Assembly (NCBI GenBank): GCA_963769935.1
Contig: CAVYNY010000020.1
Location: 256,001 to 320,000 of the forward strand
From: an uncultured delta proteobacterium
Lineage (GTDB): Bacteria; Desulfobacterota; Desulfobacteria; Desulfobacterales; JAFDCJ01
Length of the DNA: 64,000 bases
Direction of reading: 5' to 3'
The translations under genes were made by a program, and so were the position numbers. Positions 1 to 64,000 of this stretch are shown here, piece after piece; position 1 is the stretch's first letter; each line of letters begins with the position of its first letter. Under the pieces are notes generated by a model, which saw only the letters and a list, made by a program, of their open reading frames with translations, made no database searches and was not told the origin of the DNA.

Positions 1-936
1 CATATTTTCAGCTTTATGAAGCTGGCAATTTTCCCGGCCGCCTTAAACGCTGACTATGTGTTTGCATATCCGTCCGGCTTTTTCGGCCTATCGAATCTCG
101 CCGGTTTTGTCATCGTCCTCGGGCTAGCCGCCGTCAGCTTTTATATCTATAAATATTCCCGGCAAATCTTTTTCTGCATCTGGTGGTTTCTGATCACCCT
201 GTTTCCCGTTTACAATATCATCCCGATCTTCAACCCCCTGGCCGAACGATATCTGTATGTCCCGCTGATTGGATTTTGCCTGCTGGTGTCAATCATTTTC
301 AGCAACCTGTATTTAAACCGCTTTGCGAAAACGGCACCGCTCAAAATTTTAACACTGGCAGTACTCATAGCCATGGTCGGATCGTATGCGGCGGCTGCCG
401 CCTTCCGCAATCCGGATTGGAAAGACAATTTTACCCTGTGGTCGAAAACGGTGAAGCAATCGCCCAACAGCAGCGTTGCCCACGGGAGTCTCGGCCGGGC
501 TTACCAGGAGAAGGGGCGGCTGGATAAAGCCGTGACTGAATATGAAAAAGCCCTGCGGATATTTCCCGCCGACTACAAGGCCCACTACAACCTCGGCGTT
601 ATCTATGATCGGGAGAATCTTTCAGCCAAGGCCGTGCACCATTACCAAAGAGCAATAGAGATAAATCCCCGATATATCGATGCGCGTTTCAACCTTGCCA
701 TTATCTATCAAAAGCAGGGTCTTCTGGACAAAGCCATTCAGCAATTCCGGAAGGTGATCGAGCTGGACCCGGAAGATTTTGAAGCCCGCAACAACCTGGG
801 GGTTGCCTACGCCATGCAGGGTAATCTGGACCGCGCGATTGTCGAGTGGCAAAAAGTCCTGGATATTGATCCGACCAATCAAGGTGCTCAGGACAATGTC
901 GCAAAGGCCAGGGCGATATTGGAGAAATCGAACTAA
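1..936 (+). CDS. TMTC-like membrane protein with C-terminal TPR repeats (5'-truncated by window edge)
   Basis: Frame open from base 1; hydrophobic N-part with AERYLYVP and RNPDWKDNFTLW motifs followed by several TPRs (AHYNLGVIY, ARFNLAIIY, ARNNLGVAY). Confidence 0.8.
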   Translation, partial: HIFSFMKLAIFPAALNADYVFAYPSGFFGLSNLAGFVIVLGLAAVSFYIYKYSRQIFFCIWWFLITLFPVYNIIPIFNPLAERYLYVPLIGFCLLVSIIFSNLYLNRFAKTAPLKILTLAVLIAMVGSYAAAAAFRNPDWKDNFTLWSKTVKQSPNSSVAHGSLGRAYQEKGRLDKAVTEYEKALRIFPADYKAHYNLGVIYDRENLSAKAVHHYQRAIEINPRYIDARFNLAIIYQKQGLLDKAIQQFRKVIELDPEDFEARNNLGVAYAMQGNLDRAIVEWQKVLDIDPTNQGAQDNVAKARAILEKSN

Positions 937-1016
937 TCCGTCCTGAAAAATGACCCATGCAGTGAAAGCAGAGGGGTCGACGCTTGCTACAGGAGAGCCC
1001 GCAGCTATTTTTGAGC

Positions 1017-1045
1017 TTGCTTTTCGCTGAAGGTGGTGGTAGTTT
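1017..1045 (+). promoter_or_regulatory. sigma70-type promoter for riboswitch 1
   Basis: TTGCTT (1017-1022), 17-nt spacer with TG extension, TAGTTT (1040-1045), ending 13 nt before the aptamer. Confidence 0.55.
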
Positions 1046-1058
1046 AAATCTAAATTTC

Positions 1059-1108
1059 GGGGATGGAGTCCCCCTGTAACCGCCCGGCCCGGGCTGATGA
1101 CTCCTGCC
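1059..1108 (+). ncRNA. Fluoride riboswitch (crcB motif) 1
   Basis: GGGGATGGAGTCCCCC-TG-TAACCGCCCGG-CCCGGGC-TGATGACTCCTGC matches the GGCGATGGNGTTCGCC...AACCGC...GCTGATGACTCCTAC consensus; GGAGTC/GACTCC pseudoknot pairing intact. Confidence 0.93.
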
Positions 1109-1242
1109 GACAGCCATGTTCGGCGGGTTTTGATTAGTGGGAGGCCTGAAGGCGGTTTTTTTATTGCCACAGCGCGCCGACGGCCTCTCTGGGTGTGAGC
1201 ATTCCGGAAATGGATGCTCAGAATTCAACCGGGGAGACGGAA

Positions 1243-3048
1243 ATGACGCAGGCAGCACCCGCATCACTATATTGCAACGATCGCCCGCCTCTTGCGGCCT
1301 TGCTGGAAAAAGCGGCCGTCACGGTCGCGGAGATCGGACCGCAATTCATTCATTATGGCCGCAAGTTGACCGATTTGAACAGTCGCTTTTCCGAGGGCCG
1401 GTTTCACCTGGCGGTTCTCGGCCAGTTCAAGCGCGGCAAGAGCACTTTGCTGAACGCTCTGACGGGCCAGCCGATTCTGCCCGTGGGAGTCGTCCCCTTG
1501 ACCGCTGCACCGACCTTCCTTCAGTTCGGAGAGGCACCAAAAATCAGGGTAAGCTACCAGGATAACCGCCCCGCAGATGTATTCATCGGCGCCTCCACCG
1601 GCGAAAGATGCGCTTATTTGGCCGGCTTTGTCACTGAAAAGGGCAATCCCCAAAACAGGCGCGGCATTGCCGAGGTGCAAGTCGACCTGCCGGCGCCCCT
1701 TCTTTCCGGTGGCGTCGTATTGATCGACACGCCCGGCATCGGCTCCACCTACCGGCACAACACCACGGCTACCCTCGATTTCCTGCGGCAATGCGATGCG
1801 GCCCTTTTTCTGGTTTCGGCCGACCCGCCCATCACAGAAGTGGAGCTTGAGTTTTTACGGCAGGTGAGGGAAAAAGTGCCGCGGTTGTTCTTCGTATTGA
1901 ATAAAATCGATTACCTGGATAACGGCGAACTCGAAGAAGCGCTTTCCTTTTGCAAGAGCGTCCTGGCCCAGGAGGTTGGTTGGACCGGCGAATCTCCCGT
2001 TTTTTGCGTTTCGGCCCGCAAAGGCCTGGAAGCAAGAGCGGCCCAAGATCCCGGCGGATGGACCGCCAGCGGCATGGCGCAGTTGGAATCCTTCCTGGTG
2101 GATTTTCTTGCCAGAGAAAAGTTCAATGCCTTGATGGATGCCGTCTCCCGCCGGTCGCTGGATTTTATTGAGGCCATCCTGATGGAGGCCGGCATCGCTT
2201 TGCAGGCCCTGCAGCTGCCCCAACAAAAACTCGAAGAGAAAATCTCCATTTTTGAGGAAAGCCTGAAGCGGGCCGCGAGCGAGCGCGGGCTGATCCAGGA
2301 TGTTCTGGCAGGCGATAAAAAGCGGGTCGTGGCCTTTGTGGAGGAACAGGCCTGCGATTTGCGCGGGGAAGCCGAACAATTTTTGAAGAATACCATGCAT
2401 GGCGGCGCCGATTCAGGCAGCTGCGGCAAATCCACCAAAGCCGGTATCCAGCAGGCCTGGGCCGAAGCAATCCCCGACTTTTTCGAGCAGCAGCGGGCGG
2501 CGCTCAATGAACGCGTTCAGGCACGCCTATTGGAGTGCCTGGCACCGCATGAACAGCGCCTGACCCATCTCCTGGAAACACTGCGTCAGACTGCCGCCGA
2601 ACTGTTCCGGATACCTTACAGGCCCCTGACGCAGGAAGCGGCCCTGGAAATCAAAAAAAGGCCGTATTGGGTATTGAACACCTGGAACACCGATCCGCTG
2701 CCCATGCTTCAATCCATGGATCAACGTCTGGACGGACTGGTCCGGCGCAATGTCGAAAACATCCGCTGGTCCATGCTTCAGAACCTGAACATCTCCTTTG
2801 CCGGTTTTGCCCGCCGGACCCGGGAACGCCTGGATGAAACCGTTGCCGCCACCAAGGGGGCCATGGAGGCAGCCCATGCACGGCGACAGGCCCACGGCGG
2901 AAGCATTGAATCGGAAGCGGCTCGCATGGGCGACCGCATCGCGGTTTTGGAAGGGTTGAAAACCCAATTTGCCGTCTTGCGATCCGGCTTGCTTCAGGCT
3001 GCCGAGCCTAAATCGCAGGATGGTTTACCATCGGAGACCGGCGCATGA
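1243..3048 (+). CDS. Bacterial dynamin-like GTPase (Dynamin_N family)
   Basis: G1 GQFKRGKST, G2 region ILPVGVVPLT, G3 DTPG, G4 NKID, long helical C-terminus; ATG 1243 follows GGGGAG RBS (ORF track starts 1195). Confidence 0.88.
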   Translation: MTQAAPASLYCNDRPPLAALLEKAAVTVAEIGPQFIHYGRKLTDLNSRFSEGRFHLAVLGQFKRGKSTLLNALTGQPILPVGVVPLTAAPTFLQFGEAPKIRVSYQDNRPADVFIGASTGERCAYLAGFVTEKGNPQNRRGIAEVQVDLPAPLLSGGVVLIDTPGIGSTYRHNTTATLDFLRQCDAALFLVSADPPITEVELEFLRQVREKVPRLFFVLNKIDYLDNGELEEALSFCKSVLAQEVGWTGESPVFCVSARKGLEARAAQDPGGWTASGMAQLESFLVDFLAREKFNALMDAVSRRSLDFIEAILMEAGIALQALQLPQQKLEEKISIFEESLKRAASERGLIQDVLAGDKKRVVAFVEEQACDLRGEAEQFLKNTMHGGADSGSCGKSTKAGIQQAWAEAIPDFFEQQRAALNERVQARLLECLAPHEQRLTHLLETLRQTAAELFRIPYRPLTQEAALEIKKRPYWVLNTWNTDPLPMLQSMDQRLDGLVRRNVENIRWSMLQNLNISFAGFARRTRERLDETVAATKGAMEAAHARRQAHGGSIESEAARMGDRIAVLEGLKTQFAVLRSGLLQAAEPKSQDGLPSETGA

Positions 3049-3145
3049 GCTGTGGTTGCTGAAAATAGTTCTATTGCGATCTGGAAAATGAAATCCGAAG
3101 CAAAAATAGAACGAATGCAATTGAGCCGACTGCGAAAATTTTGTC

Positions 3146-3175
3146 TTGACTTAATTTTGAAAAGACTATAGTCAA
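3146..3175 (+). promoter_or_regulatory. Putative promoter/operator upstream of riboswitch 2
   Basis: TTGACT...TATAGT (15-nt spacer, suboptimal) with TTGACT/AGTCAA inverted repeat; same arrangement at 14803-14833. Confidence 0.45.
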
Positions 3176-3207
3176 AAAAACACTAGATAAGCAAAAACTG
3201 CCGAGAA

Positions 3208-3257
3208 GGGGGATGGAGTCCCCCTGATAACCGCCTTGATGGCTGATGACTCCTACC
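3208..3257 (+). ncRNA. Fluoride riboswitch (crcB motif) 2
   Basis: GGGGGATGGAGTCCCCCTGATAACCGCCTTGATGGCTGATGACTCCTACC. Confidence 0.95.
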
Positions 3258-3295
3258 ATGGCCGAGAATTCCTGGTGGGAGTTTATATATGAAAA

Positions 3296-3331
3296 GCTCC
3301 TGCCGGGTACGAGACCTGGAGGAGTTTTTTT
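3296..3331 (+). terminator. Intrinsic terminator of riboswitch 2 expression platform
   Basis: GCTCCT(G)CCGGGT-ACGAG-ACCTGGAGGAGT hairpin followed by a T-run. Confidence 0.75.
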
Positions 3332-3545
3332 GTGTGCCGCAACTTCTGTTTGTGGAAACCGCAGCAGGTTCCGAATCGTCTTAAAAACACGCTCCAGACT
3401 AATTTGTTTCCCGCCTCCAATGGGTCTCTTATCATAAATATAACAAATTTTGCGTCTGATCTTTCATTCTGCCGGACATGGCGTTTTTGGGTGCGCAGAG
3501 GACGCGATGTTGCGCGAGGCGGCGAATTTAAAAGGAGAAGGCTGG

Positions 3546-4496
3546 ATGCTTCAAAAGTTCATTTTCAATATCATTCAGGTTTTGGTCGTGCTGGCCTTTT
3601 CGCCCCTCGTCAAGGGGGTTATGGATCGCCTCAAGGAGCGGGTCCAGTCGAAGAGAGGTCCGAGTATCTTTCAGCCCTACCGGGACATCTGGAAACTCTT
3701 CCACAAAGATGAAGTGGTGTCGGAGCACAGCTCCTGGATTTTCCGGTTGACGCCCTATGTGTGCTTCACAACACCCATGTTTGTCGCCCTTCTTATCCCC
3801 GTACTGACGGATTATCCGCTCTTTTTTGCTTTTATGGCGGATATGTTGGGCGGCGGCTTCGTGCTGGCACTGGGCGGGTTTTTTGCAACTCTGGCCGCCG
3901 TGGATACCGGAAACCCGTATGGACCGATGGGAGCCAGCCGCACGCGGATGGTCGGTTTTCTGGCCGAACCCGTCTTCATGGTGGTATTCTTCACCCTCTC
4001 CTTTGTAGCCGGTTCCACCATTCCCTATATCGTTCAGAAAGTCTGGGTGACATCGATTGCGAATTTCTTCGATCCATCACATGTCCTCGTGATGCTCGCC
4101 TTCCTGATGCTCATTATCGCTGAAAACGGACGCATTCCGGTGGACAACCCTTCCGGTCATTTTGAGCTGGCCATGATTGATGAATCCAAAGGGCTGGAAT
4201 ATTCGGGCCGCGGCGCGGCGCTTATGAAGTGGGGCGGCGCGATGAAATTCTTCGTACTGCTGTGCATCTTTCTCAATGTGATCGTGACACCGTGGGGCCT
4301 GGCGCGCAGCGATGCCGTCTGGCAGATTTTGATGGCCATTCCGCTCATTTTGCTGAAAATGTTCGCCCTGGTCGTGGTTTTGGTGGTGATCGAGTCATCG
4401 CTTGCCAAGCTGAGGCTGTTTCGCATCACGGAGTTTCTGGGTGCGGCCTTCGTCACTTCGGTGGCGGCAGTGATTATCCAACTTCTGGAGATATAG
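3546..4496 (+). CDS. hyfC: HyfC/HycD (NuoH-like) membrane subunit of Ehr-type complex
   Basis: RGPSIFQPYRDIWKLFHK, ENGRIPVD, ELAMI, EYSG motifs; AAAGGAGA RBS before ATG 3546. Confidence 0.88.
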   Translation: MLQKFIFNIIQVLVVLAFSPLVKGVMDRLKERVQSKRGPSIFQPYRDIWKLFHKDEVVSEHSSWIFRLTPYVCFTTPMFVALLIPVLTDYPLFFAFMADMLGGGFVLALGGFFATLAAVDTGNPYGPMGASRTRMVGFLAEPVFMVVFFTLSFVAGSTIPYIVQKVWVTSIANFFDPSHVLVMLAFLMLIIAENGRIPVDNPSGHFELAMIDESKGLEYSGRGAALMKWGGAMKFFVLLCIFLNVIVTPWGLARSDAVWQILMAIPLILLKMFALVVVLVVIESSLAKLRLFRITEFLGAAFVTSVAAVIIQLLEI

Positions 4497-4505
4497 AGGT
4501 AAGAC

Positions 4506-5159
4506 ATGATTCAATTGAACGCTCTCGCGGGGGGACTCTTTCTGCTCACCATATTCGGGGTCATCGCCGTACGTCAAATCATCGGCGGTCTGAGGCTGTT
4601 TTTCATCCAGTCGATCCTGCTGGCCGGTTCGGCCTGTATCCTGGGCTATGAATTCGCCTCGATCCATTTGCTGGCGGTTGCCGGCATCACCCTGGCAGTC
4701 AAGTCCATCCTGATTCCCTGGCTCCTGCTGCGCACCCTCAGCCATGAGGTCCATGCCCGCCGGGAGATCACACAGGTCTTGAACATCCCCACCTCGCTGC
4801 TGGTTGCGGCGGCGATCACCATTTTGGCCTATTTTATTGTCCAGCCCCTGCTGGCCGTATCGTCTACGGCCTTTACCCGGATCAACCTGCCCATCGGTAC
4901 GGCCGGCCTTCTGCTGGGAGCCTACGCTGTGACAGTCAGGCGCGAGGCCTTGCCGCAGGTTCTGGGGATTCTGACCATGGAAAACGGGGCGTTTCTGGCA
5001 GGCGTTTCAATTGCCCCGAACTTGCCTTTCATCGCCGAACTGGCGGCTGCCTTTGACGTGCTGATCATCGCGATGGTGATGGGGCTTCTCGCCAGGCGGA
5101 TCCACAAACAGGTGGGTACCACGCTGGTGGGGGAAATGGCGACATTGAAGGAGGAATAA
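4506..5159 (+). CDS. hyfE: HyfE-like membrane subunit (NuoK-like C-terminus)
   Basis: 217 aa, very hydrophobic, QVLGILTMENG and ELAAAFDV motifs, position in operon. Confidence 0.85.
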   Translation: MIQLNALAGGLFLLTIFGVIAVRQIIGGLRLFFIQSILLAGSACILGYEFASIHLLAVAGITLAVKSILIPWLLLRTLSHEVHARREITQVLNIPTSLLVAAAITILAYFIVQPLLAVSSTAFTRINLPIGTAGLLLGAYAVTVRREALPQVLGILTMENGAFLAGVSIAPNLPFIAELAAAFDVLIIAMVMGLLARRIHKQVGTTLVGEMATLKEE

Positions 5160-5165
5160 AGTCTC

Positions 5166-6614
5166 ATGGAGCTTTGGTACATCCTGGCGATTCCCATGCT
5201 TGGCGCTGGCCTGGCGATGGTCCCGACGAGTAAACCCGGACTTGCGGCCGGGGCTACCGTGCTGGGGACCCTGGCAGTCTTTATTTTGTCCTGGCAAGCG
5301 GCCTGGGGCCTGGGGCACGGCATACCGGTGCCGGGCCCGGCAGAGTGGCTTGCCTGTGATGGGTTGAGCGCTCTTATTCTGATGCTGGTCTCCTTCGTGG
5401 GATGTGCGGCCGCCATATTCTCCTGGGGATATATCGGCCTGCCTGCTGATGACAAAGACCGGCAGCGCGCCCGGCGGTACTATAGGCGCTTTAACCTCTT
5501 CCTGCTTTCCATGCTGGCCGTCCCGCTGCTGTCTCAGATTGCGATGGTGTGGATCGCCGTGGAACTGACGACACTGCTTTCCGTATTCCTGGTGAGTTTT
5601 GAAAATACCGCTCAGGCCATGGAGGCCGCCTGGAAGTATGTGATTCTGACCTGCATGGGAGCGGCCCTGGCACTGATCGGGGTTTTGATTCTTTACTGGG
5701 GCCAGAGTCTTGCAGGCGGGGGGACGTTCACCTGGACGGGGTTGGCTGCCGCCTCACCCGGGATTCCGCCGATATTTCTCAAGACCGCCTTCCTCTTTAT
5801 CCTGGTAGGATTCGGGACCAAGGCGGGGCTGGTGCCTCTGCATACCTGGCTGCCCGATGCGCACAGCCAGGCCCCTTCACCGGTCTGCGCGCTGCTTTCG
5901 GGTGTCGAAACCACGACGGCCCTGTACGTCATCCTCAGACTTTTACCGGTCTTAAGCAATGTCTCCGGCAGCATCGGTTCGACCTGGTTGACGGTTTTCG
6001 GTTTGCTGTCCATGGGTGCAGCGGCCTTCCTGCTGATTCAGGTCCGGGATTACAAGCGGCTTTTTGCCTTTTCCACCATCGAGCATATGGGCATCATCCT
6101 GGTCGCGGCCGGAATCGGAGGAGAGGCCGCCCACCTGGCTGCCGCCGCCCAGATCATGACCCACGCCGTTACGAAGTCTTTCTGCTTTTATGCGGCCGGC
6201 GCCGTGCTGATGATGACCGGCACGCGCGAGATCGCTTCCGTGCGCGGACTGGTGCGGACTTCCCCGATTGTGGCGATTTGCCTGATGATCGGGGCCTTGG
6301 CCATCGCGGGCGCCCCGCCGTTCGCCGTGTTTTTGAGCGAGTTCGGCATATTCAGCGCCGGGCTTGCCGGAGGCCGTTATATCGTGACGGGTTTGTTCAC
6401 GCTCTTCATCACAGTAGCCTTCGGCGGCATCATGTACCAGGTCAACGCCATGGTGTTCGGCCGGGGTCCGGCCGGCGCCGCCCGAACCCGCCTGCCGCTG
6501 AGCTGCGGGGTTACCCTGGCACTGACCGTGCTGCCGGTGATTCTGCTCGGTTTGCATATTCCCGAACCGCTGCAAAACCTTTTGCGGTCTGCAGCGGCCG
6601 GCTTTGGGAGGTAA
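5166..6614 (+). CDS. hyfF: HyfF-like antiporter-type membrane subunit (NuoL/M/N family)
   Basis: WIAVELTT, EAAWKY, GFGTKAGLVPLHTWLPDAHSQAPSPV, KRLFAFSTIEHMG. Confidence 0.88.
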   Translation: MELWYILAIPMLGAGLAMVPTSKPGLAAGATVLGTLAVFILSWQAAWGLGHGIPVPGPAEWLACDGLSALILMLVSFVGCAAAIFSWGYIGLPADDKDRQRARRYYRRFNLFLLSMLAVPLLSQIAMVWIAVELTTLLSVFLVSFENTAQAMEAAWKYVILTCMGAALALIGVLILYWGQSLAGGGTFTWTGLAAASPGIPPIFLKTAFLFILVGFGTKAGLVPLHTWLPDAHSQAPSPVCALLSGVETTTALYVILRLLPVLSNVSGSIGSTWLTVFGLLSMGAAAFLLIQVRDYKRLFAFSTIEHMGIILVAAGIGGEAAHLAAAAQIMTHAVTKSFCFYAAGAVLMMTGTREIASVRGLVRTSPIVAICLMIGALAIAGAPPFAVFLSEFGIFSAGLAGGRYIVTGLFTLFITVAFGGIMYQVNAMVFGRGPAGAARTRLPLSCGVTLALTVLPVILLGLHIPEPLQNLLRSAAAGFGR

Positions 6615-6621
6615 GACGAAA

Positions 6622-8229
6622 ATGGCCCTTCCCCTGGACAACATCGTGCAATGGACGAATCTGGCTGAAGCGCAACATCTCACGCTGGCCGGGCCGGGTC
6701 GAAGCGAGTCTTGATGAAGACAGGCTTATCGCTCATATCAAATGCGATCCCGGCGACCTGCAGGCGCTCTGCGGCTGGCTTGTTTCCGAATTGGGTTACA
6801 GCTTGGCCGCGCTGGTCGTCGAGGAAGAAGCGTCCGCATGGATGCTGCGCTACTTCTTTTACGGAGATCTGGGAAGCGGGCAGGTGCATGTTGTCGTCTG
6901 CTACCCCCTGTCCCAGACCACGATTCCCAGTATCAGCCGGCCGGTCCACGCCGCCGACTGGCAGGAGCGGGAGATTGAAGATCTCTTCGGGCTTCGGTTC
7001 GAAGGCCATCCCCGGCTGGGAGACTTTGTCCTGCACGAGGAATGGCCCGAGGGCGTCAACCCCATGCGGACATCTTTTGATGCCGCCGGAGCCTATCCTC
7101 ACAGGCAGCCGGATCCTGAATGGAGCCCGCTTGCCATCGTGGAAGCCCCCGGGGCCTTCATGATGCCGGTGGGGCCGGTCTATTCCGACCATGCCGAATC
7201 CGCCCTTTTTCTGCTCGAAACGGTCGGAGAGGATGTCCTGCGAACCATTCCGCGTTTTTTTTACAAGTATCGTGGGTTGGAAAAAATCGCGGAGGGAAAA
7301 TCCGTCGATCAGGTCCTTTTGCCGGTCGAAAGATTTTCAGGAACCTCCGCATTCGCGCACTCACTGGCCTTTTGCCGGGCCGTGGAAGAAATTTGCGGGG
7401 TGCGGGTTCCGGACAGAGCCCAGGCCCTGCGGGTGCTTCTGGCAGAGCTGGAGCGGCTGCGTCATCATGTGGCCGTGATTGCCGGTATCTGCCAGTCGAC
7501 GGCCCTTGCCGTGGCGACGAGCCAGGCAAGCATCCTGGAAGAAGAGATTCTGCGGCTTTGCTGTACCCTGGCGGGGCACCGCTATCTTTTCGGAATCAAC
7601 GTGCCGGGAGGCCTTGTCCTGGATCTGAGCAATGCTGAGTGCGACAAACTCGCTCAAGCAGCCTGGGGTGTTCTGGAACGACTGAAAAATCTGCAGGACA
7701 TGCTGCGCTTTTCAAGCTCCTTCCTGGATCGTCTGGAGGAAGTAGGGATCGTCTCCAGGGAAAAGTCCGTCTCTTACGGATTGGTGGGTCCTGTGGCCAG
7801 GGCGTCGGGCGTCTCCCGCGATCTGCGGGCGGCGCTGCCCTACGGCTATTACGACAGCGCCCTTAAGTTCCGGATCCCGCGCGAACAGGAAGGCGACGGT
7901 TATGCCCGCCTGCGGATTTTTTTCGGCGAAGCGGAACAATCGGTGAACATCATCAGCCAGGTGGCCGCTGCCCTTCCGCAAGGCCGGTCCGGTGTGAGCC
8001 GTTTGATCCGGCTCCGGGGGCCGCCCTCGGCTGGGTCGAAGCGCCTGCCGGCGCGGCATTTCACTGGGTGCGCATCGGGGTCAACGGCAAGCTTGCCCGC
8101 TGCCGCGTCATGACGCCGTCCTTCGTCAACTGGCATGGATTTCATCTTGCCGCAGAGGACTTCGCCTTCCAGGATTTTCCGATCATCATGGCGACCTTCG
8201 GGCTCTCCAATGCAGAATGCGACCGTTAG
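6622..8229 (+). CDS. HyfG/HycE-like (NuoC+NuoD fused) large subunit lacking Ni-binding motifs; frameshifted near ~6650 and ~7983
   Basis: WQEREIEDLFGLRFEGHP, YKYRGLEK, ELERLRHH, GLVGPVARASG, GDGYAR; C-terminus continues in another frame WVEAPAG...PSFVNW...DFPIIMATFGLSNAECDR-stop 8229. Confidence 0.82.
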
Positions 8230-8241
8230 GAGGAAAAAATT

Positions 8242-9003
8242 ATGACAAAATGGGTATGGCAAGGGCTTCGGACAGGCATCAAGACCACCGAATACCCTCA
8301 TTCTCCGGAAACCGCAGCGGGGGTTTCTCCGGGAAGGCCTGTTGATCAAGAGCCTGTCCTGCAGAAGGAAATCCGGCCTGTGATGGATTTATGTCCCACC
8401 AACGCCCTGCTCCGATCGGCGGACAGGATCAGCGTGGACTACCGGCGCTGTATTCACTGCTTCCGGTGCAAACGCTTGCCCGCTGAACCTTTGAGCTGGG
8501 AACCCGGCTATGAGTGGGGGGAGTTTGTGTCCGATCAGGGGCCACTTGACCAGACCTTTGCGGCTTCCCTTCACATCCGCATCGTAGATGCGGGCGCCTG
8601 CGGGGCTTGTTTGAGCGAGATCAGGCAGATCACCAGCCCCTACTACAATATCCACCGCCTCGGTTTCTTTATCACACCTACTCCCAGAGCCGCGGATGTT
8701 TTGCTGGTGGCAGGGCCGGGAACCGACCACATGCGGGTATCGCTGCAAAAAGTCTTTGAGGCCATGCCCGCCCCAAAGCGGGTGATTGCCGTGGGGACCT
8801 GTGCGCTGACCGGCGGCGTTTTCGGGCCGAGCTTCGCCACGCAGGCCGGGGTGGGCGAAATGATTCCGGTGGATGTGGAGGTGCCGGGCTGTCCGCCGCC
8901 GCCCCTGGCAATCATCCACGCGGCGCTGGTTGCAGTCGGCCGAAAAAAAACGTCGAACGTGCCATCGCCTCCGGAAGCAGAGAAAAACAAGGAGCGGCTA
9001 TAA
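8242..9003 (+). CDS. Fused ferredoxin (HyfH/NuoI-like) + HyfI/NuoB-like Fe-S subunit
   Basis: CPTNA and CIHCFRC, then DAGACGAC, TPRAADVLLVAGP, GTCA, VPGCPPPP. Confidence 0.85.
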   Translation: MTKWVWQGLRTGIKTTEYPHSPETAAGVSPGRPVDQEPVLQKEIRPVMDLCPTNALLRSADRISVDYRRCIHCFRCKRLPAEPLSWEPGYEWGEFVSDQGPLDQTFAASLHIRIVDAGACGACLSEIRQITSPYYNIHRLGFFITPTPRAADVLLVAGPGTDHMRVSLQKVFEAMPAPKRVIAVGTCALTGGVFGPSFATQAGVGEMIPVDVEVPGCPPPPLAIIHAALVAVGRKKTSNVPSPPEAEKNKERL

Positions 9004-11141
9004 TGGAAACCGGCAGTCTCTTCCTGATCTTTTTCCTGATTTGCGTCCTCGGGGTACTCCTCGCAGCCTTTTTGCCCGATCGCAAAAATCCAGCCGGTGC
9101 TCGCATGGGTCGCCTCCCTGGCCGCAATCGTCCTCCTGTGGGCCGGCGGCAGGGCGCTCTTTTACGATCAGACCATCATCTGCCCCCTGTGGCAGGTGAC
9201 GGCTGATATCAAACTTTCCCTGGAAGTGGACCGGCTTTCCGCCTTTTTTCTCTTTGTCACCGGACTGGTCTTTTTACCGGTCTCGATCTTTTCGGCGGAA
9301 TATTTGAATCGATACGCCGATTCATACAGCCTCAAATCCTTCGCGATTTTTTATCATCTGCTTTTTGCCGCCATTGTTTTGACCCTGATGGCCGGCGATG
9401 TATTCCTGTTTCTGATAGCATGGGAGGCCATGTCGATCCTGTCCTATCTCCTGGTCAGCTATGAGCACGAGCATGAGGAAAATACCCGTTCAGGATTCCT
9501 GATGCTGGCCATGGGTGAGGCAGGCACTCTGGCGGCGCTGCTGGCCTTCCTGATCATGGCAACAGCCTCGGGAGGCATCGGCTTTGCATCGCTGCGCTCG
9601 GCCGGCCTCGGCCAGTTTGCCCGCTGGGCAGTGTTTTTGCTGTCCTTCTTCGGCTTTGGGGTCAAGGCCGGCCTCGTGCCGGTGAACAGTTGGCTTCCCC
9701 GGGCCTACAGTGCGGCCCCCGGGAATTTCTCCGCTTTGCTTTCGGGAGCACTGGTTAACCTGGGTCTATACGGCATCGTCAGGATCAATGCGGATCTGCT
9801 GCCGATTGGAGATATCGGGCAGGGATTGATCGTGCTGGGGATTGGAACCCTCTCCGCTTTGATCGGTATTCTTTATGCGACTCCGGAAAACGACATGAAG
9901 CGGATGCTGGCGCATAGCTCCATCGAAAATATCGGAATCATCACCGCAGGGCTCGGCGCCGGTTTTGTATTTCTCTCCTCCGGACATGCCGTCCTGGGCG
10001 GGATCGCCTTTATTGCGGCCTTTTACCATATGGCCAATCATTCCCTTTACAAGGCGCTTCTTTTTCTGGGCGCCGCCGCAGTGGAAAGCCGGATGGGCGG
10101 CCGGGACCTGGACCGAATGGGCGGGCTCATCCGGAACATGCCCTGGGCCGGCCTTTTTTTCCTGGTCGGCGCACTCTCCATCGCCGCCCTGCCGCCTTTT
10201 AACGGATTTGTGAGTGAGTGGCTCACGCTGCAGTCCCTGCTGCAGTGCTCGGTGCTTTCATCAAAGGCCGCCAAAATAGTCTTTGCCATCTGCGGTGCGG
10301 GGCTTGCTTTGACCGCCGCGCTGGCGGTGACTTGCTTTGTCAAGGCCTTTGCGATGGGTTTTTTGGGCATGGCGAGGTCGGCGGAGGCCCGGCAGGCATC
10401 GGATGCCCCGCGCTCCATGACCGTCCCGATGGGCATGCTGGCGCTCGCCTGTCTACTGCTGGGAATCCTGCCCACCTATGTCATCCCGCAGATAGACCAT
10501 GTGGTGAAGCCCTATGTGCACGAAAGTGCGGTCGACGCCCTGGTGCCTCCCTTTTTCACGGTCGGTGCGGGAAACGAACGCTTCCCCGAGGCCTTTGTTC
10601 AGGAGTTCCATAACCTTGGCGCGCAGATCGGAAGCAGTACGCTCCCGGGAAGAGGCCTGGTGATCATGCACCGGGGATCGACGCGCAACCCGGTGATCTT
10701 CGCCATGTCAACATCGTACATGGTCATCGTTCTGGTTTTGTTTTTGGGAGCTGCAATTGTCGTCGTACGCTTTGTCGACCCGCAAGCGGGCTATAGTCAG
10801 GCGGGCCGCATGGGACGGAGGGGTTCGCAGGCTCGTCCCCGCGATGACCTATACGGCCACAGGGTTTTCCAACCCCGTGCGGGTGATTTTTAAAACCATT
10901 TTTCGACCCGTGACGATCCAGGACAGCCGGGAGACCATCGCTGAGCACTTCCGCAACGCCATCAAAAAGGACACCCGGGAAGTCCATATTGCAGACCGAC
11001 TCCTGATAAGACCCGTTATACTCGGAGGCCGAAGTCTATGCCGTCCGATTGGCCCGGATGCACTCGGGACGGGTAAATGCTTATGCCGCCTATATCCTGA
11101 TCAGCCTATTGATTGTTTTGCTGATTATGCGAGCGGCGTAA
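9003..11141 (+). CDS. hyfB: HyfB-like antiporter-type membrane subunit, frameshifted (~9090, ~10770, ~11035)
   Basis: FLIAWEAMS, GVKAGLVPVNSWLP, KRMLAHSSIENIG, ALPPFNGFVSEW; C-terminal WDGG...MTYTATGFSNP and HSGRVNAYAAYI segments lie in other frames, stop at 11139-11141. Confidence 0.8.
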
Positions 11142-11173
11142 AGGCATCTGCGAAAGTCAGAATAGGCCATTGC

Positions 11174-11212
11174 ATGACGGCCCTTACGGAAAAACACAAG
11201 CGCCCGGCGTGA
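11174..11212 (+). pseudogene. Truncated 5' copy of the 15252 gene (MTALTEKHKR)
   Basis: ATGACGGCCCTTACGGAAAAACACAAGCGC vs ATGACGGCCCTTGCAGAAAATCACAAGCGC at 15252: 27/30 nt identical. Confidence 0.7.
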
Positions 11213-11269
11213 TGAAATTTTCCAAAGCGGGAGAGTTTCTGTAAAATCTGCCAGTCGCGCGTTCGCGCC

Positions 11270-11760
11270 CTGGTTGGAGAACACGAGATACTTGTCGGCA
11301 GCGACGGTTTGCTGCATCATCGGCAGGTTGCCCACGATGTCTGCTAACTCGAAGGAACGACAGCTCACATGGTCATCGATGAGGAGTATGCCGGCCATAT
11401 CCTCATCGGGGATTCGGTCAAGGCCGACACACGGCAAGCGGTTTCGCAATTGCGAAGCATCGGGATCGAGCGCGTTGAAATACCGGCGGCAACCGCTTTA
11501 CGGCTGAGGCAATTGCCAATAATCTATGCGTGGATGCGTTCCATGTAGAACTCTTTGCCGGAAGACAAGGTGCGCTTGCTGGAAGAAATCCAGGCGGCAA
11601 CCGATCATGGCGGCAAAATTGCCTTTGTCGACGACGGGATCAATGACACTCCGGTTATTGCCAGGGCCGATGTCGGGGCCGCCATGGGTGCCCTTGGCAT
11701 GGATGCAGCCATCGAGACTGCCGACGTAGTGCTCATGACCGATTCTGCGCTGAAAGCGGA
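11270..11760 (+). pseudogene. Remnant of heavy-metal P1B-type ATPase (CadA/ZntA-like)
   Basis: Fragments YAGHILIGDSVKAD, PEDKV, AFVDDGINDTPVIARADVGAAMGALGMDAAIETADVVLM with stops and frameshifts. Confidence 0.8.
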
Positions 11761-11821
11761 TGATCTTTTCTGTGTTAGATTACGAACCAGATCATCTCAC
11801 CTTTCTTTTTCGGACGATTCG

Positions 11822-12763
11822 CTACCGTGAAACATATTGCAGATGCAGTGCGAAATCGATTATGCATGTGATGAAAAAGGACACCGTAGGCGTTAGAAAC
11901 CAGCCCGTAAAGATGCTGTAAAGTGTCTTGCGATCGATGGTCTTGGCACCCTTGATGAATCCAACGCCTATAACAGCGCCGATCACGGCCTGCGTGGTGG
12001 ATACCGGTACGCCGATGATCGCATTGATATGAACGGTAACCGCTTCGCCCAAAACAACGATCAGGGCAGAAAAAGGATCCAGGCGCACAAGCTTTCGACC
12101 CACCGTCTCCATAACGCCTCGGCTGTAAGTCAGAACTCCAAATCCAATGCTTATGGCACCTATAAGTGCGGCATTGAATATAGTTAGGGTCCCGGCCGCA
12201 ACGAAGACGGCCGAGGTATTAGCGACATTGTTGGCGCCTAAAGAGTAGGAGGCATATGACCCTGCTATCACCAATGCGATCCGCACAAGTATATCGGCCT
12301 GAAAAATGTTTGTCCTCAGGCGATTGTAAACTAACGCTAAAACCTTGTACAGCATGATGGAGGCCAAGATCGCACAAAAGGGGGTCGCGAACCAGCAGAT
12401 GACTACTTTTTCCAAACCGGCCGAGTTGACCTGGTTGTTTAGAAATCCGATCCCCAAGATGGCCCCGACCACCCCCTGGGAAGTCGACACAGGCAGGCTG
12501 AGCAATGTCATGACGGTCACCGTCAAGGCGACTGCAACCGTTATTGCTACGGCTTGTTTCAAGTCGATTGATGTCAAACTGCTCAGGGTCTTGATGCCAG
12601 CCTGTCCTTCGAGCAGAGAGCCGATCAGTACAAAGATGGCGCATAGAATCGCTGCTGTCCGAAAGCGCACCATGCGCGAGGCCACCGCTGAACCGAAACA
12701 ATTAGCAGCGTGGTTGGCTCCTAGAGACCACCCCAGAAATACTCCGCCCAGAAGCGAATACAT
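11822..12763 (-). CDS. PiT/PHO4 family inorganic phosphate/anion permease
   Basis: GANHAAN...FG, LPVSTSQ, GANNVAN, GVPVSTTQ repeats; AGGAGG RBS. Confidence 0.85.
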   Translation of the reverse strand: MYSLLGGVFLGWSLGANHAANCFGSAVASRMVRFRTAAILCAIFVLIGSLLEGQAGIKTLSSLTSIDLKQAVAITVAVALTVTVMTLLSLPVSTSQGVVGAILGIGFLNNQVNSAGLEKVVICWFATPFCAILASIMLYKVLALVYNRLRTNIFQADILVRIALVIAGSYASYSLGANNVANTSAVFVAAGTLTIFNAALIGAISIGFGVLTYSRGVMETVGRKLVRLDPFSALIVVLGEAVTVHINAIIGVPVSTTQAVIGAVIGVGFIKGAKTIDRKTLYSIFTGWFLTPTVSFFITCIIDFALHLQYVSR

Positions 12764-12880
12764 TAAAGCCTCCTTTTCAATGTCAATAATTTCAGCCCAT
12801 TGGAGAGCCGATTTGCATGTTCCGAAATCTGCTCTATGGCCATAGCCAACTCCTTCAGCTGAAATCTTCTTAGAAAATTT
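12763..12880 (-). pseudogene. Probable C-terminal remnant of DUF47 (PhoU-like) PiT accessory gene
   Basis: Minus frame QLKELAMAIEQISEHANRLSNGLKLLTLKRRL-stop; its TAA overlaps the PiT ATG (TAATG), the usual DUF47-pit arrangement; no intact upstream part. Confidence 0.45.
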
Positions 12881-13169
12881 TACTGATCTTGGCAGTCACT
12901 CTATTTGATAAAATGCCCGTTTCATATGCACTAAAACACTATCGAGTTCCCAAGTTCCACGCAAAAGCCTATCTCAGATTCACGCCTACTCTACGCCGGA
13001 GGCCGTTTAGGCAGCAAACAGGTGCCCCCTAAACTGAGTTAAAATTATCAATATGCAAAAAATGAAGTCTAAAATTCTAATTTTTACAAATAAAATAATT
13101 TATTTTCTCGCGGATATATCTGCATCACTGAGATGACACAGTGGCCATAAAAAGATTTTTTCAGTTCGA

Positions 13170-14636
13170 TTATCGGGGTTGGACATGTTCAATGCGCTTG
13201 ATGCCTTCCCTATTCAATACCACCCGGTACCGCATGTATAAATCCTTTTCGGCAAGGGCCATCCGAACGACCATATTAAGGTGATAAACCCTTGCACCCC
13301 TGATACGATAGTATCCCTCGTCGTTCATTACGAAGAGCTCCTTCTTGGGATCATCCATCCGCCGTAGAAATTCTTGGACATTGAAACGCATAATATCATT
13401 GACACCGGATACCTCGTATTTCGAGAAAATGCGGCGCACTCTTTCCCGATGCAGTCGAATACGCTTGCGGTACAGCAGAATGTCCTCGCCAATCCATCCG
13501 TTTTCAATTTCTGTAATGTGGTCTCGATTTCGCAACTCCCGCACCTCCGCCGAAAGTTTGCGTTCTTTGACAAACCCGAAGCTTTCCCTGCAAACCCCGA
13601 CGATTCCGCCGGCAACATCGCGTACACGAACCTTATGATCAAAAAGAAAGCGCATCATCTTGCGGGACAGGTGATACTTTAGAAGATCCTTGATTCGGTC
13701 CTTAAAGATATAGCTGATGACAAGCGTCACAAAAACCGGCATGGTCAGGCTGCCATAGACAGTTTGGGAAATGAATGCGGCGGCCGTTGCAAATACCATA
13801 GCGGCAGCGGCGGCCAAACCAAAAAAGACTTGCTGCAGAAAAAGCCAGTCCGTTTTTACTTCTGCATCAAGAAACAGAATACTGGCGACATATTTTTTTA
13901 ATACGCTCCTGCGAAACACCAAAGTTTCGTTATCCTTCTGCTCTTCCGGTATCGAAGCATAGCGTCTTTTCTTGCGATAGTTGACTTCACCTTCAATCAA
14001 CGCCAGCATCTTTTTACGGTTCTCCGGGCTCAGACCTGAATCGATGGCTGAGATAGCATCCAGCAAGTGGTAGGTGTAGTCTTCCACAGTCAGACTGATG
14101 TACTCGTCACCAAAAAGGTAGATTTCAAAGGTACGCTGATCAACACTTGGGATCTGGATAATCTGTTGGAGTTCATGGTATCCGGCGGTTATGTCTTGAA
14201 TCGCAGTCAGATACTCGCGAGTAAGGCGTTCCCTATCCTGCGCATCAACGGTCCTGAGAATATAAGCCACATAGTCGCGGACCGCACTCTTGAGGATACA
14301 GCAGAACATCTTGATTTGCCCTTCAAACGCCCGTAGAGGAATCTTCGAGGATTGCTGGGCTATCTGTTCCAAATCACTGCGAAGTTGCGCCAATGGACTC
14401 TGAGCGCCTGCCTTAAAGCGGTTCAGCGGCACCGACGGTGTCCTTATGCGGATGTAGGACTGTAAATCGGTATAGAACTGCTGTTTGCTATATGTCTGAG
14501 GATGTACGCCCAGGCTGCGAGGGGCGAAAAAATACAAATCCACCTCATATGAATTCCGCCGATGGTTGTCAAGAAGGGGATAATTTAGCTTCAGCTCCAT
14601 TTGATGCAGATCGTGGATGCTGATCCTAGCTTCCAT
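13170..14636 (-). CDS. Hypothetical protein, 488 aa, with a two-helix transmembrane hairpin
   Basis: Long ORF with AAAGGA RBS; hydrophobic VFFGLAAAAAMVFATAAAFI and VFVTLVISYIF segments. Confidence 0.75.
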   Translation of the reverse strand: MEARISIHDLHQMELKLNYPLLDNHRRNSYEVDLYFFAPRSLGVHPQTYSKQQFYTDLQSYIRIRTPSVPLNRFKAGAQSPLAQLRSDLEQIAQQSSKIPLRAFEGQIKMFCCILKSAVRDYVAYILRTVDAQDRERLTREYLTAIQDITAGYHELQQIIQIPSVDQRTFEIYLFGDEYISLTVEDYTYHLLDAISAIDSGLSPENRKKMLALIEGEVNYRKKRRYASIPEEQKDNETLVFRRSVLKKYVASILFLDAEVKTDWLFLQQVFFGLAAAAAMVFATAAAFISQTVYGSLTMPVFVTLVISYIFKDRIKDLLKYHLSRKMMRFLFDHKVRVRDVAGGIVGVCRESFGFVKERKLSAEVRELRNRDHITEIENGWIGEDILLYRKRIRLHRERVRRIFSKYEVSGVNDIMRFNVQEFLRRMDDPKKELFVMNDEGYYRIRGARVYHLNMVVRMALAEKDLYMRYRVVLNREGIKRIEHVQPR

Positions 14637-14802
14637 AGGAGTCCTTTTGTCGCTGGTTACCCATTAATACAGATTTAATTTCAAAGAGTTAGATAACAGC
14701 ACCATGGTTTTGGGTGTCAAGCCGATTTGTATAGGGTGAATAAGGCAAGGAATATGTTCCAGTTCGATGAAATGAGCCCTCCGATACATTGAAAATTTTT
14801 GC

Positions 14803-14833
14803 TTGACTTTGCCTCGATAAGAACTATAGTCAA
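14803..14833 (+). promoter_or_regulatory. Putative promoter/operator upstream of riboswitch 3
   Basis: TTGACT-16 nt-TATAGT, followed by CAA completing a TTGACT/AGTCAA inverted repeat. Confidence 0.5.
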
Positions 14834-14862
14834 ATTAATATAATTCGCTCGAAAAAAAAACG

Positions 14863-14912
14863 GGGGGATGGAGTCCCCCTGATAACCGCCTTGACGGCTG
14901 ATGACTCCTACC
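14863..14912 (+). ncRNA. Fluoride riboswitch (crcB motif) 3
   Basis: GGGGGATGGAGTCCCCCTGATAACCGCCTTGACGGCTGATGACTCCTACC; one loop substitution relative to riboswitch 2. Confidence 0.95.
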
Positions 14913-14950
14913 ATGGCCCAAAATTCCTGGTAGGAGTTTCTGTCTGAAGT

Positions 14951-14985
14951 ACTCCTGCCGGGTACGAGACCTGGGGGAGTTTTTT
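14951..14985 (+). terminator. Intrinsic terminator of riboswitch 3 expression platform
   Basis: ACTCCT(G)CCGGGT-ACGAG-ACCTGGGGGAGT hairpin followed by TTTTT. Confidence 0.75.
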
Positions 14986-15251
14986 CATGCGCAGCAAATT
15001 CCGCCTGTTGAAATCGCAGCAAGTCCCGAATCTCTTTCTGAACACTCGCCGGATAGATCGATGCCCGTCCTCCAGCAGGTCTCCCATTAAAAATTCAACT
15101 AGTCCGCAGAGGCTGTTTAATCCTGATGCCCGCGGAGAATTTGCAATCTTGCACTGCCATTAGGAGGATTTCCTCATTGGCACATTTGGCAAGAGATAGG
15201 GCATACTAGAGAAATAAGTTCGATCCAGCCAAAATAAAGAGAGGTGCCGTC

Positions 15252-15671
15252 ATGACGGCCCTTGCAGAAAATCACAAGCGCGCCTTGCTGAGCAGGCTGC
15301 GGCGAATCGACGACCTGCTGAGGGAAATCGAATACCGTGCGCGGCCGGACGGCATCGAGTCGGCTTTCGAGGACGAAATCTCAGATTGGACATGCGCAAA
15401 GCGCCGGATCGTATTCGATTGGATCGCTGAAGTTCGGCAACTGTTGAAATCCATCATCGAACGCCAGGGCCTTGTGGCTGCGCAATCCACCGCCAGTGCA
15501 GCCTGGCTCGTTCAAACCAGCGTGGATCTCATGCTCAGTGTTGTCGACGAGTTGCAACCGGAGCGTATGCACGGCTACGGCGAGCTTTCCGTAGCGGCTG
15601 GCCGCGAATTGGATGAAATCGTTTCAGATCTGCGGCGGCAGTTTTTGAAATTGACTGAAACATTTTGTTAA
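15252..15671 (+). CDS. Hypothetical all-helical protein (139 aa)
   Basis: GAGGTG RBS; first gene behind riboswitch 3; ELQPERMHGYGEL motif. Confidence 0.75.
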   Translation: MTALAENHKRALLSRLRRIDDLLREIEYRARPDGIESAFEDEISDWTCAKRRIVFDWIAEVRQLLKSIIERQGLVAAQSTASAAWLVQTSVDLMLSVVDELQPERMHGYGELSVAAGRELDEIVSDLRRQFLKLTETFC

Positions 15672-15832
15672 AGTCCAAGCATTAAGTTGCAGTTTTTTAA
15701 AAAGTGGGCTTTAGAGGTAACTTTCTTATGCGCTCATTTGCCGAACAAAGACTTGACTCGCAAATACATCTGCCTGCAGGCCGGGAGCCGGATGTCGCGC
15801 TTCCGCGTCATGGGCCGGAGGGTATTCGTGCA

Positions 15833-17368
15833 ATGACCTTCTGCAGCATATTAGTTGAAAACCCGCAAGACAGCCTCAAAAAAGAAACTCCGCAAGTGCC
15901 CGAATTTTTTAGCGACTTAAATCTTGATCAGATTATAGACGCCGTCACGGCCGGCCGGCAGGACTATAATCTGAAACCGTTTTTTTACACTTCCTTAAAT
16001 GACGTCGATACCATCAAGTACCGCCAGGAAGTCGCGCAGGATCTCGAAAGCGAAACGTTGCTGGCAAGCATAAAATCTTTCGCCCAAGAGATGATCGTCA
16101 TGCGCCGCTATCTATCCATGATAGAAAAGCTTCACTATAAATACCATAAAGAGGGCTGGTTTTTGGAAGCGGTCATAGTTTATTGTGATGCCGTCAACCG
16201 TCTGGCGCATGATTTATCTCAGGCAAAATTAAAATCGCGTGGGCTTTCGGCTTTCCGTGATTATATATCGAACTATGCCGAATCCGATGGTTTCTCATCG
16301 CTTCTGGCCGAAACGAAAAAGCTTAAAGTCGGCTTGTCCACTGTGAAATATTGCGTGCTTATAGACGGAGGGCATGTCAAGGTCCGTAAATATGAAGCTG
16401 AAATCGATTACAGTACAGATGTGGAGCAAACATTCGAAAGGTTCAAACAGGGCGCGGTAAAAGATTACAAGACAGAGCTGGCCATCGGTGCGGGCATGAA
16501 TCATGTCGAAGCCAATATACTGGATTTTGTAGCCAAATTGTATCCCGACCTATTTTCAAGGCTTGATGATTATTGCACCAAAAACGCTGATTATCAGAAT
16601 GAAACGTTAGCTGCTTTTGACCGTGAAATCCAATTTTACGTAGCCTATCTAGAGTATGTCGCAAAAACCAAACGCGCGGGATTGAAATTTTGTTACCCGC
16701 AAATCGTCGACCGGAGCAAGGAAGTCTATGATCACGAAGGGTTTGATTTAGCGCTGGCCCATAAACTCATTGCCGGAAACTCGCCTGTTGTCTGCAATGA
16801 TTTTTACCTGAAGGGCAAGGAGCGCATCCTTGTCGTCAGCGGTCCGAACCAGGGCGGCAAAACCACCTTTGCCCGCACCTTCGGGCAGCTGCATTACCTG
16901 GCCGGCCTGGGATGCCCCGTGCCGGGCCGGGAGGCGCAGCTTTTTCTCTGCGACAGACTCTTTACGCATTTCGAAAAGGAAGAAAACATCCAAAATCTGC
17001 GCGGCAAACTGCAGGACGACCTGGTCCGGATTCACCATATTCTCGACCGGGCCACGCCCAACAGCATCGTCATCATGAATGAAATCTTCACTTCCACTGC
17101 CCTAAAAGACGGGATTTTTTTAAGCCAAAAGGTGATGGAAAAAATAATCCGATTGGATTTGCTGTGCGTCTGGGTGACATTTATAGATGAGATGGCCTCT
17201 ATCAGCGAAAAAACCGTGAGTATGGTCAGCACTATCGTGCCTGAAAATCCGGCCTTGCGGACCTTTAAAATTGTGAGAAGGCCGGCCGACGGACTCGCCT
17301 ATGCAACGGCCATTGCCGAAAAGTATCGTCTGACGTACAGGCAGCTAAGGGAGCGCCTAAACTCATGA
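15833..17368 (+). CDS. MutS domain V ATPase, MutS4A-like (no mismatch-binding domain)
   Basis: VVSGPNQGGKTTF, LFTHFEKEE, GKLQDDL, VIMNEIFTST, VTF; GGAGGG RBS before ATG 15833. Confidence 0.85.
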   Translation: MTFCSILVENPQDSLKKETPQVPEFFSDLNLDQIIDAVTAGRQDYNLKPFFYTSLNDVDTIKYRQEVAQDLESETLLASIKSFAQEMIVMRRYLSMIEKLHYKYHKEGWFLEAVIVYCDAVNRLAHDLSQAKLKSRGLSAFRDYISNYAESDGFSSLLAETKKLKVGLSTVKYCVLIDGGHVKVRKYEAEIDYSTDVEQTFERFKQGAVKDYKTELAIGAGMNHVEANILDFVAKLYPDLFSRLDDYCTKNADYQNETLAAFDREIQFYVAYLEYVAKTKRAGLKFCYPQIVDRSKEVYDHEGFDLALAHKLIAGNSPVVCNDFYLKGKERILVVSGPNQGGKTTFARTFGQLHYLAGLGCPVPGREAQLFLCDRLFTHFEKEENIQNLRGKLQDDLVRIHHILDRATPNSIVIMNEIFTSTALKDGIFLSQKVMEKIIRLDLLCVWVTFIDEMASISEKTVSMVSTIVPENPALRTFKIVRRPADGLAYATAIAEKYRLTYRQLRERLNS

Positions 17369-18873
17369 AGGCTTTCCTCATGCATAAGGATCAGGACTTT
17401 GACCTAAAGCGGAAGTTGCCGACAAATGAACAAGCACTGACCCAGGACCTGGAATTAAACACGCTGTTCAACGCCATGGCGCTCGGTGACGAATTTCTAT
17501 TTGATGCGGCCAAGAAGGCCGTTTTTTGGGGTTTGAACAACGATCTGGCAACAATCCGGTACCGTCAAAGCATTCTAACAGACTGCCTGAAAAATTCCTC
17601 CATTGTCAGGGAAATTTACGACATCGCGGTGGAATCCATTGAAAACAAGAAAAGGCATCATATCGGCATCTTCGGCCGTTGGCCCGGTTCAATCCTGCAT
17701 GGCGCAATTGATATGATGGAAATGTTTGTCGACCAGCTTAAAAAGTTAAAAAATATCTCCGATAAAAATGTCGCTAAATTCGGGTCGGAGGGATTTGCCA
17801 GGTTTTTTAGAATGATTCATACGGAGCTGGAAGATGAATATCTCGTCGGCATCCAAAATCATCTCAGAGAACTGAAATTCCGCCACGGCGTGTTGCTCAG
17901 CGCCGAATTGGGAAAAGGCAATGAAGGTGCCGATTATATACTTCGCAAGCCGCACGCTGAAAATCGGAGTTGGATGCAGCGCATCTTTGCCAAAAAGCCG
18001 CCGGTCTATACCTTTTCCATCCATCCTCGCGATGAAGCCGGCGGCAGGTTTCTGTCGGATTTAAAAGACAGGGGCATCAATCTTGTTGCCAATGCCCTTG
18101 CGCAGTCCGCTGATCATATTGAGAGCTTCTTTAAAATGCTGCGAATTGAATTGGCTTTTTACATCGGCTGCTTGAATTTATATGAACAACTTGCCCATAT
18201 GGGGGAACCGGTATCCTTTCCCCTACCCGCGGCCTCCAGCGAACGCAAACATTCTTTCCGGGGATTGTACGATGTCTGTCTGGCCTTAACCATGCAGCAA
18301 AAAATCGTCGGCAACGACGTGAACGCCGACAACAAAGAACTCGTGATCATCACAGGCGCGAACCAGGGCGGCAAATCAACCTTTCTGCGAAGTATCGGTT
18401 TGGCTCAATTGATGATGCAATGCGGCCTGTTTGTACCGGCAGAGTCTTTCTGTGCTAATGTCTGCGACGGCCTTCTCACGCACTACAAACGGGAGGAGGA
18501 CGCTGCCATGGAAAGCGGCAAGCTCGATGAAGAACTCAGCCGGATGAGCGACATCGTAAATAGTATAACGCCTAATTCCATGGTGTTGTTTAATGAGTCG
18601 TTTGCCGCAACCAACGAAAGGGAGGGCTCGGAGATCGCAAGGCAGATAGTCTGTGCGTTGTTGGAAAAGAGGGTCAAAGAGTTCTTCGTTACGCATTTAT
18701 ACGAATTTCCGCAGAGTATTTACGACACAAAAACGGAAAGCGCCATTTTCCTGCGGGCCGACAGACAAATCGACGGAAAGCGAACGTTTAAGTTGGTCGA
18801 AGGAGAACCGCTGCAAACCAGCTTCGGCGCAGATTTGTATAAGAGTGTATTCGGAACGGATAAATTGACATGA
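17365..18873 (+). CDS. MutS domain V ATPase, MutS4B-like
   Basis: ITGANQGGKSTFLRS, THYKREED, GKLDEEL, VLFNESFAATNEREG, VTH; ATGA overlap with upstream paralogue. Confidence 0.85.
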   Translation: MKAFLMHKDQDFDLKRKLPTNEQALTQDLELNTLFNAMALGDEFLFDAAKKAVFWGLNNDLATIRYRQSILTDCLKNSSIVREIYDIAVESIENKKRHHIGIFGRWPGSILHGAIDMMEMFVDQLKKLKNISDKNVAKFGSEGFARFFRMIHTELEDEYLVGIQNHLRELKFRHGVLLSAELGKGNEGADYILRKPHAENRSWMQRIFAKKPPVYTFSIHPRDEAGGRFLSDLKDRGINLVANALAQSADHIESFFKMLRIELAFYIGCLNLYEQLAHMGEPVSFPLPAASSERKHSFRGLYDVCLALTMQQKIVGNDVNADNKELVIITGANQGGKSTFLRSIGLAQLMMQCGLFVPAESFCANVCDGLLTHYKREEDAAMESGKLDEELSRMSDIVNSITPNSMVLFNESFAATNEREGSEIARQIVCALLEKRVKEFFVTHLYEFPQSIYDTKTESAIFLRADRQIDGKRTFKLVEGEPLQTSFGADLYKSVFGTDKLT

Positions 18874-19529
18874 ATTTTGCCGGCAGGAAACGAGAGATAG
18901 CAGCAGTCATAAAATCTCTGAGGCAAAACCGCAACGTCGTTCTGACCGGCCGATACGGAGTGGGCCGCACAAGCCTGGTTAAACACATTGCCAGGCTTCA
19001 CTCGGCAACCTGGCAATTTCTGTTTGCCGATTTTTCCAAGACGGTTGCCCGATCCTGCAACGAGATGATCGGCCAATTGGCATCCGGAGGGAGCAAGGCG
19101 CAACAACATCAATATACGCGGCTGATGTATGCAAAGGAAATTCTTATGGAGAGAAAGGCGGCCGCGGATCTGCCGCGAGTGATCGTTTTGGACAATATCG
19201 GCAAACTCTCCCATTCCAAACTTGCTTTCCTCCGCGACATGCGGCTCGACAGCGACCTTCTTTTTATCGCCGTCGCCGAAAGTTTCCTGCCGGAGGCCGA
19301 TCTGTTCCGGTTGAGAGCGACTCTGTACCCTTCGGATGTGCTGGCACTTCACAACCTTAAACGTAAGGAGACAGTCGCCTTCTTCAGAACTTTTTCTCAG
19401 AGAAAGCGACTGGGATGGAGTGAAAGTTTCATTAAGATGCTGGCGGCCTCGACAGAAGGCTACGCGCTGCTGATGAAGGAAAGAGCCCAACGAGAGGCGG
19501 GCCTTACCGCGAATGGTAAGAACCTTTAA
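18870..19529 (+). CDS. Small P-loop/AAA-like protein with degenerate Walker A
   Basis: FAGRKREI, VVLTGRYGVGRTS, VIVLDN; ATGA overlap with MutS4B-like gene. Confidence 0.7.
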   Translation: MNFAGRKREIAAVIKSLRQNRNVVLTGRYGVGRTSLVKHIARLHSATWQFLFADFSKTVARSCNEMIGQLASGGSKAQQHQYTRLMYAKEILMERKAAADLPRVIVLDNIGKLSHSKLAFLRDMRLDSDLLFIAVAESFLPEADLFRLRATLYPSDVLALHNLKRKETVAFFRTFSQRKRLGWSESFIKMLAASTEGYALLMKERAQREAGLTANGKNL

Positions 19530-20674
19530 GTGAACGCCTTGTCCCATAACATATCCAGGAATTCTTTATAGGGCAAGATCTCTATGTTGCCGACTTTTCT
19601 TCTGCGCGGTTCCATGCTGACGCATACATATCGTCGTAATATTCCTTCCTCTGCCAGCATTCGCAAGGGTTTAATATCATTGGTAGATATGTTTTTTTTC
19701 GCTTTTATTTCCAAAGCGGTATGGTCATCAATGATAAAATCCACTTCAAAGCCGGAAGTAGATCGCCAATAGCTCAACCGACTGCCGGATATATAGTCAC
19801 TGAAGCATTTCAATTCATGCATCAGGTACGTCTCAAAAGCCTCACCGAATTCAGGTGTACCGACCTTGAACTCCCGATCCTGCAACACAGATACGACGCC
19901 AATGTCAAAAAAATAATATTTCGATGAAGCCAGTGGTTTCCTTTTCTTCGATTTGCGCCAGGCCGGCAATTCATAAAGAAGCAGTGTGTCTTTAAGAATA
20001 TCAAAATACTCATAAACAGTTGTTCTGGCCACCTGAGCGTCATTGGCAACGTTGGTAAAATTGACTATCGTGGCATTACATAGTGCTGCCACATGAAGGA
20101 ATCTGCTAAATGCGGGTATATTTCGGGTTGTCCCCTCAGCAAGAATTTCCTGCTGAAGATAAGAACCCGCATAGGCTTGCAGGTCGGCACGCGGGTCATC
20201 TGAAAAATAGATGGAAGGGATTAGGCCTCGTTCTATCGCCCTGAACAGGTCGAAGTGGCCATTCAACTCCTTGTATGTCAGGGGATGCAGGTATTTGGTT
20301 CGCGCCCTCCCACCCAACAAATTGACTCCTCCCCGTCTGAGTTTGCGTGCGCTTGATCCGGTAAGCAGGAAACGAATCCCGCGTGCTTCAATGAGCCGGT
20401 GAACTTCATTTAAAAGTTCCGGCAGTCTTTGTATTTCATCGATCACAACAATCCGGTCATTCGGTTGTATTTCTTCGGAAATACGCCCCGGATGACGACT
20501 TAGCGTCAGATAAATCTCCGAGTCGAGAAGATCATAGACGCGTGAATTCTCCAGTTTATGTCGAATTAAAAATGTTTTGCCTGTCTGGCGAGGTCCGAGC
20601 AGGAAATGCGACTTCTGGGCCAATAATGCATTTAAATCGACCAATCTTTCTATGTATGTAATGTTATCACTCAT
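19526..20674 (-). CDS. AAA_14 ATPase + DUF4143 (PD-(D/E)xK-like) protein
   Basis: GPRQTGKT, VIDEIQR, LTGSSAR, KYYFFDIG, YWRSTSGFEVDFII...ALEIK; start codon uncertain (20674 or 20701). Confidence 0.87.
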   Translation of the reverse strand: MSDNITYIERLVDLNALLAQKSHFLLGPRQTGKTFLIRHKLENSRVYDLLDSEIYLTLSRHPGRISEEIQPNDRIVVIDEIQRLPELLNEVHRLIEARGIRFLLTGSSARKLRRGGVNLLGGRARTKYLHPLTYKELNGHFDLFRAIERGLIPSIYFSDDPRADLQAYAGSYLQQEILAEGTTRNIPAFSRFLHVAALCNATIVNFTNVANDAQVARTTVYEYFDILKDTLLLYELPAWRKSKKRKPLASSKYYFFDIGVVSVLQDREFKVGTPEFGEAFETYLMHELKCFSDYISGSRLSYWRSTSGFEVDFIIDDHTALEIKAKKNISTNDIKPLRMLAEEGILRRYVCVSMEPRRRKVGNIEILPYKEFLDMLWDKAFT

Positions 20675-20797
20675 GGCATTTAATGACATATTATTCGTCA
20701 AATTTCATGACATATGACGAAATGTATGTCAATCATTATTACCCCCAATGGTCATTCTACCTTGAGTGTTTTATTTTTCAGGCGGACTAATAAACAT

Positions 20798-21574
20798 TTA
20801 GCCTAGTAAACGCCGCTGGATATCTCTTATGGTCATTATTTTTAAACCCGCATCATCTGCTAATTCAACCGTCCGCGCCAGGCGTCCGGATGCCGCGCGC
20901 CCCTTGCATTTGTGGGCCGGATCACCCTTGACCCCCTCCAGGAAGCCCTCAATCAGCCGATCACGGGCAAAGCTGGCGCCGGTTAAAAATTCCTGAATAT
21001 CAATAATCTCGTTTGCGATATCGCGGGCCAATTTCTGATGCTTTTGCCACAGTATCGATGTCGTAGTCCCTTCTTCCAGCACCAGACCGGCGATGTTGAT
21101 GGTAAACACAAATACATTTTTCAGCACCAATTCAAAAACCAGCTCATCTTTTGCGGCTAGAACTTTACAGGGAATATCGATTGTTGCCAGTGATTCGGCA
21201 ATAATTGCGGCATTGGGGCCATACACCGGTGAAGGCAGCAGCACATGATAGTCCATGCCTTTTTTTTTCTCGAACCAGACCGAAATAACGGTTGGGTTTG
21301 CGATGTCGTGCTTCTCCCAGTCGCGGGGCAGCAACTCGTTCTGCAGCAGGCCGAGACAGCTGCGCCATCGATCCGGGATGGTATCCATTACCGGGTGAAA
21401 ATCTTTTTCGGCAACCGCAACCAGCACAAGTTGAGGGGCCGGCAATTGATCCGCGACTTCAATCATATTCATGGCGCGGGTGACGGGATACACCGGATGA
21501 CCGCTTCGCAAAGATGCTTTGGCGAAGACGCCGCCGAGTTCGCCGATTCCAATGATGACGATGGGTGGGTTCAT
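20798..21574 (-). CDS. Rossmann-fold protein, distantly ketopantoate-reductase-like
   Basis: N-terminal IVIIGIGELGG dinucleotide-binding motif; function not assignable. Confidence 0.6.
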   Translation of the reverse strand: MNPPIVIIGIGELGGVFAKASLRSGHPVYPVTRAMNMIEVADQLPAPQLVLVAVAEKDFHPVMDTIPDRWRSCLGLLQNELLPRDWEKHDIANPTVISVWFEKKKGMDYHVLLPSPVYGPNAAIIAESLATIDIPCKVLAAKDELVFELVLKNVFVFTINIAGLVLEEGTTTSILWQKHQKLARDIANEIIDIQEFLTGASFARDRLIEGFLEGVKGDPAHKCKGRAASGRLARTVELADDAGLKIMTIRDIQRRLLG

Positions 21575-21758
21575 TTTCAGCTTTCTGGTTTGTTATGGGA
21601 CACCCCGCTGAAATAGGTTTCTTCGCATTTCACTGGGCAGGCCGATTTGCGCAGATTTTCACTGTTCCCATTTTATTCTCGATCCGAACGGGGCTGAATA
21701 TAGTTATTGCGGCGCCTGTGTGTCAAATTAAAAAATGATTCCGGTTACAAAGAAAGCC

Positions 21759-21919
21759 TAAGGGTTCACGAAAAAATTAATTCACAGTTTTGGCGTTGCG
21801 GCGCTCTTCCGGCAAGGCGCGAAAACACAGGAATATCTGGATATTCCGAGCTTTCGCAACGCAGCCGGAAGAGATGCCTCGGCGTATAAAATGTAAAGTT
21901 ATTTTTGAGTGAGCCCTAA
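21759..21919. repeat. ~160-bp long imperfect inverted repeat (MITE-like)
   Basis: TAAGGGTTCACGAAAAAATTAATTCACAGTTTT...CTCTTCCGGC pairs with GCCGGAAGAG...AAAATGTAAAGTTATTTTTGAGTGAGCCCTAA; inner GGAATATCTGGATATTCC palindrome; TA at both ends. Confidence 0.7.
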
Positions 21920-21940
21920 GTTAATATGAGATAAATTTTA

Positions 21941-21995
21941 GTGGAAGCGGCCTGCAGTCGCGCTATTTGATTTCGCGGCTGCAAGCCGCTCCCAC
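21941..21995. repeat. REP doublet (GTGG-type REPIN)
   Basis: GTGGAAGCGGCCTGCAGTCGCG ... CGCGGCTGCAAGCCGCTCCCAC inverted pair. Confidence 0.7.
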
Positions 21996-22077
21996 AATCC
22001 TTTTACTTGCTCTTTCTATATAACCAGAAAAATGATAATAGCCCAAATGATCGTAAATAAAATGGGGATCAACTGAT

Positions 22078-22740
22078 ATGTTGATCTGGGACGATATGTT
22101 GGCTCAGGCCGCTGAACTTAAATTTGAGCACGTTCCGAGCGATCATCCCCTGTGGGTCGTTTATTCTTCCGGAACCACCGGACTGCCGAAAGCCCTTGTG
22201 CATGGGCACGGCGGTATTCTGATTGAGTTCATGAAGTTTTCGAAACGGGTCAAAAGCGATGTTTTGCTGGGCTCTACCAGCGGCGGCACAGATCCGTGCA
22301 CCGGATTTCTAGGCAGCTGCCCCCTGCTGCCGGTAAGGGCCGGCGAGCTTCAATGCCGCTGCCTGGGCGTCAATGCCCGGGCCTTTGATGAAAACGGAAA
22401 CTCGCTTACCGACCAGGTCGGCGAGCTGGTCATTACCGAGCCCATGCCGTCCATGCCGCTTTGCCTCTGGAACGATCCTGCCAACAAACGCTACCATGAG
22501 AGTTATTTTGAAATGTATCCCGGCGTTTGGCGCCACGGGGATTGGGTAAAATTCACCTCCGGCGGCAGCGGCGTGATTCTCGGCCGGTCCGATTCAACCA
22601 TCAACCGATTGGGCGTTCGGATGGGCAGCAGTGAAATCTACGCGGTGCTGGGGGACCTGCCGGAGGTTGTCGGATTTGAAACCGCATTGTATCCGCTTTT
22701 ACCCTATTTGCTTGACAGTCCTGCCGGTAAATATTATTAA
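22078..22740 (+). pseudogene. Acetoacetyl-CoA synthetase remnant with internal deletion
   Basis: YSSGTTGLPK...HGHGG joined almost directly to STSGGTD, then PMPSMP, WRHGDW, GRSDSTINRLGVRMGSSEIY; only 220 aa. Confidence 0.8.
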
Positions 22741-22876
22741 TCAAAATCAACTATCTGATATTTGTGCGATTTTCGATCGGCGCACCGATGATTGGGAATC
22801 TGTAAAAAAGCCTGCTTTTTCTCTTCCTTTGCGGGCCGCCGCTTCAACCGCCTGCGCAGATTCTGAGGAATATCAA

Positions 22877-23479
22877 ATGGAGTCATTGATTGCCTGCCAT
22901 GAATGCGATTTGATTCACCGCGTCAAGCCGCTGCCTAAGAAAGGGGTCGCCAGCTGCATCCGCTGCGGATCCGTGCTTTACCGCCATAAACCCGACAGTT
23001 TGGAGCGCACGGTGTCGCTGTCGCTGGCCGGCTTGATATTGTTTCTGCTGGCCAACTGGTTCCCGTTTCTGGCCTTGAAGATGGGAAGCCAGGTTCATCA
23101 AACCAACCTGATTACGGGGATACAGGTTCTCTACACCCAGGGTATGCAGCCGGTTGCGATTCTGGTGTTTTGCACCACGATTCTGGCTCCCTTGACCCAA
23201 TTACTCGGCCTGCTGTATGTGCTTCTGCCCTTGCGGCATCGGCGCATACCTCCAAAATTTGCGCTGGTGTTTCGATTTGTGCGCAGCGTTCAACCCTGGA
23301 GCATGATGGAGGTTTTCATGGTGGGGATTCTGGTATCCGTCGTCAAGCTGGCCAAAATGGCCCAGATTGTGCCGGGCATCGCCATTTTTTCATTTTTTTG
23401 CCTTATCCTGGTGCTGGCCGCTGCGACGGTTTCGCTGGACCCGCACGAAATCTGGGAAAGATGGGAGAAGCTGCGATGA
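22877..23479 (+). CDS. pqiA: Paraquat-inducible protein A, N-terminal half
   Basis: ACHECD...CIRCG zinc-finger-like start, PWSMMEVF motif. Confidence 0.88.
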   Translation: MESLIACHECDLIHRVKPLPKKGVASCIRCGSVLYRHKPDSLERTVSLSLAGLILFLLANWFPFLALKMGSQVHQTNLITGIQVLYTQGMQPVAILVFCTTILAPLTQLLGLLYVLLPLRHRRIPPKFALVFRFVRSVQPWSMMEVFMVGILVSVVKLAKMAQIVPGIAIFSFFCLILVLAAATVSLDPHEIWERWEKLR

Positions 23480-24114
23480 ATTCCCTGCCCCTCACCGCGC
23501 GCAATGCATCCCGGATCAGCTGCCACAGCTGCCATCTGCTTTGCCGGGTCGGCTCTCCTTCAGCAGACGGGGTATTGATTTGTCCCCGTTGCGGAGCGAA
23601 GATGCATCAGCGCAAGCCCAACAGCCTGAAGCGAACGTGGGCGCTGGTCCTGGCGGCTGCCATTTTCTATATTCCTGCCAACCTGCTGCCCATTACCGTC
23701 GTCATATCCCTGGGCAAGGCTCAGGCGGATACGATCATGAGCGGTGTCATCTATTTTATTCACACCGGGATGTGGCCGATTGCGCTGGTCATTTTCGTGG
23801 CCAGCATTCTGGTGCCGGTGTTGAAGCTGATCATTCTGACGTTTCTGCTGATTACCGTGCAGCGGAAATCCGCCTGGCGGCCCAAAGACCGCACGCGGCT
23901 TTATCGGATCACCGAGGCGGTCGGCCGCTGGTCCATGACTGACATATATGTGGTCACGATTCTGGTGGCGCTTGTCAATTTAGGCAACCTGGCAACCATC
24001 CACGCCGGCCCGGGCGCGGCATTTTTTGCCGCGGTGGTCGTGATCACCATGTTTGCCGCCATGAGCTTTGACCCCCGACTGATATGGGATGCAAAGGAGA
24101 CCCTTGATGAGTGA
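23476..24114 (+). CDS. pqiA: Paraquat-inducible protein A, C-terminal half
   Basis: CHSCH...CPRCG, YIPANLLPI, GRWSMTDIYVV, FDPRLIWD; ATGA overlap. Confidence 0.88.
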   Translation: MNSLPLTARNASRISCHSCHLLCRVGSPSADGVLICPRCGAKMHQRKPNSLKRTWALVLAAAIFYIPANLLPITVVISLGKAQADTIMSGVIYFIHTGMWPIALVIFVASILVPVLKLIILTFLLITVQRKSAWRPKDRTRLYRITEAVGRWSMTDIYVVTILVALVNLGNLATIHAGPGAAFFAAVVVITMFAAMSFDPRLIWDAKETLDE

Positions 24115-25861
24115 AGAAGAAACGCGCAGCAACGAGGTTGACGAACTGCCCGATGCCGTTGTCTCAACCCGCCGGCGCCAGATTTCCATCGTATGGGTCG
24201 TCCCGCTGGTAGCCCTTCTCATCGGCGCCTGGCTGGTTTATAAGGCCGTATCGGAAAAAGGTCCGACCGTGACCATTGTATTTAAATCCGCCGAAGGGCT
24301 CGAAGCCGGCAAGACCAAGATCAAATTCAAGGACGTGGAACTCGGGCAGGTGTCGGAAATCAACCTCAGCCCGGACCTTTCCCATGTGGTGGTGACGGCG
24401 GCGCTCGTCAAGCAGGCCGATAACTTTTTGTCGGCCAACACCCGTTTCTGGGTGGTGCGCGCGCGAGTGGCCGCCGGCCAGGTTTCGGGCCTCGGCACGC
24501 TTTTTTCGGGCGCCTACATCGGCCTCGATCCCGGCCAACCGGGACCGATGGCCACCCACTTCGAAGGCCTGGAAATTCCGCCGCTGGTGACCACTGGTTT
24601 GCCCGGCCGGCGATTCGTTCTGGAGGCCTCCCGGCTGGGCTCGCTGGACATCGGGGCCCCGGTTTATTACCGGCAGATCAAGGTCGGCCAGGTGGTCGGA
24701 TACAACTTAAAAGAGGACGGCCAGGCGGTGGACGTTAAAATTTTCATCAATACGCCGATTGACAAGCTTGTGCACAAAAACACCCGGTTCTGGAATGCCA
24801 GTGGGCTGGATGTTGCGGTTGATGCGAATGGGATCCGGGTGAACACCGAATCCCTTGTGACCATTTTGATCGGCGGTATTGCCTTCGACACGCCGGTTAG
24901 CCTGGAGCCCGGCGGCCCAGCCAAGCCGGACGAAGTCTTTAAACTTTATGAAACCCATGAAAAAATCTACGAGAAAACCTATGCTGAAAAAACCCGCTGG
25001 CTGCTTCACTTCAAAGGCTCGGTCAGGGGGCTGACGGTGGGATCGCCGGTTGAATTTCGTGGCATCCATATCGGTCAGGTGCTGGACATCAACCTGGAGT
25101 ATAATGCTGAAGAGAAGTCTTTTCAAATCCCGGTCCTGGTCGAAATCGAGCCCGAAAGAATCAAAGTCATCGGTGATAGGGACTTGAGCGATCAAAAAAA
25201 AATGGACGAGTATCTCGTGGAGCAGGGGTTGCGGGCCCAGCTCAAAACCGGCAGTCTGATTACCGGACAGCTATTAGTGGAGCTTGATTTTCATCCGGAG
25301 GCACCGCCGGCCAAAATAAACTGGGAAGGCCGCTACCCGCAGATGCCAACCGTGCCGGCGCCTTTGGAAGAAATTACGACCAGTTTAACCCAGCTGTTAA
25401 ATAAATTTGAAAAGCTGCCCATCGAGCAGATCGGCAGCGACTTGCGGGATACGGTTCAGGGCGCCAAGCAGCTGGTGGCCTCAGCCGAATTGCAGGAAGC
25501 CGTTGCGGCCTTGAACCAAACCCTCAAGCAGGCGCAGCAATTTGCCGCCGCATTAAACCAGGTGGTTGCGCCCGACTTAAAATCTGCGGTTTCCAACTTG
25601 AATGAGACCCTCAAGCGCACCCGGATGCTGGCCCAGAACTTCGATGCCAGTGTCGTGCCGGAACTGGGAGCCACCCTGCAGGAAGCTCAGTCCACTTTGA
25701 AATCCATTAACGGTACCGTCAGCAAAGATTCACAGCTTTATTTTGAATTGCTGCGCGTTTTCAAGGAGCTTACCGAGGCCGCGCGTTCCATCCGCGTGAT
25801 GGCCGATTATCTCGAGCGACACCCGGATGCTCTGATCTATGGGAAAGGGAAAAGACCATGA
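24107..25861 (+). CDS. pqiB: PqiB MCE-domain intermembrane transport protein
   Basis: WVVPLVA anchor, three MCE repeats (AEGLEAGKT, GSLDIGAPVYYR, SVRGLTVGSPVEFRG), coiled tail ending YLERHPDALIYGK. Confidence 0.92.
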   Translation: MSEEETRSNEVDELPDAVVSTRRRQISIVWVVPLVALLIGAWLVYKAVSEKGPTVTIVFKSAEGLEAGKTKIKFKDVELGQVSEINLSPDLSHVVVTAALVKQADNFLSANTRFWVVRARVAAGQVSGLGTLFSGAYIGLDPGQPGPMATHFEGLEIPPLVTTGLPGRRFVLEASRLGSLDIGAPVYYRQIKVGQVVGYNLKEDGQAVDVKIFINTPIDKLVHKNTRFWNASGLDVAVDANGIRVNTESLVTILIGGIAFDTPVSLEPGGPAKPDEVFKLYETHEKIYEKTYAEKTRWLLHFKGSVRGLTVGSPVEFRGIHIGQVLDINLEYNAEEKSFQIPVLVEIEPERIKVIGDRDLSDQKKMDEYLVEQGLRAQLKTGSLITGQLLVELDFHPEAPPAKINWEGRYPQMPTVPAPLEEITTSLTQLLNKFEKLPIEQIGSDLRDTVQGAKQLVASAELQEAVAALNQTLKQAQQFAAALNQVVAPDLKSAVSNLNETLKRTRMLAQNFDASVVPELGATLQEAQSTLKSINGTVSKDSQLYFELLRVFKELTEAARSIRVMADYLERHPDALIYGKGKRP

Positions 25862-26481
25862 TGACCAAAGCCTGCCTTTCAAAAATCGGCCTTGCTACAT
25901 GTATGGCCATTTTTATCCTGACCGGATGCCGCAGCGCCACATCCCCGATTGAATTTTACGCCTTAACGCCGCTAATCGGTGCGCCGGAGGCCGATAAGGC
26001 GGCCGGCCTGGGGGATGGCGTTGCGGTGGGTGTCGGCCCCCTGCAGATGCCCAAAATTATCGACAGGCCGCAAATCGTCTCCCGTACGGGCCTCAATAGA
26101 ATCAATGTCGACGAATTCCACCGCTGGGCGGGTTCGATTTATGAGGATTTTCTGACAGTTTTGGCCCAGAATCTTTCCTCGCTGCTACAAAGCAACCTCG
26201 TGGCGGCTTATCCGTGGGAGGAATACTTTGATCCGGATTATCGAGTTTATATGGAAGTTAATCAATTTGACGGCCGGCTCGGAGAATATGCCCTATTGAA
26301 CGTCACCTGGACGATAACCGGCCGGCAACCCGGCGATGTCCTGCGGGTGCGAAATTCTGTGATCAAAGAAGCCGTGCAGTCAGCGGACTATGAAGACTTT
26401 GTGGCGGCCGAGAGCCGGATTCTGGCAGCTCTGAGTCGAGAGATGGCGCGCGAAATTATGGAGATACACGCGGGTAAGTAA
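25858..26481 (+). CDS. pqiC: PqiC lipoprotein (ABC_trans_aux)
   Basis: Lipobox LTGC, DRPQIV, EFHRWA, FDG motifs. Confidence 0.88.
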   Translation: MMTKACLSKIGLATCMAIFILTGCRSATSPIEFYALTPLIGAPEADKAAGLGDGVAVGVGPLQMPKIIDRPQIVSRTGLNRINVDEFHRWAGSIYEDFLTVLAQNLSSLLQSNLVAAYPWEEYFDPDYRVYMEVNQFDGRLGEYALLNVTWTITGRQPGDVLRVRNSVIKEAVQSADYEDFVAAESRILAALSREMAREIMEIHAGK

Positions 26482-26483
26482 CA

Positions 26484-26662
26484 GGTTCAGCGTTTAGGGG
26501 TTCAAGTGTCTCACCGCTGAGAACGCAGAGAGCGCGGAGATTAATTAAACTTTTCTTTCTCGGGGTTCTCTGCGTTGAACTACTATGTTTCTTATTTGAT
26601 CAGATCGGCCGTTGTTTTGGCCGGCGGTCCGCCTGAGGCGGAACACCTGAAACCCGAAACCT
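26484..26662. repeat. Cluster of nested short intergenic repeat elements
   Basis: GGTTCAGCGTTTAGGGGTTCAAGTGT vs ACACCTGAAACCCGAAACC arms enclosing CGCAGAGAGCGCGGAGA/TCTCGGGGTTCTCTGCG and CGGCC...GGCCG hairpins. Confidence 0.45.
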
Positions 26663-26734
26663 TTTATCTTTTATTAGGTTCCCGGCTGTCGAGCCTCCCA
26701 GTTTTTCAGTCTCCCGGCATTTTTTTGCCGAGGC

Positions 26735-27791
26735 TTAATTACCTCCAAATTCTTCCACCGCTTCAATGAAGGCGACGATGTTTGCGAAGGGCGCAAAATC
26801 AATGTCGTAGGCCGGCGCCAGCAGCAGGCCCTCCGGTCCTAAGGTTTGGATGCGGCGCCGCACTTCAGAGCGGATCTGATCCGGCGTGCCCCAGTCCCAC
26901 AGGCGCGCACTGCCCACCGTCCCCCATATCGCCAGCCGGTTACCGAATTCCCGTTTGATGGACGGCAGCATCCATGCAGTCCGGCTGCACGGGATTGATG
27001 ACATTAACGCCGATCTCCACCAGGTCGGGTATCAGGCGGGTAAAGTTGCCGTCGCAATGATAAAAGATCAACAAGTCGGGTGATTCTTCCCGGGCGATAT
27101 TGATAACCCGGGCCAACCGGTCTTTAAAATGCCGTCGCCAGGCGGCCGGACCGATCATCAAGCCGGTCGGCATGGCCACGTCATCATCCAGCAGCAGAAT
27201 GTCGACCCCGGCGCGGGCTAAAATGAGGGCGTTTTCAATCAGCATCGATGTCAGCTGGTCAAGCAGATAGTCAGCCAGTTCAGGGCGGTCCACCAGGTCG
27301 ATCATGAAATTTTCAAATCCCCGCAGGCGCCAGGCGGCTTCAAACAGTTCGCCGCCCAAATGGGGCGGCGAACCGGCCACGGCAAACCCCCGGGCATGCC
27401 AGCGCCGCACCTTTTTGGCGAGTCCGGCATGGCGGGACGGATTCGAGAGATTCGGCAGGACATATCTGGCCAGTTCCTTTAGCGAGCGGATGCTGCTGAG
27501 CGGGCGGGCGGCTCCCCTTTCCGGGTGATATTGCCATTCATGGTAGGTGCGAAGCTGAGCCGGGCTGCCCACATGGATGTCCTGCGGGCAGAGCGATCCA
27601 GATAGCGCCGGAAAGTCATCCTGGTTGTTGGGTGGGTCGAATTCGCGTAGCGGATGTCCAGATGTGAAATAATCTTCGGGAGCCGCCGGTGCGATGGCCG
27701 CCAGCGACTGGTCAAAAAATCCCAGCGCTTTCGGGATGCGGTCGGGTTTGCGGCAGAGCAGCGCCTCTCTCACACGTTCGCGGGCATTCAA
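26735..27791 (-). CDS. Uroporphyrinogen decarboxylase / MtaA-CmuA family protein, frameshifted
   Basis: MNARERV...KPDRIP, LRGFENFMIDL, LDDDVA, FYHCDGN, NPVQPDCMD; C-terminal WGTV...LLLAPAYD in a second frame (26735-27004). Confidence 0.8.
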
Positions 27792-27903
27792 AGATACCTC
27801 CCTGGGGGATGGAGATTAATCCCGTGACTGTTGACATATGGATCAAATGTTTCTTATATTGTACTTTTAATTGGAAATGTAAAGAGGAAAGGAGAGCAGA
27901 ATA

Positions 27904-28266
27904 ATGGCGCAAAATATAATGGAAATTGATGACAGCAGCTTTGAGTCCCGGGTGCTGCAGGCGGACAAACCGGTCCTGGTCGACTTTTGGGCTCCCTGGT
28001 GCGGGCCCTGCAAAGTCGTGGGTCCTATGATTGAAAAATTGGCCGAAAGTTACGGCGACCAGATCCTGTTTGCCAAATGCAACGCTGACGACAGCCAGGC
28101 AACTGCTGCAAAATACGGCATTAAATCCATTCCGACCCTTATGTTTTTCAAAGACGGCAGCGTCTGCGATAAAATAACCGGTTCGACAAATCAGGCCAAA
28201 ATCGAGGACGTGCTCAAAAAAATCCTGGCGGGTGAGCAAGGGGCATCACCGTTTATTGTACAATAG
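27904..28266 (+). CDS. trxA: Thioredoxin
   Basis: VDFWAPWCGPCK, IKSIPTL. Confidence 0.95.
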   Translation: MAQNIMEIDDSSFESRVLQADKPVLVDFWAPWCGPCKVVGPMIEKLAESYGDQILFAKCNADDSQATAAKYGIKSIPTLMFFKDGSVCDKITGSTNQAKIEDVLKKILAGEQGASPFIVQ

Positions 28267-28430
28267 GTTGTGCGCCTGCCGTTCCGCCGCCCTTCCCGGC
28301 TTGCCACGGGCGGATACAGTGATTAAGATAAATCTAATGATAAGGAGGTCAGAAAAATTTCGCTGACTCAACCCTTCCTGATTTAAATCCGAGGGCGTCA
28401 ACAATCTGTCCCGGAGGAAAGGAGGATATC

Positions 28431-28580
28431 ATGAAAAATAGCAATAAAGAGATCCGCAAACCGGATTACGGATGCGATAGTCGATGTGTACTTGAATATG
28501 TCGAATGCGTTGACCAAGAAGACGGGGCATCCATCTGCAAGACCCGCGAGCGAAACTGTCTCGGTGAATGTCCATTATAA
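28431..28580 (+). CDS. Unannotated 49-aa six-cysteine mini-protein
   Basis: AAGGAGG RBS, ATG 28431, MKNSNKEIRKPDYGCDSRCVLEYVECVDQEDGASICKTRERNCLGECPL-TAA. Confidence 0.7.
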   Translation: MKNSNKEIRKPDYGCDSRCVLEYVECVDQEDGASICKTRERNCLGECPL

Positions 28581-28672
28581 TCATATCTATCCCGCAAGGG
28601 GCTCACCAGGGCCCCTTGTGATACGATGATAAACAAACTCGGATGCCCGACGAAGCGGTGGAGAATAGTAAG

Positions 28673-29044
28673 ATGGACCGCGATAAGGGTGCGATTACCG
28701 TTTACTATGACGGAGCGTGCCCGAAATGTATCAGAGACAGGGAACTCTATGAAATGCTCTCCGGTAGGGCAGGAAAAAATGTTTACTGGCTTGATATTAC
28801 CGGTCAGGATGAGCGATTGCGTGAAATCGGCATCGACCCTCAGAAAGCGTTGCGGGAGCTTCATGTCAGCACCGAGGATCAACAAATCCTCACGGAGATC
28901 GATGCTTATATCCTGCTTATGAAAAAAGTGCCGCTGTTAAAACCGTTGGCCTGGCTGATTGCGCTGCCGTTTATTCGCTCAATGCTCTCAAGGGCTTATC
29001 ACAGACAGGTTAATCGCAGGCTAAGGCGCAGCGGACGGCTGTGA
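28673..29044 (+). CDS. DCC1-like thiol-disulfide oxidoreductase (DUF393)
   Basis: YYDGACPKC motif, ELHV, DAY. Confidence 0.85.
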   Translation: MDRDKGAITVYYDGACPKCIRDRELYEMLSGRAGKNVYWLDITGQDERLREIGIDPQKALRELHVSTEDQQILTEIDAYILLMKKVPLLKPLAWLIALPFIRSMLSRAYHRQVNRRLRRSGRL

Positions 29045-29068
29045 GAGCTAATGATTTTAGGAGTAAAT

Positions 29069-29398
29069 ATGACAAGCGAGTTGGCAAAAAAACAATGCAT
29101 CCCCTGCAAAGGAGGCGCGCCCCCATTGCAGGGAGAAGGTTTAGAAAATTTACGTAAGCAACTCGACGGCGAGTGGATGGTTGTCGATGACCATCACCTT
29201 GAGAGGCAGTACAAGTTCAAAAATTTTCGTCAAGCGCTGGCCTTCACCAATCAAGTCGGCGAGCTCGCCGAAGCCGAAGGTCACCATCCGGATATTTACC
29301 TGGCCTGGGGTAAAGTTAAACTGATGGTCTGGACGCACAAAATCGATGGACTGACGGAAAGCGACTTTATCTTCGCTGCGAAAGTTGACGAGTTGTAA
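29069..29398 (+). CDS. phhB: Pterin-4-alpha-carbinolamine dehydratase
   Basis: CIPCKGG, AEAEGHHPDI, WTHKIDGLTESDFIFAAKVD. Confidence 0.92.
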   Translation: MTSELAKKQCIPCKGGAPPLQGEGLENLRKQLDGEWMVVDDHHLERQYKFKNFRQALAFTNQVGELAEAEGHHPDIYLAWGKVKLMVWTHKIDGLTESDFIFAAKVDEL

Positions 29399-29454
29399 TA
29401 AAATTTATGGTAATCTGCAATTTTGGGAAAGAAGATTTTTGGGGATAGTTCAAG

Positions 29455-31878
29455 CTACAGACTATATAGATCGCGCTTTTTCTTATTGACTTTGTAGATT
29501 GCATTGAGCAACTCGGCTGACGATGAAGTCTTGCTTATTAGCATGTCGGCTCCCGCTTGACATATGGTTTGTTTTATATGCTCATCATCATACATTGAAA
29601 GCCCTATCACGCGCATTTCAGGAAATTCTGTTTTTATATGGCGAGTAGCTTCGATACCGTCCATTCCCGGCATTGAAATGTCCATCACGACGATATCCGG
29701 TTGACTCATCCGAACCTGCTCTATGGCTTCCCGTCCATTGGTCGCCTCTCCCACGACATGAATATCCGGCTGGCTGGTGATGAGTTGTATCACTCCTTGT
29801 CGCATGACTTTGTGATCGTCGACAAAAAGAACCCGAATATCTGATTTACGGAAAGTGGTCTTAAGGCCGGTCGTCACCGGAGACAGTTGGGAGGACGGGG
29901 GCAATAGTTTTTGTGGATTCTCAGTTTGCTCTGCGGTGATGGGAACAGTCAGCATAAAGCGGCTGCCGCATCCAGGAGCACTTTCGATGGTCAAGCTGCC
30001 CCCGATGTGGTTGGCACGTTCTGTAATTGTCAAAAGCCCCAACCCGGTCCTTTTGTCAGACCCATGAATGACATCCGGACTAAATCCCTTCCCCTTGTCA
30101 GTGACGTTTATAATCAGGTTTTTCTCGGATATGGAAATGTTGACCCAGGCGTTTTTTACGTCAGCATACTTTACTATGTTAAACAGCAGTTCCTGTACGG
30201 AGCGGAAAAGAAAAATATTTAACGCCGTGTTATCAAATCGTTCTTTAGTCTGATTTTCAAAGTGTACGGTCAGCCCAAATTGTTTGCTCATTTGTATAAA
30301 CAGCCATTCCAAGCCAGCAACCAGCCCAGAATGGTGCAACACAACAGGACTTAATTCATGAGACAATCTGCGCGATTTGACGATGGACTCCTTTAATATA
30401 TCCTGCACCTTCTCAAGCAGTGGGTTTCCGGGTAAATTCACACAGGCGTTTTCCAATTGTAATTTGGCACTGGCCAGAAGCTGCTGCATGTCATTATGAA
30501 GCAATTGCGCTATTCGCTGCCGCTCATTTTCTTCAGCTTCTATTAATTGCACTGCCAGATTCTGGAGCTGCCTTGCGCGTGATTCAGCCAGTTCTGTGCG
30601 TTCAGCTACAATTTTTTCAAGGTTTTCATTCAATTGGCGCAATCTTAATTCGACTTGTCTTAAATCTTCGATATCGGTCGAGGTGCCGAACCATTTGATA
30701 AGCTTGCCTTGAGGATCATGAAACGGTATTGCACGGCTCAAGTGCCAGCGGTAGCTGCCGTCTTCATGTAGAACCCGATGCTCGCTATGATAAATTTTGC
30801 CCATTTGGATTGCTTGATTCCACGCAGCGACCGTCGGTGCCTTATCTTCCTCATACAGAGCCGGGCTCCACTTAAAGGATCCATTGGGCATCCGTTCGAT
30901 ACCCTGGTATTCCTTATACCGCTCATTGAAATAATCCACCTTTCCCTTCGGATCTGCCGTCCAAACCAGCTGCGGCATGCTGTTGGCAAGCATTCGAAAG
31001 CGCACTTCACTCTGCCGCAGCTTTTCTTCCGTCCTGCGCAGATTGGTCACATCCATTAAGGCGCCGATAACTCGGTAGGCCTGGCCTGACTCGTCGCGAA
31101 AGATGTGGGAACGGTCATATACGTTCGACCAGGTACCATCAGTGCACTGAAGTCGATATTCCATCACAAGCGATTCATCTCCGGCGGTCAAGGCCTTGTT
31201 AAAGATTGAGAACACGTGGTCTCGATCGTCCGGATGAATGCGTTCGGCCCACCATTCAATGGCGTTCTCCTTTTGTAGAGGGCCATCAATCAAGTATTGC
31301 CAGGGATTGTCCCAGACAACCGTGTTTTTGGATATGTTCCAGTCCCAGATAGCCAGACCTGCAGTATTGATTGCCAGACGGAGACGCTGTTCATTTTCTA
31401 TTAAAAAATTCTCCATTCGCCTTTGCTCTGTTATATCTATAGATGTTGAAGAAAGAGCAACAGGATCACCATTCCTGTCATAGACCAGGGAAGCTGACAC
31501 CTGAACATCGAAAATCGCTTCATTTTTCCGCCGCGCCTTGATCTTAGCAAACCATAATCCATCTCCCCGGAGGGCCTGCATGATTTCATCGAGTCTGTCT
31601 TCAACCAACCAAAATTGCCAAAAAGGCTTCCCCAGAGGCTCCTTCGGATCGTCAAAGCCCCACATGTGGTGGAAAGCCGGATTCCCATAAGTCATATTCC
31701 CTTCAAGGTCACAGGCAGCAATTGCACTTGAAGAGCATCTGATGATATCTTCCATGAAATGCAAGGCATCCTCAACCTGTGGCTGCTCGGGATGCCGGCT
31801 GCCGCGGCCGTTGGCGAGCCCGTCGGTGGATTTTCCCCGATTGGGTTTTGAAGATTTACCCAATTGGTTTTGGTTCAT
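29455..31878 (-). CDS. Cytoplasmic hybrid sensor kinase: 3 PAS + HisKA_3 + HATPase + receiver
   Basis: PAS motifs (IHPDDR), ERQRIAQLLHNDMQQ, QELLFNIVKYA, DKGKGF, GLGL, VDDH...MDISMPGMDG. Confidence 0.9.
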   Translation of the reverse strand: MNQNQLGKSSKPNRGKSTDGLANGRGSRHPEQPQVEDALHFMEDIIRCSSSAIAACDLEGNMTYGNPAFHHMWGFDDPKEPLGKPFWQFWLVEDRLDEIMQALRGDGLWFAKIKARRKNEAIFDVQVSASLVYDRNGDPVALSSTSIDITEQRRMENFLIENEQRLRLAINTAGLAIWDWNISKNTVVWDNPWQYLIDGPLQKENAIEWWAERIHPDDRDHVFSIFNKALTAGDESLVMEYRLQCTDGTWSNVYDRSHIFRDESGQAYRVIGALMDVTNLRRTEEKLRQSEVRFRMLANSMPQLVWTADPKGKVDYFNERYKEYQGIERMPNGSFKWSPALYEEDKAPTVAAWNQAIQMGKIYHSEHRVLHEDGSYRWHLSRAIPFHDPQGKLIKWFGTSTDIEDLRQVELRLRQLNENLEKIVAERTELAESRARQLQNLAVQLIEAEENERQRIAQLLHNDMQQLLASAKLQLENACVNLPGNPLLEKVQDILKESIVKSRRLSHELSPVVLHHSGLVAGLEWLFIQMSKQFGLTVHFENQTKERFDNTALNIFLFRSVQELLFNIVKYADVKNAWVNISISEKNLIINVTDKGKGFSPDVIHGSDKRTGLGLLTITERANHIGGSLTIESAPGCGSRFMLTVPITAEQTENPQKLLPPSSQLSPVTTGLKTTFRKSDIRVLFVDDHKVMRQGVIQLITSQPDIHVVGEATNGREAIEQVRMSQPDIVVMDISMPGMDGIEATRHIKTEFPEMRVIGLSMYDDEHIKQTICQAGADMLISKTSSSAELLNAIYKVNKKKRDLYSL

Positions 31879-32083
31879 TATTTTACCCCTGGAATTTGGG
31901 TTTTACCCATATTTCCAAACCAATTATGTATCGTTAATACTTATACCCTGTGATATCAAAGTAAATTGAGACCATATACAAAATCGTGAAAATTCATATA
32001 AGTAGATGAAATCCCAACTTTGGTTAAAGTACAGATAAATAGATGAGCCGTCATGGAGCTCACCCCCTTCCAGTCAATGTGGA

Positions 32084-32218
32084 CTATTTCAGGCCGGTTA
32101 GGATAAGATAGGAGACTAACGGCGGCAGTCCCATGCCCAGGATGATGGATATGATCATTACCCAGAACAGCGAGAGCCAAAGATTGACTTTGAAAATAAA
32201 GTCAATGATATTGAGCAA
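32084..32218 (-). pseudogene. Fragment of TRAP transporter fused permease
   Basis: Minus frame NLWLSLFWVMIISIILGMGLPPLVSYLIL resembles the S(I/L)ILGMGLP motif of 4TM/12TM TRAP permeases; only 44 codons. Confidence 0.55.
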
Positions 32219-32230
32219 TTACATATTTTC

Positions 32231-33388
32231 TCATGGGGTTGCCTCCTTGCCCTTTTTTTTCAGCAAGAACCTGCTTATAATCAATTTTTGTATTTCCGTC
32301 GTGCCTTCGTAGATCCTGAGCGGTCGAATCTCGCGGTAGAGCCGCTCGACGGCCGTACCTTTCATGACACCTCTTCCGCCGTGGATTTGCAGCGCCTGAT
32401 CGATGATCGACCAGGCCGCCTCCGTTGCATACAGTTTGGCCATCGAAGCCGCCAGAGCCACATCCGGAGCGTTGCGGTCTTTTTTGAGGGCGGCCCGGTA
32501 GACCAGCAATCGAGCGGCTTCAAGTCTGGTTGCCATTTCAGCCAATTTAAATTTTATGCCCTGCTGATCCGCGAGCGGGACTCCGAACTGAACCCGGTAG
32601 GAGGCATATTCAAGAGCTTCATCCAGCGCCTTTTGCGCCATTCCGACCGCTGCGGCGCCGACGGTCATTCGCATAAGCTCAAGCGTACCCATGGCCAATT
32701 TAAATCCATCCCCGATTTCTCCCACCAAATCGTCCGCCGGCACAATTGCGCGGTCCAGCGTAAAGCGGACGATGTCGTGAGCGGCCATGAGTTCCATTCT
32801 GGCGGCGACCTCAAAACCGGGGGTGCCTTTCTTTATGATAAAGGCCGAGATGGCTTTCGGCTTTTCAGCCGTGGGCGTCTTGGCAAAAATTACCGCCATA
32901 TCGGCGGAATAGCCATTGGAGATAAATTTTTTTACCCCATTCAGGGCATATCCTCCCGCCACAGGTGCGGCAACGGTTTCAAGACCGGAGACATCCGATC
33001 CGGCGTTGGGTTCGGTAAGGGCGAAGGTGGTGAGATAGTCGCCGGAGGCGATTTGGGGCAGGTACCGCTGTTTTTGCGCTTCATTGCCTCCCAGAACGAT
33101 GGGATAAGCGCCTAAACCCTGCATGGCGAGCGTGACGTCCGCCGGACTGTAGACGCCTGCCAGAACCTCCCGCGCCAGGCATATCCGGGTTGCACTCACA
33201 CCGGCGCCGCCATATTCCAAAGGAATTGCGTGCTTAAAAAGGCCGGCGTTCGCCATACTGCGGCGCAATTCTTCGGGGACTTCGTTTATCTCGCTATACT
33301 TTTTGGCAATTGCAGCCAGTTCGGTTGTCGCATACCGGCGGCAGGACTCCTGATAAGCGAGATCTTCAGGGCTCAACATTGTATCCAT
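32231..33388 (-). CDS. Acyl-CoA dehydrogenase
   Basis: FALTEPNAGSD, NGVKKFISN, RVQFGVPL, ALQIHGG, IYEGTTEIQ. Confidence 0.93.
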   Translation of the reverse strand: MDTMLSPEDLAYQESCRRYATTELAAIAKKYSEINEVPEELRRSMANAGLFKHAIPLEYGGAGVSATRICLAREVLAGVYSPADVTLAMQGLGAYPIVLGGNEAQKQRYLPQIASGDYLTTFALTEPNAGSDVSGLETVAAPVAGGYALNGVKKFISNGYSADMAVIFAKTPTAEKPKAISAFIIKKGTPGFEVAARMELMAAHDIVRFTLDRAIVPADDLVGEIGDGFKLAMGTLELMRMTVGAAAVGMAQKALDEALEYASYRVQFGVPLADQQGIKFKLAEMATRLEAARLLVYRAALKKDRNAPDVALAASMAKLYATEAAWSIIDQALQIHGGRGVMKGTAVERLYREIRPLRIYEGTTEIQKLIISRFLLKKKGKEATP

Positions 33389-33738
33389 ATTACCGCCCTT
33401 CCGGTTGGGCAACGATCTTTTTTGCGGGGCCAAAAGATCACTGCTGAAAGCAGTAATTTTATTCCAATTTCAGGCAAAATTGACGGCCGTCGTTTTGAAG
33501 TGTTATCTACGACAGACCTGCGAGTGGATGAGGTTAAATCAACAGGAGCAATTGAAGTTTACCTATCGAAGGCGGATTTTATTGTCAAGGTCGATTTTTG
33601 GCCACCGGTTTTGATGGATTGGTACTTTCATCGTTTGTACCGGTTTTTGTTGACATATGGAATCCAATTATTTAAGTTAAGTTTAAAGCAGGGTGTTGAA
33701 ACTCCCTATTAATCGTCAATTTTGTCTTTCCATCTGTG

Positions 33739-33784
33739 AAAAAAAGCCATGAAGGCATGCCGAGGGCGGCTCTTTGTGGCTTTT
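33739..33784 (+). promoter_or_regulatory. Terminator-like leader hairpin upstream of DUF3842/cooT
   Basis: AAAAAGCCATGAAG...CTTTGTGGCTTTT stem ending ~25 nt before the start codon. Confidence 0.35.
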
Positions 33785-33809
33785 GCATTCAAAGGGCAGG
33801 ATATCGACA

Positions 33810-34232
33810 ATGAAAAGAATCTGTGTCGTTGACGGCCAGGGCGGCGGCATTGGTGCAACCCTGATAAAATATCTGAAGGAAGCCTACGGCGAGTCGGTCG
33901 AGTTGATCGCGCTGGGGACCAATGCCATCGCCTCGGCCCAGATGCTGAAAGCCGGCGCCAACCGCGGGGCCTCGGGTGAAAATGCCATCGTCCATACGGT
34001 CGGCACAGCCGATCTCATTGTGGGCCCTATCTCCGTTAGCTGGGCGAATGCCATGCTGGGGGAGGTGACGCCCAAAATGGCGGAAGCGATCATGTCCTGC
34101 CCGGCGCCCAAGATCTTGCTGCCGCTGACCCAGGAACCGGTGGTGCTGATCGGCATGGTCAGCGAGCCTTTGCCGCATCTGGTCCAGCGTGCCGTCAATG
34201 AGAAGATTAAGGAGGTATTAGCTGATGTGTGA
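33810..34232 (+). CDS. DUF3842 family protein
   Basis: VVDGQGGGIG, ALGTNAIA, GASGENAI, NAMLGEVTP. Confidence 0.85.
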   Translation: MKRICVVDGQGGGIGATLIKYLKEAYGESVELIALGTNAIASAQMLKAGANRGASGENAIVHTVGTADLIVGPISVSWANAMLGEVTPKMAEAIMSCPAPKILLPLTQEPVVLIGMVSEPLPHLVQRAVNEKIKEVLADV

Positions 34233-34413
34233 GGCCAATGCTTATATTCTGCAAGACGATCAAGAGAAATTGATTTTAGAATCCGTTGACCTGATAAGAC
34301 CGCAAGAAGATAACGGTTTTCTGCTGGTCGACATTTTTGGAACGCAAAAGATAGTCAGAGGCAAGCTCAAACAGATGAATTTGGTCGATCATAAAATAAT
34401 CTTCGAAGCGTAA
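34225..34413 (+). CDS. cooT: CooT family nickel-binding protein
   Basis: 62 aa, MCEANAY start, DIFG, LVDHKIIF end. Confidence 0.85.
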   Translation: MCEANAYILQDDQEKLILESVDLIRPQEDNGFLLVDIFGTQKIVRGKLKQMNLVDHKIIFEA

Positions 34414-34725
34414 AATCTGTCTTGGATCCATTTGCGGCTGGTTGAACAAACTAGTTTGCCGAGATGTCTTGCTGCGTGCCAAGATCATATCATATCAATT
34501 TTCCTATTCATCCGAATCTCCTGTTTGCGGGCCATTTGTTCCAACTCTGAAAACTTGGTCTTCTGGGCCTGATAAGAGGAGGATGGCTGTGCCTTGTACC
34601 TATGCCGTGGAGTGCTGGCCCGCCCTGGCGTGACGAACTGTTAATTTAAAGCAGATTTGTCCTTGTCAGGGGCAAAAATACCCAAAATTCGGTTTATGTA
34701 AAAGGCCCTCTGGGCCCAGGATTCT

Positions 34726-35728
34726 TTACTCTGCCGTGGGTAAGCGCGAGTCGAGCTGGCCGATTGACATCAATTCCTGTTCGATGAGGCCGCGAAAAAG
34801 AGGGATTTTATATTCGTTCTGCGCCATGGGCTCCGCGTTTTTCACAGCCGCTGCGGCGGCTTTGGCTGCGCGATCCTGATCCAGCCGGGTGCCCTTGACC
34901 ACTTTTTCCGCCTCGACCGAACGCCAGGGCACCGGCGCGGCGCCGCTGAGCACCACCCGGCAATCGGCTGCCTGATCCCCGGCGAACACGAGCGCCAGGG
35001 CCACGCCGGCCAGCGCGAAGTCCCAGGCACGACGTGCCCGGACCTTGCGGTAGGAACTGCGCAGGCCCGCCGCGGGCGGCGGCAGAACGATTTCCGTTAC
35101 GATCTCGGCAGGTTCGAGCACGGTTTCCCTTGTGTAATCCTCGGATGGCGGCAGATGGAAGTCTTCCACCGCCACGCTTCGCCGGCCATCCGGGCCGGCA
35201 ATTACAACACTCGCCTGCAGGGCGACCAGGGCCGGTGCCGTATCCGAGGGATGCACGATGAAGCAGTTTTCGCCGCCGAAGATGCAGTGGTAAGCGTTCT
35301 CGCCCTCGACGGCGTAGCACTGGTCCCCGCCCTTTCGCAGGCAATGGAATTCTCCCCGGTAGTACCAGCAGCGGGGCTTCTGGCAGAGGTTGCCGCCGAT
35401 GGTACCCTGGTTGCGCAGCTGGGGGCTCGCCACCTCGGAGGCCGCCATTGACAGCGCCCGGTACTTTGATCTGATGACCGGGTGGCGGACAACTTCCGCA
35501 ACGGTTGTCAGGGCCCCGATCCGGAGCCCGCCCGCCGGTGTTGCCTCGATGCCCTTGAGTTCCTTGAGCCCGGCGATGCTGACAACCGTGGTGACGTCAA
35601 AAACACGGTCGCGCAGGCATCCGAGCAGGTCGGTTCCGCCGGCGTGAGCCCGGGCCCCGTCCAGCGAAAGATAACGGACGGCTTCATCGAGCTGATCTCG
35701 CCCGGATATAGGAAAAGTTGGGTACCAT
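34726..35728 (-). CDS. Xanthine dehydrogenase family FAD subunit (PaoB/YagS-like), frameshift ~35692
   Basis: AGGTDL, ASPQLRNQGTIGGNLCQKPRCWYYR, Cys-rich insertion, HPSD, NEYK; ATG 35728 (MVPNFSYIRA) after GGAGG is out of frame with the body. Confidence 0.85.
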
Positions 35729-35731
35729 GGC

Positions 35732-38073
35732 TTATCCCTCCTTGCTGCGCTCTGCGAGCAGCCGGCAGAGCTGAATCGGATTAATGGGCGTCCGGGTGAT
35801 GCGCACGCCCGTGGCGTGGTAGACGGCATTGGCGACGGCGGCCGCTGTGGGAATCGTGACCGGCTCGCCCAGACCCTTGGCACCCGTGGTGTTGGCTTCC
35901 GAATCATCGGGTTCGATGGGAAGGGAAGCGATATCTGCGGGCACATCCAGGGCGGTCGGCAGCTTGTAGTCGTGCCAGTTGCGGTTGACCATTTTACCGG
36001 TTTGGTTTCTGTCCAGAATTCGGGCCTCGGTCGTGGCCAGACCGATTCCCATGGTGATACCGCCGAATACCTGGTTGTCGTAGGTCAGTCGGCTCATGAC
36101 GCGGCCGCTGTCATGGGCGCCGAGGAAGCGGATAATCCGAACCTCGCCCGTACCGGTGTTCACCTCCACTTCGCAAAACTGGGCGGCAAAGGGATTGATC
36201 GCCTTATTGGCCGGATTCGGACCCCGGTAGCCGATGCCGACCAGCACCCCCTGCTTTTTGAGACCGGAGAGTTCCGTGAAGCTGATAATTTTGGACGGGT
36301 CGTTGCGCGCAACGATGCTGCCGGCTCTGAACTCCAGGCTTGCCGGATCGACCGCCAGATCGCGGGCGGCGATTTCAAGCAGCTGCTGTTTCAGACTGAT
36401 GGCGGCAGCCCGCACGGCCGGTGACTCGGTGGGGACGGTTTTGCTGCCGCCGCTCGGCGTTGCGTACTGGGTGGTGCCCGTATCGGCATTTTCGATCTGG
36501 ATGAATTCCGGTTTGATCCCCAGCTCCTCCGCCACCACCAGGGCCATGACGGTCTTGGTGCCCGTTCCGATGTCGCTGGCACCCATGTTCAGATTGACGC
36601 TGCCGTCCGCAAAGAGTTTGAGGATGATCGTGGAAGGGGGGCGGCCGGCGCCCGCGATCCAGAGACCGGCGGCCATGCCCACGCCCCTGCGGATAAATCC
36701 CAGGCTGCCGGCTGCCGGCAATCCGCTGGCGCGCCTTCTTCCAACCGAAGGCCGCGGCCCCTTTCTCGATGCAATCCCTGAGTCCGGTACTGGTGTACGG
36801 GGGCTGACCGTCTCTGGCCTGGCTGTAAAGAGGGATATTCTTCAGACGCAGGTCCACCGGATCCATGTCGATCGCCTCCGCCAGCGCATCCAGCATCTGC
36901 TCGAGGGCCCAGGTACCCTGGGGATGACCGGGCGCGCGAAAGGGTCTGGCCGGACCGGCATTGATATAGACATCCGTGCTGTTCGTGCGAACATTGGGGC
37001 ATGTATAAAGGTCCCGAACCTGCCAGTCGACCAGCGAGGTGCCGCCGGCGGGGTAGGCCCCGCCCGTGCCGATGCAGGTGAAATCCAGGGCGGTGAGGGT
37101 TCCGTCCTTTTTGATACCGGCCTTGAGCGTCATGTTGCTGGGAGGTCGATTTCCGACGGCGAGATAGGTCTCCTCCCGGCTGAGGATCATTTTCACCGGC
37201 CGGCCGGTGATTCTTGCCAGCAGGGCCGCGATGACGGTGTACTTTCCGGCCTGCAGCTTGCTGCCGAAACCGCCGCCCATGTAATGCCCGATGACGCGGA
37301 CCTTGGAAAGCGGCAGATTTAAAGTTTCGGCCACGTTTTGCTGGACCCCGATAAACCCCCTGGGTGGATTCCCAGATCGTCAGGCGGTCTGCCTCCCAGT
37401 CGGCCACGCACCCATGCAGTTCCATGGGGGTGTGGATTTCGCACTCGGTGCGGTAGCTCTCTTCGAGCACCACATCGGCTTCGGCCAACCCCTGCGCAAC
37501 ATCTCCGCGTTCGTAGGAACGCGGTGGCCCGACCCGGTTGCCGTCCTCGTGGACGGCTGGAGCGCCTTGATCCAGAGCCGCCCGTTCATCGGCTACGGCA
37601 GGCAGGACCTCATAGGCCACGTCGACGGTGCCGACCGCATCCCAGGCCAGGTAGGGTGATTCCGCGGCCACGGCGGCCACGGTCTCGCCTTCGAACCGGC
37701 AGTGGGGGTCGAAGAGTTTTGACTTGATTGTGATTCCGGAGCTCGAATAGGTCCAGGGGACGTCCGCCGCGGGGTCCAGCGCGCTGATCACGGCGTGCAC
37801 GCCGGGCATGCTTTGGGCCTTGCCGGTGTCTATTTTTTTAACCCGGGCGTGGGGATGCGGGCAGCGCAGGATGGCCCCGTAAAGCATGTTGGGCAGCGAC
37901 ACATCCGACGGATAAACCGCCGAACCGCTCACCCGCTCATAGGCGTCCACGCGGGGGACGGCTTTGCCGATGATTCGGGTGCTCTTCCAGGGTGCCGGAT
38001 TTTCACCCGGCCGCGGGGTCTCCGGGATCGGAAGCCCCTCCACATAGTAACGCTCCTTTTGCTGGTCCGTCAC
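35732..38073 (-). CDS. Xanthine dehydrogenase family molybdopterin-binding subunit (PaoC/YagR-like), frameshifts ~37345 and ~36700
   Basis: Three consecutive frames carry PRVDAYERVSG, STQG, MGGGFGSK, FRAPGHPQG, DIGTG, SGGS, GAKGLGEP. Confidence 0.85.
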
Positions 38074-38717
38074 GATGCACCTCCCTTTGTGCCTTTGAGT
38101 TCAGCCGCACGTCCGACCGCCTTGTAAATATTGGCATAGGCGCCGCAGCGGCAGAGGTTGCCGCTCATGGCTCTGCGAATTTCGTCCGGATTCGGGGCCG
38201 GATTGGTGCGCAGCAGTCCCTCGGCCGACATGATCTGTCCCGGGGTGCAGTAGCCGCATTGAAACGCATCATGTTCGACAAAGGCCTGCTGGACTGCACC
38301 GAGCGTTTCGGCGAGCATGAGGCCTTCGACGGTCACAATATCGGCTCCCTGCGCCTCGACCGCCAGGGTCAGGCAGGCATAGCGGGGTATGTCATCGATA
38401 AGCACGGTGCAGGCCCCGCACTCCCCCCTTTCGCAGCCGACCTTGGTCCCGGTCAGGCCGAGCTTTTCGCGCAAAACGTATAGCAGCGACCAGCGGGGTT
38501 CGACGACCAGGCTATGGCGAAGCCCGTTGATGAAAAGATTCACGCGCACGATCGTTTCGGGCTCGATGACTTCGGCCTGCGCGGTGCCGCGGCCCGTCAG
38601 CGCATCCGAAGCGGCCGCGATGGCGGCGCCACTGCCCATGGTTTTGAGAAATCTGCGGCGGGTGATCCCGCGACCGAGTCCAGGTTTATCTTCTGGACGA
38701 TCACGATCGGTTTTCAT
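38070..38717 (-). CDS. 2x[2Fe-2S] subunit with Tat signal (PaoA/YagT-like)
   Basis: TRRRFLK twin-arginine leader; GCERGECGACT, QCGYCTPG, GNLCRCG. Confidence 0.9.
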   Translation of the reverse strand: MKTDRDRPEDKPGLGRGITRRRFLKTMGSGAAIAAASDALTGRGTAQAEVIEPETIVRVNLFINGLRHSLVVEPRWSLLYVLREKLGLTGTKVGCERGECGACTVLIDDIPRYACLTLAVEAQGADIVTVEGLMLAETLGAVQQAFVEHDAFQCGYCTPGQIMSAEGLLRTNPAPNPDEIRRAMSGNLCRCGAYANIYKAVGRAAELKGTKGGAS

Positions 38718-39005
38718 GGAGTTCCTCCGTAGGAATGTTGAAAGAAATAAAAGGATTGGAGCTGCGAACGGGTGAAATGAACCAGAACCGGTGTCATTGC
38801 GGGCTAGAATAAAAAAAACCTTTTCGCAAGTCAACTAGAAAAAATATTGACTGTTACTGCACGGCAAGGGAATAGGATCACCTACAAACTATCCGCTTTA
38901 CGTCCAGTGGCTGCGCTGCAATCTGAGATTTGTTTTGAATTTGAGTTTTGCGATTGATTCTTCACTCAAGCCCTTGAAGGCGGAGGGAGCATCTCAAATA
39001 TCAGA

Positions 39006-40004
39006 TCACCGATTCGCACTTATTTCTCGCAACCATATTGCAATCTCTGCGGTTTGATCGAAAGAAGTATGGGCCGGCTCGCTTTTTAACCAGGCACCGC
39101 TTGCATCCTGGATGCTTAGAAGGTAGGCGACAATGCTTTTTGAAAAATCAGTGTATTTGGCTTCCTTGGTAAGGCCGGCCACAATTGCAGCACCCCAGGC
39201 CACTTTATGGCTAAAGTGAAACGCGCGAATACTGTGATGGCAGCTCATTGCAAAATCAAGATACCTGATTGCCGTATCCAGGTTTTCCGAAGTGCCGCCG
39301 GCCATGTAAAGCTTGCCTAAAAACGCTATGGGATAGCCGATCATAAAATAGGCCTGATCGGGATCCAGGGAGCTCACTTTGTGAAAAAGCGCGGCATCCT
39401 TAGAATATTCGGTAACCAGCTGACCGCTGCCGTTCATACGAAGATAAAACCCGGAGCTTAACTCCGGCTGAATGGCAATAAATCTTTGCAGCAGGCTTCC
39501 GGCCCTTTGCGCTGTTTCGATTTCACCGAAATATAAAGATGTCAAACCCAAGTGCGCCGTGGTGAATGCATCAACGATATTGTTTGTGTTTGAATCTGCG
39601 TAGGGATGCCGAGTTGTAAACCCACCATTCTTAGGGTGATGGAATGATTTAAGATAGCGGTAGGCCGGATAAGCAATGTCAAAACATCCCATCTTTTGAG
39701 CGGCCAACGTGATCCAGCCGTTGGTATAGGGCCAGTACTCCCCAAAGGCTCCATTGGCGCTTTTTAGATCAACGGAAGTCCTAAAGTCGCCGTTGGCTTG
39801 CATAAATGTCTGTTGAATATGGGTTAAAACACGCTGAGCTTCCTCCATTCGGCCGGAAATATAAAAAAGATAGGGCGACTTGTAATAGCAGGCAAGATCA
39901 TTGACCTCAGAACCATATGAGCCGTCATCCCTGAGCTGTTGCAACAGCCAGTTGAGCGCTCTGTCTGCACTTTTCTTATAATTTCCGATTAACTGCGGAT
40001 TCAT
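39006..40004 (-). CDS. Hypothetical protein, probable (alpha/alpha)-toroid fold
   Basis: ALNWLLQQLRDDGSY and YLLSIQDASGAW resemble QW/prenyltransferase-type repeats; GGAGG RBS. Confidence 0.6.
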   Translation of the reverse strand: MNPQLIGNYKKSADRALNWLLQQLRDDGSYGSEVNDLACYYKSPYLFYISGRMEEAQRVLTHIQQTFMQANGDFRTSVDLKSANGAFGEYWPYTNGWITLAAQKMGCFDIAYPAYRYLKSFHHPKNGGFTTRHPYADSNTNNIVDAFTTAHLGLTSLYFGEIETAQRAGSLLQRFIAIQPELSSGFYLRMNGSGQLVTEYSKDAALFHKVSSLDPDQAYFMIGYPIAFLGKLYMAGGTSENLDTAIRYLDFAMSCHHSIRAFHFSHKVAWGAAIVAGLTKEAKYTDFSKSIVAYLLSIQDASGAWLKSEPAHTSFDQTAEIAIWLREISANR

Positions 40005-40014
40005 AGGACCTCCA

Positions 40015-40683
40015 CTAAATTTGGAACCGGGATAATACCGCTTCTTGAATGTCGGCATTGTTGTCTAAGATCGCTCGAATCCCGGCCAGGACACCTGCAG
40101 CGGATGTCTCAACGGACATGCTCGGCGCCCCGAGGTTTTCCTCCAGGGCTGCTGTGCTTGGAAGATAGGGAAGATGAATCCACCCTGCACGAACCTGCAG
40201 ACCCCTTGTGGCAATATGGTGCAGGATACCGTACATCAGATGGTTGCAGCAGAAAGTTCCCGGTGTATCGGAAATATCGGAAGGTATACCGGATTGCCGC
40301 ATGGCCTTTACCATGGCGCGAATCGGCAGGGTCGAATAGTAGGCGACAGGTCCGCCCGGAACCGTGGGCTGACCCTGAAGGGCTAATCCATCATTGTCGG
40401 CGAGTCGATAGCGGGTCGAATCGTTCAGGTTGTGGGCGATCCGTTCGACCGTTATAACTGCGCGCCCGCCGTACTCCCCCAGCATGACGACAACGCCCGG
40501 ATGGACTTTGTCGATTGCCGCCTGCACGACATCTATCGCTTTGAAAAAGACATTCGGAACTATTCGGCCGACAATCTTCGCGCGGTCGACGCCGGTACCG
40601 TCCAGGGCTCTGGCAACCTGCTCCGCCGGGTTTATCGGCGTGTGTCCGAAGGCCTCGAATCCCGTTAGCAGCACTGTAGTCAT
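40015..40683 (-). CDS. pcp: Pyroglutamyl-peptidase I
   Basis: LLTGFEAFG...NP, ITVERIA, STLP, GTFCCNHLMY, GWIHLP. Confidence 0.93.
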   Translation of the reverse strand: MTTVLLTGFEAFGHTPINPAEQVARALDGTGVDRAKIVGRIVPNVFFKAIDVVQAAIDKVHPGVVVMLGEYGGRAVITVERIAHNLNDSTRYRLADNDGLALQGQPTVPGGPVAYYSTLPIRAMVKAMRQSGIPSDISDTPGTFCCNHLMYGILHHIATRGLQVRAGWIHLPYLPSTAALEENLGAPSMSVETSAAGVLAGIRAILDNNADIQEAVLSRFQI

Positions 40684-40694
40684 TGTTCAATCCT

Positions 40695-41087
40695 TTATTT
40701 TCCCACCAGGCGACTAAGTTCCTCCATATCCAGCGTGCCGTCTTTGTCACTGTCGGCCGCGTCGAAGTCATTATTCAGGGCGTTGAGGTATTCTCGGAGG
40801 GACAAGGTCTGATCGCCGTTCCGGTCGGCCGCCTTAAAGCGCTCTGGGTTTATCGCGCCGGCCCCCTCGATTTCCGTTATCGTCAGGCTGCCGTCCTTGT
40901 CTGTGTCAATGAAGAAAAAAACTTCCGTCATCCGCTGGAGATACTCTTCGCGGTCAATGCGACCGTCGTGGTTTTTGTCCGATGTTGCCATTACTTCGGC
41001 CGCATCCATGTGGTAAATATCGGCACCGAAAGCCGCCGTTGATAGCACAGTCGATATGATTAAAAGCCATAAGGCTGCTTTTTTCAT
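40695..41087 (-). CDS. Secreted EF-hand calcium-binding protein
   Basis: Signal peptide MKKAALW...AFG; four DxD/NxDG loops. Confidence 0.85.
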   Translation of the reverse strand: MKKAALWLLIISTVLSTAAFGADIYHMDAAEVMATSDKNHDGRIDREEYLQRMTEVFFFIDTDKDGSLTITEIEGAGAINPERFKAADRNGDQTLSLREYLNALNNDFDAADSDKDGTLDMEELSRLVGK

Positions 41088-41189
41088 CGAATCGTCTCCT
41101 TTACTGGTACTGAAGTAAATGTATGATGTGAGGACCCTCCAATTCACCGCCGCAATTATAACCATGGCCGTGAATTTCCGGCAGGTACG

Positions 41190-41702
41190 TTACTTCTCAA
41201 TCTTCCAGCTGCCGTCCGGCTGGCGACAGGCCGTACCGTAGGCCTGCTGCTCCTGGCCGCTGATAGTTACGGTTTGCCGGTACTCCCGGCAATACTGGCC
41301 GCTGCTTTTCTCGAAGGTGCGAACCGGTGTGACCGTGCCGGAATGACCGCTGTCCGGGTTGTGCCAGGCGACGGCGGTGCCCGATGGTGTTTTTTCCAAA
41401 GCTTGCTGGGAGGCCTTTTGGGCTTCGCGGCGGTCGGCCGCGTCCATCCTGTCGCCGATGGCCCCGCCGATCAGGCCCCCTGCCAGGATGCCACCGACAA
41501 TACCCGCCGTGCCGCCGTGAAGTGCAGCGGCAATCAGGCCGCCGGCAGCGGCCCCGCCCAATCCCCCGATAAGTGTCTTTTTATTCTGCTCGATCCCACC
41601 GCTTTCCGGGCTGCTGGCACAGCCGCTCATTATTAAAGCGAAAAGTATCATTATCACAATGCCCGTTGTAAATGACAACGGTCTGTCGGATGTATTGATC
41701 AT
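41190..41702 (-). CDS. Glycine-zipper lipoprotein, Rickettsia 17-kDa antigen-like
   Basis: Lipobox MSGC, glycine zipper, WHNPDSG, CREY, GTACRQPDGSW. Confidence 0.88.
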   Translation of the reverse strand: MINTSDRPLSFTTGIVIMILFALIMSGCASSPESGGIEQNKKTLIGGLGGAAAGGLIAAALHGGTAGIVGGILAGGLIGGAIGDRMDAADRREAQKASQQALEKTPSGTAVAWHNPDSGHSGTVTPVRTFEKSSGQYCREYRQTVTISGQEQQAYGTACRQPDGSWKIEK

Positions 41703-41800
41703 GGATAGAGTTCTCCTTTCTGCCGAGTTGGTATCTTTGGCAACAGCAAAAACGTCCTTCTTAGCCGGTGGCTTTAGTAAGATCGGCAGCCTCGGCCGCC

Positions 41801-42110
41801 TCACCCGCAGTACCGTGCACCGGCAGCAGCAACTTGTCTTTTTTTAAGAAAATACATGAGCCAGATTCCGAGTCCGATCAGAAAAACCAGTGCCATCATC
41901 CAGACTTCGTATTTTTTGGCATCGTCTAAAAATACTTCTACGCTCCGGCCGAAGAGATATCCGAGAGAACCGACGGCAACGGCCCAGGCTCCGGCACCGA
42001 TGAAATTCCAGATGATGAACCGGCCCGGGTTAAGCCCGCTGGCACCAATGATAAACGGCGTGACGGTTCTGATCCCGTAAAGGAACCGAAACCCGACAAT
42101 CACCGGAATC
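41801..42110 (-). pseudogene. C-terminal fragment of DedA family protein
   Basis: GFRFLYGIRTVTPFIIG...NFIGAGAWA...GYLFG; N-terminal half absent. Confidence 0.78.
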
Positions 42111-42802
42111 TGAACGTATTCAACATGTATTCAAGTGTCATTTGGCTCTCGTCCGCTTCAATCCTGCGGTCCGCCGCCGCCTTTCATTCCAGTAGTCGTT
42201 GGCATGAGTCGATCCCTTCACGTAGTTGCGGACGACCGCGAAATCCCGGCCAATCGCCTCCTTCAACCAGGAATCAATGAACCTATTTTTACTACTATAT
42301 GAAAAAGTTTGCTCTGGCAGGGCAGATTAGTATGAGGAGTCAAGAACCTGCATCTTGCGATCTGATGTTAAATGGACAATGGGCTAGTGAATCAAAATAT
42401 GAGAGTGTCCTTTTCTTCAGAGCAGGTTCAGACTCTGAAAAGCTCGGTAAGCTTCATAATACCACAATGTTCCTAATCCTCTACTTTGTGACCTTAATCA
42501 GCAAATAAAACATGTCAAGCATCGCGGGAGAGAAAAATATCCGATTTTAAAGATTAATTTTGACAATGTCGGATATGGTGATTATTTTAAAGGTCAATGA
42601 AATATTTCCAACGTGTATGTCTGTAAAGAACTTTGTTGGAATTAGATTTAATTCAGCAATTCATTTGCCTCTCGCCTGTCTTAGATTTCATTCCGATAAT
42701 ATCCCCATAGCGCTTGCACCGGAAAAAGCAGCATTTTCATTCGGCATGCAGTAACCAAAACGGCATCGGTATTGAACAGTTTGCCGATGCAGGGAGGGTA
42801 TT

Positions 42803-43141
42803 ATGCTTCAAAGATACGACCTCGCCAGGAATGACCAGAAAAATCGTCTTTCAATCAAGGAATTTGCTGTTATAGAGGCAAAATCACGTAAACATGATAA
42901 CTGCCAACCTATTGACAAGGATTATTCTCTTCTCCACGAGGTCTCGTACGATGGAGATATAATTCGGGCCGCTATTAAAGATGGGCAGGAGGCATTAATT
43001 TCAGAACTTCGGTCCGGTGATTTTTTTCCCATCTATCCGTGCGTAAAAATTATCGCCAAAAGTGTAACTGCTTTATTTAATGGCAACGCAGAACCGGCTT
43101 TTGAAGTTTATTTTGACGATCGAGCCGGTCTTTCCAATTAA
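42803..43141 (+). CDS. Hypothetical protein
   Basis: 112-aa ORF with GGGAGG RBS. Confidence 0.6.
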   Translation: MLQRYDLARNDQKNRLSIKEFAVIEAKSRKHDNCQPIDKDYSLLHEVSYDGDIIRAAIKDGQEALISELRSGDFFPIYPCVKIIAKSVTALFNGNAEPAFEVYFDDRAGLSN

Positions 43142-43314
43142 AAAGAGCAATATTTCGCTTGCTATACGCTTGAAAAAAGATTATGTTCGACCCAATCAAT
43201 TAAGTTCCGCCTTGTAAACTCGGGACGGTTTCTTTCTGAAGGATCAATCCATTTGTCTAAGTAGCATCCTCCAGTTTGCAACGTTGAAATTTTTTAAGAA
43301 AGGAGAATGTTATT

Positions 43315-43515
43315 ATGACTAATGGAACTGTGAAGTGGTTTAGTGACCGCAAAGGTTTCGGATTCATTGAACGCGAAGACGGGCCGGATGTGTTCGTTCA
43401 TCACTCAGCAATCAACGCGACCGGTTTTAAATCCCTCAATGAGGGCGACCAGGTTTCTTTTGACATCGTGCAGGGACAAAAAGGTCCTGCCGCTGCAAAT
43501 GTCTCGGTGATTTAA
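43315..43515 (+). CDS. cspA: Cold-shock protein
   Basis: [36 protein letters not shown]. Confidence 0.95.
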
Positions 43516-43530
43516 CCTTCGAATCCAAGT

Positions 43531-43574
43531 AAAAAGGGCATTCTTCCATTAGAGGGGGGATGCCCTTTTCTTTT
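43531..43574 (+). terminator. Rho-independent terminator after csp
   Basis: AAAAGGGCATTCTTC...GGGGGATGCCCTTTTCTTTT. Confidence 0.75.
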
Positions 43575-43611
43575 GATCAGTATCAAGAATAACGGCCTTT
43601 GAGGTGACAAT

Positions 43612-43770
43612 ATGGCGAAACAGAACTATTCAGGCAATAAGCGTAAGAAAGAATTGGCAAGGAAGCAAAAACAAGAGCAAAAAAGACAACGCAAATTAGA
43701 TAAGGATTCAGTAAAGCCGGAAGAGGCGTTAACAAAGTCTCAGGATAAGGACAAAAATCCGCTGATATAA
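43612..43770 (+). CDS. Unannotated 52-aa lysine/arginine-rich small protein
   Basis: GAGGTG RBS; MAKQNYSGNKRKKELARKQKQEQKRQRKLDK...NPLI-TAA. Confidence 0.65.
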   Translation: MAKQNYSGNKRKKELARKQKQEQKRQRKLDKDSVKPEEALTKSQDKDKNPLI

Positions 43771-44124
43771 GAACGTGAATTTACTTTTGCCCTATCCATA
43801 GGGGAGATGATGTTTCATGCTTTACTGGAAAGGCTTGTTGCCAATCTGATCCGGCGTCATTAATCTCTTGGCAAATCAAGAAACCTGTCATATTACCACT
43901 CCTTTAATCCTGAGACCGGCAGAACCTTGCAATAGACGCCAAAGAGGACCGGCGTGAGCCGGCCGTCGCCGTTTAAATTTAAAACATTATAACATGCCGA
44001 ATATACGTATTATTTTGTTTATGTACCGGCATGAAGTCCGCAATATGTTTCATTTTTAAACCGCCTTGTCGCCTTCCGTGCCGGCAATATCATACAACCT
44101 ATTGTTTTTTTTACCTAAATAGCA

Positions 44125-44142
44125 TTGGCATTTTTTTTGCTT
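44125..44142 (+). promoter_or_regulatory. sigma54 (-24/-12) promoter
   Basis: TTGGCATTTTTTTTGCTT: GG and GC separated by exactly 10 nt; NtrC-type activator encoded at 49856-51205. Confidence 0.75.
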
Positions 44143-44176
44143 TGAGGAAAAATGATAAAAATCCTCAAACATTGGA

Positions 44177-45112
44177 GTGACTATGCCTTGGTACATCTAT
44201 CTTCCGATTGCGCAGCACAGTGTCGCCCTGCCGGTGGTGGTCGGGCTTGGTTTTGTGGTAGGTCTGCTGTCCGGCCTTTTCGGTGTCGGCGGCGGTTTTC
44301 TGATGACCCCCCTGCTTATTATGATCGGCATTCCGCCGACTGTCGCCGCGGCCTCTGATTCAAACCAGATTGTGGCAGCTTCAGCTTCCGGCACCTATGC
44401 GCACTACCGGCTGGGCAACGTTGATTTCAAGATGGGGATCTACTTGCTGATCGGCGGTGTTATCGGCGGAACCGGAGGCGTTCAGATCATCCGGGTTCTG
44501 CGCCAGATGGGCAATGCCGATTTTTTAATCAATATCACCTATGTGATTATGTTGGGTTTCGTGGGCGGCTACATGTTCCTTGAAAGCCTTCAGGGGCTGC
44601 GGGCCGGAAAATCCATGGGTGGACCGGTCCCGCAAAACCGGAGTTCCGCTTATTCGCGGTTTATCCAATCACTGCCTTATCAGACCCGCTTTGATAAATC
44701 CGGCATCGTGTTGTCGCCTGTCGTCCCCTTGCTTTTGGGAGGTTTGGTTGGTATTCTGGCTGCCATCATGGGGGTTGGCGGCGGATTTATCATGGTTCCG
44801 GTCATGGTTTATCTGCTGCGGATGCCGATGCATGTGGTGGTGGGCACGAGCCTTTTTCAGGTCCTGTTCACATGTATCGACGTCACCATCATGCAGGCCT
44901 ATTCAAACCGAACCGTCGATTTCGTTCTGGCGCTGCTCCTGCTGATTGGATCGACTTTCGGCGCCCAGATCGGTGCGCGTCTGAGCACCAGGCTCAAAGA
45001 AGACCAGTTGAAGATATTTCTGGCGGTTCTGGTGCTGGCCGTGATGGTTAAAATGCTGTTCAGCCTTATCCTTCCACCCCATAACCTGTTATCCTACCAC
45101 GGAGGCCACTGA
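44177..45112 (+). CDS. TauE/SafE (TSUP) family transporter
   Basis: Two GLFGVGGGF/AIMGVGGGF repeats, VGTSLFQ. Confidence 0.9.
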   Translation: MTMPWYIYLPIAQHSVALPVVVGLGFVVGLLSGLFGVGGGFLMTPLLIMIGIPPTVAAASDSNQIVAASASGTYAHYRLGNVDFKMGIYLLIGGVIGGTGGVQIIRVLRQMGNADFLINITYVIMLGFVGGYMFLESLQGLRAGKSMGGPVPQNRSSAYSRFIQSLPYQTRFDKSGIVLSPVVPLLLGGLVGILAAIMGVGGGFIMVPVMVYLLRMPMHVVVGTSLFQVLFTCIDVTIMQAYSNRTVDFVLALLLLIGSTFGAQIGARLSTRLKEDQLKIFLAVLVLAVMVKMLFSLILPPHNLLSYHGGH

Positions 45113-45116
45113 TTTC

Positions 45117-45881
45117 ATGCGACACAGACTTTTTATGCTGCTTTTGGTTTGTTCCGGTTTCATGGCTTTGCTGGCGGAAACAGCCTGGACCGCGGACTCG
45201 AATGAATTGACAATCCAACCCGAGGTTTTGAATATTGGCACTTTTTATTCATCCGGCCAAGTCACGATATCCGGTGAAGTGGCCGGTGGGCAGGATGTCA
45301 TGGTCGAAATTGTCGGACCGACCTCCAACGGACAATTTGATCTCAAAGGGCGGGTGGGACCCTTCTGGATGACGCGCGGCAAGGCCGAGATGGACGGCGC
45401 GCCGGCCATGTATGTACTTTTATTGCCCGGCGGCCAAGACTGGCCTGGGAAAGCCTCGGCTCTGGGTTTGGGCCTTGATAAGCTGAGGAACAAGATTTCA
45501 ATCCAATCCGCGGTGCTGCCGCCGGACGAACTCTTCAACATGTTCATTGAACTGAAAAAAAACGAAGGGCTTTATGCCGAGCAGGACAACGCCGTTGCCT
45601 ATGCTCCCGCCGATGACGGGCGCATACGGTTTACGGCAATCTACCGTTTTCCCCGCTCCACGGTGACCGGAAAATACCAAATCAAAGCAACCGCAGTAGC
45701 AAACGGTGCAAAAGTCATGGAGCTATCGCACGGCTTTCTTGTCAATCAGGTCGGATTTACCCGGCTGGTCTATGATCTGGCCACGAATCAGCGGTTGACA
45801 TACGGTATTTTGGCCGTCGTCATCGCGCTGTTCACCGGCGCCGTAATGGGCTTGCTTTTTAAAAGCAGAGGTGGTCATTGA
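45117..45881 (+). CDS. TIGR02186-like exported protein with C-terminal TM anchor
   Basis: Signal peptide, KGRVGPFWM motif, YGILAVVIALFTG anchor; typical partner of this TauE subfamily. Confidence 0.75.
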   Translation: MRHRLFMLLLVCSGFMALLAETAWTADSNELTIQPEVLNIGTFYSSGQVTISGEVAGGQDVMVEIVGPTSNGQFDLKGRVGPFWMTRGKAEMDGAPAMYVLLLPGGQDWPGKASALGLGLDKLRNKISIQSAVLPPDELFNMFIELKKNEGLYAEQDNAVAYAPADDGRIRFTAIYRFPRSTVTGKYQIKATAVANGAKVMELSHGFLVNQVGFTRLVYDLATNQRLTYGILAVVIALFTGAVMGLLFKSRGGH

Positions 45882-48463
45882 TGGTCTGGACAGGCAACAT
45901 AGCCAGATTCCTCAGGATCGGAGGCCGGCAGCGCAAGTCTGCGTCGCTGCCCTTTAACGATTTGTTTGTCCGTTTTCACCAGATCCTGGAGGAAAATACA
46001 AAGGCCCTGGAAATCATAACGGAAATGGAAGACAAGCTGGGCGGGGAATATGTCTTTGATCGCAAATTCTTGGAAGATACGGTACAGGACATCAAAGCGG
46101 TGATCCTGCGCAGTGCTTATCACTTCAACACGATAACCAACAACAGATATTCGGATATCTACCTGGTTGTCGAGTCTCTGACCCAGCAATTGCAGCAGGA
46201 ACTAAGCGGCCGGCTTGTATTCCCACACGGGCAAAATGTCGTCGCCCTGACCAATATCAATGACACCCTGGCCGACGCAGCGGGCAACAAGGCCTATAAG
46301 CTTTCCAAGATTATCCAATTGCCCCAAACCGCGGTTCCGCCGGGAATAGTCGTCACGGTTATGGGGTTTCGCAACTATCTGGCGTACAACAACCTGTTTG
46401 ACGAGATAACACGTCTGCTGGCCTCCTGCCGGCGAGGGGGACGCGAACTGGAGCCGATTTCCCAAAAAATCCGTCTGCTGATTCTAGGGGGCGAAATTCC
46501 TCCCGATCTGCGCCAGGAAATACTGAAGGCCGTTGTGCTGATCCGGCCCGACCGTCCGGAGTCCGGTCTTTATTCCGTTCGCAGCAGTGCGGTGGGGGAA
46601 GACGGCCAACTGAGTTTTGCCGGTTTGCACGATACATTACTAAACGTTGCTTTTCGCGATTTGCTGTCGGGTTACAAAAAGGTCCTGGCGAGTTTGTATA
46701 ATCCGGCTGCGCTTGAATACAGGATCAGTCGCCAGATCCCCTTCTCGGATATGGCCATGGCCGTGCTGTATCAGGAGATGGTGCCCGGCCGCGTGAGCGG
46801 TGTGACCTATAGCATTGATCCGAATGCGCCGCATGAGAACGTTTGTTTGGTTACGGCAATCCGGGGATTGGGCACAGGGGTGGTGGAGGGCAGCGCCGCG
46901 GCTGAGACCTTTCGACTCGCCCGCGATCCGCCCTATCCGATCTTATCGTCCCGCATCGGCGGCCGCGAATTTTTTCCCGCGCAACAGTCCCCAACGAATG
47001 CTGCCGACAGTCCGAGCGAGGAGGCGCCCCGACCCTGCCTGACGCCTGAACAGGCGTCGTCGCTGGTAGAGACCGCCATGATTCTTGAGCGGTTTTTCAA
47101 ACATCCCCTCGACATTGAATGGAGCATCGATGAGGAGGGACGAATGTGGATTCTGCAAGCCCGGCCGCTGGGTTTGGCCCGCGTCAGCCGGCCGCGCAGC
47201 CTTGAACTAAAGAACCTTCTGCATCACTATCCCGTGGTCATCAAGGACCTGGGAACCATCGCCTACCGGGGCATCGGCGCCGGACCAGTATGGTTGGCCA
47301 GGGAAGGGGCGGATCTCGACGATTTTCCAACCGGTGCAGTTCTGGTTTCCCGCTACAGCCTGCCGGTGCTGGCGCGCGTCATTCCCCGGGCCAGCGCCGT
47401 CGTTACCGATGTGGGCAGTCCCACCGGTCATATGGCCACGGTTGCCCGGGAATTCAGGATCCCGACGATTGTGGACACCGGTTCGGCCACCGAAATTCTG
47501 AAATCCGGTCAGTTGGTGACTGTGGATGCTGAACGGAACGTGGTGTATGAGGGGCGGATCAAAGAACTTCTCCATCACCAATTGCTGGAGCGCGCCTCCT
47601 TTGAAACGACGTATGAATTCCAGCTTCTGCGTCGGATGCTCAAGCGCATTGCGCCGTTGACGCTGGTTGATCCCGAGGACTCCAACTTTACGCCGGCCGG
47701 CTGCCGGACGCTTCACGATGTGCTGCGGTTTATCCATGAAAAATCCATCAAGGCCCTGGTTCGAATCGCTGAGGACCCCCGGTCGTTGCTAAAGCACGGC
47801 GGCCGACGTCTGAAAGCAAATCTGCCGCTCAACCTAATTCTGATAGACATCGGCGGCGGATTGGAAGAAAACCTGGGCAAGACCAATTGGGTAGAGCCGC
47901 ATCACATCAAATCTGAGCCCATGCGGGCCCTTTGGGCCGGCATGGATTCACCGGATGTCTGGAATACTGATCCGATCGCAGCGGATTTCAAAGGACTGAT
48001 TTCCAGCGTGACGCGAACGCAGGCCATGGCGCATGCGGGAGATATTTTAACCGGTTTGAACCTTGCGGTTTTGAGTGCGAATTATCTGAATTTGACTTTG
48101 CGCGTAGGATACCATTTTACGGTGGTCGATGCCGGCCTTTGGCCGTCCTCTGAAAAAAACAGCATTTTTTTTCGCTTTATCGGCGGAGCAACAGACATCA
48201 CCCGGCGCTCCCGACGGGCCGTACTGCTGGGGTCCATTCTTGAGGAGGTCGGTTTCAAAGTTGACCAGAAGGGGGATCTCGTTATTGCCCGCGCAGTCAA
48301 CTGCACAGAGGAACGTACGCGTGCCCACCTTTATATCATCGGCCGGTTGATCGGCTTTTTGCGGCAGCTTGATATCCTGATGAGGGACGACGCGGCCGTT
48401 GACCATTATTTCAAACGCTTTATGGTCGATCACAGGAACGCTTTTCAGGGTGAAAATAATTAA
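45878..48463 (+). CDS. PEP synthase/PPDK-like protein (ATP-grasp + phospho-His domain, no pyruvate-binding barrel)
   Basis: GNKA, VRSSAVGED...SFAG, DIEW, ILQARP, GSPTGHMATVARE; distinct C-terminal domain (LHDVLRFIHE, RVGYHF). Confidence 0.85.
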   Translation: MMVWTGNIARFLRIGGRQRKSASLPFNDLFVRFHQILEENTKALEIITEMEDKLGGEYVFDRKFLEDTVQDIKAVILRSAYHFNTITNNRYSDIYLVVESLTQQLQQELSGRLVFPHGQNVVALTNINDTLADAAGNKAYKLSKIIQLPQTAVPPGIVVTVMGFRNYLAYNNLFDEITRLLASCRRGGRELEPISQKIRLLILGGEIPPDLRQEILKAVVLIRPDRPESGLYSVRSSAVGEDGQLSFAGLHDTLLNVAFRDLLSGYKKVLASLYNPAALEYRISRQIPFSDMAMAVLYQEMVPGRVSGVTYSIDPNAPHENVCLVTAIRGLGTGVVEGSAAAETFRLARDPPYPILSSRIGGREFFPAQQSPTNAADSPSEEAPRPCLTPEQASSLVETAMILERFFKHPLDIEWSIDEEGRMWILQARPLGLARVSRPRSLELKNLLHHYPVVIKDLGTIAYRGIGAGPVWLAREGADLDDFPTGAVLVSRYSLPVLARVIPRASAVVTDVGSPTGHMATVAREFRIPTIVDTGSATEILKSGQLVTVDAERNVVYEGRIKELLHHQLLERASFETTYEFQLLRRMLKRIAPLTLVDPEDSNFTPAGCRTLHDVLRFIHEKSIKALVRIAEDPRSLLKHGGRRLKANLPLNLILIDIGGGLEENLGKTNWVEPHHIKSEPMRALWAGMDSPDVWNTDPIAADFKGLISSVTRTQAMAHAGDILTGLNLAVLSANYLNLTLRVGYHFTVVDAGLWPSSEKNSIFFRFIGGATDITRRSRRAVLLGSILEEVGFKVDQKGDLVIARAVNCTEERTRAHLYIIGRLIGFLRQLDILMRDDAAVDHYFKRFMVDHRNAFQGENN

Positions 48464-48475
48464 AGGAGTGACAAA

Positions 48476-48892
48476 ATGGCGATTAAATCAACAATATGCA
48501 TCCTTGATGACGAACCGATCGTCGGTGATCGTCTCAAACCGGAAATGGAAGATGACGGCTACGAGGTCGAAGTCTTCACCAACAGTGACAGCGCGATTAA
48601 ACGGTTGGAGGAGCGGTGTTTCGATATTTTCATCACGGATCTGAAAATGGAAGGGGTGGATGGGATGGGGTTCCTGGAAAAGGTTAAAGAATTCTGTCCC
48701 GAAAGTGAAGTGATTATCATCACGGGTTATGCCACGATTGAAACGGCCCGGGAATCCTTTGTCCGTGGGGCGTATGACTTTATTGCGAAACCGTTTCGCA
48801 TCAGCGAAATCAGGGAAGCCGTCAAAAAAGCCCGGCGCCGTGATCGCAAGAATCACACGGATGCCGGGAAAAGGAGCAATAAGCATGCTTAA
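48476..48892 (+). CDS. Single-domain response regulator
   Basis: LDDE, ITDLKM, ITGY, KP. Confidence 0.9.
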   Translation: MAIKSTICILDDEPIVGDRLKPEMEDDGYEVEVFTNSDSAIKRLEERCFDIFITDLKMEGVDGMGFLEKVKEFCPESEVIIITGYATIETARESFVRGAYDFIAKPFRISEIREAVKKARRRDRKNHTDAGKRSNKHA

Positions 48893-49682
48893 TCTTCTTG
48901 TAGCTATCGATCGCAGCCTGGAAGCAAGCTTTGCCCTCAGGACGGCGTGTCTGTTCGGAACGGACCTTAATATCCAGCCGATCTATGTCTTTGATCCGCC
49001 GGGTCGCGATCTTGCGTTCGGTGCCGGATGGGCTCGTAAATCCTGGGAACGCGAAACCAGCCGTCAGGCGGAAGAAAATATCGAAGATCTTCTCCAGGCC
49101 GAACGGGGCCAGTGCCCCAACATCCATGACCCGGTGGTTCTGACCGGTGATCCCATCCAGGAGCCGGCCGAATATTTCTGGTCCGGCAATTTCGATTTGC
49201 TGGCTGTGGGCGCACCTTTCAGGGGTATGGCGCTGCTGGCCCTGTGCCGGCGCTTCAGTCATGTAGCCCGCAAAGAACACCGCACGCTGCCCCTGATGGT
49301 GGTCCGGCATCTTAAAAGTATAGAAAAAATCATCGCTCTCACCGACGGCAGTGACCTTGCGGAGAACACCCTGGGTCTGCTGCTCAAAATTAACTCCTTT
49401 ATAACCGGTAAAATTACCCTGGTGGGTACTACCGGAGCCAAAACGGGAGATTCTGCGACAGAGGCTCTGAACCTTGAGAGAGGACTGGCTATTTTGAATG
49501 AAAAGGGGATCCAGGCAACCGGCCATAGCGCCTCGGCGTTGGGGGCCGAACGCCTGACCGCCATGTTGAAATCGGCCGATCTGCTGGTTAATCCGGTTCA
49601 CCGAAAAGACCCGCTTCATTTTTCGCATGAATTGAATGAAGATGAAATTCAGGCCGTTCTGCTGTATCTGAACGGGCGTTAA
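48885..49682 (+). CDS. Universal stress protein-like (tandem USP domains)
   Basis: LLVAIDRSLEA and IIALTDGSDLA strand-1 motifs; AAGGAG RBS. Confidence 0.7.
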   Translation: MLNLLVAIDRSLEASFALRTACLFGTDLNIQPIYVFDPPGRDLAFGAGWARKSWERETSRQAEENIEDLLQAERGQCPNIHDPVVLTGDPIQEPAEYFWSGNFDLLAVGAPFRGMALLALCRRFSHVARKEHRTLPLMVVRHLKSIEKIIALTDGSDLAENTLGLLLKINSFITGKITLVGTTGAKTGDSATEALNLERGLAILNEKGIQATGHSASALGAERLTAMLKSADLLVNPVHRKDPLHFSHELNEDEIQAVLLYLNGR

Positions 49683-49855
49683 CCGTCCAACATTGAAAAC
49701 CCGGTCCTCCCTCCGGGCTGTAGGCCTACGGGCAGGAAGCCGGGCCAGGTCTGAGGAGATTGGCTGTGCCGTGGATGAATGCCATGGTTTCTCTGATTGC
49801 CGGCACCACCCTTCTGAGGTGAAGTCAAAGCCCGACACTCTGGGGGGAGGATCCT

Positions 49856-51205
49856 TTACTCTACAAGACCGAATTTTTTTATTTTGCGCCACAGGGTTGA
49901 GCGGGTGATACCGAGAATGGATGCGGCCTTGTCCCGGTGGCCGTCGACGGTTTGCAGCACTTTTGCGATGTGGGCGCGTTCCATTTCTTCCAGGCTTTGC
50001 AGCCCGATGTCATAAGGTGGTTGAAAACCGCCCAGCAACGGGGGCAGGTCAGCAACCTGGATTTCGGTTCCATCGGCCAGGGCGACTGCCCGGGCAATGA
50101 TATTTTCAAGCTCCCGAATATTGCCCGGAAATTCGTATTGCGCCAAAATTTCGCGCGCTTGAACCGAAAACCCACGAACTTCTTTCTTATAAGCGCTTTT
50201 GTACTTGCGCAGGAAATGCTCGGCCAACAGCCACAGATCGCCCTTGCGTTCCACCAGCCGCGGCAGTGAAATTGTCATGACATTCAGTCGAAAAAACAAG
50301 TCCTCACGAAACAGACCTCGGCGCACCTGTTCCTTCAGGTCCCGATTGGATGCGGCCAGAATACGGATGTCCAAATGGACAGGGCGGCTGGCACCCAACC
50401 GGTAGATCTGGCCTTCCTGCAGCACACGCAGAAGCTTGACCTGCATATCGGCCGGCATATCGGCGATTTCGTCCAGCAAAACCGTGCCCCCGTCGGCCGA
50501 TTGGAGCAACCCCGTGCGAGCGACAAAGGCACCGGTGAAGGCGCCTTTTTCGTGGCCAAACAGTTCATTGGCGATCAACTCCGGTGAAAATCCGCCGCAA
50601 TTGAAGGAAACGATCGGCGCCTGGTGCCGGTGGCTGAGCAGGTGAATAACGCGGGCCGCCAGCTCTTTGCCGGTACCGCTCTCGCCCTGGATAATCACGG
50701 GGCAATCCAAGGGGGCAACCTTTTCGATCAGCCGATAGATCTGTTCCATTTCAGGGCTGGTGCCGATGATGCCGGCTTTACCGGCGCTTTGCGCCATCAA
50801 GGCTCGCAGGCTGCTGGCTTCATTGCTGATCTTGATTTTTTCGATAATCCGTGAGATCAAGTTGTCGAACTCGGTGAGCCGGATCGGTTTGGTTAAATAA
50901 TGGAAGGCGCCCGCCCGCACCGCCTCGATGGCCGAATCGATGGAAGCATATCCTGTGATCACAACCACTTCGGTATCACGGTGGCGGGCTTTGACGCGCC
51001 GCAGAATTTCCATGCCGCCCGGACCCGGCAATTTCAGATCGGTAATTACAAGGTCATAGGGTGAAGCCAGAAAGGCGTTTAGAAACGAATTGCCCTCAAA
51101 AAACAGGTCGGCGGGGTAGCCCGACTCGACCAGGTGCTCCTGGAGGCGCAGCCCGGAGATTTTTTCATCCTCGATGATGGCCAGGCGCACCGGTGGTTTA
51201 TCCAT
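49856..51205 (-). CDS. sigma54-dependent response regulator (NtrC family)
   Basis: REC, GESGTGKE, GAFTGA, LLDEI, FPGNIREL, Fis HTH. Confidence 0.95.
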   Translation of the reverse strand: MDKPPVRLAIIEDEKISGLRLQEHLVESGYPADLFFEGNSFLNAFLASPYDLVITDLKLPGPGGMEILRRVKARHRDTEVVVITGYASIDSAIEAVRAGAFHYLTKPIRLTEFDNLISRIIEKIKISNEASSLRALMAQSAGKAGIIGTSPEMEQIYRLIEKVAPLDCPVIIQGESGTGKELAARVIHLLSHRHQAPIVSFNCGGFSPELIANELFGHEKGAFTGAFVARTGLLQSADGGTVLLDEIADMPADMQVKLLRVLQEGQIYRLGASRPVHLDIRILAASNRDLKEQVRRGLFREDLFFRLNVMTISLPRLVERKGDLWLLAEHFLRKYKSAYKKEVRGFSVQAREILAQYEFPGNIRELENIIARAVALADGTEIQVADLPPLLGGFQPPYDIGLQSLEEMERAHIAKVLQTVDGHRDKAASILGITRSTLWRKIKKFGLVE

Positions 51206-52640
51206 CGATCATTTCCTCTTTGGCCGGCAACACAACGGTAAACGTACTTCCTTTCCCGGGGGTACTATCCACGGTGATTCTGCCGCCATGTTTTTTGATG
51301 ATGCCGTAGCTGACCGAAAGACCCAGTCCCGTACCCTTGCCAACCTCTTTGGTCGTGAAAAAAGGATCGAAAATGAAGGGCAGATGTTCTTCAGCAATGC
51401 CGCAGCCTGTATCACGGACATCGATAACGATCTTGCGGTGACTTTCCCTTACAGCCCGAACCAACAGTTCACCACCGGAAGGCATGGCGTGGACCGCATT
51501 TGTCAGCAAATTAATGAAAACCTGCTGCAGGGCCTGGCGGTTGCCCTTGACGACAGGCAGATCGACTGCAAGATCCACCCGCAATTTGATGTTTTTCACC
51601 GCGATTTGGTTTTCCGAGATCTGGATCGTTTCCCGCAGAAGCTGGGCGATATCCAGGTCCTCGATAATGGCCGTATTAGATCGGGAGAAGTCGAGCAGGT
51701 TTTTCACGATCCCGCTGGCCCGCACAGCCTGGGTGAGGATATCGTTCAACATGTCCAGGCGACGCTCCTCACTGATCTTGCGGCCGCCCATCAAGCTGTC
51801 GACGGTCAGAATAATATTGTTGATCGGGTTGTTCAGTTCATGGGCCACACCTGAGACGAGGGTCCCCAGGGATGCGATTTTGCGCGAATGAATGATCTGT
51901 TCCTGGCGGGCTTCGAGTTCCTCGGCCATGCGGTTGAAGGCCAGCACCAGACGATCCACTTCACTTTCGATCCGGGCCGGGTGATGAATCGGGCCGAAAT
52001 CGCCGCGACCGATATTCGTTGTCGCCTGTTCAAGCCTGGTCAATGGTTGGACGACCTTGCGATTCACCAGGACGGCCCCTGCGGTGAAGACAACCAGGAT
52101 CAGGCCCATTGAAATTACGGGCCAGCGCAATGCCCGACGGGCGGCGACATTGACTTGATGATTCCCCTCGTTCAGCAGTTCGTAGGACAGATCGACCAGG
52201 CGTTTGCCGACAGCTCTTATTTTTTCCTGAACCGCTTCGTCCGGGAGCTTCGGCAGGGGAGCTATTGCCAAGGTGTCCAGGACGTTGCCGTAGTCCTGCA
52301 AGGCTGATTCCAAATGCTCCTGGTAGTTTGAATTTTCACCAATTCCTGCATCGTCGGATAGCTTCACTACCATCTGCCGGGCGTGGCTGAACTGGTTGAG
52401 CGTTTCATCGAGATCTGCCCGATCATGGTAGAGGAGAAAATTCTTTTCGTAGCGTCGTATTTCGAGCACCGTGTTGTACAGGTCCTCGCTTTTTTCCAAA
52501 TCCAGGGTAGCCTGGTTGATGCCGTGGATCTCGAAATAGATGATTAAAAAATTGGACAGCCAGATAAGGAAGCTGATCAGCACCAGGGCCCAGAATTTTC
52601 CCCTCAGCCCCAGATTGAACCAAAACCACTTGATAGGCAA
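51198..52640 (-). CDS. HAMP-domain sensor histidine kinase
   Basis: Two TMs, [25 protein letters not shown]1/F/G2 boxes. Confidence 0.93.
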
Positions 52641-53089
52641 TGTATCTCTCCCCGCTAGTCTTTGCCGCGGCGCTATTCGGCAGATCCCGGCCCATGGCTC
52701 CTTAGGGCCCTTTACCTTGTGAAAATAAGAACTTGCTTCAAACGGGGGCGAGTATGTCAGGAGTGCGGCTGTGTGTCAATACCCAGATCCATTTCGACTT
52801 CCATGCCCAATCCGCTTTTACGACAAAACGATCCTGTCCCCTCACATAGGCGGCCTTAATATCTACGTCCTCCTGATATTCGGAGAGGGGCCCTGCAGCC
52901 CGCAGAAGCGATCACGAAAAAGACATCAACCCTTACCCGAAAAAATGTCTTGACCGGCATTCAATCGTCCGGTAAATCATTCAATGTGAAATTATGTCAC
53001 CTATTGTGAATAGGTAAAATTTCAACTTCGTCTCACCTCAACCTCATGGTTGCCACTAAAGAAAAATATTACCAAACAGCATCCCTGGA

Positions 53090-53326
53090 GAAATTCTGCG
53101 TGTTGATGCACCGCTCGGATCCTGGGCGCCTGCCTGCTGTGCGGCTCTCGGCAAGTCGAGATTGGCCTACCTTCCCCAGGATGAGCTCGAGGCATGTTTA
53201 TAAGATGTAAAACTTGTGCCCCACAGCCCCAGAACAATTACTTTCAAGAAAAGATTTCGACAGGAGCTGATCAAGGTTCTTCAGCAGGGATACGCCTTTA
53301 ACTATAAACTGGAACTTGACTATTAA
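53090..53326 (+). pseudogene. Remnant of IclR-family regulator effector domain
   Basis: EILRVDAPLGSWAPACCAALGKSRLAYLPQDELEACL*DVKLVPHSPRTITFKKRFRQELIKVLQQGYAF matches the IclR G.R.P...TA.GK..LA...T..T......EL...R.RGYA pattern; in-frame TAA at 53201. Confidence 0.72.
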
Positions 53327-53340
53327 GAAAGGTTATTGCC

Positions 53341-54192
53341 ATGGCTACCAAAAAATTAACACGCTTTGATTTGCAGAAAATGAAAGATGCCGGCCAGCCG
53401 GCCGTGTGGATTACGGCCTACGATTACTGGACCGCCCAATTTGCCGAGCAGGCCGGCATGGATATGATCCTGGTCGGCGATTCACTGGGGATGTGCGTAT
53501 ATGGCTACGCGGGGACCGTGCCCGTGACCATGGACCAGTGTATCTATCACTGCGAGGCGGTGCGCCGGGGCGCAGCCAATACCTTCGTCATCGGGGACAT
53601 GCCGTTTCTATCCTACCAGGTCAGCGTCCCGGAGGCGGTGCTCAATGCCGGCCGGTTTTATAAAGCGGCCAACATGGATGCCGTCAAACTGGAAGGCGGC
53701 CGGCGCGTCTGTCCCCAGATAAAGGCGATTGCCGACGCCGGTATGCTGGTGATGGGGCACATCGGACTGACCCCGCAAAGTTCCGGACAACTCGGTGGCT
53801 TTAAAGCCCAGGGGCGCACGAAAGAAACGGCGCTGGAGCTGATCGAGGATGCCAGGGCCATCGAAGCGGCCGGAGCCTATGCCCTTCTGGTGGAAGCCGT
53901 TCCGCCGGAAGTGTGCGGGATCATCCGCGAAAGCCTGTCCATCCCGGTATATAGCATCGGCGCCGGTATCGAGGCCGATGGACAGCTGATGATTTGCAGC
54001 GACGTTCTGGGAATTTTCCAGGCGTTTACGCCCAAATTCGTTAAAAAGTACGAAAATCTGGCGGAAAAAACCATCAAGGCCTTTACGGCTTATGTCGAAG
54101 AGGCGCGCCGGGGTGAATTTCCGCGCGATGAGCACAGCTATAAAATGGTCGAAGGCGAGCTGAAGAAATTAAAAGAGGCGCTGGGACGTTGA
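53341..54192 (+). CDS. panB: 3-methyl-2-oxobutanoate hydroxymethyltransferase family
   Basis: TAYD, LVGDSLG, GDMPFLSY, VKLEGG, GHIGLTPQ, IGAG...DGQ, PKFVK. Confidence 0.92.
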   Translation: MATKKLTRFDLQKMKDAGQPAVWITAYDYWTAQFAEQAGMDMILVGDSLGMCVYGYAGTVPVTMDQCIYHCEAVRRGAANTFVIGDMPFLSYQVSVPEAVLNAGRFYKAANMDAVKLEGGRRVCPQIKAIADAGMLVMGHIGLTPQSSGQLGGFKAQGRTKETALELIEDARAIEAAGAYALLVEAVPPEVCGIIRESLSIPVYSIGAGIEADGQLMICSDVLGIFQAFTPKFVKKYENLAEKTIKAFTAYVEEARRGEFPRDEHSYKMVEGELKKLKEALGR

Positions 54193-54323
54193 TAGCGGGC
54201 ACAAGCCGGCCGGGTTGCACCGGCCGGCCTGTTTCTCAGCGGGAGCCCGGGCGTTGCGAGGATCGGGATGAGTCCGCGGCCAATCGAATTTTAAACGGTA
54301 TCACTAAATGAGGAGCCGCTGTC

Positions 54324-55271
54324 GTGTCAGAAGTGCTGAATAAAATTCGCAATTTTATGGAAAAAGAGGGCATCCCCGGCCGGGATGCCTATGAACTGCC
54401 GACATCCCCCAAAACGTTTCCCGACGGCGCCAACTACCGGATCGAAATTGCCGGCGTCGAACGGGCATCAACCATGGAAGCCATGATCGATGAAGCCCGC
54501 AAAAGAAACCTGGCTGTCCACCGCGTCATCGCCGCCGTCGGCGGTTCGACCTATTGTGATTTCGCGGAGCTGGAAGCCATGGCCCAGATGGCCCGCGAGG
54601 AGAAAATCGAGGTGGTGATGACCGTCGGCCATCGCAAGGGCTGGGATGTCGGGGCCAGGGAAAGCGCGACCCCCGAGGGTGCGCTGCAGGCTTTCAGGCT
54701 GCGGGGATCGGATCATATTTCTTACCACATCGCCGATATTATGCGCAGCATTGAGGCCGGTCATCGGGGCTTTCTGGTTTATGACGAAGGGGTCCTTTAT
54801 CTGCTGAACAAAATGCGGCAGGAGGGCCTGATTCCCGCGGAGACGATCTTCAAGTTCTCGGTCTTCGGCGGGTACTGCAGCGCGGCCGGCGCCAAGGTGA
54901 TTGAATCGATGGGTGCCAACTCCCTGAACCCGTCGTCGGATGTCTCCCTGCCGATTCTGGGCGGCATCCGCCGAACCGTCGACATCACCCTGGATGTCTA
55001 CATCATCATTGTGGACTCCTTCGGCGGCATGTTCAGGGCGTACGAGGCACCTGAAATCGCCCGGATTGCCTCACCCTGTTATCTCAAGTTCGAACCGGGC
55101 ACCTCCGAAGGTGATATCTACAAACCCTGGGTAGCGGAGGCCTGGCATCAAGGGCTCATCCGTGAAAAGGTTAAAATTGCCGCCATCGTGCAGGAGATCA
55201 TGCAGCGGCATGCGCCGGAGCTGAAAGCGTCGCCGAAAGGACCTGCTGATCTGGTTCTGCCGGCGGTATAG
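54324..55271 (+). CDS. Uncharacterised TIM-barrel-like protein (possibly U32-peptidase-related)
   Basis: 315 aa, GAGGAG RBS; FPDGANYRIEI, GFLVYDEG, FKFSV, GANSLN; family assignment tentative. Confidence 0.6.
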   Translation: MSEVLNKIRNFMEKEGIPGRDAYELPTSPKTFPDGANYRIEIAGVERASTMEAMIDEARKRNLAVHRVIAAVGGSTYCDFAELEAMAQMAREEKIEVVMTVGHRKGWDVGARESATPEGALQAFRLRGSDHISYHIADIMRSIEAGHRGFLVYDEGVLYLLNKMRQEGLIPAETIFKFSVFGGYCSAAGAKVIESMGANSLNPSSDVSLPILGGIRRTVDITLDVYIIIVDSFGGMFRAYEAPEIARIASPCYLKFEPGTSEGDIYKPWVAEAWHQGLIREKVKIAAIVQEIMQRHAPELKASPKGPADLVLPAV

Positions 55272-55336
55272 CAGAGAATGGTTTTCTTAGTATTGAAGGT
55301 AAATTGGGTTTCCAGAGGCATATGAATGCCTGGAAC

Positions 55337-55438
55337 TTGGAGTACTGTAATGATGGAGTATTGGAGTATTGAAAAAGGGACATCAAATCCTTCGTCATTA
55401 CTCCAACACTCCGGTACTCCAATACTCCAATACTCCAA
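55337..55438. repeat. Inverted array of 8-bp units (TTGGAGTA / TACTCCAA)
   Basis: TTGGAGTA-like units on the left, five (T/C)ACTCC(AA)-type units on the right. Confidence 0.75.
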
Positions 55439-55510
55439 ATAAATTTAAGATTAAAACCTCAGAAATAGGACACTTTTATCGCAAACCTTACTTAGCTCCA
55501 GGAAACATGG

Positions 55511-56743
55511 ATGAATATGGAAAACGCACTGGCAAGTAGAAGCCATGCGGTGGAATGGTCGGGGATTCGAGTGATGTTTGCGCTGGCGGATGAGATTCCG
55601 GGTGTGATCAACCTTGGTATCGGTCAGCCGGATTTTGATACGCCGGCCTTTATTCGCGAGGCGGCTAAAGAAGCGCTGGACCAGGGTTTCACCCGCTATC
55701 CGCCGGCGAAAGGGTTCCAGGATTTAAGAGAGGCCATCGCCGACAAGCTCAAGGCCGAAAACAACATCGTCGCCGATCCGGCTACGGAAATTTTCGTGGC
55801 GGTGGGGGCCATGCAGGTCATCTTCAACACCATGCTGCACCTGGTGGAACCCGGCCAGGAAGTCATTCTCATCGATCCCGGCTACGATTATTACTCGCAG
55901 ATCAGGCTTTTCGGCGGGGTGCCGGTGCCGGTGCCGGCCTACGAGCAAAATCTGTTTAAAGTCGATCCGGCCGACATCGCCGCCGCTGTGTCGCCCAGAA
56001 CCAAACTCATCATTCTCAACTCGCCGTCCAATCCCACCGGCGCCATGTTCGACGCCGGCATCCTGGCCGAAATCGCCCGCATCGCCCGGGATCACGACCT
56101 CTATGTGCTCTCCGACGAACCCTATGAGCATATCCTGTTTGACGGCAATCAGCACGTCAGTATCGCCGCCTTCGACGGAATGAAGGCCAGAACCGTTTCC
56201 GCCTACACCTTGTCCAAGTCCTATGCCATGACCGGGTGGCGGGTGGGGTATGCGGTCGCGCCGAAGGCCTTGATCGATGAGATGGAAAAGCTGATGGAGC
56301 ATATGGTTTCGGGGGTCACCGCCGTGGCCCAGCGCGCCGCCCTGGCAGCCATTAGCGCCCCCCAGGACTGTGTGCGGGAGATGGTGGCCGAATACGACCG
56401 CCGCCGAAAAATCATTCATGAAGGCCTGAACACCATCGACGGCATCTCGTGCATCCGGCCGGAATCCACTTTTTATGCGTTTCCGAACATATCCGGCTGC
56501 GGGTTAAGCTCCTGGGATTTTGCCAAGTATCTTGTACGGGAGCACAAGGTAGCCGTGGTGCCGGGCAGCATCTTCGGCCAAAGAGGGGAGGGATACGTGC
56601 GGATAAGCTTTGCCGCATCGGCGGCGAGTTTACAAGAGGCGCTTGCCAGGATGGAAAAAGGCGTTGCCGCGCTGCACGGCCAGACGGCCGGCAAAGGGCG
56701 GCGGCAATCCCGGCATCCGGCCGGAGACGGATGGCGCAGTTAA
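55511..56743 (+). CDS. Class I/II PLP aminotransferase (aspartate aminotransferase-like)
   Basis: LGIGQPDF, NSPSNPTG, SDEPY, SKSYAMTGWRVG, VPGSIFG. Confidence 0.92.
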   Translation: MNMENALASRSHAVEWSGIRVMFALADEIPGVINLGIGQPDFDTPAFIREAAKEALDQGFTRYPPAKGFQDLREAIADKLKAENNIVADPATEIFVAVGAMQVIFNTMLHLVEPGQEVILIDPGYDYYSQIRLFGGVPVPVPAYEQNLFKVDPADIAAAVSPRTKLIILNSPSNPTGAMFDAGILAEIARIARDHDLYVLSDEPYEHILFDGNQHVSIAAFDGMKARTVSAYTLSKSYAMTGWRVGYAVAPKALIDEMEKLMEHMVSGVTAVAQRAALAAISAPQDCVREMVAEYDRRRKIIHEGLNTIDGISCIRPESTFYAFPNISGCGLSSWDFAKYLVREHKVAVVPGSIFGQRGEGYVRISFAASAASLQEALARMEKGVAALHGQTAGKGRRQSRHPAGDGWRS

Positions 56744-56805
56744 ACCGGCGTGGTCAGCCCGGCTCAGCACCCGTTCCTGTGCCGGCGATTCGGTTGATTT
56801 ACATT

Positions 56806-58671
56806 TCAAGCGACAATTTTTACCACAACCAGCGTAACATCGTCTTCCTGCTTCGCGGCTCCCCGAAAATCCTTCAACGATGCCAAGATGGCCTCAAGCA
56901 ACCTTTCGGAAGAATAGGCGGCATGCTCACGAATGAGAGCGGCCAGGCGTGTTTTGCTGAACATCCGGCCGGAATCATCCCGGGTTTCCCAGATGCCATC
57001 GGTTCCGATCAGAAGGATCTGCCCCTCCGACAAACTCGTTTTGACGCTCTGCCGATATGTATAGTCGGCATCAACCCCGAGGGCCATACCTTCTGCGCCC
57101 AGTTCCTCGACGGCGTCCGAGGACGGGTCGTAAAAAAGGGCGGGATCATGGCCGGCCCGCACCCATTGCAGAGATTTTGAAGAAGGATCGATTTCGGCAT
57201 AGAACAGGGTCATGAAATGGCCGCTTTCCCGCGTATCGGCGGTGACCAGACGGTTTACATCTGTGATGATTTCAGTGGCATCGCCGGGCTGGGTCACCCG
57301 ACACCTCAAAAATGCCCGCGCCGTCGCCATCAGCAAGGCCGCCGAAATTCCGTGCCCCGAGACATCGCCGACAACCAGACCTAAGTGGTTCGAATCCCGG
57401 CAGCAAACCTCCAGAAAATCATAGTAATCTCCCCCGGTTTCATCGCAATAAAGGCTGCGCCCTGCGATATCCAATCCCGGCATTGCTTTGGATTTCTGCG
57501 GCAGCAGATTCTGCTGAACTTCCATGGCCAGATCCAGGGCCGCCTTGAGCCGGACGCGCTCTTTGAGCTGTTCCATCATGGTATTGAAACTTCGCGTCAG
57601 GTCGCCGACCTCATCCCGGGTTTTAACCGGCAGCGGCTGGTCGAAATCACCCCGGGCAATCCGGTCGGCCGCCCGGGATACTTCTTTGATCGCAGAGACC
57701 GTCCGCCCCGTCACCAATTTCATCAGCAGTAGAATTAAAAGAATAAATCCGGCGCCGGTAATGAGATAGTAAAGTCGAAAGCGCACTATGGGGGCTAGAA
57801 TTTTTCTGCCCGGTGCGATCATCACCAGCGTCCAGGGCGCTTCCTGCAGTTTGTAAAAGCCGCTCACCTCGGCGGGCGGATGACCGCTGCCAAGCAACGT
57901 CCCATAGGGTTCTGATTTGATGGCCTTCATGGTTTCGCTTTCCAGGGGCTCCTTGGTTTCCGCCAATCCATATCGTTCTCCCGGAACCGTACCGGTGAGT
58001 ATTTTTCCGCGATCATCCACCAGAAAGCCCTCGTTGCTTTGCCACCAGCTACTGGTAACGACATTCCTCACCAGGTAGTCAAAACTCAGGACGACCGTCA
58101 ACCGACCGATGTTTTGGCCTTTTTGATCGAGCAAATCCGACACCAGCGATACAGTTTGATTCTCTATGGGGGCATCAAACCGCGGCGGCGTAATTTCACC
58201 GATGCGAGTCCGGTGGAAACGCTGCATCTGCCTCATCATTTCAGTCATATCGTCGCGGCCGCCCATCATGCCACGGCCCATGTCGGATTCGGGACCCATC
58301 ATGTCCGGCTGCCTTGGCGTCGTGTAATCGGCGGTATTGTTCTGCCAGGTCAAATCAACCCGCACGACGCCTTCCTGAGCTCTCAGCTGATCTACCAGCC
58401 ATTGGAAAATGATTTCAGGGCGGCTGCTTTCGCCGGCGGTATCCAGAGACTGGATCCAAATGCGGATGCGGCTGATATGCATGTCCACCTGGTGAGCGCC
58501 GCGCTGTAGTTTCAGGACGGCGGCTTCCTGCCACTGCGAAAGCAGCGCGTCTCTGGCATAAACGAAACCGGCAATACCCATGCCGATCAATAGCAAGGCC
58601 ACCGGCAGGATCAAAAACAGCGAAAGACGCTGTTGCAAGCTCTTGGGGTGTATCACGATGAAGTCCTCCAA
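56806..58671 (-). CDS. Membrane PP2C/SpoIIE (RsbU-like) phosphatase with Cache-like and HAMP domains
   Basis: Two TMs, HAMP, VQQNLLP, GGDYYD, GDVSGHG, RAGH, TDG, DDVT. Confidence 0.92.
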   Translation of the reverse strand: MEDFIVIHPKSLQQRLSLFLILPVALLLIGMGIAGFVYARDALLSQWQEAAVLKLQRGAHQVDMHISRIRIWIQSLDTAGESSRPEIIFQWLVDQLRAQEGVVRVDLTWQNNTADYTTPRQPDMMGPESDMGRGMMGGRDDMTEMMRQMQRFHRTRIGEITPPRFDAPIENQTVSLVSDLLDQKGQNIGRLTVVLSFDYLVRNVVTSSWWQSNEGFLVDDRGKILTGTVPGERYGLAETKEPLESETMKAIKSEPYGTLLGSGHPPAEVSGFYKLQEAPWTLVMIAPGRKILAPIVRFRLYYLITGAGFILLILLLMKLVTGRTVSAIKEVSRAADRIARGDFDQPLPVKTRDEVGDLTRSFNTMMEQLKERVRLKAALDLAMEVQQNLLPQKSKAMPGLDIAGRSLYCDETGGDYYDFLEVCCRDSNHLGLVVGDVSGHGISAALLMATARAFLRCRVTQPGDATEIITDVNRLVTADTRESGHFMTLFYAEIDPSSKSLQWVRAGHDPALFYDPSSDAVEELGAEGMALGVDADYTYRQSVKTSLSEGQILLIGTDGIWETRDDSGRMFSKTRLAALIREHAAYSSERLLEAILASLKDFRGAAKQEDDVTLVVVKIVA

Positions 58672-59196
58672 CTTTTGACGGAAACTCCCGGCGATTTAAG
58701 CGATCCAGCAGAAATGAATACTTGCAGGCAATATAAGTGGCAATGTATCGATTTTCAAGTTATGAATAGAATTCGGCCGCCAGAGGATTCTTGACTGCTT
58801 CCGGCCATTATACCCAAAAATGCATTTTTTAATGTTTTTTTATGGGAAAGTTTGCTTAATAAATAAGCTTGTGTCAATAAAAAAGGTTGGCCAGCCATCG
58901 GAAGAAGAGAGCGAAGCAAGATTATTTCGGCGGAGTTTTTATTGGCCCATTTACGCCGCAGCTTGATTACCGGCCTGAGGTACTACCTTTATGGACTGAA
59001 TATACATTATTGACCCCATTTAAAAATAGGTTGAAGAGGCCCAGCATAATTCCTTTTTGCAACTAAATTTTCTTTGTTCATGACTGTCCGGCGGTTAAAG
59101 TTTTGATTCATTTGGAAAACGGAATACTCTCTCTGGAGCTGCGACCCGGAAGCGGGGATGGCTGCCGTCAACAAATGACGCCGCTCTTAAGGACCG

Positions 59197-60537
59197 ATGA
59201 TGTCGGATGCAAAAGATAAGGTTGGCGGCACAAACGGTTTTAAGCGAATTTTTCGGACTCTATCCTCCAGAAACTACCGGCTTTTTTTTACCGGCCAGAG
59301 CATATCGCTGATCGGCACCTGGATGCAGCGCGTGGCGCTGAGCTGGCTGGTATACCACCTGACTTCTTCGGAGTTTTTGCTGGGACTCGTTTCGTTTCTC
59401 GGACTTATTCCGGTATTCGTGCTTTCGCCGTTTGCCGGCGTGCTGGCCGATCGGCTCCACCGGCTGCATTTGCTGATCGCAACCCAGGCTTTGGCCATGC
59501 TGCAGGCTTTATTACTGGCGGTATTGGTGATGACCGGGCTCATCAGGATCGGGCATGTGATGGTGTTGGCCGCATTTTTAGGCCTGATCAATGCGTTCGA
59601 TACGCCGATCCGACAGGCGTTTACCGCTGAACTGATCGAAAAAAAAGAAGATCTGGGTAATGCCATCGCTTTAAATTCGGCGATGTTCAACGGCGCGCGG
59701 ATGGTGGGCCCGACCCTGGCAGGGCTGCTGATCGCCCTCTTCGGGGAAGGGTTTTGCTTCCTGCTCAACGGGCTCAGCTACGTGGCTGTTTTAACGGCCT
59801 TGCTGCGTATGAGAATCCCCCCCACGGTGAAGACGGGACACAAGCAAAAGCTGCTGAAAGGGTTGAAGGAAGGGTTTTTTTATTCTTTCGGTTTTGCTCC
59901 GATCAAGGCTGTTCTTTTCCTGCTGATGGCGGTCAGTATAATGGGTATGCCCTATATGGTGTTAATGCCGGTTTTTGCCAAAGACATTCTCCATGGAGGC
60001 TCCCGTACCCTCGGCTTACTCATGGGTGCGGCCGGTGCGGGCGCCTTGTGCGGCGCGGTATATCTGGCACAGCGCAAATCGGTCGCCGGTCTGGAACGCG
60101 TGATTCCGGTAATGGCCGGACTATTCAGCCTGGGACTGATCGGTTTTGCGCTGTCGCGTAATCAATGGCTGTCCTTATTGCTGCTTTTCATTATCGGATT
60201 CGGGCTGATGGTCCAAATGGCTTCAAGCAACACCATTTTGCAGACTATCGTCGACGACGATAAACGCGGCCGAGTGATGAGCTTTTATGTGATGGGCGTC
60301 ATGGGGACAACGCCCATCGGCAGCCTGCTGGCCGGAGCAGCAGCCGGCCGGCTGGGAACACCGGAGACACTGATTATCGGAGGGGGTTGCTGCCTGGTGG
60401 GCGCTCTGCTTTTTACATTTAAACTGCGGGCAATCAGGGAATTAATTCGTCCGATATATATCGAAAAGGGGATCATTTCCGAAGTGGCGCTCGGCCTGCA
60501 AGCGGCTGCCCAGTGGCCGAAGCCGCCGGCCGGTTGA
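59197..60537 (+). CDS. MFS transporter (MFS_3-like)
   Basis: GQSISLIGTWMQ, AGVLADR, NAIALNS, RGRVMS. Confidence 0.9.
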   Translation: MMSDAKDKVGGTNGFKRIFRTLSSRNYRLFFTGQSISLIGTWMQRVALSWLVYHLTSSEFLLGLVSFLGLIPVFVLSPFAGVLADRLHRLHLLIATQALAMLQALLLAVLVMTGLIRIGHVMVLAAFLGLINAFDTPIRQAFTAELIEKKEDLGNAIALNSAMFNGARMVGPTLAGLLIALFGEGFCFLLNGLSYVAVLTALLRMRIPPTVKTGHKQKLLKGLKEGFFYSFGFAPIKAVLFLLMAVSIMGMPYMVLMPVFAKDILHGGSRTLGLLMGAAGAGALCGAVYLAQRKSVAGLERVIPVMAGLFSLGLIGFALSRNQWLSLLLLFIIGFGLMVQMASSNTILQTIVDDDKRGRVMSFYVMGVMGTTPIGSLLAGAAAGRLGTPETLIIGGGCCLVGALLFTFKLRAIRELIRPIYIEKGIISEVALGLQAAAQWPKPPAG

Positions 60538-60637
60538 ATAGACAGGGTATTTCAAATCGAAGGCGAGGCGTGCACCGCTGCAATTTGAGTCTCAGCGGGT
60601 CCATTTCGAGGTCAAAGGGCAAAAGTACCCGTCTAAG

Positions 60638-61237
60638 TCAAATCCTTTTGGATTGCCGCACGTACCGCGTGGCGAGCAATATGTCCCACAGCGGCGTGGT
60701 AACCCCAAAGTTGGTGTCGGGGTGGTAGTGATGGATGTGATGATTGGCTGCCCAACGTCGGACCGGACGCCAGCGAAAACGTCTGTGATGAATGAGAAAG
60801 TGGCTCAGCCCGTAGGTGACGTAGCCAAAGTCTATGGCACCTGCCAGCAGAAACGCAAAGCCAACGGGCATCAGCAAAACAAATATCCCTACCAACCCCG
60901 TCAGCAGCAGGGCCGGCAGGAAGAAAGGCAGGGCGTCGTAGCCCAGCGGATTCTCGTGATGGGCGCGGTGACCCTCCACCATGAGCCGCATCGATCCGTG
61001 AAACAGCCAGCGGTGAAAGAAGTACTCGAAAAAGCTGAAAATAAACAGGCCGATCAGGATGGTGAATAATACCGCGCCGGGATGGGTGTCAAGGTGCCGC
61101 AAGCCTTCAAAAATCAGCAAAATCCCGACCGGGAAATCGAGAAAAAATTCGCCCCAGTAATTGGCCGGGGTCCGCGACATCTTCAAGATGCAGTCCAGCG
61201 CAGCATCAAACAGTCGCCTGATCCCTAGCCCCTGCAT
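60638..61237 (-). CDS. Fatty acid hydroxylase / sterol desaturase family
   Basis: EYFFHRWLFH, HRAHH, HFLIHH, HHIHH, NFGVTTPLWD histidine boxes. Confidence 0.88.
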   Translation of the reverse strand: MQGLGIRRLFDAALDCILKMSRTPANYWGEFFLDFPVGILLIFEGLRHLDTHPGAVLFTILIGLFIFSFFEYFFHRWLFHGSMRLMVEGHRAHHENPLGYDALPFFLPALLLTGLVGIFVLLMPVGFAFLLAGAIDFGYVTYGLSHFLIHHRRFRWRPVRRWAANHHIHHYHPDTNFGVTTPLWDILLATRYVRQSKRI

Positions 61238-61642
61238 AGTCCTTTATCCTCCCCGGTTACGAAACGGAAAAATCTTATTACAGTATGCCCAAGAATGTCA
61301 AATCTATTTCAGAACCTGTTTAATTGTCCTCGCATTTTTCTTTTCTGTTAGTTCAAACAGTTTTTTTCATCGATTTCAGCCGGGTAAAGGGCGTAATAAG
61401 CGAGGGCCGACCGTATCCGCTGCTCATCAACGCTACTTCAGAGTTATCTTAAATACCACAATGGGATCTTTCGGAACGGTTTTATAAATTACCTCTTTAA
61501 CTGGGGCCGGGCGCCTATAAGGAGCGGCATCGTAACGATGAACGGGGACCCTGTTGTAGGCATATCCGTTGGGGTAGTTAGGAATTGGTTTAAATGGTTT
61601 GTTGTCCCACCCGGGAGGAATCTTTTTTACTTCACCAAAGGA

Positions 61643-63541
61643 TTACTTCTTTTTGAACCTGCTCAGCCCGCGCATCAGCTTGACCAACGTTTGTTGATGG
61701 GTTTTCATGAATTGCTCATCGTCCCCGACAGGAACATCATCTTTTGTACTCAGATTATTTTTAAAGGTTCCCGCCGCATTCAAAGGGATGGATAGTTTGT
61801 AGTGAGGGTCCACATAACAGATCCGCGACCAGTCGCTGATGACGGTGTAGGGCCGTTGCTGATCGCTCAAAAGGTTGTAGCCGAGGGAATAATCCTCCGG
61901 AGGATTTTTGATCCCCAGGAAAGGCAACAGGGTCGGCGCGATATCGAGATGGCTGGTCATCTTTTCCACAGGGCCGCTGCCGGTGCCCGGAATCCACAGA
62001 ATTAAGGGGGTTCTAATCTGTTCTTCGTCAAAAGTCGAGCCGTGCCCCCACCGCCCCTTTTCCATGAATTCCTCGCCATGGTCGCCCGTGAGGATGACAA
62101 TTGTATTTTTTAAAAGATCTTCCCGCTCCAGGAAATCGATGATTCTGGCAAACTGGCTGTCGAGGTGATGACAGGAATTGATGTAGCGGTTTTTTATTAA
62201 CTGAATATCTTTTTTAAGGTCCATGGTCGCGTAATTGAATTCCTGGAGATAGTTTTTGCGAAGGATGCTCTCCTCCGGAAAGTAATAGCGGGCGTGCGGC
62301 GACTCAAAAAACATAAAGGTCATGAATGGCTGTTGGGGGTCCCGCTTTTCAATGAAATGGATAAGATCGGTGACGTTTTTTCGGTCTCTCTGCCAGCCCT
62401 GGCCGGTGTGGCTATCATGCAGGCAATCCCGCGGAATGGATGCAAAAAGAGTTTTATCGAATTCCGGATAAGAAAATCTGGCGCTGGTGTACATGCTCAT
62501 CTGATACTTCTGCTGCTGGAGAACGTCCATGAGGACGGGGCTGCGTCTGGTGTTCAGGAAATCAAACCAGTAGGGACCGTAAAGCCCGTAAAACATGGAG
62601 AACAAAGCCATCCTGGTACCGTTGCCGCCGCTGTAATGATTGAGAAAATGATGGGAACGTCGGGCGAATTCCCAGGCCGCAGGTGTGATCTCCGGGTCGA
62701 GCATATCCCAGCGCCACGATTCAGCGACCAGCCAGACAATATTCATCGGCTGCTTGGGTGTTTCAATCTGCAGTTTTTTTAGCGGATAGTTCAAAGCCGT
62801 GTCGCTCAGTTTAACCTTAAGGTCATTCCGGGAATTTTCCTTGATTCCAAATTTCCTGGCCAGGTCGCTAAAAAGAAAGGGGAGATATCCGGGGAAAGCC
62901 TGAGCCGAAATCAGAACCGGGCTATAGCCTTTTAAGTAGCTGATTCCGTAGGCAATGCGCTCGCCGGCCGTACACAGGCAAAAAATATACAGCAAGTATC
63001 GATACAGTTTGCGCGGCCGGCGGATCCAGGCAAAAGTCTTTCTGGTTGAAATGAAATACAGACCCCGGCACATGACGATCTGTATAACTATAAAACCGAG
63101 TATTGCCAGGGCGAAGAGGACCATGGCAGCATTATCGACGCCCATCGATTCGATGCCGCCGGGGGTGGTGATCAGATTCCAAACAAAGCCGTTGATATGA
63201 AAGCCGAAAATTTCAAAAATTTTAGCATCGACGAAGAGGACAATGGCTGTTCCCGCCGTAAGGGTAACGGCAAGTGTATAAACCATTCTTGCCGCTGCCG
63301 GCGAAAGGTCACGATGTTTTTTGCTCCAGGCCAGGATGTAGTGAGCGAATTTGGTTATTAAGAGGGCCGGCAGCAGATAGATAAACCCATAGCTGAAGTA
63401 TACCGCGATCACAAAAATCATAGTCGGGGCGGTTTCGAAAAAGGCTGTGCGTTTCAGGTAGGGTGCTGTTATCAGCAGAATCACCAGGTAAGACAGAAAG
63501 AAGAAATGATTCAGGAAAGCATTGCGTTCAGAGAAATTCAT
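61643..63541 (-). CDS. DUF3413 + sulfatase membrane protein (YejM/PbgA-like)
   Basis: Five N-terminal TMs, FHINGFVWNL, ESWR, HYSGGNGT, TGDHGEEF, WGH, TSHLDIAPTL. Confidence 0.85.
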   Translation of the reverse strand: MNFSERNAFLNHFFFLSYLVILLITAPYLKRTAFFETAPTMIFVIAVYFSYGFIYLLPALLITKFAHYILAWSKKHRDLSPAAARMVYTLAVTLTAGTAIVLFVDAKIFEIFGFHINGFVWNLITTPGGIESMGVDNAAMVLFALAILGFIVIQIVMCRGLYFISTRKTFAWIRRPRKLYRYLLYIFCLCTAGERIAYGISYLKGYSPVLISAQAFPGYLPFLFSDLARKFGIKENSRNDLKVKLSDTALNYPLKKLQIETPKQPMNIVWLVAESWRWDMLDPEITPAAWEFARRSHHFLNHYSGGNGTRMALFSMFYGLYGPYWFDFLNTRRSPVLMDVLQQQKYQMSMYTSARFSYPEFDKTLFASIPRDCLHDSHTGQGWQRDRKNVTDLIHFIEKRDPQQPFMTFMFFESPHARYYFPEESILRKNYLQEFNYATMDLKKDIQLIKNRYINSCHHLDSQFARIIDFLEREDLLKNTIVILTGDHGEEFMEKGRWGHGSTFDEEQIRTPLILWIPGTGSGPVEKMTSHLDIAPTLLPFLGIKNPPEDYSLGYNLLSDQQRPYTVISDWSRICYVDPHYKLSIPLNAAGTFKNNLSTKDDVPVGDDEQFMKTHQQTLVKLMRGLSRFKKK

Positions 63542-63898
63542 ATTTAATTTTCATTATTTCTTTTTTAATAAAGCTTTTTATTCTTTTTTAGTCGAATTTT
63601 GCATCTGGTTCAACCTCTGTTTTCAGAAGCATCCCTTTAAAAACCCATTTGAAGGGCCCCACGGTCATCAGCCGGCAGATATGGCGTTCCAGAAATTGAT
63701 TTAGAACAAGTGCGCTCCACGTGCGGCCTGCCCGAAACTGAAAAAACGCCGAGGCTGAGTCCGGTTGCAGAACCGGCCAGAGAAAAAAGGACAGGTATTT
63801 TATGCTGTTACAGCATCCTCCAGCAGCTTACTCAAAAAATCCGCTCGTGTCCACATCAAAGAATTTTAAATGATTTTGCAGGCTTGTAAATCGCTTAT

Positions 63899-63933
63899 AA
63901 AAAAGGTCCACGGGCCTAGTTCCGTGGACCTTT
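63899..63933 (-). terminator. Rho-independent terminator (minus strand)
   Basis: AAAAAAGGTCCACGG-GCCTAGTT-CCGTGGACCTTT. Confidence 0.65.
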
Positions 63934-64000
63934 CATTCCTGTTAAACTTTGCGGTCAAAATTGCCTTGCGGACCGCCTCAATGTAATTTCAGGAAATGGT

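Follow-up and report, generated by a model that had tools for sequence, protein, structure and literature searches.

The 64,000-nucleotide stretch of DNA analysed here (the window) carries three fluoride (crcB) riboswitches with no recognisable fluoride exporter behind them, which raises the question of what the genes under their control do for a cell exposed to fluoride. The initial annotation had proposed that they form one dedicated fluoride-stress machine, in which dynamin and MutS4 ATPases serve an ion-pumping membrane complex as assembly or remodelling partners. Our analysis favours, with a probability of roughly 0.6, a patchwork island whose three modules, each with its own switch, protect from fluoride in different ways.

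Three riboswitches and the units behind them

The features of the island are as follows.

1050..1113, +, aptamer 1 (RF01734), 56.7 bits; dynamin ATG 130 nt downstream
1243..3048, +, bacterial dynamin-like GTPase, 601 aa; Pfam Dynamin_N 3e-27; ATG behind GGAG
3200..3262, +, aptamer 2 (RF01734), 56.9 bits; heads the Ehr unit
3546..4496, +, HyfC/NuoH-like membrane subunit; Pfam NADHdh
4506..5159, +, HyfE/NuoK-like membrane subunit; profile matches
5166..6614, +, HyfF antiporter-like subunit; Proton_antipo_M
6620..8229 (start approximate), +, Ehr large subunit, NuoCD/HycE-like; frameshifts near 6672 and 7984
8242..9003, +, Ehr small subunit, NuoB-like; four FeS cysteines and an N-terminal ferredoxin-type cysteine set
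9003..11141, +, HyfB antiporter-like subunit; frameshifts near 9094, 10770 and 11039
11174..11212, +, remnant of an H139 start, 12 codons, right behind hyfB; 29/33 nt match to 15251-15283
11213..14700, insertion outside switch control: P-type ATPase fragment (+) and two genes on the − strand
11822-12763, −, PiT/PHO4-family gene; paralogs elsewhere in the genome
13170-14636, −, 488-aa gene, family unnamed; paralogs elsewhere in the genome
14855..14917, +, aptamer 3 (RF01734), 56.7 bits; heads the H139-MutS4A/B-AAA unit
15252..15671, +, H139, 139-aa predicted four-helix protein; no Pfam family
15833..17368, +, MutS4A-like ATPase, 511 aa; MutS_V; Walker B NE
17365..18873, +, MutS4B-like ATPase, 502 aa; MutS_V; Walker B NE; ATGA overlap with MutS4A
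18870..19529, +, P-loop protein, 219 aa, AAA_16/AAA_22-like; ATGA overlap with MutS4B

An Rfam scan of the window at the gathering cut-off (34 bits) gave exactly three matches, all to RF01734, all on the + strand and each covering the full model (positions 1-64) at 56.7-56.9 bits (E about 4e-13). Three intact crcB-class aptamers in sense orientation, each ahead of its own unit, had been claimed from the letters alone, and the scan bore this out. A whole-genome search, in which 150 of the 1096 loose candidates were scored, returned only these three. Across 55 distinct family matches, the nine pairs of P1 and the pseudoknot were 99.6% paired and eight of them showed compensatory change (0 of 500 shuffles).

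Upstream of aptamer 2 lies a promoter-like site, TTGACT-15 nt-TATAGT; promoter-like sites overall occurred at chance-level counts. A hairpin at 3248-3284 overlaps the 3′ strand of this aptamer, and a second hairpin at 3297-3324 has a T7 tail (z −6.2). The switch 3 cassette duplicates that of switch 2 almost exactly, with both hairpins (z −4.2) and TTGACT-16 nt-TATAGT at 14803-14830. At switch 1, a hairpin overlaps the 3′ end of the aptamer and is followed by T-rich runs, and the leader fold is weak (z −1.6). Switches 2 and 3 thus possess an expression platform that overlaps the 3′ strand of the aptamer, and that of switch 1 is weaker. Judging from the riboswitch class, rising cytoplasmic F− would fold the aptamer, block the overlapping hairpin and switch transcription on. 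The promoter scan passed over the TTGACT/TATAGT site of switch 2 because of its 15-nt spacer. RNA run X13 gave coverage of small pieces only.

Pfam and profile searches returned the gene contents already proposed for the three units: a dynamin GTPase; a six-gene Hyf/Ehr set; and a helical protein, a MutS4A/B pair and a P-loop protein. The dynamin-like GTPase is a single copy in the genome (an alternative GTG start at 1195 would give 617 aa) and matched BDLP 2j68, Campylobacter 5owv and IniA 6j72 in the PDB. Alignment revealed its G1, G3 and G4 motifs and a long helical body; relative to homologs, the membrane-tip region is shortened by some 19 residues. An anti-phage identity (PADLOC LeoA/LeoBC) was rejected, as the weak matches fell on the single dynamin only and the other four proteins gave none.

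The single-sequence model of H139 was weak (pLDDT 57). No fold-search match reached E<=0.001, the Atlas returned unnamed clusters only, and H139 showed no profile similarity to the dynamin alignment. The H139 family recurs in fluoride-switch islands, co-occurs with dynamin among MutS4A loci (p=0.006) and in two loci (L078 and L087) forms the N-terminal part of a fusion with a dynamin-like GTPase. H139 is, on this comparative evidence, a likely partner of the GTPase, and the two may act in the repair or remodelling of stressed membrane.

One public contig joins position 11150 to 15251, and H139 thus stands immediately behind hyfB in a relative. Switch 3 is likely to have arisen by duplication of switch 2 as the insertion split such an Ehr-H139 junction. 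Since the contig and the H139 remnant show adjacency in relatives, some coupling of Ehr and H139 is possible.

The genes of the Ehr large subunit and HyfB are frameshifted in the assembly near 6615, 6672, 7984, 9094, 10770 and 11039. Because contigs from several independent public runs carry a compensating indel at each of these sites, the frameshifts probably reflect errors of the assembly or lesions particular to this strain. The enolase gene of the genome is likewise split over two frames, which suggests assembly indels. The six indels in 6600-11100, the H139 stub and the neighbouring P-type ATPase pseudogene could also be read as a decaying Ehr remnant in this strain, in an island that as a whole no longer functions; against the open frames of the independent contigs, the split enolase and three switches that are all intact, such decay seems decidedly unlikely.

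The Ehr complex and the known exporters

From its sequence, the six-gene unit is assigned as an Ehr complex, composed of group-4-like large and small subunits and HyfB/C/E/F-type membrane subunits, with the Ni-Fe CxxC lost. The large subunit carries ERFSGTSAFAHS and ...FGLSNAECDR without the Ni-Fe cysteine pairs, and none of the ten most frequent forms of either motif (47 and 42 relatives) had CxxC. Formate hydrogenlyase and group 4 NiFe hydrogenase were ruled out on account of these missing cysteines. The earlier statement that formate-hydrogenlyase-like and MutS-like genes are listed with this switch was right as to the published association (Weinberg 2010), but the Ehr complex is no hydrogenlyase. 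Since Ehr in this clade is no hydrogenase, a shift to fermentation need not be signalled.

A sense switch lay less than 700 nt from hyfC in 63 of the 66 close Ehr loci with enough flank (50/53 after near-identical loci were merged), and Ehr loci took no part in building the switch model (R1). All three genomes with a close Ehr relative had a switch on that contig, whereas distant Ehr-like relatives (31-33%, ending in ...SYSGHDL) had it on the same contig in 0 of 11 genomes. The link between Ehr and the switch is specific to this clade. Plasmids yielded no Ehr match at 1e-80.

No Fluc/CrcB or CLC-F had been recognised in the window, and a search of the whole genome (96.7% complete) found none either. 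PF02537 gave 0 matches, and a profile from 18 Fluc proteins reached a best E of 1.6 in an unfiltered six-frame search. Seven CLC matches were obtained, with GNNLI, GREGT or GEVTP in none of the extracted frames (one fragment's frame left out), and the full-length CLCs had at best 29-31% identity to the CLC-F query. This absence is less telling than had been assumed, because 196 of the 351 sampled phylum genomes have neither type. Known exporters occurred in 1 of 10 MutS4A genomes compared with 154 of 341 in the background (p=0.047), and in none of the four close Ehr genomes of the phylum sample. Exporters are somewhat rarer in module genomes, an observation that agrees better with a substitute exporter than with homeostasis alone.

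The Ehr clade itself might be such a substitute, a third bacterial type of fluoride exporter whose antiporter-like subunits expel F− by redox energy in place of Fluc and CLC-F. Its switch link is the tightest among the modules. Among the module genomes, Fluc was found in 1 of the 8 that have close Ehr and in 17 of the 41 that lack it (phylum sample, 0/4); it was present at 2 of 80 Ehr loci, CLC-F was found in 0 of 49 module genomes, and in the order sample Fluc was present in 0 of 6 switch-bearing genomes and 19 of 35 others (p=0.023). However, the exclusion between Ehr and exporters was not significant (p=0.23 and 0.13), 17 of the 49 module genomes (mostly MAGs, completeness unstated) had neither Fluc over the cut-off nor CLC-F nor Ehr, and of the 351 phylum genomes, 196 had neither exporter and only 4 had close Ehr. 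Where Mrp/Nuo-type subunits have been characterised, they transport cations, which also counts against this reading, and we regard an Ehr fluoride exporter as unlikely.

Within a patchwork island, Ehr would instead be a redox-driven cation/H+ translocator that has FeS sites and a pair of antiporter-like subunits and lacks a Ni-Fe centre. As HF enters, it would restore the balance of pH and membrane potential, so that less F− builds up, and would not carry F− itself. The island contains no gene for its electron donor. An ion-pumping role, which the initial annotation had proposed, is our best guess. Na+/H+ antiporters are, according to a recent review, the most frequent switch-linked class after exporters (PMC11139923).

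Assortment of the modules and the MutS4 pair

A neighbourhood check bore out the expectation that the gene set would co-occur with the riboswitch elsewhere: the same modules stand behind fluoride switches in many phyla, with order and orientation shuffled. A switch was present in 67 of 80 MutS4A loci, a count that is partly circular as model R1 was built from 56 Rfam-confirmed matches (53 from the MutS4A loci and the three of the window). It was immediately ahead of MutS4A in 40 of 75 loci, and 13 of 80 had none. These counts were made by the model and not by regex, which gave 47/80 and missed many true matches; Rfam, run on 44 of the 80 loci, 33 of them picked as regex-negative, was positive for 26. 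Neighbours in the 80 loci (single-query tblastn) were enolase (30), MFS (25), USP (19), cation/H+ antiporter (15) and Fluc (13), which are classic fluoride-regulon genes. The island-type MFS had no close homolog in the present genome.

Dynamin stood immediately behind the switch in 19 of 26 cases. Among 55 MutS4A loci of at least 15 kb, Ehr was found at 5 of the 29 that have dynamin and at 5 of the 26 that lack it (p=1.0), and dynamin, Ehr and MutS4A came together in 6 of the 80. GC content is 58-59% for dynamin and Ehr and 48% for MutS4. Because of this independent assortment, the rarity of the triple set and the difference in GC, separate modules are preferred, and the proposal of one dedicated machine was not sustained. 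Neither was a partnership of dynamin and MutS4 with Ehr in assembly or remodelling, since dynamin occurred at 16 and MutS4 at 8 of 80 Ehr loci (many on short contigs), most of which showed neither, and the order is shuffled. The six triple loci, H139 directly behind hyfB in a relative, and the Mycobacterium yongonense island, in which enolase, six NADH-dehydrogenase/hydrogenase-like genes and MutS4A/B were transferred as a block (PMC5742357, in part), speak for a single machine; with each module under its own switch, we consider it very improbable.

The MutS pair is assigned to MutS4A/B by its architecture, namely adjacent MutSac genes with the A stop overlapping the B start; the ATGA overlap was also seen in 59 of 66 related loci, and the 219-aa P-loop protein at 8 of 80 MutS4A loci. 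Pfam detected MutS_V only, with neither a mismatch-recognition domain nor Smr, and Walker B is NE, not DE; MutS1 mismatch repair was rejected as an identity on these grounds. NE was found in 74/74 and 59/59 matched MutS4A/B motifs, and the genome's own MutS has DE. The predicted structure of MutS4A has a MutS lever and ATPase fold, and the predicted MutS4 fold aligns with those of MutS, MSH and MutS2 along roughly 480-590 columns, including ribosome-bound MutS2 (7qv3).

That fold would suit a fluoride-induced DNA-processing factor (recombination or damage) in what is mainly a general stress cassette. In M. smegmatis, MutS4 increased homologous recombination, with 55 colonies against 22 (PMC5742357, in part), and passages of Weinberg 2010 suggest DNA-damaging stress (PMC2864571). 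On the other hand, the domains for mismatch recognition are absent, the recombination effect comes from one small study, and MutS-type ATPases have non-DNA jobs, as the ribosome-bound MutS2 and a weak match to a model of the reactivase KamC illustrate; a DNA role is a doubtful though serious alternative. We favour, within the patchwork, a heterodimeric ATP-driven clamp, in which the Walker B Asn may lower Mg binding and reduce proneness to Mg-fluoride trapping. In E. coli, the D693N protein hydrolysed ATP despite an empty metal site (PMC2857095, in part). It is improbable, to the same degree as Ehr export, that a fluoride-switched Ehr replaces Fluc/CLC-F in anaerobic lineages as a third, redox-powered export or tolerance system while MutS4A/B, a fluoride-resistant ATPase by virtue of this Asn, rescues enzymes or ribosomes trapped by Mg-fluoride.

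Relation to known systems

The switch associations are partly in print already: links of the fluoride switch to mutS and "formate hydrogen lyase" stand in passages of Weinberg 2010 (PMC2864571). The available text of its supplement contains no dynamin, mutS or formate hydrogen, and per-motif gene tables may lie outside it. Our literature search found no paper in which Ehr, MutS4 or dynamin-like proteins are named in connection with fluoride switches; the gene lists of Baker 2012 (Science) may already do so. The word "fluoride" is absent from the available text of an Ehr paper (PMC10284858) and of Kim 2017 on MutS4 (PMC5742357).

A near-obligate fluoride switch supplies a signal and a simple assay for Ehr complexes and MutS4 pairs, which lack a known function, and for bacterial dynamins, most of which lack one too. 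Exporters are present in over 85% of GEBA strains according to passages of a review (Stockbridge and Wackett 2024, PMC11139923); the present genome, with neither Fluc nor CLC-F, differs from these, and set against that figure the many exporter-less genomes of the phylum make fluoride handling by these anaerobes a question.

The dynamin-like GTPase shares the Dynamin_N GTPase domain and helical trunk with BDLP, 5owv and IniA; unlike known bacterial dynamins, it is a single copy behind a fluoride switch, with a shortened tip and with H139 as a separate protein, which is fused in relatives. The Ehr complex shares with published Ehr complexes, described in part as group-4-hydrogenase-like subunits without Ni-Fe CxxC plus Mrp-like antiporter subunits (PMC6349859, PMC10284858), both of these traits, and its clade differs from distant Ehr-like relatives in standing behind the switch. 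The MutS pair has in common with the MutS4A/MutS4B subfamily the adjacent genes, the stop over the start and the MutSac domain (Lin 2007, PMC2190696; Kim 2017), and the M. yongonense MutS4 island likewise includes enolase and the six NADH-dehydrogenase/hydrogenase-like genes. The invariant Walker B Asn goes unmentioned in the passages on MutS4 in these two papers.

With the fluoride (crcB) riboswitch regulon, as described in passages of PMC2864571, Sherlock and Breaker 2020 (PMC7266159) and PMC11139923, the island shares the aptamer class RF01734 and the overlapping terminator-like hairpins, and its relatives share enolase, Na+/H+ antiporters and Fluc. Dynamin and H139 are absent from those passages. 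The "mutS" of the known regulon corresponds here to the MutS4A/B pair, and its "formate hydrogen lyase" to a Ni-free Ehr in an island with no formate dehydrogenase, which corrects the standing reading: in this clade, what is called "formate hydrogen lyase" downstream of fluoride switches is no hydrogenase.

Fluoride riboswitches and the genes behind them

An Rfam scan of the 64-kb window returned three matches, every one of them a fluoride (crcB) riboswitch (RF01734) on the + strand, which bears out the three sense aptamers claimed in the initial annotation:

1050-1113, +, aptamer of switch 1 (Rfam)
3200-3262, +, aptamer of switch 2 (Rfam)
14855-14917, +, aptamer of switch 3 (Rfam)

The aptamers scored 56.7-56.9 bits against an Rfam cut-off of 34, and no switches beyond these three were found in the whole genome (7.99 Mb, 96.7% complete). 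Among 55 distinct family hits of this analysis, pairing in P1 and the pseudoknot reached 99.6%, and 8 of the 9 pairs showed compensatory changes. In switches 2 and 3, one hairpin overlaps the 3' strand of the aptamer and a second carries a T-run (z = -6.2 and -4.2); the fold of the switch 1 leader is less distinct (z = -1.6). It is established at the class level that fluoride turns this riboswitch on (PMC2864571, PMC11139923), and by analogy the three switches of the window would be turned on by fluoride. Nine hits of the fluoride-switch model were seen inside 21.5 kb of a Chloroflexia contig (L035).

Switch 1 precedes a gene for a 601-aa dynamin-like GTPase (unit 1). The genes behind switch 2 (unit 2) are ordered HyfC, HyfE, HyfF, large subunit, small subunit and HyfB, and those behind switch 3 (unit 3) encode H139 (a 139-aa predicted four-helix protein), two MutS_V ATPases with an ATGA overlap, and a 219-aa P-loop protein. 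The Ni-Fe cysteine pairs were absent from the large subunit of the window and from the commonest motif forms of its relatives (47 and 42 relatives). Therefore, unit 2 fits the definition of an energy-converting hydrogenase-related (Ehr) complex (PMC6349859, PMC10284858) and not that of a formate hydrogenlyase. A stop/start overlap is described as the signature of MutS4A/B (PMC2190696), and of 66 related loci 59 have an ATGA-type overlap. Both names, MutS4 and Ehr, are putative assignments based on architecture. Just 3' of the island lies a PqiA-PqiA-PqiB(MlaD)-PqiC-type lipid transport operon (22631-26481), which has no switch and is probably unrelated.

In the window assembly, the large-subunit gene and hyfB are interrupted by single-base indels, and the enolase of the same genome is likewise split. 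Contigs of several independent public runs carry compensating indels near 6615, 6672, 7984, 9094, 10770 and 11039. Assembly error is the likelier cause of the frameshifts; since the public contigs diverge 1-8% from the window across this stretch, strain-specific decay may be responsible instead. Directly behind hyfB, a stub of 12 codons corresponds to the start of H139, which it matches at 29 of 33 nt, and one contig of a public sequencing run (X4) fuses window positions 11150 and 15251. Between this stub and the switch 3 cassette lie 3.5 kb of inserted DNA with a fragment of a P-type ATPase, a PiT-family gene and a gene for a 488-aa protein; the switch 3 cassette copies that of switch 2 almost exactly. 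These results indicate that switch 3 is likely a duplicate of switch 2 that re-supplied the H139-MutS4 block, in which case the three switches do not represent three independent recruitments. The PiT/PHO4-family transporter of the insertion is encoded at 11822-12763 (-); among the best 80 of 122 Ehr loci, four have a PiT gene after Ehr, in those cases on the + strand, and fluoride tolerance has been linked to phosphate import (PMC11139923). The 488-aa protein (13170-14636, -) had no Pfam or NCBIfam match and shares 80% identity with a paralog encoded on contig C12 of the genome.

Recurrence and assortment of the modules

Taxonomically, the best 80 of 106 MutS4A loci are spread over Deltaproteobacteria, Chloroflexota, Bacillota, Spirochaetota, Acidobacteria and Actinomycetota, among other groups. 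Since the covariance model was trained on 56 Rfam-confirmed hits, the switch counts for these loci are partly circular: a switch was detected in 67 of the 80, and lay at most 4.5 kb upstream of mutS4A in 61, and immediately 5' of it in 40, of the 75 testable loci. Of 26 dynamin genes for which this could be judged, 19 came immediately 3' of a switch. The Ehr set (best 80 of 122 metagenome loci) did not enter the training of the model. After 14 loci with a flank below 450 nt had been set aside, a sense switch was located 140-592 nt upstream of hyfC in 63 of 66 Ehr loci, and in 50 of 53 after near-identical copies were merged. In the phylum, a switch was on the same contig as the large-subunit gene in 3/3 genomes whose large subunit is close versus 0/11 whose large subunit is distant; the Ehr-switch link is specific to the Ehr clade of the window. 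A close Ehr was found in none of 22 same-genus genomes, just 2 of which had any fluoride switch. Together with the mixed GC content (48% in MutS4 against 58-59% in dynamin and Ehr), this points to horizontal acquisition.

Single-query tblastn on the best 80 of 106 MutS4A loci gave as neighbours dynamin (34), enolase (30), DUF6062-like (27), MFS (25), USP (19), cation/H+ antiporter (15), Fluc (13) and Ehr (11), and dynamin, Ehr and MutS4 occurred together in 6. In the 55 loci of at least 15 kb, Ehr was independent of dynamin (5/29 with and 5/26 without it, p = 1.0). Among the best 80 of 122 Ehr loci, many of them short contigs, dynamin was found in 16 and MutS4 in 8. The proposal that these genes form one dedicated machine is therefore not supported, given this independent assortment, the rarity of the full set and the difference in GC content. 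One cross-unit tie was upheld, that of H139 with dynamin: two MutS4A loci (L078, L087) encode dynamin-like proteins with a member of the H139 family fused N-terminally, and H139 was present in 10/29 loci with dynamin versus 1/26 without (p = 0.006, with kin not independent). The first interpretation thus stands in part: its observation was confirmed and the modules recur behind switches across phyla, whereas dynamin and Ehr assort independently. We favor separate stress modules, with a probability of roughly 0.6.

Other families were observed at the MutS4A loci. Dynamin-like GTPases of ~870-890 aa carry a C-terminal Cys/His-rich DUF6062-like domain (L042:13103-15721, L043:7166-9784, L060:5011-7683); the domain is also encoded repeatedly as a separate protein in these islands, in association with dynamin (p = 0.004). 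A second dynamin type (~555 aa, GQFKAGKS, hydrophobic tip; L017, L018, L023, L041, L049, L061, L062, L089) mostly sits 3' of fluoride switches. An island-specific MFS transporter (e.g. L056:13409-14635), found in ~25 of the best 80 loci and 10 times immediately 3' of a switch, is a candidate fluoride-related transporter; the window's genome has no close homolog. An IscU/NifU-like gene paired with a GGGtGRT protein occurs in four fluoride islands (L017:2369-4118, L049:8116-9818, L052, L063). Two HEAT-repeat families, sometimes immediately 3' of a switch, occur in 14 and 12 of the best 80 loci (L020:9537-9983, L043:13726-14661 and others), and a Spirochaetia locus has a HEARO RNA match (L051:16068-16308, 111 bits).

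Fluoride exporters and possible roles of the modules

No Fluc was detected in the genome by Pfam or by a custom profile (18 sequences, filters off; best E 1.6). There were seven CLC matches, whose extracted frames contained no CLC-F signatures (motifs from PMC11139923); the full-length CLCs were 29-31% identical to the CLC-F query, itself confirmed against PDB 6d0j. The reported lack of an exporter in the window thus extends to the whole genome, with the caveat of a 41-contig assembly. In a phylum sample of 351 genomes (completeness at least 90%), Fluc was present in 150 and a CLC-F-like protein in 18, of which 5 lacked Fluc; 196 had neither. The exporter-less state is common in this lineage, where exporter presence is far below the over 85% given for GEBA strains (PMC11139923).

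Direct F- export by Ehr, standing in for Fluc/CLC-F, would agree with the presence of Fluc in 1/8 module genomes with a close Ehr versus 17/41 without, of CLC-F in 0/49 module genomes, and of an exporter in 0/4 close-Ehr genomes of the phylum sample. Exporters were also rarer in MutS4A genomes (1/10 versus 154/341 others, p = 0.047), as was Fluc in switch-bearing genomes of the order sample (0/6 versus 19/35 others, p = 0.023); of these six, one has CLC-F behind a switch, two have dynamin and two Na+/H+ exchangers. However, the Ehr-specific exclusion tests were not significant (p = 0.23, 0.13), 17 of the 49 module genomes had neither exporter nor Ehr, and exporter-less genomes mostly lacked any module. 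We consider such a substitution unlikely, and a third, redox-powered route of fluoride export or tolerance equally so.

As for the separate stress modules, HF that enters the cell lowers the cytoplasmic pH and dissipates the proton gradient, and among switch-linked genes Na+/H+ antiporters rank next after exporters (PMC11139923). Given its FeS sites and its two antiporter-like subunits, Ehr could be a cation/H+ translocator, powered by redox reactions, that brings pH and potential back into balance, with ion, direction and electron donor all conjectural. By our reasoning from weak-acid chemistry, F- trapping rises with the pH gradient, so that an exporter-less cell would benefit from converting this gradient into potential or a Na+ gradient. 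Dynamin and H139 may repair the membrane, judging from the dynamin family. The predicted fold of MutS4A is confident (pLDDT 86) and matches MutS, MSH and MutS2 across most of its length, and the mismatch domain is missing. In both MutS4 subunits, the Walker B Asp is replaced by Asn (74/74 and 59/59 matched motifs). In E. coli MutS D693N, which carries the equivalent substitution, the metal site was empty in the crystal and ATP hydrolysis was kept (PMC2857095); the Walker B Asn might make MutS4A/B less sensitive to Mg-fluoride. Alternatively, MutS4A/B may act on DNA, as one small study in Mycobacterium smegmatis found recombination raised by MutS4 (PMC5742357).

Relation to known systems

The literature search, with Baker 2012 and its supplement outside its scope, yielded no paper linking the switch by name to Ehr, MutS4 or dynamin-like proteins. 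The links of the switch to mutS and "formate hydrogen lyase" are already known, both having been named downstream of crcB RNAs (Weinberg 2010, PMC2864571). The transferred island of Kim 2017 (PMC5742357), a paper that does not mention fluoride, comprises enolase, six NADH-dehydrogenase/hydrogenase-like genes and MutS4A/B, and is like the window in its MutS4A/B and NADH-dehydrogenase/hydrogenase-like genes.
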